From the NCBI GenBank assembly GCA_963924565.1, contig OZ004607.1, positions 29,140,001 to 29,204,000 of the forward strand: a stretch of 64,000 nt of DNA, written 5' to 3'. Made by a program: the position numbers and the translations under genes. Under the pieces are notes generated by a model. That model ran no database searches. It worked only from the letters and a program-made list of their open reading frames with translations, and had not been told where the DNA came from. The DNA is from Ascidiella aspersa (lineage: Eukaryota). Within the stretch, counting starts at the first letter, position 1. Each line of letters starts with the position of its first letter. Shown piece by piece: positions 1 to 64,000 of the stretch.

Positions 1-378
1 AAAAATTGTTTCTCATGTGTTTTAAATTTAATGGATGGCTTTGATTCTCTTGCTCAGATGTCGACGGCCAAGTCAAGTAAAAAAGGTCTACAGATAAAAG
101 CGTAGGTCATCAACGCTACAACACATCTTCAATGGTAAAAGTATGCGGTATTACATTAATACAGCTGGTTGTAAACTTTCGATATCCAACCGATTGGGTA
201 AAAAGGGGGATAAAAGTCGGCTATACTCTACAAAAAACTGCTTAGGTTACAGATCAGTAAAATAACCGATTATATCCATAGCACACCTACTACCAATTTA
301 GTCTAAAGTTATTACAAGGCAAGGCACAAAAACAAAAAATGGAACGAAACTGTGAAGTCAAACGCCCAATACGGTTAC

Positions 379-537
379 CTTTACGGTTTCGAGCGACGCG
401 TTGGCAAGAATGACGATGAGGCGTTTCTCATCGCTCTTTTTGGTCAAACTCCGCAGCAGTTTAAGGCCTCTTTCTTCTTCCTCGCCGTCCTCCGCGTTAT
501 TGTCGTTGCCGTCGGCGGCATACTTTCGCTTGCTCAT
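379..537 (-). CDS. EMG1: 18S rRNA pseudouridine N1-methyltransferase NEP1/EMG1, first coding exon (gene continues off the left edge)
   Basis: The minus strand reads MSKRKYAADGNDNNAEDGEEEERGLKLLRSLTKKSDEKRLIVILANASLETVK, then a GTAACC donor. RLIVIL..ASLETVK is the conserved N-terminal motif of NEP1/EMG1. Not in the supplied ORF track. Confidence 0.9.
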
Positions 538-1084
538 TACAATTTATATAATATCCTACTGCTAAAAACGTAAATAGATTTTCGTTAGGTACATACGTAA
601 ATAAAAATACTTTCTTGAAGAAGTAACGCAAACACTTGACAAAATTGTAAATGATTCTGAAACCAATATATAAGAAGAGGATAAAAGTCACAGCACCTGT
701 ATATATGAAACAAAATCACAATCTTTGGAAATATTCAAAAAATAATTTTGAAGTGAAAATGTTACATAGACATAAGAAATAGGGGAGTGGCAAATAAATG
801 TATATATAAAATATAAAAAGTAGAAACAAGTTTAAATAAATTTTCTCAAGATAAAATTAAATTGTGAATCGGCAATAATATGTAATTTGATGTAGACAAT
901 TTTGTAAAAACATACTTTTTAACACAGTAATGAAAATTTATATCACAGCATCTGAATGAATTACTGCAAAAACATTATGGGACAACTGTGGTGCCTATCT
1001 GATTGTAAAAAATATAAAGCAGCTCTTCAGGCGCAGTAAATTTATCCACTGACAAAACTATGTTGCCTATTTTTGTTAAAGTCA

Positions 1085-4000
1085 CTAGGACTTGTGAAAT
1101 GGTCTCGCGCCAGGAATTCTAACCAGAGAGTCAGAACTAAACCTCCGTATGACACGTTTTGCGGCGTCTGAGGTGGAAGCTTGTGGGACATTAGCACGCC
1201 TTGTGGCAACGTGGTTGCCCTGCTTCGTTGGGCGCTTTGAAGAGTTAAGCCTCGCAGAAGTTGTAGTTCCAGTGGTAACCATCTTTGAGGGGGGGTTTGG
1301 TTTTTTAAAATCAGTGCTGGGTATTGGGGGTTTAATTTTGGCCGATAAGACAGTTTTGGGGGTTGAAGTTGCTTGGGGTGAAGGGCTGGTTTCCTTTGTC
1401 CTGTCCGGTGAAGTCCGAGCAGACGATGTAATGTTGAACAGGTCAAACTTATCCATGACGTCATGCTCTGCCTGCAAAATGTACAATTACAGCGATTATT
1501 TTGCTTTGTATTTTTTTAAGTACCACCAAAGGCGGATCACAAGTATTTGCATGTTGTGGTTTATTGCAGGCTTGTCGTAATATAGTCTCAAAAAACTAAC
1601 ACATTTCGGTCAAATAGTTTTACAAATAAAATTCTTATTTTTTTTTTTTTTTGAACGCTTCACGATTTTGCGTGTCATCCTACAAATAAAATACTTGCAG
1701 TTTTAACTTGTAAAGGTTCTATCAAGTAATATTGTTTATTGAAGCAATACTTTTTTGAACACCAATGCAAAACCCAGTATGAAATCACTATATGGGTAGC
1801 AGATTCATAATTATAGGTCAGCAAATCTATGCATGCTTTCTACAAACATAAAGGTACATAATACAGTTCAAGATTGTTCAAATGAAATGAAATATATCCA
1901 CAAACATTCTATAGACATAAAAAAAAATTTAACATGTTTAAGATGAACAACGATTATTGTCAATTTATCCAACATCCAAAAGACATAGGGGGAAGATTTT
2001 TCTATTTTAAACTACTAAAACACTTGGGTACTCCATATCAAATCCTCACAAAAATTTAAATTTTGTAACCACCTGTCTCAGACTTTCATGATATTTACGT
2101 TGTGCATAATATGGAACAAAAAAATAAATCCGTAAAAAAAAAAAAATTGTAAAAATTCCAAAACCTTTTTTACGATGCATGTAAAGTATGTTTCTCACTA
2201 TTTTGGGGGTCAAAAGTGCACTTTAGCAGCAATTAGAAAGAAAAAAATGTATGCATTTCGAGCTAAATTGCTAAAGCAAATATTTAAAAACCCATTTATT
2301 TCATATAGCAAGAATTTTCAAATAAGCTTAACATGTAAAATTAGACTTGTTGAAAAACAGTTTTACAGGTAGAATTGGACAATTTGGCTATAAATGAAAC
2401 AATCATGCTGTATACCTTAGCACTTAGTCTTATGATAAGAAAAGTAAGACAACCTCAAAACAATTTCTCAGCAAAGTATGAACAAAATTTGCCACTATGA
2501 TACACTACACCAGGGGTCCGCAAATACTTATTGGCGCAATCCAAAATTACCAGTACCATGGTCACATCTTAGCACAAGAACGTTAAATAACCCTGCTTTG
2601 TCCAGCCTAACTCAATGCGTCAAGCGCAACCGGATTGTTTGCATCTGGTTTTATTAGCAAAACTTTTCATCTAAAAGAATCGTCGACGCGCTTGACCACA
2701 CAAAAATATATTTCCGCATCACATTAGTATCCCACAGCTGTATAGAAAACGCATTAACCACATAAAGATTCGCGTAAAGCGTCTTATAATATCTTGTTTA
2801 TATCGTTTAAATTTGTGAAAAACTACATAACCTGGTTAAGCAGTTTATGTTTGCCAAAAAGATAATATTATCAGACAAAATAATTAAACAGTGCAACGTG
2901 CTCACAACGCTTTGGTTAAAGAAAACGGGCTGAAAAGTAGAATAATGTTTTTTGGAAAAACATACTAGGAAGTCAACCCAGATTCCGGCTAAGCAGATCA
3001 GTTTGGTGTTTCGGTAATGGCCAAAAAAAATAATAGTGTTAGATTGCCAGTGCTCTTTTCCCTCAACTGGATCAAACAAAAGTCTCACAACATTTTACGG
3101 GTCTTAGTGTGAAAATATTGCGTGGCAACGTTAGTCGCGCTCAAATAAGACAGCTCTCTTGTGTATAATTTAGTGTACTAATGAAAACAATTAAAAACTT
3201 ACCAAAGATAGGCTGCGATTAAAACACATTAAGGGATTCGCGACCCAAACTGGATGGTCCCGCCACCCAAATTTGGGTCCCGACCCCGTATTTGCGGACC
3301 CCTGCACTACACTACTACATTTAATGTTGGTTTTGTGGGAGACTCAATTGTTATATTTCACCTCTTGAAAATAAAGGCATGATACCGCCTGGGTATTCTG
3401 TAGTAGGCATTTGTAAAGAAATCAATAATTAAATTTGATGAATGCAATATTACAATAGTCAAGAGATTAGTTATCTGCTTTGGCAGTAACGTCATTGTAC
3501 TCTATCCTTTCATTAATGGTAGATGGGGTTGCAACCGTTTGTATAATGTTTTGGTATGGGACCCAACAAACATCAGTCTTCTCTGCCCACTTGATGTTTT
3601 TTGTTCCACTTGGATGCATAAAAGAAACAAATGCTTCTTTGTCATTGTCATCTTTGTCCTTAACAACTCCAATCCACCAAACATTGTCATATTTACATGC
3701 TATGTAAGACATGATCTTCAGTTTCATAGTTTCTGGCTGCCTAAAATGCTTAAAAATGACGAGTTCTTTTTGTCTATTTGTATCTAATTGACCAACTAGA
3801 TACAGGTTGAAAGTGGTGATAAGAGTGCGTTCCTTTGATAGTTGTTCCAATCAAATATACTAGCTTCAGAAAATGACTTGTTGTTTTTAACTCTTCTGTT
3901 CGAAGTATGAAAAAGTGTACACCACGAATGTAGTTTTTACAAAATCTAAATAAAGTTTCATTAGTCAAAATTTGATCTTCATATTTAAATTGTCATCCAA

Positions 4001-6636
4001 TTTGCGCTTTACTGGCTTAACTGTGACACCCGAAAATGATCAAGACGAAAACCTAAACTTTCTCAACTGGATCTACATGTGTCACTTAAAAGCTGCTCGT
4101 AGCATGTAACACATAATTTCCATCCAGGTTTCTTAATTAAATTTTTCTCTTCCATATTTTTAGCAAGAATCAAATTAATCTTAACAGTGCCCTTGGCCTT
4201 TTTTTCCTGTTATGTAAAAAATGTGGGTTGCAGCACTTTGCTGTTTTTCTTTCAAAATACTTGTAAAACATTGCATGATGATGCTCACATACAGTCTTAG
4301 CAGAGTGCTTATTTCCTCTTAACCCAGCTCTCCACAAAATAACTTCCTTTTCTTCTTCATCAATATCCAACATGTTCAACAGTCCCTTAGTCTTAGTGTA
4401 TGTCAACTTGTGACAGTCATCCCTGGTAGCTTTTCCAATACAGCAAATCACCAAAGCGTGTTTCATCTTTGATTGCCCACAAATCAGTATATAGGCTGCA
4501 GCAGGTAACCAAGTAACAAATTAAGGTCTTTAAAAGATTAAAGCAACAGACAGATAGTATCAATGATGTAAATAATATCTAGAACAAAAAGGGTGGTTAG
4601 TTTAAGGATTGAACAGCTATAACAATTCGGGCCAAAATAATAGTTTTAGAAGAAATATTTTGTCCAGCTGAATCATGTTGCTTAAACAAATTTCCTGGAA
4701 GTCATCTTAATGTCTCTTGGAGAGCCATATTCTGTTAATCCTTTGTAAAAATCATATAAAATATACAAAATGGGTAAAAGTTTTCATACGAATTTAAAAT
4801 AAAAACGAAAGTTATTAAATATTTAAGTGCATTTGTGAGAGAATTATACAACTAAACACGAAAAACAAAAAATGTCAAAAAACTAAAGAGACATTGTATT
4901 CCCAAAATTTACATCGTGTGTTGCTTTGAGAAATTTTCTAAAACAACCAACACTTCATTTAATGTCTCCTAGGAAACATACGTTTACTTCTATTTTTACT
5001 TAAATTGTAGCATTTAAATGTACATTTAAATTTTTGGGTGTCCAAAATTCCCCTCTAGTGGTCAATTTTTAGAATGCCGGAACTTCTTAACGAATTGGAA
5101 TTTTTTTGAAATTTTTTTTGTAAACTTGTTTTTGGGCCATATTTTGCACAACATAAATATCATGAAAATCTGACACGGCTGGCTGCAAGGGCTTGATGAT
5201 TTGACATGGAATACCCCCACTTGAAAAATATACAATTGCAAATGTACATGGCCTACCTCGAGCATGGTCTGCATTACAGCCATGATTTTCTCCCCCACAT
5301 TAGAAAGATCTGATTTCTCCAACAAGGCGTCTTGCTCTTTTTCAAGTTCCACTGTGGCGCTTTGTCGATTCTCTACCTCATCTAATCTCTCTCTATGTTC
5401 GGTGGCAACCTCGTCCATGCGTGACACAGATTTCAGGAGCAAGTCATTTGTGGTCGAAGCTATGCCTTCGTTGCCACCATCTTCATCACTGGAGTCACTT
5501 TCAGAACCAGAGTCATCGCTACTTATAGGTTCATCATCAATAGATTTGAGATTTGGCAGGTGGTTTATAAGGGATTGCCTAGAAAGACAGAGGTATTGAG
5601 TAGCTGAAAGGGAAAATTTAGGATTGAAACCAGGTGTTTCTCAACCTATGGGTTGCGACGCAATATTGGGTGGTTACTGGTTACACTAATGTTTAGTATT
5701 TGGATGTGAAAAAAGGTTCCGAAAACTGGTTAAAACTATGTACACAACATATATATATATATATAAAGGATATGAAATTTATTTTAGAACATTTTTTGTA
5801 ATAAATGGACTTAACAATGTTGTTAAAAATAAAGTGATTAGGAGGTGTTCCTAAGAGAAACTCTTTAGGTTACAGTTAAGAAACTTAAAAATGCAGCTTG
5901 ACCTAAATACTACATGAAACAAGCTGTAGCGCTTAAAATTTTCACAATAAAATATTAATATTTAAAAAAATAAATATATACCTATAGTTTGATTCCAAAC
6001 AGCAAGGATTGTTTTTAAATGATGCAAAAACCAAAGATACTGGCAACTCTGACAAAGTTAATTTTTTGATATGGTTTTCACTCAAGTCAAGAAACCTTAG
6101 TTGCTTTAACACAGCCAATCCTTCCAATCGTGTTATCTGATTTCCAGATAAAGTTAGGAATCGAAGAGTTGATGCCAGACATTCAAGGTTTTGTATTCTT
6201 GAAAGGTTGTTCTATAAAAATTTAGCGTTAAACTTTTAACAAATAAAATTAAAACAGGAGTTAGTTGATAAAGCATTTAACAGTTAAGATACTTTAATAA
6301 GAAGAAAAAGTTAGATTTGATTAAACAATTGTTATTGGACATCACCGTGTAAAAAAGGGACATTTTGCAATATAAATTCAGTACAAAGATGTATTAAATT
6401 GCCAAATCTTGTCTTTAAAACATTTGGTTGTATTAGCACACCTGTTGCAAATAGAGGTTCGTCACAGACCCAAGACAATCTAAATTGTCAATTTTGCTCA
6501 AGTTTTCGCGATCCAACCTTATATGAGTAAGCTGCATTACTCCCTTTGCCACATCTTCGCCATCGGTGTTTTCGGATTGATGTTTTTGCTTTAAATTCCT
6601 CCGAATGATTAGATCAAGTGTTAAATATCCTGACAT
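1085..6636 (-). CDS. LRRC46: Leucine-rich repeat-containing protein 46-like, 4 exons: 6636-6442, 6211-5982, 5578-5257, 1471-1085
   Basis: The spliced frame is continuous: LTLDLIIRRNL...IRLDRENLSKIDNLDCLGSVTNLYLQQ|NNLSRIQNLECLASTLRFLTLSGNQITRLEGL...FLDLSENHI...NNPCCLESNYR|QSLINHLPNLKSIDDEP. SDS22-type LRRs, an LRRcap, an acidic linker, a coiled segment and an S/T/P/K-rich tail follow the LRRC46 layout. All introns are GT-AG. Confidence 0.85.
1638..1680 (-). pseudogene. 5'-truncated U6 snRNA retrocopy with poly(A) tail and target-site duplication
   Basis: Minus strand GGATGACACGCAAAATCGTGAAGCGTTC matches the U6 3' region and is followed by A15. Flanked by the direct repeat TACAAATAAAAT (1621-1632, 1681-1692). 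Confidence 0.85.
2026..5218 (-). mobile_element. Internally deleted DNA transposon, Sola2-like, in LRRC46 intron 3
   Basis: Imperfect ~140-bp TIRs: GGGTACTCCATATCAAATC...CAGACTTTCATGATATTTACGTTGTGCA at 2026, and its inverse ending GATTTGACATGGAATACCCCC at 5218. 4-bp TSD ACTT (2022-2025, 5219-5222). Transposase remnants: N-terminal Cys/His region (4170-4466) and C-terminal QILT..LFRFC...IKGTHSYHHFQP / YIACKYDNVWWIG...FMHPSG...DVCWVP (3467-3968). Superfamily inferred from GRG ends, 4-bp TSD and recalled motifs. Confidence 0.75.
2511..3304. mobile_element. Non-autonomous hAT-type element nested inside the Sola2-like transposon
   Basis: Perfect 17-bp TIR CAGGGGTCCGCAAATAC / GTATTTGCGGACCCCTG and perfect 8-bp TSD CACTACAC (2503-2510, 3305-3312). 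Confidence 0.9.
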
Positions 6637-6774
6637 CTAAACGTATTAAAATACGTTAAAATGTCTAATAAACACGCCTTACGGTATTAGGCAAGCATTC
6701 TTTCGTGACCTATAAATTAACACTACACCCAACACGATATTCATGCAAACCTATTGCAACGCACACAGCAACTC

Positions 6775-6787
6775 GTTGCCGTTTAAC
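6775..6787. promoter_or_regulatory. Possible degenerate RFX X-box upstream of LRRC46
   Basis: GTTGCCGTTTAAC, 140 bp upstream of the ATG. One half-site is perfect, the other degenerate. LRRC46 is a cilia-associated gene. Confidence 0.3.
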
Positions 6788-7052
6788 ATTAAAAACAGCC
6801 TGTTAAACACTTTAACACCTACGTCAAGACGATGTTTAACATACATCCATTTTTGGTCTTTATTATAACTTATAAATATAACCCTTAATCATTTTAAAAG
6901 AGAATGTAAAAGCAATTAGAAAATTTATAATAAAGTTTATTCACGTAATGGGAACGTTTGGATTTGCTTTTCAGCAAATACTGGTTTAATTTGCTGGAAA
7001 CGGCCAAAAAACAGTTAAAATAAACCGCATCTTCACAAAGACAATTTTCGAC

Positions 7053-7213
7053 CGAATTTAAAATAAAACTTAAAGTTATTAAATATTTAAGTGCATTTGC
7101 ATGTGAGTCAGATTAGAAAACAAGAAAAACAAATTTCTTTACTCTAGAGTGAAATTTTATTCCCTGAAACTTATCGCGTGTTGCTTTGAGAGAATTCCTA
7201 AAACAACCAACAC
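7053..7213. repeat. Fragment related to the subterminal region of the Sola2-like element
   Basis: Colinear with 4789-4953 (CGAATTTAAAATAAAA..AAAGTTATTAAATATTTAAGTGCATTTG ... GTGTTGCTTTGAGA.A.TT.CTAAAACAACCAACAC). Confidence 0.75.
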
Positions 7214-10200
7214 CAAATTTGGGAAAGCCTATTTTTAGATAAGAACTTGTGAAATTACAAGTAGGCTACTTAGGTCGATATACATTGAAGAAAATAGTCA
7301 ATTTGGGCAAAAAATGTTGTTTAGGATTTGTTTCTAAAATTAGCACTTGTGTTTCGACGTCAAATCGTCAAAGGTTACCGGTATAGTAACAAATGATGAA
7401 TACAAATTAAGCGTCGATATAGGGCCTAAAGCCGGGAGTAACGTTAAACACCTATGGTGTGATAACGGTTATGCGTTAGTGAAATGACTAAAGGTGGCGC
7501 CGTATCGAATATCTAAATAAAGTAAATTACCTATATCAACTTAACTCGAGGAACAAGAATTTAGGACTTTAAAAGCGGTTAAAGAATGTGCGATGATTTC
7601 ACTAGACTTTTATTTTATTTTTAAGTATCCCCTTTAACTATTTATTTTGTTATGACTTTCACTTTGTCGAATAGAATCGTTACAAAATTTATCCGCGACG
7701 CAGGGACTACCAAGTGTATGTAAACTTTGCGCCACCCGAAACCGTAAACAAAATTCTTGCCAAGCGAGATCCTGAATGAAACCGCCCCCAGATTGGCAAA
7801 GAGCACCGCGTTTAGATTCACATGACGTCTGAAGGCGGTCGTGGTAAAAGGAGATCCACCTGGCTCGCGTTATTTTGTCTTCTCCCTGCAATTTGCACGA
7901 AAGTAAGAAAACATATTTTCCCAACCTTTCCAACGAAAGGAGCGGCCGTGTATATTTATCTAGGTCTACTTTTGGAGTCGAGGCGGGTGAAATAAATGAA
8001 AACGGCGGCGTATATGGCGAAAATACGGTCTACAAGTCCGCCGACGAACTTTCCAACCGAGGCATAATTGCCGCGAGTGATCGCATTGCGCCCAAGGGCA
8101 TCTGAAGGTCGGTTGACGGGAGCGGCCGCCGCCTCGATTTCGACCAGCACCGGGCTTCCAGCAAATGGGAAACAAGTTCACGTTCAGCAGCTAGCTCTAC
8201 ACCTGTCCTGTTACTGTTTGATAAAGGAAAGGAAATAAGCTATTCTCTGGTTTTGTGTTTGTCTCGAGTCAGGCGCAGTAAGTTATTGCTTCTTGTTATT
8301 TTTCTGTTCGAGAAACAGGCCAGCTTTAAAGAATCAACTTCGCCTAAGTCGCCGTTAGAACGATCGACCACGTTTGAAAGAATAGTAACAACAGCGGCTA
8401 TGTTATGTAACCAGACAAACATAGATGATTGAAATATTCAACAGTCCAGTAAATCACTAGTCACAATTTTTTTTAATGTTTTTTATACCGTAGATAAATT
8501 GTTTCACTTAACGCAGGAATTTGTTTTTGTTTTTAATTGTTCGTCGTTATCTCTTGACATCTCATTCGTTATCATAGCCCAATATCAGTGTGTGCATACA
8601 GGTTCCGTTTAAAATTATATTGCGGTTTCTTTCTAGTTTACTTTTATTGCTTTATTGCACGCGTCCTAGCGAAATCACTTACATCAGCACGTGTTTTTGA
8701 ATTTACTGCATTTTCCCAAGGAAGCTGCTGTAACCGCCGGGCCACGAATATGACTGCCTGGATTTTTAAAACGTCGTAAAACATTCAGATTTCTCGCCAA
8801 TTCAAAACTGAGTAACTTTTTTTTCGGTAAACATTTACCATCAAACAGTGTTTTTATTTAACTATAGTAAAGATTCTGATACTGTATATTATATTTTAAT
8901 TTTGCGTTCACAGCGGGCCCAATAATAAAATCCATGGTAATATCGTAATATAATTATTGTGGATAATAAGGCAGAGTGCGCAAAAATAGTTAACGTAATT
9001 TTAGTTTTTTTTAATTTCGAAAAAAATGTTTTTATGTAATGAGATTTTTAATCTATATTTTTTTTTCTTAATTTTTATGTGACACCACATATATTAATTC
9101 TCCCAAGGATTACCATATGCTTCAGTAGTTACCTAGGGGATGTAAATTAAAAAAAAATAAGTTTCTGCATTTTGTACATAAATGTAGTTCCACTGACCTG
9201 ATGCTCAAATGTGTTTAGATTACTTAACAAACAGCAACAGTACGTGATATAGTTTGGCGACGATATGAACGTTGCCTGTTGACTAAATTTTGGATAGAAG
9301 TTTGCCTCCTAGGAAACGATCACAGAAGGAACGTAAGACGGTCGTCAGGCTCTTTAAGAGGATTAACCGCAGCGTTTAGCCGTCTGTGGACTTGACCAAG
9401 GTAAGAGCATGCACCAGTCCGCCTATTGTTTGCATTCACGCGCTACGGAATGCTGGAAGATTATACAGAGTTCGATTTGCCGGGGAAAATGTCAAAGCCA
9501 ATAAGCTGTGCTTATAGTGTGTGTTTTACGGACGACATATCAGCGGCTCTGCGCGCGGCCACTCTGGTGACCTAACACTCTTCGAGAAGTTTATATACGC
9601 CCCCTCTTTAGACGTGGGAGCGTGAGTTTTAATGCCACTATTTGGTGATTCATGCCATGCAATTCTGAGCCTGGGCTTTTGATAACCTTTTCCGACGTCC
9701 GATAAACCACGGGATAAATCAATTTTAGTTTTTATTTGTGATGTAATTAAAAAACATCCATCATATTTGTTACCACAATTTGTTAAAAAAAAGACTATCA
9801 TAATTGTGAAGAAGAAAACAAGTTTATTGACGCTAATTTTTTTAAGCTGATATTTTTGGTCTGTATCTCTACAAATATTTAAAAATGAAATAAAAGCTGA
9901 AGTTAACTGGGCTGTATGGAAACAAAATATTTTAATGGGACCGTTTTATGATAAAAACTATTGTCATCTATCTTGGCAAGAATTTGCGTCATCTTTATGA
10001 ATATATACCAAAATTGTCAGAACCCTGAACACATGAGTGATGTCACTGCGTATTGACCGGGTTACGCCAGGGCTTATATAAGCAGGAAACCCAGTAGTAT
10101 CGAGCTTTATAACGCATAGATGTGTAGTTATCACAGTGCTGACACAGAGTCTTCAGCAAGGGATATTACAAGGACAAATTGTTACGTCACGACCACCCTT

Positions 10201-10798
10201 TCAAATCTCTCCGGCGCTCATAGTTTTGATGAAGCGGTTTAATGGTTCCCTCGGCCCAAGCTGCTATTGCTGGACACACCCGATCGGGCGCACAAGCGGC
10301 GCAACGGCGACGTGTCTGGCCGGTTTAATGTTGTGAAGGTTGCGGAACTTTAGCGTGGCCCGGGGCGGTCGGCCTCGCGTCGCCTCACGTCATATCGCGC
10401 CTCGTCGATTTGCCGGAATCACGGCGGCAATTTGGGAACACAGGCTACTGCTGGCGACCTACCGCACAATTAAGTCCACCGTCCGAGGGAAAAAAGAGCC
10501 TTGAACCGGTCGAAAGACTCCGGATTTACAACTTAGGCTCCAAACGAGGGAAAACGCGCCACGATCTCGGCTCTTTTGTGCACTGGAACACCCGTCCATC
10601 TAAATTCTCTCTAATTTGTCGGGCCCGAGGATGTGGCAAGCGTTTCATTAGCGCTGGCGAGTGGCGAGTGAAAGGCGCGGCACCGTTGCCCTCCATTAGC
10701 AAATACTATAATTGCCTCATCAGCGTTTTCTTTGTGGAGACCGGTTTGTTCAATTTCAATCTAAACCTTATCACCGTTTGTTTTTAGATCGGTCTGGC

Positions 10799-10904
10799 AT
10801 GGCTTCGACCAATCGCGATCTGTTTCTGCTAGCTGTTGCTTCACTTTGTATATTCTCTGCTGTCGCGCAGGATGCTGCAAGCAGTGCGAGCGCCACAGAA
10901 AAAC
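10799..10904 (+). CDS. Exon 1 of the mosaic mucin gene: signal peptide
   Basis: [23 protein letters not shown]|QD has a hydrophobic core and an A-x-A cleavage motif. Acceptor TTTTTAG ends at 10787; donor GTAAGT at 10905. Confidence 0.85.
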
Positions 10905-13900
10905 GTAAGTTGTGACTGTTCTTGCCTTTTATCATGCTTTACACGCGTCGTTAGTGTAGTGTTCCGGCTTCCAAACAGTCCACGTTCACATTATTTTGGT
11001 AAAAATGCACTCGACAACCGCATACTGATATATTAGTCTTTGGCCCAGACTTTTTTTAGGCAGATTTTTCCTGTCTATCTTGATTGTTTGACCATTGTTA
11101 TTTTTGGCAAGGTTACCCTACTACCGGCTAACATTTATTCTGAATCCATATTGTTTGAGCATGAGAACAGCTCTATAAGAGCCTTCAGGATTGTTTCCTG
11201 GTTGTTCAATTGCACCTAAATTTTTTACTGGCCATATAAACACGACTTATTTACTTATATTTACACGTGCTTACACGTTCGTGCGTGGCTTTATGCCATC
11301 GTTTTATCCCGAAGGCGTTTTGCCCAAGTACGCCTGAATGACGCTATACATGACTATTTGTCCACCAAATATAAACATCTACGATAAGTCATGGGAACAT
11401 TACGCGGCATATAGGATACAGCTTTGTCAATCTGATATTTAGCAAAATCTCGCTACGTAACATAATAATTTAAAAGGCTTTTGCATTACTGCACTTGTGT
11501 CACAGAAAAAACTATAAAAATATTTAGTTGCTCCATTGGGCACAGACAAATACCACTTCTATTGTACAGTAGGGTTAGTTATATGTGGATGAAAAAGTTG
11601 GAAGCGTATCCAATTTTTTACACAAAATACACCAAATTATTTGTCCAAACACTTCACAACATTTTTTTAATTTTTTTTTGTTAAATTATTAGGACTGTTG
11701 ATGTTAATACACTCTAACGTCTTATGTTAACTAAAGTTGGAAATAAATTCTAGTATTGTAAACAAATCGTTTTGAAATGACGTAACTCCACGTCAAGTCG
11801 TTTTCAAAAAATAGCAAGCCAGTCAAAATCCAAATCAACAATCCCAGTCCATCAACACATTGTAATAAGTAAAATTCAAGTCACATCATTTACATAAAAC
11901 AATGTTAAACTTAGAAAAATTAAAAAGCCCATCAAATAGCAAGTTTATAATAGTGTACAAATTAAAGAGATTTGTATTTCTATTTTTTGTTCCTGATCGT
12001 ACAACGAAATCTGTGGCCCTTTAATAAATTAGTGCAAAACGTTTCTCCTCTATCTCGAAAACTTGCTCTTTAAGTAAATTGAATAGTTTTTTTGACACAA
12101 CGTAATAACAATGAAACCCTTATATAATGTGGCGCAAAAAAGCTTTGTGTTTGAATTAAATACAGAAATAGTTGTTAACCTTGGCGGCCAGACTCAAACC
12201 TGCTATAGTCACACATACAATGTTTTTTTAAGGTGTTTTTTTTTTATTTCTCCAGCGGTTTCCCAAATTTTGGACTTGCAACTTTTTGGTATTTAAATGA
12301 AACACTTGCGGTCTCTTAAAACTACTTAGCGGTCACCCAAACCAAACCTTAAAAAAGCCCTGCACACATATATGAACCGCCCCCATTGTGATCTTCATAC
12401 TTTACTAAACCCAACAAACTTTGAAGCGCAGATATCCCGTTATAATTGTTTTTGCGTCAGTAACACGCGTCTTGGCGAACATGTGCCTGTGGATATGTTA
12501 GACCTCATCATACCTATCGTCTTTCACTAGCACTTTTTCTTCTTATTCGTTCATATTATTTATTTTCATTTCTGCTTTGACCTGATGAAACACGGTTGTG
12601 CAAAAGCTTGTCGAGAATTGAATACAGTTTGTCGTCAAATAGTACCAACTTATTGCCCTATTTATACTTTACAGCCAACGTCGCTGGAACCTGTGGAGGG
12701 GTCATAAGCGGCAAAGCCGGCGGCAGAATAGCCAGCCCCAACTTTCCGAACTCCAATTACCCACCCGAGATTAAGTGCGAATGGGAAATTATTGCTCCGA
12801 GCGATTCAGTTGTTGTGGTGAGTATACGTCGGTTCCTAACCCTTTTTAACCGTCCTTTTTTACAATCGTCCTAGCTTTGCCTTGCATCCTCCTCCTCAGA
12901 CTTAATAATACCAAAAGCAATTCGGTAGTTGTTGATCACACAACAACCAGAATAACATGTAAATACTAAAGTTGATCGTTTGCGTAAAAATGCGCGTAGT
13001 TGGTGGAGATCGGCTAAACTTTAATTTAAGAAACGGACAAATCGGTCACACAAATGTGTGAATTGCTCGTGTTGTAATCAATCTGATATTGACAAACATG
13101 TTGTGAGGCTAAGCTAAATAGAAACCACGTGAAAAGTGGCCAAAACTGTGTAAAAAGGTATACATTGCGTAATCTTGTCTTAAAAGGTGTAATGCACAAG
13201 GCAATGACCATATTGCAAGAACATCATAGATTTACACAAACTGGGTAGCCTGGGTAACCCGTGTATACTTTAGGCTAAAACACATGTCATACAATGTTAT
13301 GCGCAGATATAGTTTGAACTAAAAATGTCTATGAAAGACAATAAAATAAAAGCGTTTTTTTATTTTTGCAGTTTTTTAGTGTACTTTGTGGTCGGGATGT
13401 CGTGGTACCGAACCCGTGACAAACAAATCACAAATCGATCGTTAAAAGTATAGCAAATTGAGAAAAAGGGGACCAAACTCCGGGAAACTACTTATAATTA
13501 CCTCATATGCAGTTTAATGGCTTGTATTCCTACAGTGAAAAATACAGCTATTAAACTTACAAAAAGGTTTATTAAATGTACATGTGTAATTTTGGAACGC
13601 ATAAAAGAAGAATTAACACAATACACCAATCGCAGCATGAAATCAATACAAAAGGTAGATATCAGAGAACATCACGCTGGGTTGGCGCCATCTCCCCATT
13701 TTAGGGGTATCGTAAAGTACTAAACTCAGGTTTAAATTAGGTACTTTTCACTTCTTGATTAAAGTGATTACTATTCGTTTATTTAAATGCAATTTTTTGT
13801 CAATTTTAGTACTCAACACTTTCATTCTGTCAATTTAAAGAATAATACTAATACTTTATTGTGTGTGTCTTATTGTCACATTTCTTAATCTTTTAATTAG

Positions 13901-16900
13901 TTTTCATCGTCGTATATGCATCTTGAGCCGTGGGACAATGATCGGTGCTACGACGAGCTCCTGATTTATAAAACGGCCAACCTGTCAGACAAACCTGACT
14001 TATATTGCGGAAACGACACGATCTATACTCAGACCTCTGTTGGACCAAAGTTAATGTAAGTTGTAAAGTAAATGCATGAGAGCTGCACAATCTTTGGGCA
14101 TGTTTTGCGGACACCGATATTTGCATTCTGCATGTTTACCTGACTCTAATAGTTAATATAATACATTCAATGAAAATTACAATTTAATGTTTACAAATAT
14201 ATTGCAGTTATGTTAAGCTTCACCAAACACTTTTAATTTATAACATATGTTTACAAAAAATTGACTAAAATAGGACCGAACAGCGTGTTGTTTTAAATAT
14301 AAAAATAAGGGTATGCTTTGTTTTCCTTGATTTAGCGACCATCCAATGATCGTCTTGTGACTTGACAACGCCTTTTGCTGTGTCACATTTTTCAGCGAGA
14401 AAAAGTGTAAAAAAAAAAAGATATCAGCAATATAAAAAAGTCTGACGGCAATCTACAGGTTAAAGTGTATAAACTTTATTTTTATCTTCAGTGTGAGATT
14501 CACAAGCGACTACTCCAACCAGACGTCAGGCTTTGTGTTGAACTGGTACGTGTTGGACCCCAGTCGAATGGCACCTGTGATCAACTGCGACTTTGAAGGC
14601 CCCCTCGGATTATGTCCTGGTGAGTTGAACAACTGTCAAATTGTTATTGTTCGTTAGTTAAAAGAATTAAAACGTAGAGATTCCTGCATATTTAGTTTGT
14701 TTGTTTCGGATATTGTGTCCTGGTGAATTGAACAATTCTCAACTGTTATTAGTCGTTAGTTAAAAGAATTTTAAAATCGTCATTTTTGGCGATTAGATGC
14801 GTCCGATATCTGATGTTTTAAAGACAACGCGATCCAAAACGATCCGACGCTAAATGACGTCATCACTATGTAAAACAAGCGAAATCGGCCAAATTGAAGT
14901 GCAATGGTAATGTTTTTAGGGCATTGCGACGATATATAGGTTTGATTTACGAACCCGATTTATTTTAGGTTTTATTGTAATAGTTTCTAAGAAATTTAGT
15001 AAAACTACAGCATGGCTTTAGTACACAAATAAAATTGATGGAAGGATTATAAAGCCAAATCTTAAAGATTTCTGGTTGAGAACCATTTTCATTACCTTAA
15101 CGTAATACTTACACTTCCTGTATAATTGGAATTCTTGTTTTTATCGCGAATGATCATATTAAACAAAATTGCGTAATTCGATTTACAAATTACAAAGGAC
15201 ACATCGCTTGTTACGTACAGGGCAACTTTTAAATCGAATAGTTGGAAACACGACACTGCCTAATTTTTCCATGTATATATAGTTGGATCACCTGATCATT
15301 TGTTCTCCTCGTGAGTCACTATTGAAATTAAATCTCGTTTTTGACGATATATATGAACTTTTGGTGATATCACATAAATCAAACGTATACCTGACAGATC
15401 ATCAGTCTTCGAATAGCGGCTTACTTTCGGTATTACTATATAATCGACTTTGGCACCTTAAAAAAGTACATCTTTTTTTTGCAAAGCAACTCAAGTGTAT
15501 ATGCCAGTGTTGTACGGAATCACGTTAATAACTTGACGTAATTCGTTTGGGTAAAATTACTTGACTCGACTTAATTCTTGTGCACAAAGACTTTTCTTGG
15601 ACTTAAGGCATTGATTTAAGTGACCTGGGTCGATATTAAGTTTTTCATTTAATATTTTGATATAAAATTGATACATTTAGCTCAAGGTTTCCGCGTAAAA
15701 CGATCAGATCTACATGATTTATTTGTTACTTTTAGTTGATGTAGTGCTCATAATTGGTTGAGTTCACCAATTTTGATAGTTTATCATTTTACTCGCGTAT
15801 TATAGTTATTACGTTTGACTTTGAGATGCCTTGCTTTAATAATGATTTGACTTAGACTTGACGTGGGCAACTGTTGACTTGGAATTAGACAAATACTTAT
15901 TATTTTTTAAAAGGCTTGACTTGGACTATAGTCATTTAACAACTTTGGGGATTTAAGCCATTTCAAGATAACTTGTTTCCAACACTAATACATGTTAAGC
16001 AAAATTGGGCGCCTATACTGAGCTCGAACCGCCTATCGCTGATAAAGTTGCGCCCGTGGTTGTAAACCTACTTTTATTCGCAGGTTGGACACAGAGCGCC
16101 GACGACCAGTTTGATTGGACGATCACCCGAGGACCCACGCCGTCAAAAAACACGGGACCTTCAGCGGATCACACAACTGGCACGCAAGGTTGGCACCGGC
16201 CGATATTTAAATTTATCGGTTACACGCGTGTTTTATAGTATGTTTGCCTGCTAGGTTTCTCATTTTGCCTTTTCAATCAACCACTAACTTTTACGTCGGT
16301 CGGATATAGGCATTTGTTTAAAATATGCGATTTGGAAAGACTAAATGAAAACCAGAGGCGGATCCAACGTGCCAATGACCAATTTTTTTGTCTATTTCAA
16401 CTACTTAAAGGCTTTTTTTCTCGCTCTGCGTGAATATAAATTATGTTTTATTTGATAAAATCGCTCATTTTGACGAAATCGTTTTAGCCCAAGGCGTCCT
16501 GCGTCCCAAGGCACCCACATAAATAAACGTTTGGGCAACTTGAACAAAATTAAAGCGTTTTTGTGCTTTGCGTAAACTAATAACATCTTTGTTATGTAGC
16601 TTTTGTGTTGAAAATAACACCCCCAACCAAATATTTCGACATAATAAATAAACTGTGTGGTGTTGAGGTTACTTTTTATGACGTCTTTTGACGTAGCTTT
16701 GTGACGTCACGTTATAACGTTGCATAGTTACGTCATCTTTTAAAAAAGTTTCATGCCCTCCAAAAAAATCAAAACCTTTTTATAGGATTCGATATACTTG
16801 TTCACCGCTATCCTATATTTGTACAAACGCACATTTGTCCAAAATTATTTCTTTTGCCCTCAAGCTAATTATCTAAAACGCAACAGGATTTTTCTGTATT

Positions 16901-19900
16901 TCGATTTGCAAGCAATTTTTACCGTTCGTTGTTTACAGCGGGAAGGTATGCTTTCATTGAAGCATCGTCAAAGAACGCCGGAGTGACTGCTGTACTACAG
17001 ACACCGCAGGTTACGCTCAACGGTATGCACAACTTTAACGAATGTTTAAACTATTTCTCTCTGCCTTGTTTAAACAAACTAGCAATTAATGACAAAAAAG
17101 TAATACGGTAACCTTTTATGCTTCTGAAATATTTTTCACGCTTTTGTTGTGACAAGTGCTCTAAAAAAAAGTTAACTTCTAAAATTAATTGGATAAGAAT
17201 TTTTCAGATCCATGTTTAGAATGACACGTTTACGTGAATAACACATTAGCATACAATAAAAATGTAAACAATTGCAAGTTGGGATAATAATTTTTTGTTA
17301 TGATTGGTGAAATATACTTTGTCATTCAGGGTTACAAATACCACCGTAATGTTGTCAAATTTATTCTTTTTGGCAATTAATCACAGACTATAAGAGCCAC
17401 AGCTATAGAGAAAACCGGGAGACTCACTAAATATAGAAGGCCTGAAAAAGTTAACGAAATCTTTTGCCAATCTAGAAAAACTTTTTTCTCAGCCGGAACC
17501 GATTACTGCCTCGACATGTGGTACCACAAGTATGGCACAGGGAACGGAAACATAAGCGTGGTGCTCCTATTTCCCGCCGGCAACGGTAGGACACTGCAGT
17601 CACTGACCAAAGAAACGGACAACAAATGGGAGAACGTCTTCGTGCCTCTCCCGCCAAGCGACGTACCCGTTCGCGTAAGTGCGACATGTTTGGGAAGTAC
17701 TTGCCTCGGCTCAACATGTTTTGGCTGGATAATTGTCGGGTGACTTGGTTTGATTCACTGCATACCTGTACTTAGGGCAGCGTTGCTTGGTCAATTAAAC
17801 TGCAACGTGGATTCGTCTTATAATGGACCTACAATTTGTTATCAATAAAAATATGGAAATTTCGCCAGAAAAATAAGTTTTTTACGTTTTGTAAATTGAT
17901 TACCTCTTTGTTATTGTTATACGCGTATTCCACTATAGTAACAACGAAAAAGACACACAATAAAGGAAAATGTAGTTGGAAAATTCACACTATTTCTATT
18001 TAATGTATCCCTTAGCTTAAAGGCTTAAACGTTACAATAAAAAACATAGATAAGTAAAAAGCTTCGACGTGGTGCAGTCGCGGAAAAAACATTTGAATTA
18101 AATCAGACAGTATCCTGGAAAGAAAAAAACAAATATAATTCTGCTACAAATATAAGCAACAATAAACACCAAACACAAAATATTGAGGACATTTGAGCAT
18201 TTTGCAGTATCCTATAAGGTGACCATTTAATTTTGGAGAAATACGACAAATTCTCCTAAAAGGGGATTTAATGCAATCCTATATGCTATATAGCTTACAG
18301 AAATTCGAAATATTGCCAAGTGTTATGCAAAACAACGGCAAAATTTAATGTTCCAATATTATTCACGACAATACATTTTGGTTAATCCTATTCAGGAACG
18401 ACCTATTCCCAACGAATGTATTTTAGTTATCTATGTTGTTATTTTAAATGGATTAGATTGGATTCGAGGGCATTGTGGGAAGGAACTACAGATCGGACGT
18501 CGCCATCGATGATATTAAGCTGATACCCGAAGCGTGTAAAAAGGAAGAAGGTAAGTTGAACTAAACTTTTAACTTCTTAGTAGATTTAAAGAAGAAATAG
18601 TCTCCCTTTAGATTACAACACACTAAAATACAACCTTGTCACTTATAGATGTTGATAAACTTTGTTTATCAACAACCGAAAATACATTTCATTAAGGGCG
18701 AATATTCATTAAGGAACTTGGATGCATTTCTAATATTTATCAATGCGATTAATCAATGAAAGTCAAAACTGTAGAAAACTTTTGCATAAATCGAACAGCA
18801 GTTCACCTTTTGTAAGTTCAAGTCAAAGTGTGAAATTGGTAGTTGATAAACAATGTTCTAAAAGTCTAAATTACTTAAACATACCTGAACGAAATTTTAC
18901 ACCAACGCCGTGTGTGTAAACCACAGGTTTCGATTTACATTTGTTTACATTTGCCTGTCGTTAGAGAATTTCTAGTTAACCTGGACAATAGAACACCTCT
19001 GCAAACAAGGTTTAGCAGAGGGGTTCTTAAACTTTTTTTACCACGGACCTCTAAATTTTTGGGGGGCTTTGGGTGGACCATGGTTGGCAAATTTTTTCAA
19101 AAATTGACGTCATAAATTTTCACCACAATACGAATAGACTTTCAGAAATATGCTGATAATTTAGCTAAAAGTCTAAATACATTGAGTGCTAAAACGTTTT
19201 ATTTTTAATTAAACTCTTTCCTTAAGTACTTTCTTAAAAATACACTAATATTTTAATTTGGCCTTCATGAACCTCCTAAAATTAGTTCACGGACCCCAAT
19301 GTGTCTATGGACCCCAGTTTAAGAACCCCTGGTTCAGCAGAATGGTTTGGGTGTGTACCACTAATTACAAGGTGTATAGAGGGCAGAGGCGTAGGCTACT
19401 TGTATTTTGGTAGAAACTTATATTTGTTTAAGCTGTGGAATAAACTACTGCAAGACGATGCTTACAGATATAATATAATAGTATTTTTTGTTAGTAGAAA
19501 TCAGGGGTCAAAGTAAAAACGTTTTATGACCAGATAGATAAACATTTTTTTATCAAAACGCATAGAAGCTTCACAAAGTTACGTCATAATAGAATGTCTA
19601 AAGCAACCTTGGCAAACCTAAACGGTTTGTCCAAGGTCGATCACAAATTTGCAACTGAAATTGTAGTTCAAACAACATGTTTAAGAAGTTGGTGGAATTA
19701 GCCTAGTCCAAAAGATGGATAACGTTAAAAAAAACTTTTTTATCGGTAAGGCCGACCTGCAATTTATTTGCCGGAAAGCCTACTTTTATACTTGTGGTTA
19801 AAATGATTTCAACTTAGGTCTTATGTTGTCCGTTTATTTTCATTGTTTAACAAAGGAACTTATCGAATTTACTTTTGCAACAGTTATCAACTGCACCAAT

Positions 19901-22900
19901 GAAGAATTTAAATGCGCGACGGGCGATACGTGCGTACTTGAAATCTATAGATGTGACTCCACTCCTGACTGCCCCGACAATTCGGACGAAGAAAACTGCG
20001 ACGAGTTTGTTTTCGAAAGTAGGTTTTTGCCGTTCTTTTACTAATTTGTTCTTCCAGGAGCAGTAACGTTCACTAAACCATAATGGATAAGGCTTGCTAC
20101 TAAGGCGTTAATACAGTGTTGTAAACAAGTCATTTTAAAATGAAGTCCCAGTCCAAGTCATCTGTTGCGCAAGTCAAGTCACAATTAATTCGTACTTAGA
20201 GCATGTCAACGTTAAGTTAAGTCCCTGTCACAAAAATAAAACGTTAAACTGGAAAAACTGGTAGACGCGTCCGTATATATATATAAATATAAAATATATA
20301 TAAAATATAAAATATATATATATATATATACCAATCATTTTACTAGGCCCGCGGATCAATTGGTATTTAAACTTTTATAGGGAAAAAAAGCTTTGACATT
20401 TTTTTCTTATAATTTCCTAATTTTTTTAACTAATTTCACTTGTAAGGCGTTCTTGCCGATTAATAGTACCAGCTTTGCCAAAAAACCTCTTTTTTCGTTA
20501 TATATGTAGGCTATTTCAGATGCCCTTTTTGACTCGGCCCTCCATATAAATTTTGTTTCTTATGTGACCACCTGTCTTAAATAATTACCCATCCCTGAGA
20601 TAACCTTACGCCAACACTAATAATCCCATACATATTTTAACGCAACAATTTTTTTGAATGCCTCGCAACCTTTAATTTTACAAAAATTTTACGCACACAT
20701 ATAGGTAAACATCACTGGGTTTCGTGTCTAACAAAACATAATTTAAAAAGCTAAAGGTTATAACATAAGGATACACATAGAGCTTCAGGTTAACAGGGTA
20801 GGTTGCCGTTGTTCGAGGGCCGAACTGAAGCGTAGAAATTCCGAAGACAAGATTGTTAATATGCCCTATTGTTGATGAACAGACGAAACGACAACAGCGG
20901 CCAACCTCGCTGAGCCTGTCACTACGCCGCAAACCGATGCCACCGGCGCCTCAGATCCGAAGGTCTGCGGTTCGAACCAGGTGTACGTCGTATGTGCCAA
21001 GTCGTGCGTCCATACCTGCTACGATGGGGAAATCGCACCCCCTTGCCCGGCCCTGCAATGCGTTGCCAGATGTGCCTGTCCTCCGGAACTACCAATACTT
21101 TACCAGGGAAAGTAAGTGTTTATATTTTCCTGACAATAATTGTTAATCATAAACTTAATATAGAGTTGACATATGTTCAAAATTTTCCATTAAAAAAATA
21201 TTTTTTTGTGTCTTAGTTAAATGAGAATAATTCTACAGACAAAGTATGCGTAATGGGCGCTCCAGGAAACGTTTATTGTGATTGTGGGTATATAATGCCA
21301 TAGTTTTGCTTGTTTAGATAGTCAACGCCTAAATTTTCGGTAGAATGTAAAATCCTATGCGTTACGTTGCAAACATTTTTACGTATACCATTGCGTTGTT
21401 GGTAGCAGTACCAATCTGAATTCTAGATCACCTAAAACAGCGGCAAAGTTAAGTATTGCAACAAAGCTGTTAATAGAGCTGTACCGGTCATAATTCCAGC
21501 ACTTCGAAATAGGATAATAAAAGCACAATTTTCTAACAGCAATAAAAAAACAACTTATAACGGAATGTCGAATGTCAACCACGATTTAGGTTCAGCGATT
21601 TTTTCAAGAATCATTTGCCCGCACCGCGCTTCCACGCTCAAGCTTGCTCGGTTTTCAACTAAAACATCAAATGTTTAAAAAAAACATTACAGCTCTTTGT
21701 GAAAGAGTTATCACGCTTAACCAAACAACGTTTGTCAGGTGTATCGAGTTCAAAGATTGCCCCGCGAAGCCTGAAGAGGTTCAACTGACGCTAAAGAGGA
21801 CCGGACCCTCAAAAGTGCAGGTCACATTCAAAGAGGTGCCCAACGCGGCATCATACAGGGCCATGATTTACGAGACCGCAAACCCGAGCAGATCTGGTCT
21901 TTCCAACGTCAACGCCTCGTCAAACCGCAACGCGATTGTTACAGTGTCGTTTGCCGAGCTTTTTTCAGGTGAGCTATTCCTCCTAAAAGAAAAAAAGCTT
22001 AAGTTAGGCCTACTAGAAGAAACAGTGGTAGAACACAGTGTTTTATTTAAATACGACGACAAACAAAAATCAAATAAATACTACTCTTCTGCTTTGTGTT
22101 TAACGTCTCATATTTAAAAAGTCGATCGGCGGAGAGATAAGTAATTTGTTTATTTCGGTCCCATTTCCAAAGCCTAAACATGAGTCGCGATATCCCACTT
22201 TCAATCTACGGAATAAATCATCGCGAAACCAGGAAGCAAAATACTTACATGTATTATGGTGGCTGATCCGTTGTATGTTCAGGAATAGATGAAACCTGCT
22301 GTTTGACTAATTTTATTAACTTGGTGGTAACTCGAAGTTTAAAGTTGTTTACAACGTTTTCTAAAACTCCGATGGTGATTTTACTTTTCCTGTTTCACAG
22401 AGACTGAGTACTCGGCTCAGGTGTTCAGCATAAACGAAGGTTGGGAAGTTGCTTCCAAGATCATCTCACTCAAAACAAACGCCACCACTACGGCGATGCC
22501 CAGCACCACAACCCAAAGCGGAACTGGTTAGATGGTTTATAATGTTAAAGCGTAAGGGCGAATCTTAGGATAGGCACCAGGCCCTGTTGCCATACTATTT
22601 TTTTACTTAACAGTGCTCATTTGCAAATTATTCTACCTGTGTGGTTTTCTAGTATGTTTTCAGTATTATGCTAACCCTACTATATTCGAAAGTAATCTTT
22701 TGACATTTTAAACTTAATTAACGGATATTTTCTCACTTTAAGCGATACGACGTAACTTCAATCACAGAGTTACACACTATTTCGATATTCTGAAACAACA
22801 GTTTTGCTAAGGTTGTTGGTTTAATAGATAACTTTTCAGCTACAAGCAAAATTAGTTAAAATTCCAATAAAATTGAGATTAAACACACAAATACAGCATT

Positions 22901-25900
22901 ACATACAGTCGCAATTCCTTAATTTCAGTATTTTCCACCACCGAAATGCCAGCTCAGTCACCCCTGAAAGTGACTCAGATCGAAATCATGAAAGCCGGTC
23001 CCACCAGCGCCAATGTATCCTTCATCGGGGTGGCCAACGCCGATTCGTACCGGATCAAGATCTTCGAGACGGCGAGGCCGAGCAATCAGGGCGAGCAAAC
23101 CTTGGCCGGGGCGGGTACGGACAAGGCCAACATCACGATGGTATTTAGCGGACTATCACCCGGTAAGAAATCGGTCGGTCTGGAACCAAATCAAGAGTGT
23201 ATTGTTTGCTGCGAATGTTTCTACCGAAAGCGGGAGTGCTAATATGATGCTGAAACGTTAACTGATAAAACGGATGTCTATTAAAATTTAGGATGTCTAT
23301 TAAAATAAAAAAAAATTTATTAAAATAAAAATCTCCTTATTTTGCGAATAACGCCAAAAGTTTTTACCTAACGGATTGTCAAAATAAATTCTTGTGGTTT
23401 ATATTCTGTTTGATGATGTTTTGCTAAGTTGACTTACAGTAAACTCTTGGATCATATTTAAACCCAAATTTATTACCCAACTTTTAACCGCGTACTGTAC
23501 CTGTCTCTTGACTTAATAATCTTCATTTTGTCTACTGTTTAGAAACATCTTACTCGGTGCAGATTTTTACAATCGGAAACAACACAGAAGTGGCATCTCG
23601 TGTAGTTACTATTGCTACTTCTGTGTCGACGACCGCCGCAACTTCTAGTAGGAACCTTTTTGTCTTAATTGCACTTAACACATTTCTTTTTAACTGACAT
23701 GTGGCATTATAAAAGTGACGTTCTCGCTTATAGAAACAGCCGGAAAATAACATTAAAAATGATCAGCTGGTAACCTGAAAATAACATTAAAATAACTAGC
23801 TGGAGACCAGCTGGTGACTGCTTATTTTTAACGATGAAATTGTAAACATTTACCATTTCTTATTTTCAACTATATCACACGTCAATTCCAGCAAGTGAAA
23901 TATATATTTTAGACTCTATCTTTTTTTTATTGTGAATATGGGCGGAATCAGGGGGATGGCACTACTATACTTTAAGCCAACTATGACAAGTTAAAGCAAG
24001 AAATGGAAACCTTTCGAATCGTTTTGATTTGTTAATATATTTAAATCCGTTTGGGAAAATAGTTTGAAGTCTGCTTTAAAATATATTTCTACCAAATAAA
24101 CGCACATTTGTTTCGCGATGCGCGTATCTTTATTGTGTTAGTTATGATAATGTTTATGTCCCCTCCTCGAACAAAAATTCTGGCTTCACCCCTAACTGGC
24201 TTTAAAACTTCTAACCTACCACATTGCCTTGAGTATAGGGCCTACTGTTCGTTACCTTCACGTTAAAGCACTGCCAGTCTCACCGCGTAAAACCGTTCAC
24301 TAACAAACTTTCCAGGTACAACGACTTCGGCGTCGTCCACCACAGAATCACCTTCATCGACGCCAACACCGACAGCACTCACGATCGCCACAACCCGAGC
24401 AACCAGCACTGCTGCGGTCCTGTGCGAAAGCAACCTGGTGTACAATATGTGCGCCAGTCCCTGTAACCACACCTGTGCTGACGGAGAAAGTCCCCCGGCA
24501 TGTGATCGACGATGCGTGTCGCGATGCGCCTGTCCACCCGAAACTCCAATACTGCTCAAAGGAAGGTGGGCGATCGTTTAGGGTGGATATTATCCCATAA
24601 AAAACTCAATGGCTTTCAATAACCTCTTTTTTAAATTATAAAGTAATGGAATGCAATTATTTTATTGAAAAATCAACAAGAAAGTATAAAACTTTAAACC
24701 AGCGGTTCTTCAACTTTTTTTACCGCGGAACCCTAATTTTTTTTTCTTTGCATGCCAAATGTAAGCAAGAAATTTTTAGAGATGACGTCATAAATTTACG
24801 TCATAATACCAACATACTTTACAAATTTGCTGTTTTCTGTCCTAAAAATGTGAAATAAAATGAAGTCTAAATATATTAAGTGCAAAAAGTGTTTATTTTT
24901 AATATATTCTACTTTTTTCGTTGAAAAATTGATTGGTTAAATATACGCTAATAGTTTAATTAAGCCTTTCATGGACCCCTAAAACTATTTAACGTATCCC
25001 CAAGGGGTTCATGGACCCCAGTTAAGGAACCCCTGCTTTAAACAGTCGAAAGCCTTAATGATATAATCTCCTATCATTGTTAAATTATCCTCATAAAATA
25101 CCAAACGCTCCGTATAAGGGCATTACTGGCAAGTTAAGAACCACTTGTATAATACATGGAAACAGAAGATGTTGGATAGTAAACGATGCCAGCGATGTCA
25201 TGGGCTTGGGATTTTTGTTTTATAGTAGTTTAATTTTTTTAGATAATTAATTGTTATGCCTTTACGATTAAAACACATGCTGTTTTTATGCTAAAATCAA
25301 ACAAATACAGACCACAATTTTTTCAGGATTTGAGGTCGAAACTTTCGTGTGGAAAAGTAATGTTACTTTCATTTTTTGACGTGATTGTTTAAGATCCTTC
25401 TAAAGAGATCACAGTTTTGGATATTGATCTCTTGTTAGGCGTCTGGGTTTTGTTTTTATACCTCTTTACTTTTGCGGCCAGTGTGAAAGGGTAACCCAGG
25501 CAATTGTTTCAGAACCAGCGATGCTACGGGTTATACTCGAGGCCTGTCGTCGCCTTTTATTGTTCAATTTTGATGCAGAAGTCCCACTTAAAATACTTAA
25601 GGAAAACATATAAAAGACAAAATTGAGCAGAGTCGGTAAAATGCCACTTAAAATTTGACCCTCTTTTTGATCCATTCCAGGTGCGTGACGTTCCAAGACT
25701 GTCCTGCGCCAACCTTGGGCAAGGTGGAAAACATCCATGTGGGCCAGGCGACTCCAACCAGTGCCACCGTTTCATTCAAGGAGATCCCAATGGCAAAATC
25801 GTACAAGATAAAGATCTTTGAAACATACAACCCGCCGAGCTTTGGTGAGAAACAGGTCGACGCCTCCTCTTCGCGAAATGCCAACGTGTCGATAAACTTC

Positions 25901-28900
25901 AGCGGACTGGTTCCGGGTAAGATTTATTAATAATAACGTATTTACGTTAGGGTGCCATTAATTTGGCGGATATTGACAACCAGTTTGCTTGCATGACACG
26001 TTACCAATGTTCAAATTATAAACGATTTGCTCGATTCTCAGTTTGCGCCCAAAGTCATCTATGACAGTAATGTAAAATATATGACAGTAACTATAAGAAC
26101 CAAACATCGCTTATCATATGAATTGTCGCTAAAGTTAAGTTGTTTATTTAATAAAAAAATATTAATATGTACAATAAAACATCTAAACTTATGTTCGATA
26201 ATGTAAAACCATGAAACTTTAATGACGAGTTTTATACCTAACGTCCAGCGGGAGAAATTTAGCCAGCCTTATAGAACACGCACACTAGTGCAGGAAAGGC
26301 ATAATTTTGGTAGATTCTAACTTGAAATTCAGACATGCCGCTGTCAATATAACAACACAGCTGTTACAGTATATGCCACATGACGGTGGTGATTTTAGTT
26401 TTATAGAAGGTACTATAAAGTTATTTGAAAAATACTGAATGTACTTTTTTATGTTGTCAAAACTTTAATTTTTTAAGTAAGTACGTGAAATAGCTTTTGT
26501 TGCATCTATTCGGTAGCTTAACTTTTTTTAGAGAAACTTTAATGACTTTACTAAATTGTCTTTGCTTCGACAGAGAGATCCTATTCGGTGCAGATTTTTA
26601 GTTACGCCAACGGCAAAGAGACCTCCTCTCGTATTATTGAAATTAACACACCAAAAACGTCTATGGCACCCGTGATTACAACAACGTCAGCTCCAGGTAA
26701 TCACTTAAACCTCTCCGAACCACTTTATGTTGCTAACCTGGCAGCAATAAGGTTTATTTTTCAAAAGTATAATCTCATGAAATCTTTTGTCATTTGAAAT
26801 TTCAATTACACAATATCAATTTAGAAATGATTCGGTAATTGAAATTTTTGGGGGAGGTTTAGCGACATCCCAAATTGTTTACCGTTTAAACAAGAGTTGT
26901 CCCATGAAATCGGGTCTTAAACCATAGTCAAATGTTACATTTAATTATCGATGTTAAGTTGATTTTAAGGTCGTTCTCTTCCCGGAAAAGATTGAAAAAG
27001 GGGGATTCACAGCTATGGTAAGCTGTGCAACCCATAATTTATCACTGGTGAAGATGCTGATCGTTTAATTGCTAAGTTGTAAAGATCCAACTGCGGTCAC
27101 TATAGTTCGAAATCCACTATTTTGGTAACTGTGTCATTTGTAGGCTACCTTAAACAAACGAACAAATGCCGTGTTTTCAGGCTTGAAGTGCAGCGATACT
27201 GAGATTGCCTGCGACGGCGGGTGTCTTCTTTTGGAGTTCGTGTGTGACGATAACAACGATTGTGTGGACGGAGCTGATGAGAAGGACTGCAGCAATTCAA
27301 CAAGTAGGGTCTACTCTATAAAGAGTCTATTGTCTTTGACCAACGTATAAACATTTTAATCCTTACGTTTTTATTTACGACTGAATATTTTTTCAACTGC
27401 TGACGTTTATTTATTGTTTGTGTTTTTTTTAATTTAGGTTGTGATCCAGGTCAATTCAGTTGCTCTGGCAAATGCATCGAATCGAGTGCAGTGTGCGATA
27501 ATGTTGTGGACTGCGACGACGGAACAGACGAAATTGACTGTGAAGGTTTGGCAATGTTTTATGAAGAAAATTTACAATAAATGATTTTCTGATTTTCTAC
27601 TTTGACCTGATGAAGCACGTTTGTCCGAAAGCTTGTGAAGATTTAAATACAATTTGACTATTTATAGTTCCACCTGATTACCCTTTTTACAATAAATGAG
27701 AATAATTATGCAAAATAGCCAATTTTCACAGTAGCAGATTTTTGATCATGGTAATAAGATATAAAAAATAGTGTCAAATTGGCAGTTTTTAGGAAATTAT
27801 AGCTTTATGAGGAAATAAAAACTTGACATTGAAAAACAAGGGATTTTTGCCGTTCAAATAACGATTTTTTCCAAAAATACTTTTTGTGATATATATTTTT
27901 CGGCATCATTTTTCTGTTACAAATTGGAACACTAACATAAACAAGCACTTTCCCTCTAACCTATGATCGAAAGTGCACTGGCAAATTACAGCGGGTATAA
28001 CAAACAGCAAAACTTAAAGTCACTGTTATACCTATTCATCTGTAAACAATCTGTCGCTTATAATTAGAAACCACGACAACACCTTCGACCAGCACAGCGG
28101 CAGAGGTTATCACAACACCGACTAGCGCTTTAACGCAAGCCGGACAAAGTCCCACCACCCTAACAACAGCATCAACAGCAGCGCCAGCAACGCAAAGGCC
28201 AACGACCCCCGGAAACAGCTGCGGTTCGAACCTGGTCTTCGACACCTGTGCCAGTCCTTGTGACCACAAGTGCACCGACGGGGAAGCCCCGCCACCCTGC
28301 AGCAAGCGTTGCGTGACGAGATGTACCTGCCCCCTCGCCGCTCCGATCTTGCACCAAGGAAGGTTTGCATCGCACTGTTTTAGCGCTTTTCTTGAGTTCA
28401 GAAGTTTGCAGCCGTTTAAACTCCTGTTTATGAGTGAACCTTATAACTCAACAAATTTTCATCTCGAAGTAATGCAAACTTCTCACTTCAAACTTTGTAA
28501 AACAGGCTCCAATTAAATTCTGATGAAAAAAGCAAGTCATATCTCAGTTTTACCATTTTAAATAATCATATATTCTTGTAGGAAGGAGACTAGTCTCCAC
28601 CAACACTGTAGAAAACCCACATTCAGGAGTTTTTGTTTCTTGCTTTAACATCATATTATGCCAATCGCAACGGAAGAGTTATTTTAATATTTATTTTCTA
28701 TAACAAGTTAATTCTTGGATGTAGACTTCTTTAACACTAGGCTATACAACCAAGAAACTGTAACTATACGTCGTTATCATACAGTGCCAAATTTTCATAA
28801 CAACGCTTTTCAATGTACTACCCTTCAAAAAAATATTATTGCTCCAAAGGTGCATCACGTTTCTTACCTGTCCGGAGCTTGAACCGGTTACGACGCTAAC

Positions 28901-31900
28901 GGTTCCAAAGGTTACCGACACCTCAGCTGTCGTATCGTTTGGCTCCGTGCCATCGGCGGGAAGCTACAGGGTGGAGTTCTTCCAGACCTTCAACCCTTTT
29001 GACACGATCAGCAAAACCGTGCCACCCGGCAACGGTTCTAGGACGGAAGTTCTTGTCAGCAACTTACAACCAGGTTCGCTTGGTGAACTTGTAGTGTATA
29101 ACTACTGCTTGTTTTACTTGTTTACAATGTCCAACATTGCAAGTTGTCCATCCATCTTTATACCAATGCTTTTCGATGAACTTATGCTGTTTTAGGGTGT
29201 AATCCCAACCTTGGTATTTTATAACTTTTGTTTCTTTGACAATGAAAAGTAGTTCATAGATATTTCGACTTCTTAGTTGTTTAACTTAATGTATGCTAAA
29301 AAGCAGGCTAACTTTATATTTAGACGAATAAAAAGCATCGTTTGGAAGTGGTAGGCTTTAATGTCATTTGATGCTTTACAGATACAATGTAGGAGCCAAT
29401 GCAAACATTGCTGCTAACATAATTGTCTGGCATCAACATAAAATGAGATGACATTGTTATATAGCCAAAACGTTTTACATATAGGCAAATATCACGGCGA
29501 ACGGCATAACCCGTTTCTCCAACAATTGATATGACGAAAATAGGGATAACAAATTGTTTCAGAGTATAAACGACTGTTCTCCGACTAATTGTAAATCATT
29601 TTTAGTAAGGCTATCTTATAGAAAAAAACTTCCATCAAGTGAAAAAGTCATTTTTTAGTTAAGTAAGCTGTTAAACCCGTAGGCGCACTCCATAACTTGT
29701 ATTTTAATCTTCAGACACGCGCTACTCGGTTCAGGTGTTTAGCATCAGAGGCGAGGAGGAGGAAGCCTCCGCCTTCGAACATTTCAAAACCGAAACGAAG
29801 CCGACCAACCCACCTCCCGCGACGACCACACCCCCTCCAACAACGACTCGTACAGCTCCACCGACAACGACCACAGCCACTACCACCACCACTGGTAAAA
29901 TTTATATTCTAAGCAATGATGGCGCAAACCAGTGATTTAATGCCAAGTATAGTTAGTGGGAAAGTAACAGATTTATGTAGGCTCTACTACTGAAAATTGA
30001 TAATCTCCACTATAAAACGCGAGGCTATAGTGATGCATACCCATGTGTCGAAGCAAGACGTTAACCAATTTATTTCTTTTGTAAATTCTCAACACATGTC
30101 TATAGTTGGCAGAGTGACTGCAGTTTCTATGAATTGAAATCAAACTATAGTTTTGTCTGACCCTTACCGATAGTGTTTATATATATTTTTAATTATATCT
30201 TTCCAATGTCCACCAATTTCGATAGGTTCCTCATCTTTTGTTGTGGACACAACCACAACTTTGCCGCCTGTTCAGATAACATCCGCCATCACCAGAACGC
30301 CGACAGAACAGGATGCCTCAGTCAATGCGGCAGGTAAATGAGAACTCTGAAAAAGTGCTGATTTTTCTGGAGCTTTCTAAACAAAGTGACATATTTCATT
30401 GGAAATTAAAATTGCATATGAAACCAAGAGAGTTACATTTCTCTTAACTTCATCTTTTCTCGCGGATTGACTTCCAACATTTCAAAGAAATGGCCGCATG
30501 AGCAGCAGAGACCGGTTGAGATATTATATAATTTTCTTCTGTCGTAGACATTTTGAAGGTCACTATCAAGTTCGACGTTTCCCTCTTTCTAAACATGCTC
30601 TATTTCTATTACGTAGGATGTTTGACTGACGAATTTACCTGCAAAAACGGCCAGTGCATTCAGGGGAGTTTCAAATGCGACAATATACCCGATTGCGACG
30701 ACGGATCTGACGAAGCTAACTGCACAGGTAAAGGGAGTAATATGTATTTTCATGCTGCAGACAATAACTAAAAGTAAACTGTGAGGAATTACCGTCACGT
30801 TAAATCCAGTACAGGTAAGTGTCACGCCATTGGAAGTTTATTCATTATAGTTTATTTTACTCTTACCGAAGTGAATTTACATTAGTTTGTCTAGTCTGAT
30901 GTAAATGGATAGTTCAAATACGGCAACAAAACCTATTTCGAAATCCTGACCTTTATGCAATACAACACGCAAATCGTATTTCATATGAGGATTTATCCAG
31001 TTAAAAGTTTTTTTATAGCCTGTACAAAAGCGATTACTAAATGAAAGTTCTCTAATGGAATATTTGCAGCTTGTCAAGACGGCCAGTTCGCTTGTGTCGA
31101 CAAATGCATTGAACTTACCCAACTCTGCGACGGGGTAATCGACTGTGCGGATGCATCCGACGAGAAGTTATGCCCAGGTAAATCAAAGGCACGTCTTACC
31201 TCAAGTTGTGTTTAATACTATATTTATTATGGCACAACTCATTCCCAAACAGCCTAACCAGTAGGCTTACAACTGATGGTAGTTAAATTTCTTAATATTA
31301 GTCTATTTTGATTGTTAGAGCATAGTAATGACGTCATTGATATCGGATCGTATCGCCCTACTTTTGTCTAAAATATCAAGTATCGGTAATGGATTAAACT
31401 AAGTATCGGACATCTCTAACAGTGAACATAGCTTTTAGAGATTCTTTGTTACTATAAGACCAAACAGCTATTTGTAACATTCTTCTAATGTCCTTTTAAC
31501 TTTTTGTTGCCTTAAACTACTATAAATTTTTTCCAATAAGAAACAACAACAACTGAAGCCACGACCACTCAAACGACGACAACACAACCAACAACCACAA
31601 ATCCTTCCACTACCAGCCAGCCAACGACAACCAGAGCTACGACTACCAGAACAACAACCAGGAGAACCACTACGCCACAAGCTACAGTACCAGGTTTACC
31701 AACAGCACCAGCGATCACACATTTATTGCGGTTAAAGATTAGTGTAAAGCCCATAAATGTTATCTAAAATAGCTTAAAATCACAACAAGGAATGCAATTC
31801 GAACAGGAGCGGTGACACTTATTTAGTGTGAGGCAACATTTCTATTATATTGAACTTAAACATCGATAATAGCCTTATTTCATATCAAACTGCATAACCT

Positions 31901-34900
31901 GTCTAACAACAATTGACACGACAAAAATAGGGCTAAAAAATTGGTTCAGAGTATAAGTTTACCCCTTGCTCAACATGCCCTTTTTCTGTTATGCAGGATG
32001 TTTTCCCAACGAATTTACCTGCAAAAACGGCCAGTGCATTCAGGGGAGTTTCAAATGCGACAATTTACCCGATTGCGACGACGGGTCTGACGAAGATAAC
32101 TGCACAGGTGAAGGGAGTAATATGTATTTTCATGTTGCAGACAATAACTAAAAGTAAACTGTGAGGAATTACCGTCACGTTAAATCCAGTACAGGTAAGA
32201 GTCACACTGTTGAAAGTTCATTTTTTATAGTTTATTTTACCGAAGTGAGTTTGCATTAGTTTGTCTAGTCTAATGTAACTGAATAGTTCAGATAGGGCAA
32301 CAAAACCTATTTCAAAATCTTGACCTTTATGCAATACACCACGCAAATCGTATTTCATAGTAGGTTTTATCCAGTTAAAAGTTTTTTTTGTACCCTGTAC
32401 AAAAGCGATTACTAAATGAAAGTTCTCTAATGGAATATTTGCAGCTTGTCAAGACGGCCAGTTCGCTTGTGTCGACAAATGCATTGAACTTACCCAACTC
32501 TGCGACGGGGTAATCGACTGTGCGGATGCATCCGACGAGCAGTTATGCCCAGGTAAATCAAGGACACGTCCAAGTTGTCTCACCTCAAGTTGTGTTCAAT
32601 ACTATATTTTTTATGACACATCTCTTTCTGTTTGCTTTGCCCAAACAGCCTAACAAATGAAATTGTTGACGAATTGCTTAGCATAGACCGGCAATAGGAT
32701 AGTTTTCTTACAACTATTAGACAGCACTACAACGATAGTGACCAAAAGGTATTCCAACTGCCATTAATGTTCTGTAACAAAAGATAGGCCTAAGCCTGCT
32801 ACAAAGACCAAATGAATTTGGCAAAAACTCCTAACAAAACCCAACTCATATATCATAAATCTTAACTATAGAAATGAATAGAGATGTCCGACTATAACGT
32901 ATTGGAACCGATACCCGATGCCGAGTGGCAGTGTCGGTACTATAGAACCCCACTAGGGTAGTATCGGTACCGATCCGGTACCAAATTGTTATCGGTATTT
33001 TTAACCTGATTTGCCATTCAATGCAGTAATTCCACATGTTAAGGTATAGATTCACAAAATAATACTAGGCTTACAACTGATGGTAGTTAAACTTCTTAAT
33101 ATTAGTCTATTTGGATTGTTAGAGCATAGTAATGACGTCATTGATATCGGATCCCATCGCCCTACTTTTTCTAAAATATCGAGTATCGGTATTGGATTAA
33201 ACTAAGTATCGGACATCTCTAACAGTGAACATAGCTTTTAGAGATTCTCTGTTACTATAAGAGCAAACAACTATTTGTAACATTCTTCCAATGTCCTATT
33301 AACTTTTTGTTGCCTTAAACTACTATAAATTTTTTCCAATAAGAAACAACAACAACTGAAGCCACGACCACTCAAACGACTACAACACAACCAACAACCA
33401 CAAATCCTCCCACTACCAGCCAGCCAACGACAACCAGAGCTACAACTACCAGAACAACAACCAGGAGAAACACTACGCCACAAGCTACAGTACCAGGTTT
33501 ACCAACATCACCAGCGATCACACATTTATTGCGGTTAAAGATTAGTGTAAAGCTCATAAATGTTATCTAAAATAGCTTAAAATCACAACAAGGAATGCAA
33601 TTCGAACAGGAGCGGTGACACTTATTTAGTGTGAGGCAACATTTCTATTATATTGAACTTAAACATCGATAATAGCCCTATTTCATATCAAACTGCATAA
33701 CCTGTCTAACAACAATTGACACGACAAAAATAGGGCTAAAAAATTGGTTCAGAGTATAAGTTTACCCCTTGCTAAACATGCCCTTTTCTGTTATGCAGGA
33801 TGTTTTCCCGACGAATTTACCTGCAAAAACGGCCAGTGCATTCAGGGAAGTTTCAAATGCGACAATATACCCGATTGCGACGACGGGTCTGACGAAGCTA
33901 ACTGCACAGGTGAAGGGAGTAATATGTATTTTCATGATGCAGACAATAACTAAAAGTAAACTGTGAGGAATTACCGTCACGTTAAATCGAGTACAGGTAA
34001 GTGTCACACCATTGGAAGTTTATTCTTTATATTTTATTTTACCGAAGTGAGTTTACATTAGTTTGTCTAGTCTAATGTAACTGAATAGTTCAGATAGGGC
34101 AACAAAACCTATTTCAAAATCTTGACCTTTATGCAATACAACACGCAAATCGTATTTCATAGTAGGATTTATCCAGTTAAAAGTTTTTTTTGTACCCTGT
34201 ACAAAAGCGATTACTAAATGAAAGTTCTCTAATGGAATATTTGCAGCTTGTCAAGACGGCCAGTTCGCTTGTGTCGACAAATGCATTGAACTTACCCAAC
34301 TCTGCGACGGGGTAATCGACTGTGCGGATGCATCCGACGAGCAGTTATGCCCAGGTAAATCAAGGACACGTCCAAGTTGTCTCACCTCAAGTTGTGTTCA
34401 ATACTATATTTTTTATGACACATCTCTTTCTGTTTGCTTTGCCCAAACAGCCTAACAAATGAAATTGTTCACGAATTGCTTAGCATAGACCGGTGATAGG
34501 ATAGTTTTCTTACAACTATTAGACAGCACTACAACGATAGTGACCAAAAGGTATTCCAACTGCCATTAATGTTCTGTAACAAAAGATAGGCCTAAGTCTG
34601 CTACAAAGACCAAATGAATTTGGCAAAAACTCCTAACAAAACCCAACTCATATATCATAAATCTTAACTATAGAAATGAATAGAGATGTCCGACTATAAC
34701 GTATTGGAACCGATACCCGATGCCCAGTGGCAGTGTCGGTACTATAGAACCCCACTAGGGTGGTATCGGTACCGATCCGGTACCAAATTGTTATCGATAT
34801 TTTTAACCTGATTTGCCATTCAATGCAGTAATTCCACATGTTAAGGTATAGATTCACAAAATAATAGTAAGCTTACAACTGATGGTAGTTAAACTTTTTA

Positions 34901-37900
34901 ATATTCATATATTTTGATTGTTAGAGCATAGTAATGACGTCATTAATATCGGATTGTATCGCCATACTTTTTGTCTAAAATATCGAGTATCGGTATTGGA
35001 TTAAACTAAGTATCGGACATCTCTAACAGTGAACATAGCTTTTAGAGATTCTTTGTTACTATAAGAGCAAACAACTATTTGTAACATTCTTCCAATGTCC
35101 TTTTAACTTTTTGTTGCCTTAAACTACCATAAATTTTCTCCAATAAGAAACAACAACAACTGAAGCCACGACCACTCAAACGACGACAACACAACCAACA
35201 ACCACAAATCCTCCCACTACCAGCCAGCCAACGACAACCAGAAGAACAACCAGGAGAACCACTACGCCACAAGCAATAGTATCAGGTTTAACCAACGTCA
35301 ACAACGATCACACATTTATTGCGGCAAAATATTAGTGTAAAGCCCATAAATGTTATTGTATACCTTAAAATCACACCAATTATGCAATTCGAATACGAGC
35401 GTTGACACTTATTAATTGTGAGGTTTAGCATCGGTAATAGGCTTATTTCTGTGTGTAGAGTGTACACTAATCAATAATAAAACTCAAAGTTTAAAAACCA
35501 GAGTAAAATCAGGATAAGACATACTGACATCGTCAGTTCCTATAAGTAAAGTTAAATACAACGAAAGATATATCCCTTTCAAAATATTGTCTGATCCTGA
35601 TTTTACTCTGGTTTTTAAACCTTGAGTTTTATTGTTTATATGCGCGTCAGCGGAACAGTGATCGACAAGCAGAAACCTGCTGCCAATGTTTTTGGAAAGA
35701 TACGCGCTTCTATATACACTAATCAAAGTTTGTTACAAAAGTGTAATTTAAGGGAAATTGATATTTGCTTAACTCACACAATACCACCCGAATACGTAAG
35801 TCTACCTAGCGCCACCCATCAGATTTTCCTAAGTTGACTGTTTATATCCCCTCACTAGCAAATTAACTTTAGATGAAGCGATAATTATCAATAAAGCGAT
35901 AATTAAAATATTGTGCAAGTAAGAATTTGACATATTTTCGAGTTCGGGTGCTGCCACATAAAGTACAGGTCGAATATTGAAACCGGTATTTGCTATGTGG
36001 GGTGAGATATCACTAGGGGTAACTATATTTGTTGTGCAGCCACACTAATGTGAGAACAGGCGCGCAATGAGTATATAGGTAATATTGAATACCAAAGTAA
36101 ATCGGCTTAAAAGTTCGTACTCCGATTCGCAATTCCAGGCCAAGCCATTAGAAGGCAAGAGTCGGTTTTCCTGAATAAGTCTTAAAAAACATTTAAACTC
36201 CTGGAAGTCACACAATCGTGACTCAAAAGAAATGTTTCTTTAACGATCTGATATTGTAGCAAGTTGATTAAGTGTTATAATCTGCCAATTGTGAAGTTCT
36301 TTGTTAGACATTTTTGAAATCACTTTTGAGAGTATTGAAACCGGCAATCGTTATGTGTGGTACAATATTACTAAGGGTACCTATATTTGTTGTTGTGCAG
36401 CCACACCAATGTGCGAACAGGCGCGGAACGAGTTTCTACGCCAACTGCCAACCAACCCAAGTCTGATGTCGCGCTTTCCAGACTGCACCGGCCCCGGCCT
36501 GTACAAGGACGTGCAGTGCGACCGGGCCGCCCGGACCTGTCGCTGCGTGGTGCCCGAGACCGGCACCACAGTCCCTGGCACCCTTACCCCGACCAGCGAC
36601 GGAACGCCGGACTGCACTGGTTAGTTGGAAAATATATTTGGGCAATTTTGTTTCTTTTGGAAAAGTGATGAAAACATTGGAAAACAGAATATAGAAACGA
36701 TAGGTGTTATTGAACAGTAGTGGTATATTGTATTGTTGGAAATTTTTTAAAAAGTCTTTGGTTAGTTGTGAAATGAGTAAATACTTGTTGGTGTTGTTGG
36801 AAAACAGTTGAAAATTAATTTGTTTTGTTGAAAACGGAAAACTTTTCGGTTTTGTTAAAAAATAATTCAAAAAATTGTTGAAGTTGTTTAAAATTTAGTT
36901 GAAAAATGTTAGTGTTGGGAAAATCATTTTTGGCGCCGCTGTGCTACAGTAAAAAAAAAACAATTTTCGAACACAAATGATTGAGAACTCTTTGGTTTTC
37001 TATTATGTAGTCATTTGGTCTCCATTGTAATAAAATAGGTTTATTACGTATGTTCGCTTTTCAACTGCACCCAGTGTAAATAAGTGTTTTGTGTACTGGC
37101 CAAGATGTTTTTTGATAGTTCGGAAACAATATTTAAAACTTATTTTTACAGCTGTGTTTGTGCAATTCCCACATGCTATTTGCTACGGTTTACTTATGTT
37201 TATAGCGGAAAATGTTCGACTTTGTATTTAACTTTATTGTGCTCTCTATAAGTCTCTATTAGTGTCTGTTTTCGTACCTCTAATATCCGCGTAAATAATG
37301 TCTTGTTTGTGCAGCGCTTACCGAATGTCAGAAGCAATTCGTCGCGGTCTCCCGGAACCAGTTCCAGAACCCCACCAGTTCGACTGGCGAGCTTCCGAAG
37401 TGCAACGACAAGGGCTTGTTCATATCTAAGCAGTGCAATAAAGCCCTGGGTAGTTGTTGGTGCGTGATTCCGGAGACAGGGGATACAATATCATCGACCG
37501 AAACGAACGATGGAAGTCAGCTGGATTGCAGCAGTAAGTGGCATCTACCCCGAATTTTGGAGCAGAAGTTGAATTGTATTGTAGACACTGGAAATGTTTG
37601 TGTAACCTAACGTATTGGAAGAATGTACAATAATCTTGACGATTGGTCTTTGTGGTATTCTAATAAAAGCCGAACCACTTACATTCTAAGCCTGTTTACA
37701 TGTTCTATATACGTAGTTTCTTTTTATATAATAATTTTGTAAACCGATTGTATTTTGTCATTATGTCATGAACAAAATTTTGGTCGACCAATATTTCACA
37801 ATCATGAGAACCCTACATTAGGAACACAACACAGGACCAGGGCCGGATTTAGGGTACTGTAGGCCTAAGGCTGTTTACTAGAGAATGGCCTTATTTTGCA

Positions 37901-40900
37901 ATCCAAGGTACTAAAACTCACACACAAGGCACACATTGAATCGACTCAGTCATTTCCTTTTTATGCAAAATACTGTACTGTACTGGTACTGGATCTGTAT
38001 CACGACCAGCCATATTTATCCCTAAAAAGATTGGGGACCGAATTTTTCCAGGCCCTAAGGCTATAGCCTTCGCCTAATGGTTAATCCGGCACTGCATAGG
38101 ACAATGGTTTGTGTTGCCATTTCCAATAAACTTGTTTAAATAGCAAACGTAATCCTTTACTGCCTTTTACAGAACTAACGAAATGCCAGGAACAGTACTT
38201 GGCTACCGGGAAGTTTATAGCAAAGAACCCTACGGTTCAAGATGGTCCGTCCTACCCTGACTGCGCCGCCGATGGACTTTACTCGCCCAAGCAGTGCAAC
38301 GGCTTCACGAACGTCTGTTGGTGTGTGGTTAAGGAAACTGGCGATGCCATTCCCGGAAAAGATACCGCACCAGTCGACTGTACAGGTATGAATGACCCTA
38401 TGAAAAGTAATTTGTTTTAGCCCCATGTTACTACAATACGGATGCGTTTTCACGATATAGATAACACTCGGTAAAGTTTTACTTTTGACTCAACTTTAAA
38501 TTTAAGCTTAATCATATAGCGCCTGTGTGCTTGCGTTAATTTATTTCGCAGCATTTGTACCAATTTATTATTTAACTTGCAGCATTCACCAAGTGTCAGG
38601 AACAGTTCATAGCGAGCAGCCAGGCAAAAGCAAAGAACCTAACGGATCCGCCGTCGCCCAACTGTGCCGACAACGGCCTTTACGAAGCGAAGCAGTGTTC
38701 GGAGGGCGTTTGCTGGTGCGTTGGGCCTTCCACAGGGGACATCGTACCGGGAACCGGTCGTGCCTTGGAAACTCCACTTGATTGCTCAGGTTTGGTTTTT
38801 AGTCACGACTATAGTTTCCGTGATATGTATTGCGAATTATTTCCTTATTTCCAAGGAACTTTAGTAGTTGGAAATGTGATGGCGTATGCGACAGGTTTTT
38901 AGAGGTTTGTGGAATAATTTTATTTAAACCACAGATGTTGTTGTGTTTTTATTTTATTTATTTATTTATTTTTCTTAGGGTTAAGGTGTACTGTAAATGT
39001 ATAATGCTCCTGAAGGCTCGAATATTCGTATTGTACCTTTGTTAAATTGTGTGGTTCGCTTTTGACCAAGTCAATGTGGCCCGGCCTGTCAAAAAATCAA
39101 AAAGTGTTGTTAAGGCCACAACATCGTCGTTAACCAATCTAACTGACATGTTTTGCAGAATTTGCTCCAACAATTGAAGCTCCAACAACTACAACACAAA
39201 CAGTTACTTCCACTTCGACTACCGAAGTTGTTCCAGAAACCACAACCACCAGCCAGACCTCCACTACAGCAGAATCTACTACGAGTGTCGAAACAACGGA
39301 GGAGAACTTTTCAACTTCAAACGACATTCTATCTGAAACAACCACACATCGAAGTACGATACCGTTAGCAGAGACAAGTACTGAAACAACAACAGAAGCT
39401 ATAGCAGCCTTATCGGAAAGTTCACAAGATGTCACAACGTCAACATCATCTACTCCATTTCATTCTTCTACAGCATCATCTCTACCTACTACGGAAGTTC
39501 CAAGTAGCACAAAAACTGCTACATCTTCCCTTTTAACGTCACCACCTACAACAAAAAATCCTGCCGCTGAAACTCCTAAAACAACCAGCGGGACAGAGGC
39601 GCCTAGAAGTGTTACATTTACCACAGAAACTCCCACAACGACAGAACTCCCTTCAACCACAATGGTTACAACCGAACCTCCTACAACAAACACCAGAACA
39701 GAATCGTCTACAAGTGTGACATTTACATCGGAAATTCCCACAACGACAGAGCTTCCTACAACCGCAACGGTTGCAACCGAGCCTCCTACAACCAATACAC
39801 CAACAACCACCAAAACGTTTGCTACAACTCCAATTCTAACTACGCAAACTCTCTCTACTGAAACCGAAACTCCCAGTACAACAGAGACAACAACAACGCT
39901 TATTCTTCCACTTGTTTCAGAAACAGAAACAACAACAACACGATTTGAACCTCCTATAACAACAACAAGGACAGAGGCGCCTACAACTAAAACGATTTCA
40001 ACTATACCGCCTTCCACGCCACCACTACCACAAACAACAACAACAGAAAGTCCTTCGCTGTCAACAGAAACAGAGACATCAGCAAAAACTGATCCTCCTT
40101 CAACACCACTCCCACCACCTCAAACAACGACAACTGGAAGTCCTGCGCTGCCTACAGAAACAGCAACAAGAGAACCAAGTTTAACACCACCACCACCACA
40201 AACAACCACAACACAAAGTCCTCCGCTGCCTACAGAAACAGCAAAAATCGAACCAAGTTCAACACCACCACCACCACAAACAACCACAACAGAAAGTCCT
40301 CCGCTGCCTACAGAAACAGCAACAACCGAACCAAGTTCAACAACACCACAAACAACCACAACAAAAAGTCATCCGCTGCCTACAGAAACAGCAACAATCG
40401 AACCAAGTTCAACACCTTCATTAGCAACAACAACAACAATGCTTGCAACCCCAACAGAAACCTCGACAACGACAGAGGCGACCACAACCGTAATTCTTCC
40501 ACTCATAACAGAAACAGCAACAACAGCAGGAACAGATTCACCTCCCCCGCTACCGGACACCAAGGCTCCGACCGCTGCAAAATGCGCCGAAGAGAGGCAA
40601 AATATCCTCGACCAGCTTTCGACCACGCCTTCCTTGATGTCGAGCATGCCTAGTTGCGCGCCCGACGGCACTTATCAGCAGGAGCAGTGCAACCGCAAGA
40701 CCAACATGTGCCGCTGTGTAGTACCGGAGACAGGCGACACCATTCCCGGCACCGAGAAGCCGCAGGACGGAGGACCAACTGCAGATTGCAGCAGTAAGTA
40801 TTCTCCTTCTTTTTTTCTAAAAAGGATGTGCTCTTGTCGTTTGGCGAGTCGGAAAATACGCGGCGATATATCCATTGTTTGTTTAGGATAATTGTCCTGT

Positions 40901-43900
40901 TCCGTTGATTTAAGTGTGATATCACAGAGGCATTCCAATTTAGGCAAATTAAACATTGACAAGGAAGCAGATTTAGGTAAAACACCAAACGCTTTTTTAT
41001 TCCACCGAACGTATTATAAATTTATTTTTAAGCACAATTGGTAGACCTATTGCTTCTAAAAGTTTCGAAATCTAAATATTTGCCAGAGATGAAAGATACA
41101 CATATTTATATACGTGATCAACAATTGTGGTCTAGCCCTTATAAAGTCGCTTTTTGGCCAACGATAACGGCGGCCGTATCATATACACCGGAAGCCATCA
41201 CAGATTACCTGAATCTGTCGATCAATGGTGCAATCAAGGCAGGCTAGAAAAAAACACCTATAGCCTGCAGTAAGGTTCGAACTCACCTCCGGCCGTACCG
41301 GGACCTTCGCTCTGCCAACTGAGCTACCCACGTTCAGAGAAGAGCGAGTCGCGAAACAACAATGGCACCGTTGTCACTGCATCCCGTTTGTAAAACTAGT
41401 CCGCAGTGAGGTTGGAACCCGACCTCTGGTCATACCGGGACCGTCGCTCTGCTAACTGAGCTACATAGGCTTAAATAGGAAGATTCGAGAAACATCGTGA
41501 GTTCAAAGCTCACGGCAGGCTAGTTGTTTTTCAAGCCTACCATGCTTGCATCACTACTGTAATTAGTCTACGATGGCTTCCGGTGTGTATTTATCAGAAA
41601 TCGGCAAATTGCCTTCGGTTAAGATGTACTAAATCTCCGAAAAATGTTTCTCGCAACAATAAGTTTGAAAACCTACAAAAGTTCAAAACTGCAGTTGCGG
41701 TTTCTTTGCCAAACTATTCATCTTCGTCTCATTGTCAGATCTCTCCGAGTGCCAGAAACGCTTCGTAGGCATCGCCCAGTTCATCCACAACAACCCGGGC
41801 ATCGCTGACGGCCCGAGTTTCCCGGAATGCTCAGCAGACGGGCGGACGTTCGCTCCTAAGCAGTGCAACGGAATGACCGGCAGCTGCGCCTGTGTCGTAC
41901 CAGAGACAGGAGCCCACATTCCAGGCACTGGCAGGGAGAACGGCAGCGAACTAGACTGTTCGAGTAAGTTACCTTTTTTTGTTGCGCCAATTTGTTGATC
42001 CAAGCGGACTAAAAATATGCTTTATTTGAAAAACGCATACTAATTCTAAACAGGCAAACATTTAGGTCTAACAATGCAGTAACCAGTTACAAAAAAGTGT
42101 TATTTCGTGAATCACTAAGTGAACTTAAGTCACTGTTTTTACACAATTGGCTCACCTAACAGAGTAGCATTTGTTCTATAGAGACAATTCGGAAAGCGCC
42201 CAATTTTTCTAAAAATTAAATTGACAAGAATATTAGGAAGAATAAAAGTATGTTGAACTAAAAGGTTCCGTTTTCGCTATCATCAGTAGAGCTGACCCAT
42301 TTTATTTGGTACAGTAACCTGTATTCTACAGGGAATTGGTGTTTGAAACAGCTTTACAGTAAACTTAAAACGCAAACTAACGCAATTGAATCTAGTAAAA
42401 ATAGCTATTGCGTTACAAAATTATTTCAAATTATGTCATTGCTCAAAATGTGCAAAAATGTGTTGGATTATGTTTAAAATTGTCCTGATCGGAGGATTAA
42501 TTAAAGGAACACTTTGTAGTCAGTAAGGAACCAATGCTACATTATTCTATTTAATATGCAGAACTGACGCCGTGTCAGGCGAAATACAAGCAGACCGGCC
42601 AGACGATCGCCGCCAATCCGACCCTGATGGACGGCCCGCTGTACCCCGACTGCGACCAACAGGGTCAGTACAAGACCAAGCAGTGCAACGGCTTCACCGG
42701 CACCTGCTGGTGCGTGCTGCCAAACAGCGGAAAGGTTGTACCTGCGACCAGTAACGAAAACGGCAGATCCGTCAACTGTTCAGGTAAGCGCAAAGACTGA
42801 GCTAAAATCCAAACAAAAGTACACACAGCAAGAAATGCGCCAATAGGAAATATAAAATATGTTTATTGGGGCGTTATATATTAATCTTTTACATTTAAAC
42901 AAATTAATTTCATTTTTTAAGTTTCATAGTTGGTCAGATTTTCAACCATTAGAAATACAAATATTTCTACTTTTGAAACGTGATCCATACCTAAAGGTTG
43001 TTTTTAAAATTTAGTTTTTTTGCGATTAAACTCCAAAGAAGAGAGTTGTTTTAGCAGTAGCAAAACACGGTACCTAAAATTAGCTAAAATGTCGTCCTTA
43101 TTGCGGACTTAAGCCTTTTGAGGCCCTACTGCTTCATAAGCCCGTTTTATCGTTCATTTATGGAAGAAATATCGAAAAAAGGCGTACAAATCCACAAAAT
43201 ATCGTGGTCCTATGAAGATCGTAAATCCTTTACCAATCCGTGAAACACCATCAGCGTCCTTCATAGGTTTTGTTAAGCGACGCATTTTTTCTATGCAGTG
43301 GCAAAGCTGACCAAGTGCCAGCAGCGTTTCGTTGAGATCGGAAAAACAATCGCCGACAACCCTTCGCTGGCGGACGGGCCCGAGTTTCCGAGCTGCTCTA
43401 ACGCCGACGGACTTTTCGATCCCACGCAATGCCTTGGATTCAGCGGTGTGTGCAATTGCGTCGTGCCAGAGACTGGCGATGTGATTCCCGGAACGAGCTC
43501 GCTTCGATCCCAAGGGGCAACGTTTAACTGTTCTCGTGAGTTCCATTAGTGTCGATTTTATTTTTTTGGCGTGAAGTTGTCCGCTTGCTGCTCAATTTAG
43601 GACTTTAAAGCAGTGGTTCTCAACCGCCGGTCCGCGTCAACTTTCCTGCCGGTCCGCCAAATATATTACAATTTTATATCTCAATTTCAAAATGTCAAAT
43701 TTAGAACTTCGCCAGTTACGTAATCCGCAACAGTGTTACGTAACATAGAGTTAATGGTCTACTTTTGACTTTATCGTACGTCACAATGCTGCAAGTTTTG
43801 TGCCTAATTGTTTACGAGTACAAACTCGTTCAAGTCTTAAACTTTAAGACCAGTTTTATGCGGAAAACTTTAATAGAACCACGTACAACACATATAATGT

Positions 43901-46900
43901 CAAAAAGACAGTAGCAAATTGCTCATTCAATTAAAGTTTCCATTTATGCTTTTAAGTTGCATACTTTTGTCGTAATTACATTTTGGGTAGATTTTGAGTT
44001 TTGAAGGTCCACCGGTCCGCGGAATTTGTTTTGAAATTTTACCAGTCCGTGAGCTAAAAAAGGTTGAGAACCACTGCTTTAGAGTATTCGTTAATGAATA
44101 ATAATAATAATTTATGATTCTTGTAAAAAAAAAAACTATAAACTCTAACTTGGAGTTATGTGTTGATTTGGAATAATTTTCAACCATGCAGGTAAGCAAT
44201 ATAGTCGTAACAAACAATTTTTAAATTCATTGCGAAATTATAATACGTCGCTGATTCTTAAAAACCACAAGCAAATTTAAATTAGCAGATTTTGTAAACT
44301 TTTGTATTCGCCTTAACCATAATTTTGCATTTTTTTTTAATTTGTGTGGTGACAAATGGCTCTAGCGCATAGGGCGTGATAGGTCTAGGCTTACAATTCT
44401 TCAAGCCCAGCATAAACAGACAGTAATGTCTTCTCAACGGTAGGATCACAACAACCCTAAAATTAAAAGATTATGGCCTTAATATAAGAGTTTACTACGC
44501 AACATCAAGTCATAACTAATATACCTAACAGGATTTAGGACCTCAATATCAAGGAATACGTAAACATAACATTCGGTTACATTTAGAGCTCACCAAGTGT
44601 CAGAGCGAATACAAGTCGACAATGGAGTTTGCGGCTCGCAACCCAGGTCTGATGGACGGGCCCATCGTCCGGGACTGCGATCCAGTTAGCGGCCTGTTCC
44701 TTCCCCGCCAATGCAACGGCTTCACGCAAGTGTGCTGGTGTGTGCTTCCCAACAGTGGCGACATGATTCCCGGCACTCAGACCGAACCCGACCGCGGTTT
44801 CGCACTCAACTGTTCAGGTAATTTTTATTTAAACTCGTTGTGTGTTTTGTAAGACCGTTGGTTTAAATTCAAAATCAGTTATTCCTTGGATTGGACAGTA
44901 TATCCCCGACGACTCATCAAAGTCGATCATGTCATGGGATGTTTGAAATAAGGCTATTCCTTGTTAAACGAATTCACATATATTGCATTAACACTTGCTT
45001 TGCTGACCACTTAAACTTAACAATACAATCATTTGACAGAAATTATGGCCGTGTAATTCTTTATCTATATGTGTTGTACGTTAAATACGTATATCAATAT
45101 CTTAAAACTATACAAACATATTATTTGTCATATCAAGTACCAGTCTAAAGTACAAATTAAAAATTTAGTTACGTTTTTCACACTCAACAACACATAGTGT
45201 CTTGAGTCATTTTATGGCAAATCATAAAATCATCTCAGGGCATTGCAATCGTACAGTACATTCGCACGCATACTGCCATCCTTGCTTGCTATAGCATGCC
45301 AGTTATGAAGCATGATGACATAACTTGATTTGACTCGAACCATTGCTGTAACCTAACCTCTAACGCTTTAAACATTAAATATGTTGAGTAAATTCAAAAT
45401 GTAACAGTTCAACTAGATAAGTAATTAAATAAATTAATTTGGTCTCGATCTGCTAATTTTGAAATATAAATGGGAGGTTACTCCATGGTAGTTGTCTAAT
45501 TCATTGGGCTCTTTTTATCTTTATAAAATAATTGAGAAACCTATGAAACTTAATGAGAAGGATTTGTTCTGGCTTATATAGTTTACCAAGTCACATGATT
45601 TTAAATGGGAAATATCACTTTGCCTTGATGTTTGGTCATAATTTATACAGAGTTTGTCAATTTATTGCGTCCCCCTTGTGAACCACCCCCCCCCCCCACA
45701 CCCCCCGCCCCAGTTTAAGAACCACTGCTCTAATCCACTTACCCAAGTTTAAGAACCCCTCGTCGCTTCCACCTGGAAATAACACTAACTGCAAATACTA
45801 ACCGCAACCTCTCTAACGCGTATGACGCAGCGCTCAGCAAATGCCAGCGACTCTACTTCAACGTCGGAATGTTCGTGGCCGCCAACCCGGACCTTGCGGG
45901 CGGCGCCGTTTTCCCGGCCTGCGGCGCCGACGGAACCTTTCTGGCCCGTCAGTGCGACGGCGCCGGCCGGTGCCGGTGCGTCGACCCGGACACCGGCGAC
46001 ACGGTGCCGGGCTCTGACGCGGAACCGGGAAAACCCCTGAATTGCGCAGGTAACCTTCTGACTTCGGTACGGCAAAGTTCATTTTGGGACTTCTCGTGCT
46101 GGAAGTGGAGTGGTTTTAGAATGTAAATAAGGTTTTATGAATCATCAATCAAGTACAGCACTTTCAATTTTAAAATCAACAAAAGATAATTCTTGCTCAT
46201 CTTTGGTTCCTTTACATACCTGTATTTAAAGGAAAAAAAATATATGTTTGCCAAGAGTGTGATAATTTATTGCATCTTGCAGACCAACAATAAATAAACA
46301 TTGCATGTTGCTTTTAATCCAATTTAACCACAACTGTAATCCGCTGCGACTGCGGTCAATTTGGCAAGGATCATAACGCAAGCAAAACACTCTAATTTAT
46401 TAATTTTTAATAACAAAGGAATCGACAGCATTGTAATCATATCACTACATTAATAATTAAATTATAGATATTCAAACCTTTAATTTGTTACTGAAAACGC
46501 CTGCAGATGTACCTCCACCCATGACCGTTAAGTGCGGGGAAAACTTTACCGCCATTTCGGGTACGATCGAGTCACCACAGTACCCGCAAATGTACTTGCC
46601 CGAAGGCGAGTGCGAGTACAAGATACTCACTTCCGATCCGGGGCAGTACATTCAACTCAAGGTCAACGATTTAACGTGAGTTAGCTATTTTTTTAGAAAA
46701 ACAATACAGCTATAAGTTTATAACTACACGACAAGGCTGTGAGAAAATTCTTATTTTTAACAATTATCCAAGGTAGCCTACATTGAAGTCTAACATACAT
46801 TTTCAAAACTTACCACCTGATGTGCCTCGACACATGGTTTAACAACCATTTTTCTAACGTATATATTTTTCTTTAGAGTACGGATTGCAGGCAAATTTTC

Positions 46901-49900
46901 CGAAACGACGTCACAATATATATTATCACAGAACATCTAAAAAATGTAACCTAGGAAACATTCAGTTATCGTTTTAGGAAACATTAGGTTGTCGATTTAG
47001 TGCACAAATATACTCAACTCAAATCTTGGTTTAATTACATTTAAGAAGATAGCGGGCGGGCCCAGTTGTGAAAAAGGAACCTAGACTGACACAAAAGGCA
47101 TTGCTTTACCGGAACGGCGCACCCGGTGCAAAACTTATTTTGACCGAAACGCCGCTCCGGGCAGTTCCGGGTAACTTTTATGACTTTTTTAGTGTAACGC
47201 TTTATATACAACGTTCAAACAATAACATAATGTGCTATTCGCGGGTTCACTCATGCTCTTTAATGTCCGAATTCAATCGCTTACGCGCAAATAAGGGCGT
47301 TGTTCATTTTTTACATAACAGGATGCCGCCGCCCATCACCAATGGCGTTTGTAGCGACGCCAAGCTGGACTTCAGTTGGTCGAATTCGCGTGGCTTCAGC
47401 TCCTGCGATCCGTCCACCATTCCTCCCGCGCCCAAATTCGGCTCGGACCTTACCATTCGTTTGGTGCCAGGCACACAAGCTGTCAAATACTCGATAAACT
47501 ACGAACTCAAATGTAAGCGAACTCTTGCTTGATGAACTGAACCGCATTACTTTTTTCATTTATTTCGTGTACATTTAGATTACCCAAGATTGGGCTAGCG
47601 GTTAAATTAGAAAAGCGTATACCTTGCAATACCATGTCTCCAACTATAAAACAGTATTTTATTTAAAATTTTATTTATAATTTTTATGCATATTGCCTGA
47701 GTTTCCACAGCTATCCTGAGTTTCCATAGCTATACAGTAATTGTAATTCGGTCGAATGTCTATAGTCCCTGTTTGGAACAATTGTGCGAAACTAATTGTA
47801 GTACATTTTCCTATTGAATATTGCAACTGTCACGTATAGTGTTTCGAGTTTATTAAAATAGTGCTGTGTATGACATGTTATCATAACAATATATTCGATA
47901 TAGCAAAAAGGTTAAAAATTTCACTGCTTTAACATCTACACTAAATTATCCATCTTCAAACTTTGAACGTAACAAATCAAACTCTGGTGGCCAAGCGTTT
48001 AAAACAAATTACTCCCTTTTAGATTGTGATGTAGCCGACCAGCGATACAGGCCTGGTTCGGCTTGTGACATCACGTGCGAGAATCCGAGCCCAAGATGTA
48101 CATTTAACGTGGTAGAGCGATGTATGTGCCCGCCTGACCTACCGGTTCTCCACAACGGAAGGTATGCAGCGGGGACAAATAGTGCATTTTAAACTTTAAG
48201 TATTAAAATAGCACAGACCACGATTTAATGAACGCTGATAAACGGACTCCGTATAAAGTCTAAGTCATCAGTTTTCCAAGTCCAGTCCCAGTCAAGTCAT
48301 TGTGGAGCAAGTCAACTCCAAGTGAAATCCTTAAAACTAGTAACATTGATAAACTTATTATAAGTATAACGCAACTAAAAAATTAGCAAAACATAACATT
48401 TAGCAAGTAAATTGTTTTATATGAATAAATTCGGATAAATAACCCAATTTTATAAAAATAAACGAAAACACGTTATTTTAACGTTGTGTCGTAATCCGTT
48501 TTGAACTTATGTTTTGTACGTAAAGGTGTATCAAATCATCAGAATGTCCAGCGGCGCTGCAGAGCTCTGAAGGATCAGGCGTGACTGATGCTGCTGCCTT
48601 TGCTAGCGCAGAGGTTTGTGATTTCCATACAAATATTGTAAAATGCGAGTCAACTGTTACGTAAAAGTGTAGGCCTAGATATAATGTGTCAGCATATCGA
48701 TGCCATTGGGGTATTTACTATGACAACATATAGCTTGTTCTATTAACTGGTCCGCCGCAATGTTTAGCCTTCGACATCTACATCGCAATACTCTTCAACG
48801 CAACGCACCACCGAGCCATCCTTGGATTCCAGTATGAGCCCCTCCTCAGATTCCTCTTCCAGAGCACCCACGGGGTCCCCCACTAACCCGAGTCCATCCC
48901 ACCGAGCATCTGGGTCGACTTCATCCCAACCCACAGGCACTACCCACATGCCGACCCCTGACGACGCAACCTTTGGGTCCCCCGACCTGCTTCTGCAATC
49001 CTTGTCGGTCGAAAACGTCACAGCGACCAACGTTTGCCTTAATCTTCGCGGAAACAAAAACGCCGAGATGTATGTGATCGAATTGTACCGCAGCGACAAG
49101 CTCGATTCGCCGCTTGGTTCATTCAACGTCAGTCAAAACAAAAATAAGGGCATTCTATACGTGACGTGCATCAACAAGCTACCGAAAGGTGCGTTAAGTT
49201 ATACTTTGTGATTAAGATGATTTTTCAAAGAGTTATCATATTTGTAGGGTGATTTAGACGACAGTATAAGACCAATTGGCGTAAATTTCTAGTATTATTG
49301 TATACGAAAAAATTATTATGTTTTGGTTTAGATACGGATTACACAGTCGTAGCTTGGGCAAGAAAAGGGTTCGACACTGGAATGTCAAGAATGCTTCATT
49401 TCACAACCAAAATGAACCAAGGTAACATTTTGCTCATTCATAAACCTAAGTGCATAAATTTTGTGTTTACTCCACTATTTGTGAAAAATATTTTTTATAG
49501 GTAATATATTTTCCGATTTACTTGCAGCATCAAACATCAGTAGTACGGAATCAACTGGGACTTTAATGTCATCATCGTCAACTAAGGCAACCGGGGTTAA
49601 AACGACAGCTGCTTCAAATCTGGACACAGAATCGAAATCAACCAACATACCAGCTTCATTGACAGATGTACCATCTTCACCAACCAATACACCTGTCAAA
49701 ACAACCGGTGCAACGGTATCATCAACCAACGTTCAACCATCTACAACTGATGGTTCCATTGCATCAACAGATGCATCGGCATCTCCAACTAATGTACCTG
49801 TTACATTAACTAGGAAACAAGCTGCGTCAACAGCTCTGCCAACCCAAACAACCGATCAAGCAAAGGCCACCTCCGGCACACAAATGCCAACAACCGATGG

Positions 49901-52900
49901 ACAAGTGCCTTCAAATCGGCCACTTGTGTCATCAACCAGCAGCACACCATCCTCACAAAACACAAGTCCAACAGAAAGTTCTGCCCAACTTCGGGAAACA
50001 ACCGTGGTTTCAAGTTTCGAGCAACCAAGTTCCATGTCAACTGATCCAACCATGGATGGTTCCGGGTTTAGTGTTGATGGGTCATCAACTGACGCACCAG
50101 TGTCAATGCCAGATGCATCAGTGTCATCAACAGATGCACCTATGTCATCAACCGATGCACCAGTGTCATCAACAGATACACCTATGCCATCATCAGATGC
50201 ACCTATGTCATCAACAGATGCAACTATGTCGTCAAGCGGTGCACCAGTATCATCAACCGATGTACCAGTATCATCAACCGACGCACCAGTGTCATTAACT
50301 GACGCACCAGTGTCATTAACCGATGCACCTATGTCATCAACAGATGCACTAGTATCATCAACTGACGCGCCAGTGTCATCATCTGGTGTACCAGTGTCAT
50401 CAAGCGTGCCACTATCAACACAAAAAGTCGATCCAACAAAAAGCTCTGCCCAAGACCATACAACAAGCGTGGTCGTAAGTTCTGAGCAGCCAAGTTCACT
50501 ATCAACTGATCCAGTGACCGATGGTTCTGGCTTTAAAGCTGACGGACCATCAACCAGTGCAAAAATGTCATCAGCCAGTACTCAAGCGTCATCAACAGTT
50601 GCACCAGTGTCATCAACCGGCGCACCTATGTCATCAAGCGGTGCACCAGTATCATCAACTGACGCACCAGTGTCATCAACTGACGCACCAGTGTCATCAA
50701 CTGACGCACCAGTTTCATCAACTGACGCACCAGTGTCAATGCCAGATGCACCAGTGTCATCAACTGACGCACCAGTGTCATCAACTGACGCACCAGTGTC
50801 AATGCCAGATGCACCAGTGTCGTCAACAGATGCACCAGTATCATCAACCGATGCACCAATATCATCAACCGATGCGCCAGTGTCATCAACTTACGCACCA
50901 GTGTCATCAACTGACGCACCAGTGTCATCAACTGACGCACCAATGTCAATGCCAGATGCACCAGTGTCGTCAACAGATGCACCTATGTCATCAACCGATG
51001 CACTAATATCATCAACTGACGCGCCAGTGTCATCATCTGGTGTACCAGTGTCTTTAACCGTGCCACTATCAACACAAAAAGTCGATCCAACAAAAAGCTC
51101 TGCCCAAGACCATACAACAAGCGTGGTCGTAAGTTCTGAGCAGCCAAGTTCACTATCAACTGATCCAGTAACCGATGGTTCTGGCTTTGAAGCTGACGGA
51201 CCATCAACCAGTGCAAAAATGTCATCAGCCAGTACTCACGCGTCATCAACAGTTGCACCAGTGTCATCAGGCAGTACTCAAGCGTCATCAACAGATGCAC
51301 CAGTGTTATTAACCGACGCACCAGCGGCCGCAACAAATGCAACATCTTTATTAATCGACACACCAGTCTCATCAACCAATGCACCAGTGGTATCATCTAC
51401 TGGTACACCATCATCACAAACAATTAATTCGACAAAAAGTTCTGCCTCACTTCAGGAAACCACAGTAGTCGTAAGTTCCACGGAGACGAGTTCATTGTCA
51501 ACTGCAGCGCTCACGGATGGTTCCGGTTTTAATGTTGATGGATCAAACAATACACCAATGTCATCAACTAGTGATCCAGTGTCTTTAACCGATGCACCAA
51601 CACCAACAACTGGCGTACCAGCTGCCACAACCGACGCATCACTGTCATCAACTGGTAGTCCAATGTCATCAACCAGTGAACCAGTGTCTTCAACCTATGC
51701 ATCAACGCCATCAACTGATGTACCAGCTGCATTAACTGAAGCATCATCAACAGATGCATCCGTGTCATCTACTAGTAACCCAAATTCAGCAGCTACCGAA
51801 GCATCAGTTTTATCCACAGCTGTACGAGTATCATCAACGCCAGCGTCACCAACCAGTGTAACAGTTTCATCTCCCAGTTCACAAGTTCCTTCAACCAGTT
51901 CACCAGTGTCATCAATTAGTACATCAGTATCACCAACCAGTGCATCACTGTCATCCACAGACGCATCACTGTCATCAACCAGCACACCAATGCCATCAAC
52001 AGTTGTGCCAGAATTATCAACTGATGCACAGGGTTTATCAACTGATGCAGAAATGTCGTCAACCGGTACAACAGTTTCATTAACCGGTGCACCAGTGTTA
52101 TCAACACATGCATCAATGTCATTAACCAGTACACCAGTGTCATCAGCCAGTGAAACAGTGTCATCAACCAGTACAACACTATCATCAACCGATGCACCAG
52201 GATCTTCAACAAATACAGTATTGTCATCCACCAATGCACCAGTGTCATCAACAGATGCAGGATTGTCATCAACCAGTACATCGATACCATCAACCAGTGT
52301 ACCAGAAGCATCAACCGAAGGGTCGTCAAGCGATGCACCAGAATCATCAACTGATGCAGAAATGTCATCAATCGGCACACCATTGCCATCCAGCGGTACA
52401 CCAGTACCATCCAGCGGCACACCAGTTGCATCCAGTGGCACAGCAGTATCATCCGGCGGCACACCAGTTGCATCCAGCGGCACACCAGTGCCATCCAGCG
52501 GCACACCAGTACCATCCAGCGGAACACCAGTTGCGTCCAGCGGCACATCAGTACCATCCAGCGGCACACCAGTACCATCCAGCGGAACACCAGTTGCATC
52601 CAGCGGCACACCAGTTGCATCCAGCGGCACACCAGTTGTATCAAGCGGCACACCAGTACCATCCAGCGGAACACCAGTACCACCCAGCGGCACACCAGTA
52701 CCACCCAGCGGCACACCAGTACCATCCAGCGGCACACCAGTTGCATCCAGGGGCACACCAGTTGCATCCAGCGGCACATCAGTACCATCCAGCGTAACAC
52801 CAGTTGCATCCAACGGCACACCAGTACCATCCAGCGGCACACCAGTTGCATCCAGCGACACATCAGTACCATCCAGTGGCACACCAATGCCGTCCACCGG

Positions 52901-55900
52901 CACACCAGTACCATCCAGTGGAACACCAGTTGCATCCAGCGGCACACCAGTGCCATCCAGCGGCACACCAGTTGCATCCAGCGGCACATCAGTACCATCC
53001 AGTGGCACACCAGTGACGTCCACCGGCACACCAGTACCATCCAGCGGAACACCAGTTACACCCAGTGGCACACCAGGACCATCCAGCGGCACAGCAGTTG
53101 CATCTAGCGGCACACCAGTACCATCCAGCGGAACACCAGTTGCATCCACCAGCACATCAGTACCATCCACCGGCACATCAGTACCATCCAGCGGCACACC
53201 AGTTGCATCCAGCGGCACATCAGTACCATCCAGCGGAACACCAGTTGCATCCACCAGCACATCAGTACAATCAACCGGCACATCAGTACCATCCAGCGGC
53301 ACACCAGTTGCATCCAGCGGCACATCAGTACCATCCAGTGGCGCACCAGTGCCGTCAACCGGCACGCCAGTACCGTCCAGCGGAACACCAGTTGCATCCA
53401 GCGGCACACCAGTTGCATCCAGCGGCACACCAATACCATTCAGCAGCACACCAGTTGCATCCAGCGGTCCATCAGTACCATCCAGTGACACACCAGTGCC
53501 GTCCACCGGAACACCAGTACCATCCACCGGCACACCAGTTGCATCCAGCGGCACACCAGTGCCGTCCACCGGCACATCAGTACCATCCAGCGGAACACCA
53601 GTTGCATCCAGTGGCACACCAGTACCATCCAGCGGAACACCAGTTGCATCCAGTGGCAAACCAGTACCATCCAGCGGAACACCAGTTGCATCAAGTGGCA
53701 CACCAGTACCATCCAGCGGAACACCAGTTACATCCAGTGGCACACCAGTTGCATCCAGCGGAACACCAGTTGCATCCAGTGGCACACCAGTACAATCCAG
53801 CGGAACACCAGTGCCATCCAGCGGAACACCTGTTGCATCCAGCGGCACACCAGTACCATCCAGTGGCACACCAGTGCCGTCCACCGGCACACCAGTACGA
53901 TCCAGCGGCTCACCAGTTGACTCCACAGCGTCGTCAATTCCCTTGTCCTCAACCACAGTTGCAGTTAATCCCACGTCGGTTAGCGAACAAACAGAAACGA
54001 CAACGGTTACAACGCCAATATCAGTGACAACTTACATGGTAGACAGCACGCCAGAAACACTTGCTACAACTCAAGTAACCTCACCTAGCATAGACGCAAG
54101 CGTTGCAACGCATGTTTCCACAACAATGCAGGCTACACAAGCCGAAACAACTCCTGATGCTAATGCCGCAACACACACCCGTTCTTCGACGACTGCAACC
54201 CAAGTAGTCACAGTTACGACAGTGGCAGCCGGGACCACCCCCGAGACCCAGCCACCTACCACTGCTCCCCCCAAACCGTTGCAAACGGAAGTGATGAACA
54301 TAGCTCCTGACACTGTTTGCGTAAAAGTTAAGCACGAGTCGGTAAGTTGCTGTGTTTATAAAAATATATGAGAAATTATAACTGGCAACAGCATTACAGC
54401 CACATATATATAAAATTGCGATTTTGCCGGATAAAACACCTAGTAAAAACTATGTTCGCTTATTTCAAGAATGTGGATGCTTACCTTATCTCAATTGACC
54501 AATCGTCACAACCTTCGGATCAAGGATTTTCAGAGAACTTTGCAGAAGTCAAGGCCATGTATCCCAATACATATAAGTGTTTCTTTGACACTATACCGGG
54601 TAAGTCGTGCTAACATTTTAGGGTATGGGGTAAAGTAATTGTGCGCCATGAATTTTATCAAAACATCAACAAATTAGATTTAATAAAGCAAACTGTATTA
54701 AAATATCTATTTTTCCTAATTTATCCATGTTTTGACATTTTTCTCCGAACAATCTCCAGTTTTTATATTCTTTAGATCAAAAGTACGTTGCCACAGTGAT
54801 TCCTAAAGAGAAGGGTACGACGGCCGGAAAGCCCAAAGATATCAACTTCACCACTGAGAGTACGAACAAAACTTGCTATACTGCTACTGTTTTATATTTG
54901 ACATAATGCTATTCAATCGTTAACTCGAGGTTTAAGTGACTAAGGTGCAATTTGTATTAGTTATGAATTATTACACCAATATTCATATGCGTTTCTAAAT
55001 TGATGGAATACCTAATATGCATTTAGGTAATCCGCCACCAACTGCAACACCTTCCAGCTACAAACAAACCAACGAAACGAAAAAGTGGCAAAAGGATTAT
55101 AACCAGTGGAAGTAAGAAATCTAAACATTATAAATTCAGTATAACAACACAAAAGCCTATATAAGTTAAAGCGAGCAATTACCTTAGTACTATAGTTTTA
55201 TATGGCGTCAAAAATAACCCATATATAGTCCTCTAGTTTAATCCCCATTTGCCTGTTACTTCCGCGGTTCATCATACTTATATCAAATATTCCCGTTTAT
55301 AAGTCAGCGAAAATCCAACGAAAATTATTTGGCGATATTATGTAAACTGCTCTTGAGAAAAATTTAAATGAATCGATTTTAAATATTAGGAAATCGAATG
55401 TGTTTTTGGCGTAGCTATATTCTCCGGCTGTCCCTATGTTTTTCGGATCTGAATTTATAGCTGTTATTTTTTGCGCAGAAACGACACAGTCAACAAATGG
55501 TTCAAGATGGCGTCGGACTACATGAACGCATTTGGATCCAAACTGCCCGGAATCACGCCGGATCCTGAGCAATGCCCGCAACCTTATAAGCCAACGTGCA
55601 GTGTTACGCCGAGGCCGTTCGTCGACTACAACGGTTGCCTGTTTTTGATTTGCGACTCGCCTAAGCAAGGTAAGGATGTTTTGCGTTGGATTTTCAAAGC
55701 TAACGTGTGCAACGTTAAAAGCAAAGCTAGAAGGAGTTAGAATATTTTTTGATTTTTTTGAGAAAAAATGAGTGAAACTGTACTTAAAGCGCCATCGAGA
55801 AAAAAATAGACATGTTACAAATGTAAGTTGTAGAATGTTTTAGCATAACGGAGCACAGTATGAAACATGTATTTTTTCTCTCGATAATTATTCATTTTTT

Positions 55901-56288
55901 GTTTGAATTTTACTAGAGTGGCACATTTCAATTAAACTCGTCTTTGTAAAAATTAAACTTTGTAAAATAAAAGAGGCGCGTCGGCAGACATTTTCGCGTA
56001 ACAGGATTTATGCGTCACTGACGTACAGTCTTGCTTTGGTAACACATATAACCGAAACCTAACAAGACTTTATTTTACCTATACAAATGTTATAACTTGC
56101 TTGTCAACTGATTAGGCAAAGTGTTTGAAAATCCACATACCGGTGTTTTTTTACCTATAGGAGATTTCACGCCGAGCGACGTGGCTAACTGGGAAAAGGA
56201 GTACGCCACCTACACGGAATACCTGCTGCCGCAATGGCAGAAGCTACTCGCTTCATATTCGGAAGCCTACAGCAACAATAACCCGTAA
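10799..56288 (+). CDS. Giant secreted mosaic mucin/proteoglycan (~4,986 aa, 54 coding exons): SP-CUB-MAM-LDLa-TIL-FN3-FN3-TIL-FN3-LDLa2-TIL-FN3-[LDLa2-Thr]x3-TY4-PT mucin-TY6-CUB-TIL-FN3-S/T mucin-FN3-novel C-terminal domain
   Basis: Manually spliced exons, all GT-AG with compatible phases, total 14,961 nt ending in TAA: 10799-10904, 12675-12817, 13901-14055, 14492-14619, 16084-16188, 16939-17022, 17493-17674, 18457-18550, 19884-20018, 20883-21111, 21739-21968, 22401-22526, 22929-23162, 23543-23647, 24316-24565, 25681-25916, 26574-26696, 27181-27303, 27438-27545, 28068-28362, 28850-29073, 29715-29894, 30226-30333, 30617-30727, 31070-31177, 31541-31693, 31997-32107, 32445-32552, 33344-33496, 33799-33909, 34247-34354, 35148-35285, 36401-36619, 37315-37533, 38173-38385, 38583-38789, 39159-40793, 41739-41963, 42562-42783, 43299-43535, 44587-44817, 45831-46049, 46507-46675, 47322-47512, 48023-48161, 48526-48613, 48768-49188, 49332-49421, 49528-54341, 54470-54599, 54776-54859, 55027-55111, 55479-55669, 56161-56288. 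Confidence 0.85.
12576..12615 (+). ncRNA. Degenerate minimal type I hammerhead ribozyme (Penelope-like element remnant), copy 1
   Basis: TTTGAC-CTGATGA-A-ACACggttGTGC-AAAA-GCTT-GTCGAG. Stem I pairs, but the core GAAA is mutated to AAAA. Part of a ~95-bp repeat also found at 27585-27685. Confidence 0.6.
12675..14619 (+). CDS. Exons 2-4: CUB domain 1
   Basis: [33 protein letters not shown]...[16 protein letters not shown]...YCGN...[19 protein letters not shown], followed by the start of MAM (INCDFE). Confidence 0.9.
15506..15987. mobile_element. Degenerate MITE with GACTT/AAGTC subterminal repeats (related fragments at ~11750-11890, ~20113-20230, ~48255-48330)
   Basis: CAGTGTTG...CAACACTA ends with repeated GACTTGAC motifs. 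The same AAGTCAAGTC motif recurs in the other fragments. Confidence 0.5.
16084..18550 (+). CDS. Exons 5-8: MAM domain
   Basis: [34 protein letters not shown]...[10 protein letters not shown]...[11 protein letters not shown]...[20 protein letters not shown] are the canonical MAM motifs. Confidence 0.95.
19018..19331. mobile_element. hAT-type MITE (same family as 24700-25035)
   Basis: TIR AGGGGTTCTTAAAC / GTTTAAGAACCCCTG; 8-bp TSD GTTTAGCA/GTTCAGCA. The interior aligns with 24700-25035. Confidence 0.8.
19884..30333 (+). CDS. Exons 9-23: LDLa x3, TIL x3 and FN3 x4 with Thr-rich linkers
   Basis: LDLa: [36 protein letters not shown]. 10-Cys TIL: [58 protein letters not shown]3: VSF..V..A.SY.I....V.FSGL.PE..YSVQIF. 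Confidence 0.88.
24700..25035. mobile_element. hAT-type MITE
   Basis: TIR CAGCGGTTCTTCAAC / GTTAAGGAACCCCTG; perfect 8-bp TSD CTTTAAAC. Confidence 0.85.
27585..27685 (+). mobile_element. Short retroposed insertion carrying a minimal type I hammerhead ribozyme (27601-27640), copy 2
   Basis: TTTGAC-CTGATGA-A-GCACgtttGTCC-GAAA-GCTT-GTGAAG, flanked by the 14-bp direct repeat TTTACAATAAATGA (27571-27584, 27686-27699). Confidence 0.75.
30617..35285 (+). CDS. Exons 24-32: three copies of LDLa-LDLa-Thr-rich linker
   Basis: C..(D/N)[29 protein letters not shown] / [34 protein letters not shown] / [17 protein letters not shown]..., each present three times. Confidence 0.9.
32880..33220. mobile_element. 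MITE with AGAGATGTCCGA/TCGGACATCTCT ends, duplicated with the segment (also ~34682-35023; only the right half at ~31260-31416)
   Basis: Inverted ends flanked by TA, with internal ATCGG/CCGAT repeats. Confidence 0.65.
35973..36073 (+). pseudogene. Truncated pseudo-exon copy of the first thyroglobulin-1 exon
   Basis: Aligns with 36332-36435 including the acceptor TGTGCAG|CCACAC. Cys TGC has become TGA, and similarity stops after ~11 codons. Confidence 0.8.
36401..46049 (+). CDS. Exons 33-42: ten thyroglobulin type-1 repeats interrupted by a ~470-aa Pro/Thr/Glu mucin stretch
   Basis: Each phase-1 exon reads LT.CQ.....P.C...G.(Y/F)...QC......C(W/R/A/N)CV...G..IPG.......(D/N)C. The mucin stretch lies in exon 39159-40793. 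Confidence 0.93.
37838..38094. mobile_element. hAT-type MITE
   Basis: TIR CAGGGCCGGATT / AATCCGGCACTG; 8-bp TSD CACAGGAC/CATAGGAC. Confidence 0.8.
41236..41541 (-). repeat. Cluster of tRNA-like (SINE-type) units: two tandem on the minus strand, one partial on the plus strand
   Basis: Minus strand GTAGCTCAGTT(G/A)GCAGAGCGA.GGTCCCGGTA.G.CC.GAGGT..G.GTTC(G/C)AACC carries A- and B-boxes, at ~41261-41331 and ~41397-41471. The partial plus-strand copy is at ~41496-41541. Confidence 0.7.
43611..44076. mobile_element. hAT (Charlie-like) MITE
   Basis: TIR CAGTGGTTCTCAACC / GGTTGAGAACCACTG; 8-bp TSD CTTTAAAG/CTTTAGAG. Confidence 0.88.
46507..49421 (+). CDS. Exons 43-48: divergent CUB domain 2, 8-Cys TIL, EGSG/Ser-rich linker, FN3
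   Basis: [31 protein letters not shown]...; [53 protein letters not shown]; [15 protein letters not shown]...[13 protein letters not shown]. Confidence 0.82.
49528..54341 (+). CDS. Exon 49: 4.8-kb Ser/Thr/Pro mucin exon
   Basis: Matches the 1601-aa ORF in the track. Acceptor CTTGCAG ends at 49527; donor GTAAGT at 54342. The exon ends with the start of the last FN3. Confidence 0.92.
50080..53920 (+). repeat. Coding 21-bp minisatellite: heptads SSTDAPV, then SSGTPV(P/A)
   Basis: TCATCAACTGACGCACCAGTG units at ~50080-51050, degenerate heptads up to ~52370, then homogeneous TCCAGCGGCACACCAGT(ACCA/TGCA) units at ~52370-53920. Confidence 0.95.
54470..56288 (+). CDS. Exons 50-54: last FN3 and an unrecognised Trp/Tyr-rich C-terminal domain
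   Basis: NVDAYLISI...[20 protein letters not shown]...INFTT, then [27 protein letters not shown] - 4-Cys loop - [32 protein letters not shown]. Confidence 0.8.
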
Positions 56289-56862
56289 CAAACTGCCGCG
56301 TAAATCAAGCGAGGAGAAGGCCCTGGCTCTCAACGAAGAGAAGTTTCGAGTGAATTTCCCACCGAACGGTGTTTTCCCTCAATCGCGCCTTGCTTTTCGC
56401 CGCGCCTTTTTTCGGGCTGATGACTTTTAACTGACGAGCGCCCCCGCTGCTGGCTCGCTGCCTCGTTTTCAGCACTTATCGCTCGTTGTTTATTATGCTT
56501 GCTTACTGCAGTAGCTGGAAAGTTCCTATAATCCTATGTTCCATTTCGCTATATACCCCGTGAAATGCCATTAATGCAGTTTACTGTGGTTGACTAAATA
56601 TAACTCCTAATGGAATTGAATTTGCCTTTTTAAACCGTATAGTTATGACTTGGTAATTCATAAAGGAATTCGTTATAAGCCATACAGATAATGAAAAGTA
56701 GGCCGAAATTACCCGATGTCTACATGAAATATATGGCTAGGTAAAGCTTTGATTTGTAACAGTTAACGACCGGACTTAGTTTTATCTACTTTTAAGTAAG
56801 AAAATTGTCATTAGAGTCGATCCGTTATTATTTCGGTATTATGTTTGAATTGAAGCGCTCAG

Positions 56863-57334
56863 CATAGTTGCCATTTTTTCTTGCAGTAAACATCTAGAAT
56901 CACATCAAATTTATCTAGATTTTTTATAGAGAAATCTAAAAAATAATCTAAAAAGATTTTTGAAAATATTCAGTACCTTTGAACAAAACAATCAACATTG
57001 AAGGCTTAATGCGGTATAAAGTTACAGAAAAGATCTTGCTTGAAGCTTTGAGTCTGTGATTTTCTGCTTTATGAAGCATTTTACTGAACATGACCAGTTA
57101 CTGAAGATTTGATTTTATACCTCATTATTTTTTATAAAATTCGCGAAACTTTTAAACTTTTAAAATTACTGAAATATTTATCGTCGATAGCGATTTTGTC
57201 ACCAACTTAGATTATACAATATTTTTTTGTAATAATCTAAAAAAACATCTAACATCTAGATTGCATTCTCTTACATCTAGAATTAAACCAAAACATCTAA
57301 ATCTAGATTAAAATAATCTAGAATGGCAACTATG
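56863..57334. mobile_element. MITE with 8-bp TSD (hAT- or P-like)
   Basis: TIR CATAGTTGCCATT / AATGGCAACTATG; perfect TSD GCGCTCAG; internal ATCTAGA repeats. Confidence 0.88.
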
Positions 57335-60209
57335 GCGCTCAGCGCGTAAAAACGCATTTCTATCAACACACGGCCGTCGGCAGCCTTTATGTTTAAATGA
57401 TCTCCAAAATAAAATTAAATATGTTAGATAGCAAATAGGAAACAATGCACTTGTACTTAAAACATATATAATTTAAGACGTGGCCCTTGGCTGTTACAAG
57501 TACAGAGTCAGGGGCTTCAGCGTAGTTTAGAAAACATTATCGAGTTATTATATTATTTATATGTCATATAATTTTAAATCGACCTAAAATGTGCAAAGAC
57601 CTTGCTGTGTCTAACGCTGGACTTTTATTCGTTGATTATGTGGTTTTCTAAACATATGTAAAGGCGCAGAAAGTTTAAAAAAATTTTCTGTTCAGTTTTG
57701 CATTATCAGTTTGTCATGAGCCCTTGTGTCTCTTTCGCACTAGTGCACCCGCGGGTGCAACGTGCATAGCCTACCGGTTGAAGAGAACTGAATTACAGTA
57801 CAAAACTAATTGTCGCTTTCCAATTAATTATACACAAAGCTTGTACGACAAATCACACAAAAAATGCTACTTTCGCGAATTCAATAAAAAAAGAAACATA
57901 CGTTGATAAGGCGATAGCTATTGCATAATAACAATAGCAAGTTTTCAAAAAGTTGTTTACTAAGAAATCAATTCACATTTCTCTGCATGGTATTGTTCAA
58001 CAGTTTATCTTTTGTAGAACACGAGATGAAATTCCAAGCAAGTTGTCCTAGTTAATTACAATTTATCATTTACTATTTAAAATACTTAATGGTCGTTCTA
58101 AACTTGGTTTAAAAATAGTTTTCATTCTGCTCATATTTTGATTAATGTAGGGCCTAATCCTATATCCTAAAAATGGAAAGTGCTATAGAGACAAGGAATC
58201 AGTGCGTAATTAGGCCTGCATCTAAAAAAAATACGTAATTCCATCTAAAACAAAAAAATTAAGTAAAAACTATATTTTTAGAATTTAAATTGAAAATACG
58301 GCTTATAAAAGGGTTCACTACAGCAACTTGTAAAGTATATGCAGTTTAAATTTGCATATTTTTGTTGAGTACCGGGCCCAACGAGCAACTACCCCTTTAA
58401 AAAGGTAAGACCTGAAAATAGCGCGACACGCTTTACGCGGTAAGCGTCATTTATTTCGCGGGACTTTTTCAAGCGACTTGCAACTGTGTAATATTGTGAA
58501 CCGATTTATGATTCCGTATTTGCGTTAGATTTGTAATTGGAAAAAAGCAATATAGTATTTAAAAGTAATAAATTATATTAAAAACATTATACTCGTTGTT
58601 GTTAGTGTTTGTGGTCAGCTTAAAACTGCATTGTAGCGATATGGGCGCTGGTCTAGAATCCTAGACCACACAACTATTTGTTCAACGCAAGTTATCGGGG
58701 TGTGGTTTAGCGTTTGGGTTCGGGTTGTTTAAGTATTGTTATTATGTTTATCATATATACCCCTCGCACTTACAATTTTAATAACTTTATTTGGTTACTG
58801 TAAAAAAGTGGTAGTGGACCATTTTTTAGTATTTGACTAAAACTTACTGTTGCGTTGCAGTGGTGTTGCATACATTTCACGTAAACGTATGTCGTTGCGA
58901 TAATAAGGGTGCACAAGCGTTTTACATATAGGGTGCAGTTCAGATTTTTTGGCGGTGTAGTTTGGACTTGTTGGAAAAAACTTGTAGGAGAACTTGCAAT
59001 ACTTTCCTATGTGGTTCAGTGCAACAAAACAGTATCTACATAATAAAAGAGAAAGCTTGTGAGATGTGTGTGGCAAGATGTTCGCCCATTTATTTTACAA
59101 TATATTTGTGTTACATCACAATGGAAATGTTACGTCACACTCAATGCAATTTACAGCATGGTACAATGTTACCAAGATTGTGTTTAAGCATGTATCCCAA
59201 GCCCCAGCGTTAGTTAATTTAATATAGGTATATTGAGAAGTTTTTGTGGACCCCCGGTTGAGAATCACTATTATAAACTATGCTAACAAACATGTGCAAC
59301 GTTCCAAGTAAAGACTTAAGTTTAACAATGCCAAATTTAGGCAGAGTTCGTAAAATATCATGTTTGTTGTCGCAGTAGGTAAAAGATGGTCCAAGTTTAA
59401 TTTACCTGCCGGGAACTTATTGATGCCTGTTTACGCGTAAAATTTAGGTAGAGTTTGCAAATTTACGAATAATTGAATTTTTATTTTTAAGCCGTTTGTT
59501 AGCAATAGTGGGTGAGGCCAAAGCCTAATGACTTCTTACAATGTGTTTACCCATCACGCAATACTTAGCAGAGTTCGCGAAATATTGCGTTTATTGCAGA
59601 AGTTAACAGTAAGCATTTATTTTTTCAATGAGAATTTTTCTCACGTTTAACGCAGTTTAGCACCGGGTTACGTATTTGCTTAAATATGACGCTATCAAGC
59701 AAGTCTACGCAATTGCTGCTGCAACCTAAAGTTTTACGTTGGGAGTTATTCTCAATTGACAAATGTCACAGGTTTACGTTACTTAAAATATGTATTACAT
59801 GTTTAGCCAAATGTTGTGCGCTATAGTTGAATATTTAGTTGTACCATTTCAAAAACATCACACAGCATTGTAGTTTGGTTGCATGTCAGATCCAAGGGGC
59901 GCACGTGCGACTTCTCGAAAAACTTTTTGACGAAAAGGGTAAAACGTTTTTAAACATTTATGAGGCAATAATCTAATTTCATGTGGCCCTTGACGCGGGG
60001 TTCAGGCTTTCCACTAAGATTGCCCGGCAAAACCTACGCCTTACTGTTTTAACCCTACTTAACCTGGGAAACACCGGGTATTTCGTCTAGTTATATATAT
60101 TTTTAATACAACTATTGCATGACAAGGAGTATTTTGTACAACACTTGGGATTTTTTTTCAAAAACTGTATAATTTCTTTTCAAAACTGTTTTTTTGAATG
60201 ACTGTATAC

Positions 60210-60549
60210 TAGGGTTCCTCTTTTTCCCAGATTTTTTCACTCCCGGGAAACTGGATTGAAAAATAAAAATTCCCGGGAATCCCGGGAATCTTGAGGTAAT
60301 TTTTTTTTGTCCTAATTACATCATTAGGATGTTTAAAATTACTTTATATTAGCTCTAAACATTTAATTAAGCTCATTTATGTTCTGTAGTATTGCTTCTG
60401 CAATCTTACAAGACCTTCTCGTATTAAAGGCTGGACCCTTATTTGCTTTTATTTAAAAAACACGCGCAAGCAGGCGCATTTTTATCGGGATCGTTATTTC
60501 GCAGGAAATCCCGGGAATTTCCCATCAACATTCCCGGAGAGGAACCCTA
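60210..60549. mobile_element. hAT-type MITE
   Basis: TIR TAGGGTTCCTCT / AGAGGAACCCTA; perfect 8-bp TSD CTGTATAC; internal TCCCGGGA repeats. Confidence 0.88.
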
Positions 60550-60865
60550 CTGTATACTAAAAATAGCTATGTCAGTCTAGTATGATTTTATTCCTATTTT
60601 TCATTATTTGTTTTTTGTTTTAATAACAAACAATATCCAGTGAAGGCCCGCCAAGCAGTTTCAAATTAGTTTTACGGAATACTTGCTTTCACCCAAGCCT
60701 TAAATTACACTTCATGTGTTTTTTTTTACCTTTGTAATTTTTTACCATCACAAACCCTTATTATCAAACTGTTTAGGTAAACATTTTACTTGTGGACTTA
60801 CATATAATATTTTAGTTGTGGCCTTATAAGAGGAGTCACTGTATAGCTCACCTTAATGAGGAGCA

Positions 60866-61537
60866 ATGCATCATTCTACTCCCAATTGTCGCAATCCTGT
60901 GGTCAAAGAACCTGACAATAGCGAGTACATGTTCGGCTTTGAGAAAATACTTGCAAACAATAGAGAAAAAGCTTTTTGCCTTGATTATGAAGCATCGCCA
61001 ATCACTAAACCTTCATCCAGAAGAAGGAGAAGTTCTAGATTAACTAATAAAATTTCTGTCAGAGATGCTGACTCCTACGCAAAACCTTGCGATGGATTGC
61101 TTAAGCCCAAGTTTACACAGTCAAACTCCAAAACAAACAAACTTTCTGCCAAAAGTCGTTCAAAAACAGTAATAGTTAAAACGTCACCAGAAAAAGGTGA
61201 CAGCATTCATTTGTTTGGTGAGGGTGATGGATCTCCAACAGTTTATAGAAAAATAAACAAAAAGGCAAGCAAAGATCATGACAAGCATGATGCAGAACTG
61301 TTTGCTGAATGCTCAGTCTTAACAAGTTCTACAAATGTTCTAGGAACCCCGTCAAAGAAAGGCAAAAAACAAACAGTGCACACGAGAAAAACTAAAAAAG
61401 AAAGTGAAAATTTAAACATTAAGAAAACAGTAACAAAAACTGCAAAAAATGGTTCATTAAAAAACAGTAAATATACACCTTTTGTGCCTGATATACCTTG
61501 GAAAGAAATAGAAGAACATGAATTGGTAATAGAATAA
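60866..61537 (+). CDS. CDCA5: Sororin (CDCA5)-like cohesin regulator, 223 aa, single coding exon
   Basis: STP...MFGFEKIL...SPI resembles the sororin FGF region. The middle is basic and disordered with several S/T-P sites. The C-terminal WKEIEEHELVIE* fits the sororin C-terminal motif. Acceptor TTTTAG ends at 60815; in-frame TGA at 60857 lies upstream of the ATG. Confidence 0.7.
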   Translation: MHHSTPNCRNPVVKEPDNSEYMFGFEKILANNREKAFCLDYEASPITKPSSRRRRSSRLTNKISVRDADSYAKPCDGLLKPKFTQSNSKTNKLSAKSRSKTVIVKTSPEKGDSIHLFGEGDGSPTVYRKINKKASKDHDKHDAELFAECSVLTSSTNVLGTPSKKGKKQTVHTRKTKKESENLNIKKTVTKTAKNGSLKNSKYTPFVPDIPWKEIEEHELVIE

Positions 61538-62342
61538 GTTTAATGTGTACTTCAAAATTTTAACAACTAAGTATGATTCTAAACATTATTACTTTTAAAA
61601 TACTAACGATCACATTCGTTTTTATTTAAGTTTATACTTTGTTTGTTGGTTTTTTTCATTGTATTCTTTTTTTAGTTTGCATCTTTGTTTTAATATTTGT
61701 TTAAAGCATTTTTTTTTGTTAGACTGTGATTTTCTTTTAAATAGTGAGCACATTTGTTGGTCGTTAGTTGTAAATTTGGTTTCACTAATCGTGCACCATG
61801 TAAGACTTTTTGGTTTTTCTGTTACACCTATTTAATTGATATTATTTTACTGTTACTATTGCATTCCGTTTAAAAAGATTTGTGTTCTCGTACAAAACGT
61901 TAACCTTTGTTTCGGCAAACTAAAACAAACTGTATTTGGACAGTTTTACTGTAAAAGTAAATGCACTCTTACACTTGCATAACTGTTGATTCGGTGGCAT
62001 TATTTGGTGCTGGTGACAAATCCTTAAATTGCTGTTGTTTTGTTGCGTTGTAAATTGCATAGTGTTGCACCCTGGCAGGTGGCCGCCGTATAAACGCGAA
62101 CTTTTCGATTATCCGATTGGTGTTAAGTACCAATAATAACAGCGTCATTATTGCTTATCGTGAATTTCTTGAAACCTTACCTTCGTGACGATTTAAGTTT
62201 TTGTTATTTGATCGTGAATGCAAAAGAAAACGTTTATTTTAGCTCATACTGCTAACCTACTTATTTGTTTACTCACGTCAGTTGAGACGCGTGGATTTGT
62301 TGGTTAAAGAATACATTATCCGTGTTGCCTATTGTTTTAAAT

Positions 62343-62873
62343 CAAGGAGTCTAACCGGAACCGAACCGAACCGGAACTTTATGAACCGGTTTTGGGTCAA
62401 TTTTATTCGAACCGTAACCGAACCTGAACCGGTTTTTATAAGATTTTAAGGAGCCGAACCGGAACTGAACCCAATAATTTGAAAGTACCTTAACCGAACC
62501 CGAACCTGTAAATAAAAGCGGTTCGTTCCTGCATGACGTCACAACTTCTATTTTACAGAGTCAAGTTACGCCATATTCGAAACTTTATGAAAAAAATATG
62601 AATATTGAGTGAAAATTTCGTTAATTTTTTATTTTTTAGATATTTCAATAATGAGTTGCTGTTTTTTTAATACGTCACGTTACTTAGATTAAATGACTTA
62701 AAATTCAAACATTATTCTCTACATTTATCGACCCACATTTTGAGATTTAACGCAAATTGTATTGTATCTGAACCGGAACTTTATGAACCGGTTTTGAAAT
62801 AGCGATGGTCGAACCGGATTCCGAAAAAAATTCTTGAACCTGAACCGGAAAAGTCAAACGGTTCGACTCCCTG
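62343..62873. mobile_element. hAT-type MITE with AACCG subterminal repeats
   Basis: TIR CAAGGAGTCTAACCG / CGGTTCGACTCCCTG; 8-bp TSD TTTTAAAT/TTTCAAAT. Confidence 0.8.
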
Positions 62874-63493
62874 TTTCAAATATTAAACGGTTACATTGGA
62901 TAATATCGAAATTTGCGTACATTGTACCTGGACCGAAATCGTGTGGTAGGTATAATGTTTTTACAAAAGTAAGTTCCACTAAATTACTCTGTAGGCTGGA
63001 TTTATTAATAATATGTTTTAAGAGGTGATTAAGTAAAGGAAGTTCAATTTTAAATACTTAACTCTTCCAGTGGTCTTGACTATTTTTTGGGATTTGCACC
63101 GTAAACAATAAAGTCATTCCCTAACTAAATTATAGTCCTGGATAAACAAACGTAAAAATAAATTATTTCAAGGCTGATTCGATTCTGTATCGGAGAAATA
63201 AGCGAACAATATATGCAAAAACACTTCACTTGTAGGAGCTTATAGCCTTTGTTGAATGTAGGTGCAAACATCATGTCGCTAAAATTTAAATGGGTTTAAA
63301 ATGTTTTGACGATAAATGCAATTACCCGCGGAGAAGGGCTATATCTAACAGAACTAAAGATATTAGGATTATAACTCAACTCCAACACGACTTGCCATTC
63401 TGTGTCAATAAATATGTCCGACTCAATGCAAAAATCTCTTACCTAAAGTCACTCATCAATGCGTGAGTTTTCGACCACAATGATCTACTAAAC

Positions 63494-63947
63494 CAGCGTG
63501 GTCCAACTTCTTTTCATCGCGGGGCAAAAACAATTTTGTTTTTATCTTGCGGGCCAATGGTTTTAAATAGCTATTCTTAGGCTTATTGCTGGCAAATCAT
63601 ACTTAGCCTATGGCATATATAGCCTACTCTAACTTTATGAAATGTACACCACGTTCAGCTACGGTAGGTGTGAAATAATTTCAACACCAAAATTTTCCAA
63701 GTTTCCCACATGATTCATTGATCAATGGGTCGTCTGAGATCGATCTTCTATTTTTGGACAAAGTTGTATTGGTATGCATCACAAAAGATTATTCACAAAT
63801 TTTGTTGTCATTCAAAATAACAGAAACAAAAATTAAAGTGAAATTGCTAGATTGAAGCAAAGCTGACTAACAGTTCGCGGGCCGGAAACTGAAAAGCGGA
63901 ACTTGCGGGCCAACTTTGGCCCACGGGCCTGCAGTTGGACCACATTG
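63494..63947. mobile_element. hAT-type MITE
   Basis: TIR CAGCGTGGTCCAACT / AGTTGGACCACATTG; perfect 8-bp TSD TACTAAAC. Confidence 0.88.
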
Positions 63948-64000
63948 TACTAAACGATTCAGGGCACTAAATATAACATATGACCAATTGGCTGTAAAAT

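Follow-up and report, generated by a model that had tools for sequence, protein, structure and literature searches.

A predicted giant mosaic gene in an ascidian combines mucin-like domains with Tg1, LDLa, TIL, CUB and MAM modules

Does a long run of disulfide-rich and Ser/Thr/Pro-rich exons in the sea squirt Ascidiella aspersa amount to a single gene, and what kind of protein would it encode? The initial annotation of the stretch of DNA analysed here (the window, 64,000 nt with 0 N letters) had joined 54 exons into one stop-free frame of about 5,000 residues. The HSP70 of this genome, 84% identical to that of Phallusia, marks it as ascidian. An independent splice-aware model, then curated, gives the same picture, with 54 exons between 10799 and 56288, all on the + strand and all GT-AG, and 4,982 codons with 0 internal stops. 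The introns span 106-1770 bp (median 487) and are for the most part in phase 1. In 54/54 exons, those outside the training set included, the codon score reaches at least the 94th percentile of 812 background ORFs, and the cysteines of all 10 Tg1, 9 LDLa and 4 TIL modules are intact. The analysis supports a real, intact mosaic gene with a signal peptide, about half of it mucin-like. Automated annotation is likely to fragment such a gene, hence the usefulness of a curated model.

The 4,982-residue product contains 172 Cys and 69 Tyr (1.4%), for ~500 kDa of peptide. About half of it is Ser/Thr/Pro-rich, mainly in blocks of ~470 and 1,605 residues that include true tandem repeats, plus many short linkers; the remainder consists of ~32 small disulfide-knotted modules in series. 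Pfam, run exon by exon on stop-free pieces, recovers most of the domain set first proposed (CUB, MAM, nine LDLa, four TIL and ten Tg1), while the six FN3 domains of that proposal come down to five that we count as FN3-like. The order is CUB-MAM-LDLa, TIL/FN3-like units, LDLa pairs, ten Tg1 modules, a second CUB, a fourth TIL and a fifth FN3-like domain.

The chain begins in exon 1 (10799-10904), which carries the ATG and a signal peptide with a hydrophobic 19-mer score of 1.93, and ends in a GTAAGT donor in phase 1. A scan of 9-56.3 kb finds no other signal-peptide-like first exon, and in all other exons 19-mer scores reach at most 1.13, with no TM segment or hydrophobic GPI-type tail among them, as had been claimed at the outset. 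The signal peptide directs the chain into the ER. Pfam CUB pieces fall at 12581-12871 and 46461-46676. CUB-1 opens in exon 2 (12675-12817; Pfam CUB E 8e-7), continues through exon 3 (13901-14055; modelled, codon score at the 97th percentile) and ends in exon 4 (14492-14619; modelled, 100th percentile), where the MAM domain starts. Pfam matches the MAM in three of its exons, namely exon 5 (16084-16188; E 1.6e-4, profile 9-44), exon 7 (17493-17674; E 2.3e-7, profile 66-132) and exon 8, its end (18457-18550; E 5.8e-4, profile 132-158), and the modelled exon 6 (16939-17022) covers the profile gap 44-66. LDLa-1 follows in exon 9 (19884-20018; Pfam Ldl_recept_a E 1.4e-10; 6 Cys).

The next region alternates TIL and FN3-like domains in a recurring layout, in which each TIL exon of eight Cys takes two more, over a phase-2 junction, from the exon that follows; the motif C-x5-CP is common to the four receiving exons (11, 16, 21 and 46). 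Thus exon 10 (20883-21111) joins a Thr-rich linker to the eight Cys of TIL-1 (Pfam TIL E 7.7e-7), and exon 11 (21739-21968), by alignment, supplies the last two Cys of the 10-Cys TIL and the first part of FN3-like 1. TIL-2 follows a PTS linker in exon 15 (24316-24565; E 5e-8) and ends in exon 16 (25681-25916), and TIL-3, again behind a PTS linker, lies in exon 20 (28068-28362; E 4.1e-6) and ends in exon 21 (28850-29073). These three are clear, and the fourth, further downstream, is matched at E 5e-3. Each FN3-like domain is split by an intron. FN3-like 1 is completed by exon 12 (22401-22526); FN3-like 2 spans exon 13 (22929-23162; alignment) and exon 14 (23543-23647; codon score at the 98th percentile); FN3-like 3 begins in exon 16 (Atlas fn3 clusters 0.82-0.85) and ends in exon 17 (26574-26696; 96th percentile); and FN3-like 4 begins in exon 21, also by alignment, and ends in exon 22 (29715-29894), which runs on into PTS sequence (53% Ser/Thr/Pro). 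The second parts in exons 12, 14, 17 and 22 have the motif (S/Y)SVQ(I/V)FS in common. Pfam fn3 matches exons 16 and 21 below the cut-off, at E 1.2e-3 and 8.2e-3, and a profile search of the PDB returns FN3con/Fibcon as best matches at E 0.002-0.06, so that an FN3-like assignment of the five domains is weakly supported by sequence. Between these units lie LDLa-2 in exon 18 (27181-27303; Pfam E 1.5e-6) and LDLa-3 in exon 19 (27438-27545; E 3.1e-8), and a modelled Ser/Thr-rich linker in exon 23 (30226-30333; phase 1-1) closes the region.

Past the LDLa pairs, which we take up below, stands an array of ten Tg1 modules, matched by Pfam at E 1e-8 to 5e-14 and with six invariant Cys in 10/10 by alignment. 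Tg1-1 to Tg1-4 occupy exons 33 (36401-36619; Pfam Thyroglobulin_1 E 4.7e-11), 34 (37315-37533; E 2.1e-12), 35 (38173-38385; E 5.8e-13) and 36 (38583-38789; E 4.2e-11). Exon 37 (39159-40793) holds a Thr-rich mucin segment of ~470 residues (36% Thr) built of tandem 78- and 105-nt units by TRF, followed by Tg1-5 (E 4.6e-12, ORF residues 481-541). Tg1-6 to Tg1-10 lie in exons 38 (41739-41963; E 2e-10), 39 (42562-42783; E 4.9e-14), 40 (43299-43535; E 1e-8), 41 (44587-44817; E 1.8e-11) and 42 (45831-46049; E 1.6e-10). In the alignment the modules have the type-1A fold pattern, six Cys and a CWCV core, as in thyropin-type inhibitors, and a Tg1 profile run against the PDB is topped by solved thyroglobulins (E 1e-55), with saxiphilin at E 2e-15 and the p41 fragment at E 8e-11. 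At 35972-36072 the start of the Tg1-1 exon recurs as a broken, partial copy.

CUB-2 begins 457 bp past exon 42 with no signal peptide ahead of it, its first part in exon 43 (46507-46675; Pfam CUB E 3e-8) and its second in exon 44 (47322-47512), a modelled exon that by itself has no Pfam match and has a codon score at the 100th percentile. TIL-4 follows in exon 45 (48035-48161; weak, Pfam TIL E 5.4e-3), its last two Cys and a linker in exon 46 (48526-48613; C-x5-CP motif). FN3-like 5, the weakest member at 15% aligned identity to the others, begins behind PTS sequence in exon 47 (48768-49188) and ends in the modelled exon 48 (49332-49421; 94th percentile). Exon 49 (49528-54341; ORF 49485-54368) then encodes a mucin domain of 1,605 residues with a single Cys and 56% Ser/Thr/Pro. 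TRF resolves two arrays within it, 46 copies of the 7-residue, 21-nt unit SSTDAPV at 50081-51052 and 37 copies of SSGTPVP/A 14-mers (42 nt) at 52366-53917. With exon 37, this gives the protein the long tandem-repeat Ser/Thr/Pro domains of a mucin in the broad sense.

The end of the gene is the least secure part of the model. Exon 49 has a donor at 54342 and, if this were unused, would meet a stop at 54369-54371. Three putative link exons follow: exon 50 (54470-54599; strong donor, 4.8, weak acceptor, 0.3, and no Pfam match), exon 51 (54776-54859; modelled, weak donor) and exon 52 (55027-55111; modelled, weak acceptor, required to reach phase 2). Keeping the frame is the sole ground for these three, and they remain uncertain and model-dependent. 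Exon 53 (55479-55669; acceptor 2.5, donor 5.0, whole ORF near the 98th percentile) encodes an orphan module with four Cys, and exon 54 (56161-56288; acceptor 3.4, ORF near the 99th percentile) a hydrophilic C-terminus and the stop codon. The C-terminal exons together have 5 Cys in 206 residues, with no Pfam match at E up to 0.1 and no homologue in the species' own genome or in a set of 5.8 billion proteins.

Is all of this one gene? We consider it probable that a single ascidian gene encodes a secreted, non-membrane glycoprotein of ~5,000 residues, a view favored by the lack of any other signal-peptide first exon in the locus. The rival reading that survives best accepts a real locus with a product short of the full 54-exon protein: translation would end at the 54369-54371 stop without exons 50-54, or the locus would hold at least two co-oriented transcription units or isoforms, for example one for a CUB-MAM-LDLa-TIL-FN3 protein and another for a Tg1-mucin protein. 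Phase 1-1 exons are splice-compatible by construction, so an open frame alone does not tell one gene from two co-oriented ones, and the same symmetry permits exon skipping and alternative ends. The single RNA run for the species (~6% read) supports no junction and has zero depth over 53950-56138, exons 50-52 score weakly at their splice sites and are present only to fix the frame, and the C-terminal exons stand without homologues. AATAAA motifs also occur ~310-330 bp past the 54369 stop; however, such motifs are near chance in this AT-rich DNA (10 AATAAA/ATTAAA seen against ~6.6 expected, by our own estimate). A shorter or split product would also have to contend with gaps between exons that are intron-sized throughout (at most 1.8 kb), with exons 53 and 54, whose splice sites are strong and whose codon scores are high, and with a downstream secreted product that has no signal-peptide exon of its own, although all downstream modules are of the extracellular, disulfide-rich type. 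The few RNA reads there are fall just past the stop at 56288 (depth at most 2 at 56139-56735, the reads only 95-99% alike). Such a product is a serious but rather unlikely alternative to the single full-length gene.

If the single-gene reading is right, what is the protein related to? The claim that no known protein has this combination of domains agrees with our search, in which none of the 150 best multi-Tg1 proteins among 1.84 billion representatives has the same architecture. The distance from known proteins had nevertheless been overstated in the initial annotation, made without knowing the ascidian host, for giant Tg1-rich secreted proteins occur in ascidians, hemichordates and amphioxus. 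The combination looks new; giant Tg1-rich secreted proteins as a kind are already described or annotated. The hemichordate 'mucin-2-like' proteins (Ptychodera XP_070580638, Saccoglossus XP_002733296) are likewise secreted, with 11-13 Tg1 and Ser/Thr/Pro-rich stretches, but they are roughly half as large, contain Mucin2_WxxW, VWC and pacifastin modules, and lack CUB, MAM, LDLa, TIL and FN3-like domains. An amphioxus 'OLFM3' (CAH1274403, 2,094 aa) is secreted and combines six LDLa with six Tg1 and several protease-inhibitor folds, yet it has WAP, four Kunitz, olfactomedin and NTR domains and is without MAM, CUB, TIL or FN3-like domains and without an extended mucin domain of tandem repeats.

Gel-forming mucins and VWF-like proteins (MUC2, MUC5AC, ascidian VWF-like genes) resemble the sea-squirt protein in their large central tandem-repeat Ser/Thr/Pro domains, TIL and secretion; in contrast to them, it is without VWD, C8 and a C-terminal cystine knot. 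VWD (PF00094) has 107 exon matches genome-wide and 0 in the window (contig 1, 29140001-29204000), Pfam on all Cys-rich exons returns only the TIL of VWD-C8-TIL assemblies, and none of the exons holds enough Cys for CTCK or EGF, all in line with the initial annotation. The known route of mucin polymerisation is thus absent. Zonadhesin, with MAM, a mucin stretch and TIL, and MALRD1 and MAMDC4, with MAM and LDLa, are also among the closest known proteins. All three are membrane-anchored with several MAM repeats, and the TILs of zonadhesin sit within VWD assemblies, whereas the sea-squirt protein has a single MAM and lacks both a TM segment and VWD. Zonadhesin had not been among the earlier comparisons. 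A MAM-LDLa receptor of the MALRD1 or MAMDC4 type was considered and rejected on the single MAM and on 19-mers of at most 1.13 outside the signal peptide.

These features suggest a role, which we draw largely from what is known of the domain families. The Ser/Thr/Pro stretches would be densely O-glycosylated, forming stiff, hydrated bottle-brush spacers between folded modules that may have binding or protective roles. Ca2+-dependent ligand binding would fall to LDLa and CUB, and self-association to MAM. TIL and Tg1, since both folds are used by protease inhibitors, could guard the coat, or what lies around it, against serine and cysteine proteases. Having neither VWD/C8 nor a cystine knot, the protein should be unable to polymerise as gel-forming mucins do, and may instead be a monomer or MAM-linked oligomer, decorating a mucus layer, lumen or matrix without itself making up the gel. 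The mucus, feeding-net or tunic function of the first proposal, and the VWD-free assembly that went with it, are conjectural. Provided the model holds, the protein would rank among the largest that an ascidian secretes, and would join TIL and Tg1 inhibitor folds to binding modules and mucin domains without VWD/cystine-knot machinery, pointing to a different way to build components of mucus or matrix in the vertebrates' sister group. Against this, giant mosaic proteins peculiar to one lineage are common among invertebrates, and the present evidence gives no sign as yet of an unusual mechanism.

The Tg1 array raises a further reading, that of a thyroid-hormone precursor. In Styela clava, ScTG-like (Sc.CG.S284.31), a 630-kDa secreted Tg1 array with long Cys-free repetitive regions, serves as thyroid-hormone precursor, and 10/12 Tg1 proteins were pulled from the endostyle with an anti-thyroglobulin antibody (Nat Commun 2026, PMC12992692). 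The loose signature given for ascidian TG-like proteins (>2,000 aa, at least 5 Tg1, many disulfides and a Cys-free C-terminal region; PMC12992692) fits the sea-squirt protein, with its 4,982 aa, 10 Tg1, 172 Cys and 1,605-residue exon with one Cys. Both are giant ascidian proteins (630 vs ~500 kDa of peptide) with a signal peptide, at least 9 Tg1, many repeats and a long C-terminal region without disulfides. Vertebrate thyroglobulin is also secreted behind a signal peptide and has a comparable array (11 Tg1 against 10 here) of the six-Cys type-1A pattern, and solved thyroglobulins are the best PDB matches of the Tg1 profile, though that score is driven largely by repeat number. By this reading, our protein would be the counterpart of ScTG-like, made in the endostyle or larval trunk, with its Tyr iodinated by thyroid peroxidase to yield thyroid hormone.

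Several observations make this very unlikely. ScTG-like is described as carrying only Tg1 domains (PMC12992692), and against that description the sea-squirt protein adds two CUB, a MAM, nine LDLa, four TIL and five FN3-like domains, so that it does not belong to the Tg1-only type. A Tg1-only cluster of at least 17 exons elsewhere in the same genome (contig 6, 11.68-11.72 Mb) fits ScTG-like better. Tyr is scarce (69/4,982), and the authors found no clear orthologue of ScTG-like even in Styela plicata (PMC12992692). Hormone-precursor function was shown in Styela; for the protein described here it would be a prediction. Unlike vertebrate thyroglobulin, which is without a mucin domain, CUB, MAM, LDLa or TIL, it has no Pfam match to Tg2, Tg3 or the cholinesterase-like domain in the scanned pieces, and its C-terminus is instead a mucin domain and orphan module. 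That it is the iodination substrate of the endostyle or larval trunk, instead of or besides the Tg1-only genes of contig 6, is a long shot. If it were true, the thyroid-hormone precursors of invertebrate chordates could be mucins secreted into the feeding stream, their Tg1 array embedded in a CUB/MAM/LDLa/TIL scaffold. The array places this protein among the few candidates in the recently opened question of which ascidian proteins carry iodine.

The history of the single mosaic gene is best seen in its LDLa modules, all nine of which are matched by Pfam (E 1e-6 to 2e-13) with 6 Cys in 9/9 exons. Six of them lie in three LDLa-LDLa-PTS units of ~1.8 kb: exons 24 (LDLa-4, 30617-30727; E 3.2e-13), 25 (LDLa-5, 31070-31177; E 1.8e-7) and 26 (Thr-rich PTS, 31541-31693; 71% Ser/Thr/Pro, weak splice scores); exons 27 (LDLa-6, 31997-32107; E 1.9e-13), 28 (LDLa-7, 32445-32552; E 2.4e-7) and 29 (PTS, 33344-33496; modelled); and exons 30 (LDLa-8, 33799-33909; E 2.1e-13), 31 (LDLa-9, 34247-34354; E 2.4e-7) and 32 (modelled PTS, 35148-35285, 15 nt shorter). 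That such a recently expanded exon array has lost expression and is decaying is the least probable reading of all, for although RNA depth is zero over 53950-56138 in the single run, a broken Tg1-1 exon-start copy lies at 35972-36072 and low-complexity exons stay open by composition alone, one RNA sample, 6% read, cannot demonstrate silence, 54/54 exons are open with the Cys of all Tg1, LDLa and TIL modules intact, and divergence between the duplicated units is lower in exons than in introns (3.2 vs 6.9% and 2.8 vs 4.0%). We suggest that phase-1 exon shuffling gave rise to the gene, which, provided the model holds, would be a clean example of that process together with intragenic tandem duplication. 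Growth by duplication would still be ongoing, since the DNA of the three units, introns as well as exons, is 95-97% identical.

The window is free of N and occupies C1:29140001-29204000 in an assembly of 75 contigs totalling 308.6 Mb. A splice-aware gene finder that combines codon log-odds with generic donor and acceptor matrices, followed by curation based on internal repeats, yields a forward-strand gene at 10799-56288 with 54 exons, GT-AG introns throughout, 4,982 codons and zero internal stops. This independent model reproduces the 54 exons and roughly 5,000 residues proposed in the initial annotation. Introns in the curated model range from 106 to 1770 bp, and most are in phase 1. Frames, composition and hydrophobicity were computed by script. 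Measured against 812 background ORFs from the window, every one of the 54 exons, among them exons outside the training set, has a codon score in the 94th percentile or higher. Only exon 1 holds a hydrophobic 19-mer scoring above 1.6, which is the signal peptide, and the C-terminus of the predicted protein is hydrophilic; thus there is neither a transmembrane segment nor a GPI-like tail, as had been proposed. The protein is rich in Thr (16.3%), Ser (14.7%) and Pro (10.4%) and contains 172 Cys and 69 Tyr residues. Among the gene finder's output, several tiny exons of 7-30 nt and two in-frame 'introns' within the big mucin exons were discarded as artefacts, and a candidate exon at 41275-41385 was removed for its weak sites. 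Rfam and tRNA scans of the window gave no matches.

Stop-free stretches of the forward strand were listed and candidates were run against Pfam piece by piece and exon by exon, all homology searches being made per exon. Clear matches were found for CUB (12581-12871 and 46461-46676), for MAM in three separate exons (profile positions 9-44, 66-132 and 132-158), for nine LDLa and for ten Tg1 domains, one of the latter at the end of a 582-codon ORF at 39143-40888; three TIL matches are clear and a fourth is weak. Six invariant Cys are kept in 10/10 Tg1 domains, and six Cys are present in 9/9 LDLa exons. Every 8-Cys TIL exon gains its remaining cysteines from a C-x5-CP motif with which the following exon opens, the two exons being joined by a phase-2 junction. 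The CUB, MAM, TIL and FN3-like domains are thus complete only with the predicted splicing. Thyroglobulin, saxiphilin, the p41 cathepsin-L inhibitor and IGFBPs are among the solved relatives of the Tg1 profile. The domain inventory of the initial annotation thus stands for CUB, MAM, nine LDLa, four TIL (one weak) and ten Tg1, but in place of its six FN3 domains we count five FN3-like domains, each line of evidence for which is weak: sub-threshold Pfam fn3 matches (E 1.2e-3 and 8.2e-3), consensus FN3 designs in a PDB profile search (E 0.002-0.06), and Atlas fn3 clusters at 0.82-0.85. The reported absence of VWD holds, with 107 VWD exon matches in the genome and 0 within the window.

Internal repetition is found in the gene at several scales. 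Exon 49, the 1,605-residue mucin exon (49528..54341), contains true tandem arrays of 21 nt x46 (SSTDAPV) and 42 nt x37 (SSGTPVP/A), and exon 37 contains true arrays of 78- and 105-nt units. At 30520-35430, three tandem LDLa-LDLa-PTS units (PTS, Ser/Thr/Pro-rich) of approximately 1.8 kb are 95-97% identical, introns included, with the PTS exon of the third unit 15 nt shorter. Divergence among these units is lower in exons than in introns (3.2 versus 6.9% and 2.8 versus 4.0%), and the array looks like a recent intragenic duplication whose divergence is ongoing. Inside an intron at 35972-36072, we also observe a 104-bp copy of 36330-36433, which spans the acceptor region of the Tg1-1 exon and its opening bases. 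The copy is 82% identical and, as it carries stop codons, is a dead partial duplicate.

Indirect evidence favors a single gene. Across 47 kb, a scan for hydrophobic first exons that begin with ATG and have a usable donor gives only three candidates: the start at 10799, one within a MAM exon, and one that is intronic and in the wrong phase. The downstream modules are all extracellular, disulfide-rich types that need entry into the ER, and the gaps between exons are intron-sized, the largest at most 1.8 kb, with the second CUB starting 457 bp past Tg1-10. We regard it as very probable that the locus holds a real gene for a secreted mosaic of these domains, and the full one-gene model as somewhat favored. 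The leading alternative, a shorter or split product, is unlikely, though it retains an appreciable share of our expectation. The 3' end is the weakest part of the gene model: the mucin exon possibly ends at a donor at 54342, and if that donor is unused a stop follows at 54369-54371. Exons 53 and 54 are well supported, but are reached only via three small exons with poor sites. The C-terminal exons have zero Pfam matches, zero paralogues in their own genome, zero word-sharing homologues, and Atlas matches at the level of noise.

Searching 1.84 billion representatives with a profile built from the ten Tg1 exons recovered 2,681 proteins. Of the 150 best of these, just 2, an amphioxus mosaic that joins LDLa to Tg1 and a single TIL fragment, are matched by HMMs made from the LDLa, TIL, FN3-like, CUB, MAM and C-terminal exons of the gene itself, so that no protein of the same architecture, and no orthologue, is present among those 150. 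The closest sequences, at 50-57% identity, are environmental contigs of 1.6-4 kb with Tg1 exons only. Names were determined for 28 of the matches. The top named ones are vertebrate thyroglobulin-like, nidogen-2 and saxiphilin-like proteins, along with a crinoid protein of 5,095 aa and hemichordate 'mucin-2-like' proteins in which 11-13 Tg1 domains occur with WxxW, VWC and pacifastin domains; the named matches also include a small Clavelina 'equistatin-like' protein and the amphioxus mosaic, which has LDLa x6, WAP, Tg1 x6, olfactomedin, Kunitz x4 and NTR. A literature search gave no paper with this domain combination, and it appears to be undescribed, as the initial annotation proposed. That annotation's interpretation is partly upheld, as regards a real secreted mosaic with an apparently undescribed domain combination. 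Proteins of this general kind are not new: deuterostomes are already known to have giant secreted mosaics, assembled by exon shuffling, in which Tg1 arrays and mucin stretches occur. Our best reading is that a single gene would encode a secreted, non-polymerising, mucin-like mosaic, in which glycosylated bottle-brush spacers would alternate with putative binding modules (CUB, MAM, LDLa) and two inhibitor folds (TIL, Tg1). The anatomy is there in the sequence itself; the glycosylation, binding, inhibition and site of action are what we infer from it for the predicted protein.

The Tg1 array also raises the prospect of a thyroglobulin-like iodination substrate, which we consider improbable. The ScTG-like protein of Styela clava is a 630-kDa secreted protein with Tg1 as its only domain type, many repeats and a C-terminal region free of Cys. 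The protein yields thyroid hormone when iodinated and is required for metamorphosis, and the study identified no clear orthologue among other tunicates (PMC12992692, 2026). Of 12 Styela Tg1 proteins, 10 were recovered from the endostyle (PMC12992692). Mucins and thyroglobulin go unmentioned in the Styela endostyle atlas. Compared by description alone, the window protein shows the loose signature of ScTG-like but lacks its Tg1-only character. A second Tg1-rich locus at G000:C6:11681420-11724013 (parts of which are L005-L007) carries 17 or more Tg1 exon matches, distributed over both strands of a 43-kb stretch, with no LDLa, TIL or FN3-like exons in the 30 kb sampled, and this Tg1-only exon cluster at C6:11.68-11.72 Mb fits better than the window gene as a candidate counterpart of ScTG-like. 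Elsewhere on the same contig, a lone Tg1 exon at G000:C6:28073032-28073253 (L008) scores 85 bits against the gene's Tg1 profile, far closer than any other locus, and 1 kb downstream of it is another, weak Tg1; the locus may be a small paralogue.

RNA evidence comes from the sole RNA run of the species, with reads placed on 53950-59900. Depth in this one run is zero over 53950-56138, and directly after the predicted stop at 56288 a few reads covering 56139-56735 (depth at most approximately 2, only 95-99% alike, first mate on the minus strand) may be a very thinly covered trace of the gene's 3' UTR; that the gene is silent throughout strikes us as highly unlikely. The only well-covered stretch of the run, 58900-59900, has a depth of up to 13, both orientations, many mismatches and loose ends, and probably belongs to an expressed repeat or to a neighboring transcript outside the mucin gene. 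It is followed by a Lys/Ser-rich 223-codon ORF at 60866-61537.

Separately, we observe four intronless HSP70 genes in this genome, at G000:C6:9581908-9583716 (-), C6:9595664-9597469 (+), C3:26098434 and C1:12661714, the two on C6 lying 12 kb from each other in divergent orientation. One intronless HSP70 of the genome places the host among the ascidians: it shares 84% identity with its Phallusia mammillata counterpart and 79-81% with Ciona genes, against 70-75% with mollusc, arthropod and amphioxus genes.

Follow-up and report, generated by a model that had tools for sequence, protein, structure and literature searches.

The hammerhead-bearing insert at positions 27585-27685 of the window, by which we mean the whole 64,000-nucleotide stretch of Ascidiella aspersa DNA analysed here, is very probably the 5′-truncated and decayed 3′ end (pseudo-LTR) of a family of Penelope-like elements, and its hammerhead a likely inactive passenger of the intron in which it lies. 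The feature is real but ordinary: a decayed solo Penelope-like end with a known minimal hammerhead. Minimal type I hammerheads in the pseudo-LTRs of metazoan Penelope-like elements were already described in 2014 by Cervera and De la Pena (PMC4209133), and genome-wide we found at least about 2,480 matches to the core of minimal hammerheads in several repeat families, the window copy among them: 781 with the AAGCTT layout of the window copy (control 25) and 1699 with an ACGT palindrome (control 69). The value of the family lies in what can be read from it about how Penelope elements insert, with two start regions and stops just past the ribozyme.

Direct reading of the sequence places the 14-mer TTTACAATAAATGA at 27571-27584 and again at 27686-27699, bracketing an insert of 101 bp on the plus strand, as the earlier note had proposed; Penelope-like elements are recognised in part by target-site duplications of variable length, here 14 bp. 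With the tandem-repeat exons set aside, a 14-mer that recurs 60-200 nt downstream is found at only two places in the window, of which the insert is one. When compared with a young copy of the family, the insert, which lacks the 3′ tail, is 85% identical over 27594-27693, and 94 of 112 aligned positions (84%) are the same. Homology to the family is clear from 27594, the first 9 nt being uncertain, and the 3′ boundary is fuzzy because the first 8 nt of the right duplication resemble the next bases of the element. One other copy, longer and older (copy 1), was found in the window, also on the plus strand, at about 12400-12664 and some 15 kb from the insert; it is 78% identical to the insert over 96 bp (12569-12664, E 2e-17).

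The motif in the window copy has the type I layout. The 5′ arm of stem I (TTTGAC, 27601-27606) is followed by the intact core C3-A9 (CTGATGA, 27607-27613), by an unpaired A at 27614 of the kind described for minimal hammerheads (PMC4209133), by a 4-bp stem II hairpin (27615-27626), by G12-A13-A14, the 4-nt palindrome AGCT where stem III would be, and U17 (27627-27634), and by the 3′ arm of stem I (GTGAAG, 27635-27640). The GAAA lies at 27627-27630 and the longer palindrome AAGCTT at 27629-27634, so that the intact core and the replacement of stem III claimed for this site can be read directly; the cut is predicted after 27634 by numbering inferred from the standard hammerhead scheme. The stem lengths of the family (6 bp for stem I and 4 bp for stem II) are the canonical metazoan ones in PMC4209133, unlike those of the minimal Schistosoma hammerheads given there, but the window copy differs from the motifs of that paper in having one mismatch in each stem. 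Two substitutions relative to the family in the 3′ arm of stem I (TTTGAC/GTGAAG) leave one G.G mismatch and stem II (GCAC/GTCC) is broken by a C.C mismatch, whereas both stems pair in 30 of 57 family arms. As the earlier note held, both mismatched positions are paired in copy 1 and the consensus of the two copies is a fully paired type I hammerhead, which we found to equal the family majority. That note was right about the paired positions of copy 1 but gave its extent as only 12576-12615, and it did not mention that G12 and G10.1 have been lost by mutation, so that the minimal type I core (CUGANGA...GAAA...UH), present in the window copy at 27607-27634, is incomplete in copy 1. The bare core pattern is no more frequent in the 64 kb than expected by chance (2 seen, 2.8 expected), and an Rfam scan of the window gave 11 weak matches with no hammerhead at E ≤ 10; the case for the motif therefore rests on the genome-wide family.

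A search of the genome (309 Mb) raised 1348 candidates, of which 40 were scored, yielding 51 matches. The 35-nt motif has 295 exact genome copies and its downstream flank 584 matches (control 0 for both), and by eye about 92 of the 100 AAGCTT core matches listed belong to the family of the insert. Copies arranged head to head extend 5′ into a GIY-YIG coding region. In the longest copy found, at locus L049, an ORF of 488 amino acids (1871-3337) carries RVT_1 (E 3e-10) and GIY-YIG (E 2e-7) domains, both above the Pfam cut-offs, and ends about 180 nt upstream of the hammerhead. A linked ORF that joins a reverse transcriptase to a GIY-YIG domain at its C terminus is the mark of endonuclease-positive Penelope elements. 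The protein also has a CX4CxxC finger before the GIY-YIG domain and a CxxC inside the GIY-YIG motif; a CX2-5CxxC finger in that place is a criterion for Neptune and Nematis in Craig et al. 2021 (PMC8557442). The criteria of that paper place the family among Penelope-like elements with a C-terminal endonuclease, of the Neptune or Nematis type, but it differs from those elements in being known without a full-length copy: the L049 copy is 5′-truncated and frameshifted, and no full-length ORF between two direct pseudo-LTRs was present among the top-scored candidates of the family searches. Beyond the tail, 62 tail matches have no sequence in common, except in duplicated loci. Several copies are 97-99% alike and the family has therefore been active recently. 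The earlier proposal of a mobile, hammerhead-bearing family linked to Penelope thus holds up, both in copy number, which it had suggested be determined, and in the copies that run into the RVT_1/GIY-YIG ORF.

Of 4949 candidates, 1138 are homologous to the L049 protein at E ≤ 1e-30. We noted that the best named homologues are from turtle (about 50% identity), with invertebrate chordate matches at 37-39%, a ranking that possibly reflects an old horizontal transfer or just database bias. At two loci on contig 1 (2.45-2.46 Mb), which are duplicated copies, the family end is joined directly to a LINE-like ORF.

For the analysis of insertion geometry, arms were sampled by the downstream flank to avoid selection on the ribozyme. 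All 74 matches on contig 1 and 13 on contig 2, among the 584, gave 87 arms, or 83 after removal of 4 segmental duplicates. Counted from C3, the 3′ ends lie at +71 to +90 in 43 arms, at +109 to +115 in 36 and between these positions in 4, forming two groups about 35 nt apart; an optional tail of 30-40 bp has been tied to two reverse-transcription start sites (PMC11167929). The 5′ ends lie more than 100 nt upstream in 13 arms, at -100 to -31 in 13, -30 to -5 in 34, -4 to +22 in 9, +23 to +33 in 4 and beyond +33 in 10. The window insert, whose 5′ end lies at about -13 to -22 and whose 3′ end lies at +78, is in the most frequent class for each of its ends. The 83 arms display the 5′ truncation, inverted adjacent copies and optional 30-40 bp tail by which Penelope elements are known. 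Duplications of 9-13 bp flank 13 of the 51 arms that were not flagged as inverted, a flag that missed some partial inversions, compared with 1 of 51 controls, and in four head-to-head insertions we identified AT-rich duplications of 11-12 bp by eye.

These observations are consistent with an origin in which the GIY-YIG endonuclease of the element would have made a cut staggered by 14 nt in AT-rich DNA of the intron, and the reverse transcriptase would have started at the inner of the two start regions on the element RNA, hence the lack of a tail, and copied about 100 nt before halting just past the hammerhead. Repair would then have generated the 14-bp duplication, and neutral drift after insertion may have cost each stem one pair. 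In the full element, by analogy with published systems, the minimal type I hammerhead would dimerise through the AGCU palindrome and cleave after CUU, possibly aided by the protein of the element.

Similar geometry is on record elsewhere. The green anole element Poseidon (Frangieh et al. 2024, PMC11167929) likewise has two reverse-transcription start regions bounding a tail and AT-rich targets, and there too RNA-seq gave no read ends where the hammerhead would cut; it is of a different clade, however, without the linker finger, and its activity was demonstrated in vitro and is protein-dependent. The Penelope elements of Adineta (PMC3846280) share with the window family solo pseudo-LTRs, head-to-head arms and short duplications, which measure 8-10 bp in Adineta and 9-14 bp in the window family, whose copy number is far higher. 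Non-LTR retrozymes (bioRxiv 10.64898/2026.07.22.740005) are alike in their type I hammerhead, ORF-less unit and proposed Penelope origin, but are defined there as tandem repeats with a complete motif in consecutive units, while the window copy is a single damaged monomer whose one companion in the window is 15 kb away. We rejected the reading of the insert as a separate mini-element or retrozyme, since it is the truncated end of a protein-coding element.

A broader form of that reading, in which the short copies make up a SINE- or retrozyme-like family that is non-autonomous but separate and spreads through cleaved or circular RNA of its own, we regard as very improbable. Short copies do far outnumber those bearing an ORF (the 584 flank matches compare with 28 for the endonuclease region) and their 5′ ends do cluster just upstream of stem I, but these ends form a continuum that reaches -700 and the ORF itself, and only 4 of 83 fall at +23 to +33, around the cut site, which also led us to reject a derivation of the copies from ribozyme-cut RNA. 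A 46-bp triplet of the motif in tandem also speaks for such a family, yet it is one insertion copied within the long inverted arms of a larger repeat, and the window copy is a monomer outside any tandem array.

The pattern of decay also fits passengers derived from the 3′ ends of longer elements. Among 57 arms spanning the motif, 31 of 627 core positions differ (4.9%), with 37 of 684 in stem I and 25 of 456 in stem II, as against 48 of 1042 in the flank (4.6%; core versus flank, p=0.81); the flank count omits 4 of 23 sites that differ in more than 15% of arms and were taken as subfamily markers, and with these it is 109 of 1259 (8.7%). The 54 stem changes comprise 39 that are broken, 14 that are one-sided and a single compensatory one, and the core is intact in 40 of the 57 arms and the entire motif in 30. 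Selection to keep the core in dispersed copies is thus unsupported, the core differing as often as the flank, and these copies, which show no sign of selection, appear to decay neutrally.

The picture differs between families. The ACGT layout represents at least three further families, with varied stem II sequences that pair over up to 9 bp, and across families stem I covaries: 32 of 45 cells are Watson-Crick among 15 distinct arm pairs, compared with 20.2 ± 2.9 in shuffles, only 1 of 10000 shuffles being as high, although relatedness was uncontrolled. This covariation argues that the motif is kept in master elements, where the hammerhead is apparently under selection. The earlier note had made core conservation and stem covariation part of the test of its reading; the stems do covary between families, but in dispersed copies the core is conserved no better than the flank. 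Parent elements of the ACGT families were not found, and beside 30 of their loci (L145-L174) there was one weak match to a Penelope protein. We also observed a 46-bp tandem hammerhead triplet, in a layout capable of dimers, at four loci (L035, L036, L043 and L044) and in shorter form at L137/L177. A repeat of roughly 9-10 kb, present at least 2 times, has inverted arms of 2.4-3.7 kb, and each arm contains the triplet; a similar go-back joint was seen in run X3.

Folding predictions separate the window copy from its young relative. For the 40-mer of the young copy the predicted fold, at -10.2 kcal/mol, contains both stems, with pair probabilities of 0.89-1.0 for 9 of 10 pairs, while in the window copy stem pair probabilities are at most 0.03 and stem II has an energy of +3.1 kcal/mol, compared with -3.6 kcal/mol in the young copy. 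Modelled double-hammerhead dimers gave -17.1 kcal/mol for two young copies (for which an alternative fold is lower, at -27.0 kcal/mol), +3.3 for two window copies and -3.2 for copy 1 with the window copy. With at least 30 nt of flank the motif is predicted to form in none of the three, and since this includes the young copy, folding is only suggestive. Metazoan minimal hammerheads reportedly show no activity in monomeric form and weak activity in dimeric form (PMC4209133), dimer cleavage is attributed to Lunse et al. as cited in PMC6765202, and the cleavage of a Penelope hammerhead was protein-assisted and not needed for insertion in vitro (PMC11167929). Among 433 RNA reads on the young copy, which reveal transcription of the family on both strands, we found no pile-up of read ends at the predicted cut, for which ordinary RNA-seq is a poor test. 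In a young copy (L050:5219-5299) the RNA-DNA differences were mostly A>G, with 19 of 60 listed places in run X4, 11 of 27 in X3 and 0 of 20 in X1. Editing of repeat-derived double-stranded RNA is widely reported, and this excess looks like A-to-I editing of fold-back copies, although the runs are different samples.

The insert begins 39 nt into a 522-nt GT..AG intron (27546-28067, plus strand), in sense orientation; the intron, identified from Pfam and a contig joint of run X3, separates an LDL-receptor class A exon from a Thr-rich/TIL exon. A single contig of this run, for which neither the kind nor the genotype at the insert is recorded, is spliced across the intron and three neighbouring introns. 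Contigs of the DNA-like runs X1 and X2 contain both insertion junctions, and no empty-site joint occurs in these contigs, which drop rare variants. No RNA data set was listed as containing the stretch. A sample of about 6% of the RNA run X4 placed 53 reads at the stretch, 52 of them aligned only partly and none 99% alike, and they are therefore from other copies; the sample had no reads on the flanking exons and has no bearing on expression of the host gene. That gene is large and on the plus strand, with CUB, LDLa, TIL, FN3-like, thyroglobulin-1 and Thr-rich parts.

The suggestion in the earlier note that the ribozyme could affect processing of this transcript is unsupported. We think it most unlikely that the copy has been co-opted and, either by itself or in a dimer formed with copy 1 or with young-copy RNA, cuts host pre-mRNA and so alters splicing or transcript level. 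Its core is intact and sense in the intron, but an intact core is the common state of family arms, and in the dispersed copies the loss of core and stems keeps pace with that of the flank. To judge from exon order, with CUB, MAM-like, LDLa, TIL and FN3 exons in succession on the plus strand, copy 1 and the window copy are likely to be in one transcript, and the 5′ arm of the window copy pairs fully with the 3′ arm of copy 1. Copy 1, however, lacks G12 and is 15 kb off, and the stem II energy, the dimer energies and the published behaviour of metazoan minimal hammerheads given above all speak against cutting, as does the removal of the intron by splicing in the contig. As it stands the feature is of little consequence; it would matter only if intronic passengers truly cut host RNA, and nothing here shows such cutting. 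We consider it most improbable, too, that the core of the window copy and the substrate arm of copy 1 form a split hammerhead, which would cleave the transcript 15 kb upstream at a point about 65 nt ahead of a splice acceptor, or, more generally, that RNA from active elements acts in trans to cleave intronic copies in sense orientation, of which there would be hundreds.

Apart from the insert, we noted that copy 1 appears to be inserted in the pyrimidine tract of a splice acceptor (12397-12675). The last base of a candidate 9-bp duplication directly precedes the AG at 12674-12675, which is the acceptor of a CUB exon; this would place the end of copy 1 where the branch region would be. The surrounding region (12600-54400) appears to be a very large mosaic extracellular protein gene that also has MAM-like exons and mucin-like exons, the latter reaching 4.9 kb; part of it, at about 30500-35400, has recently been duplicated three-fold. 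A 34-bp stretch at 29298-29331, absent in X1, X2 and one X4 read, is a polymorphic insertion in the assembly.
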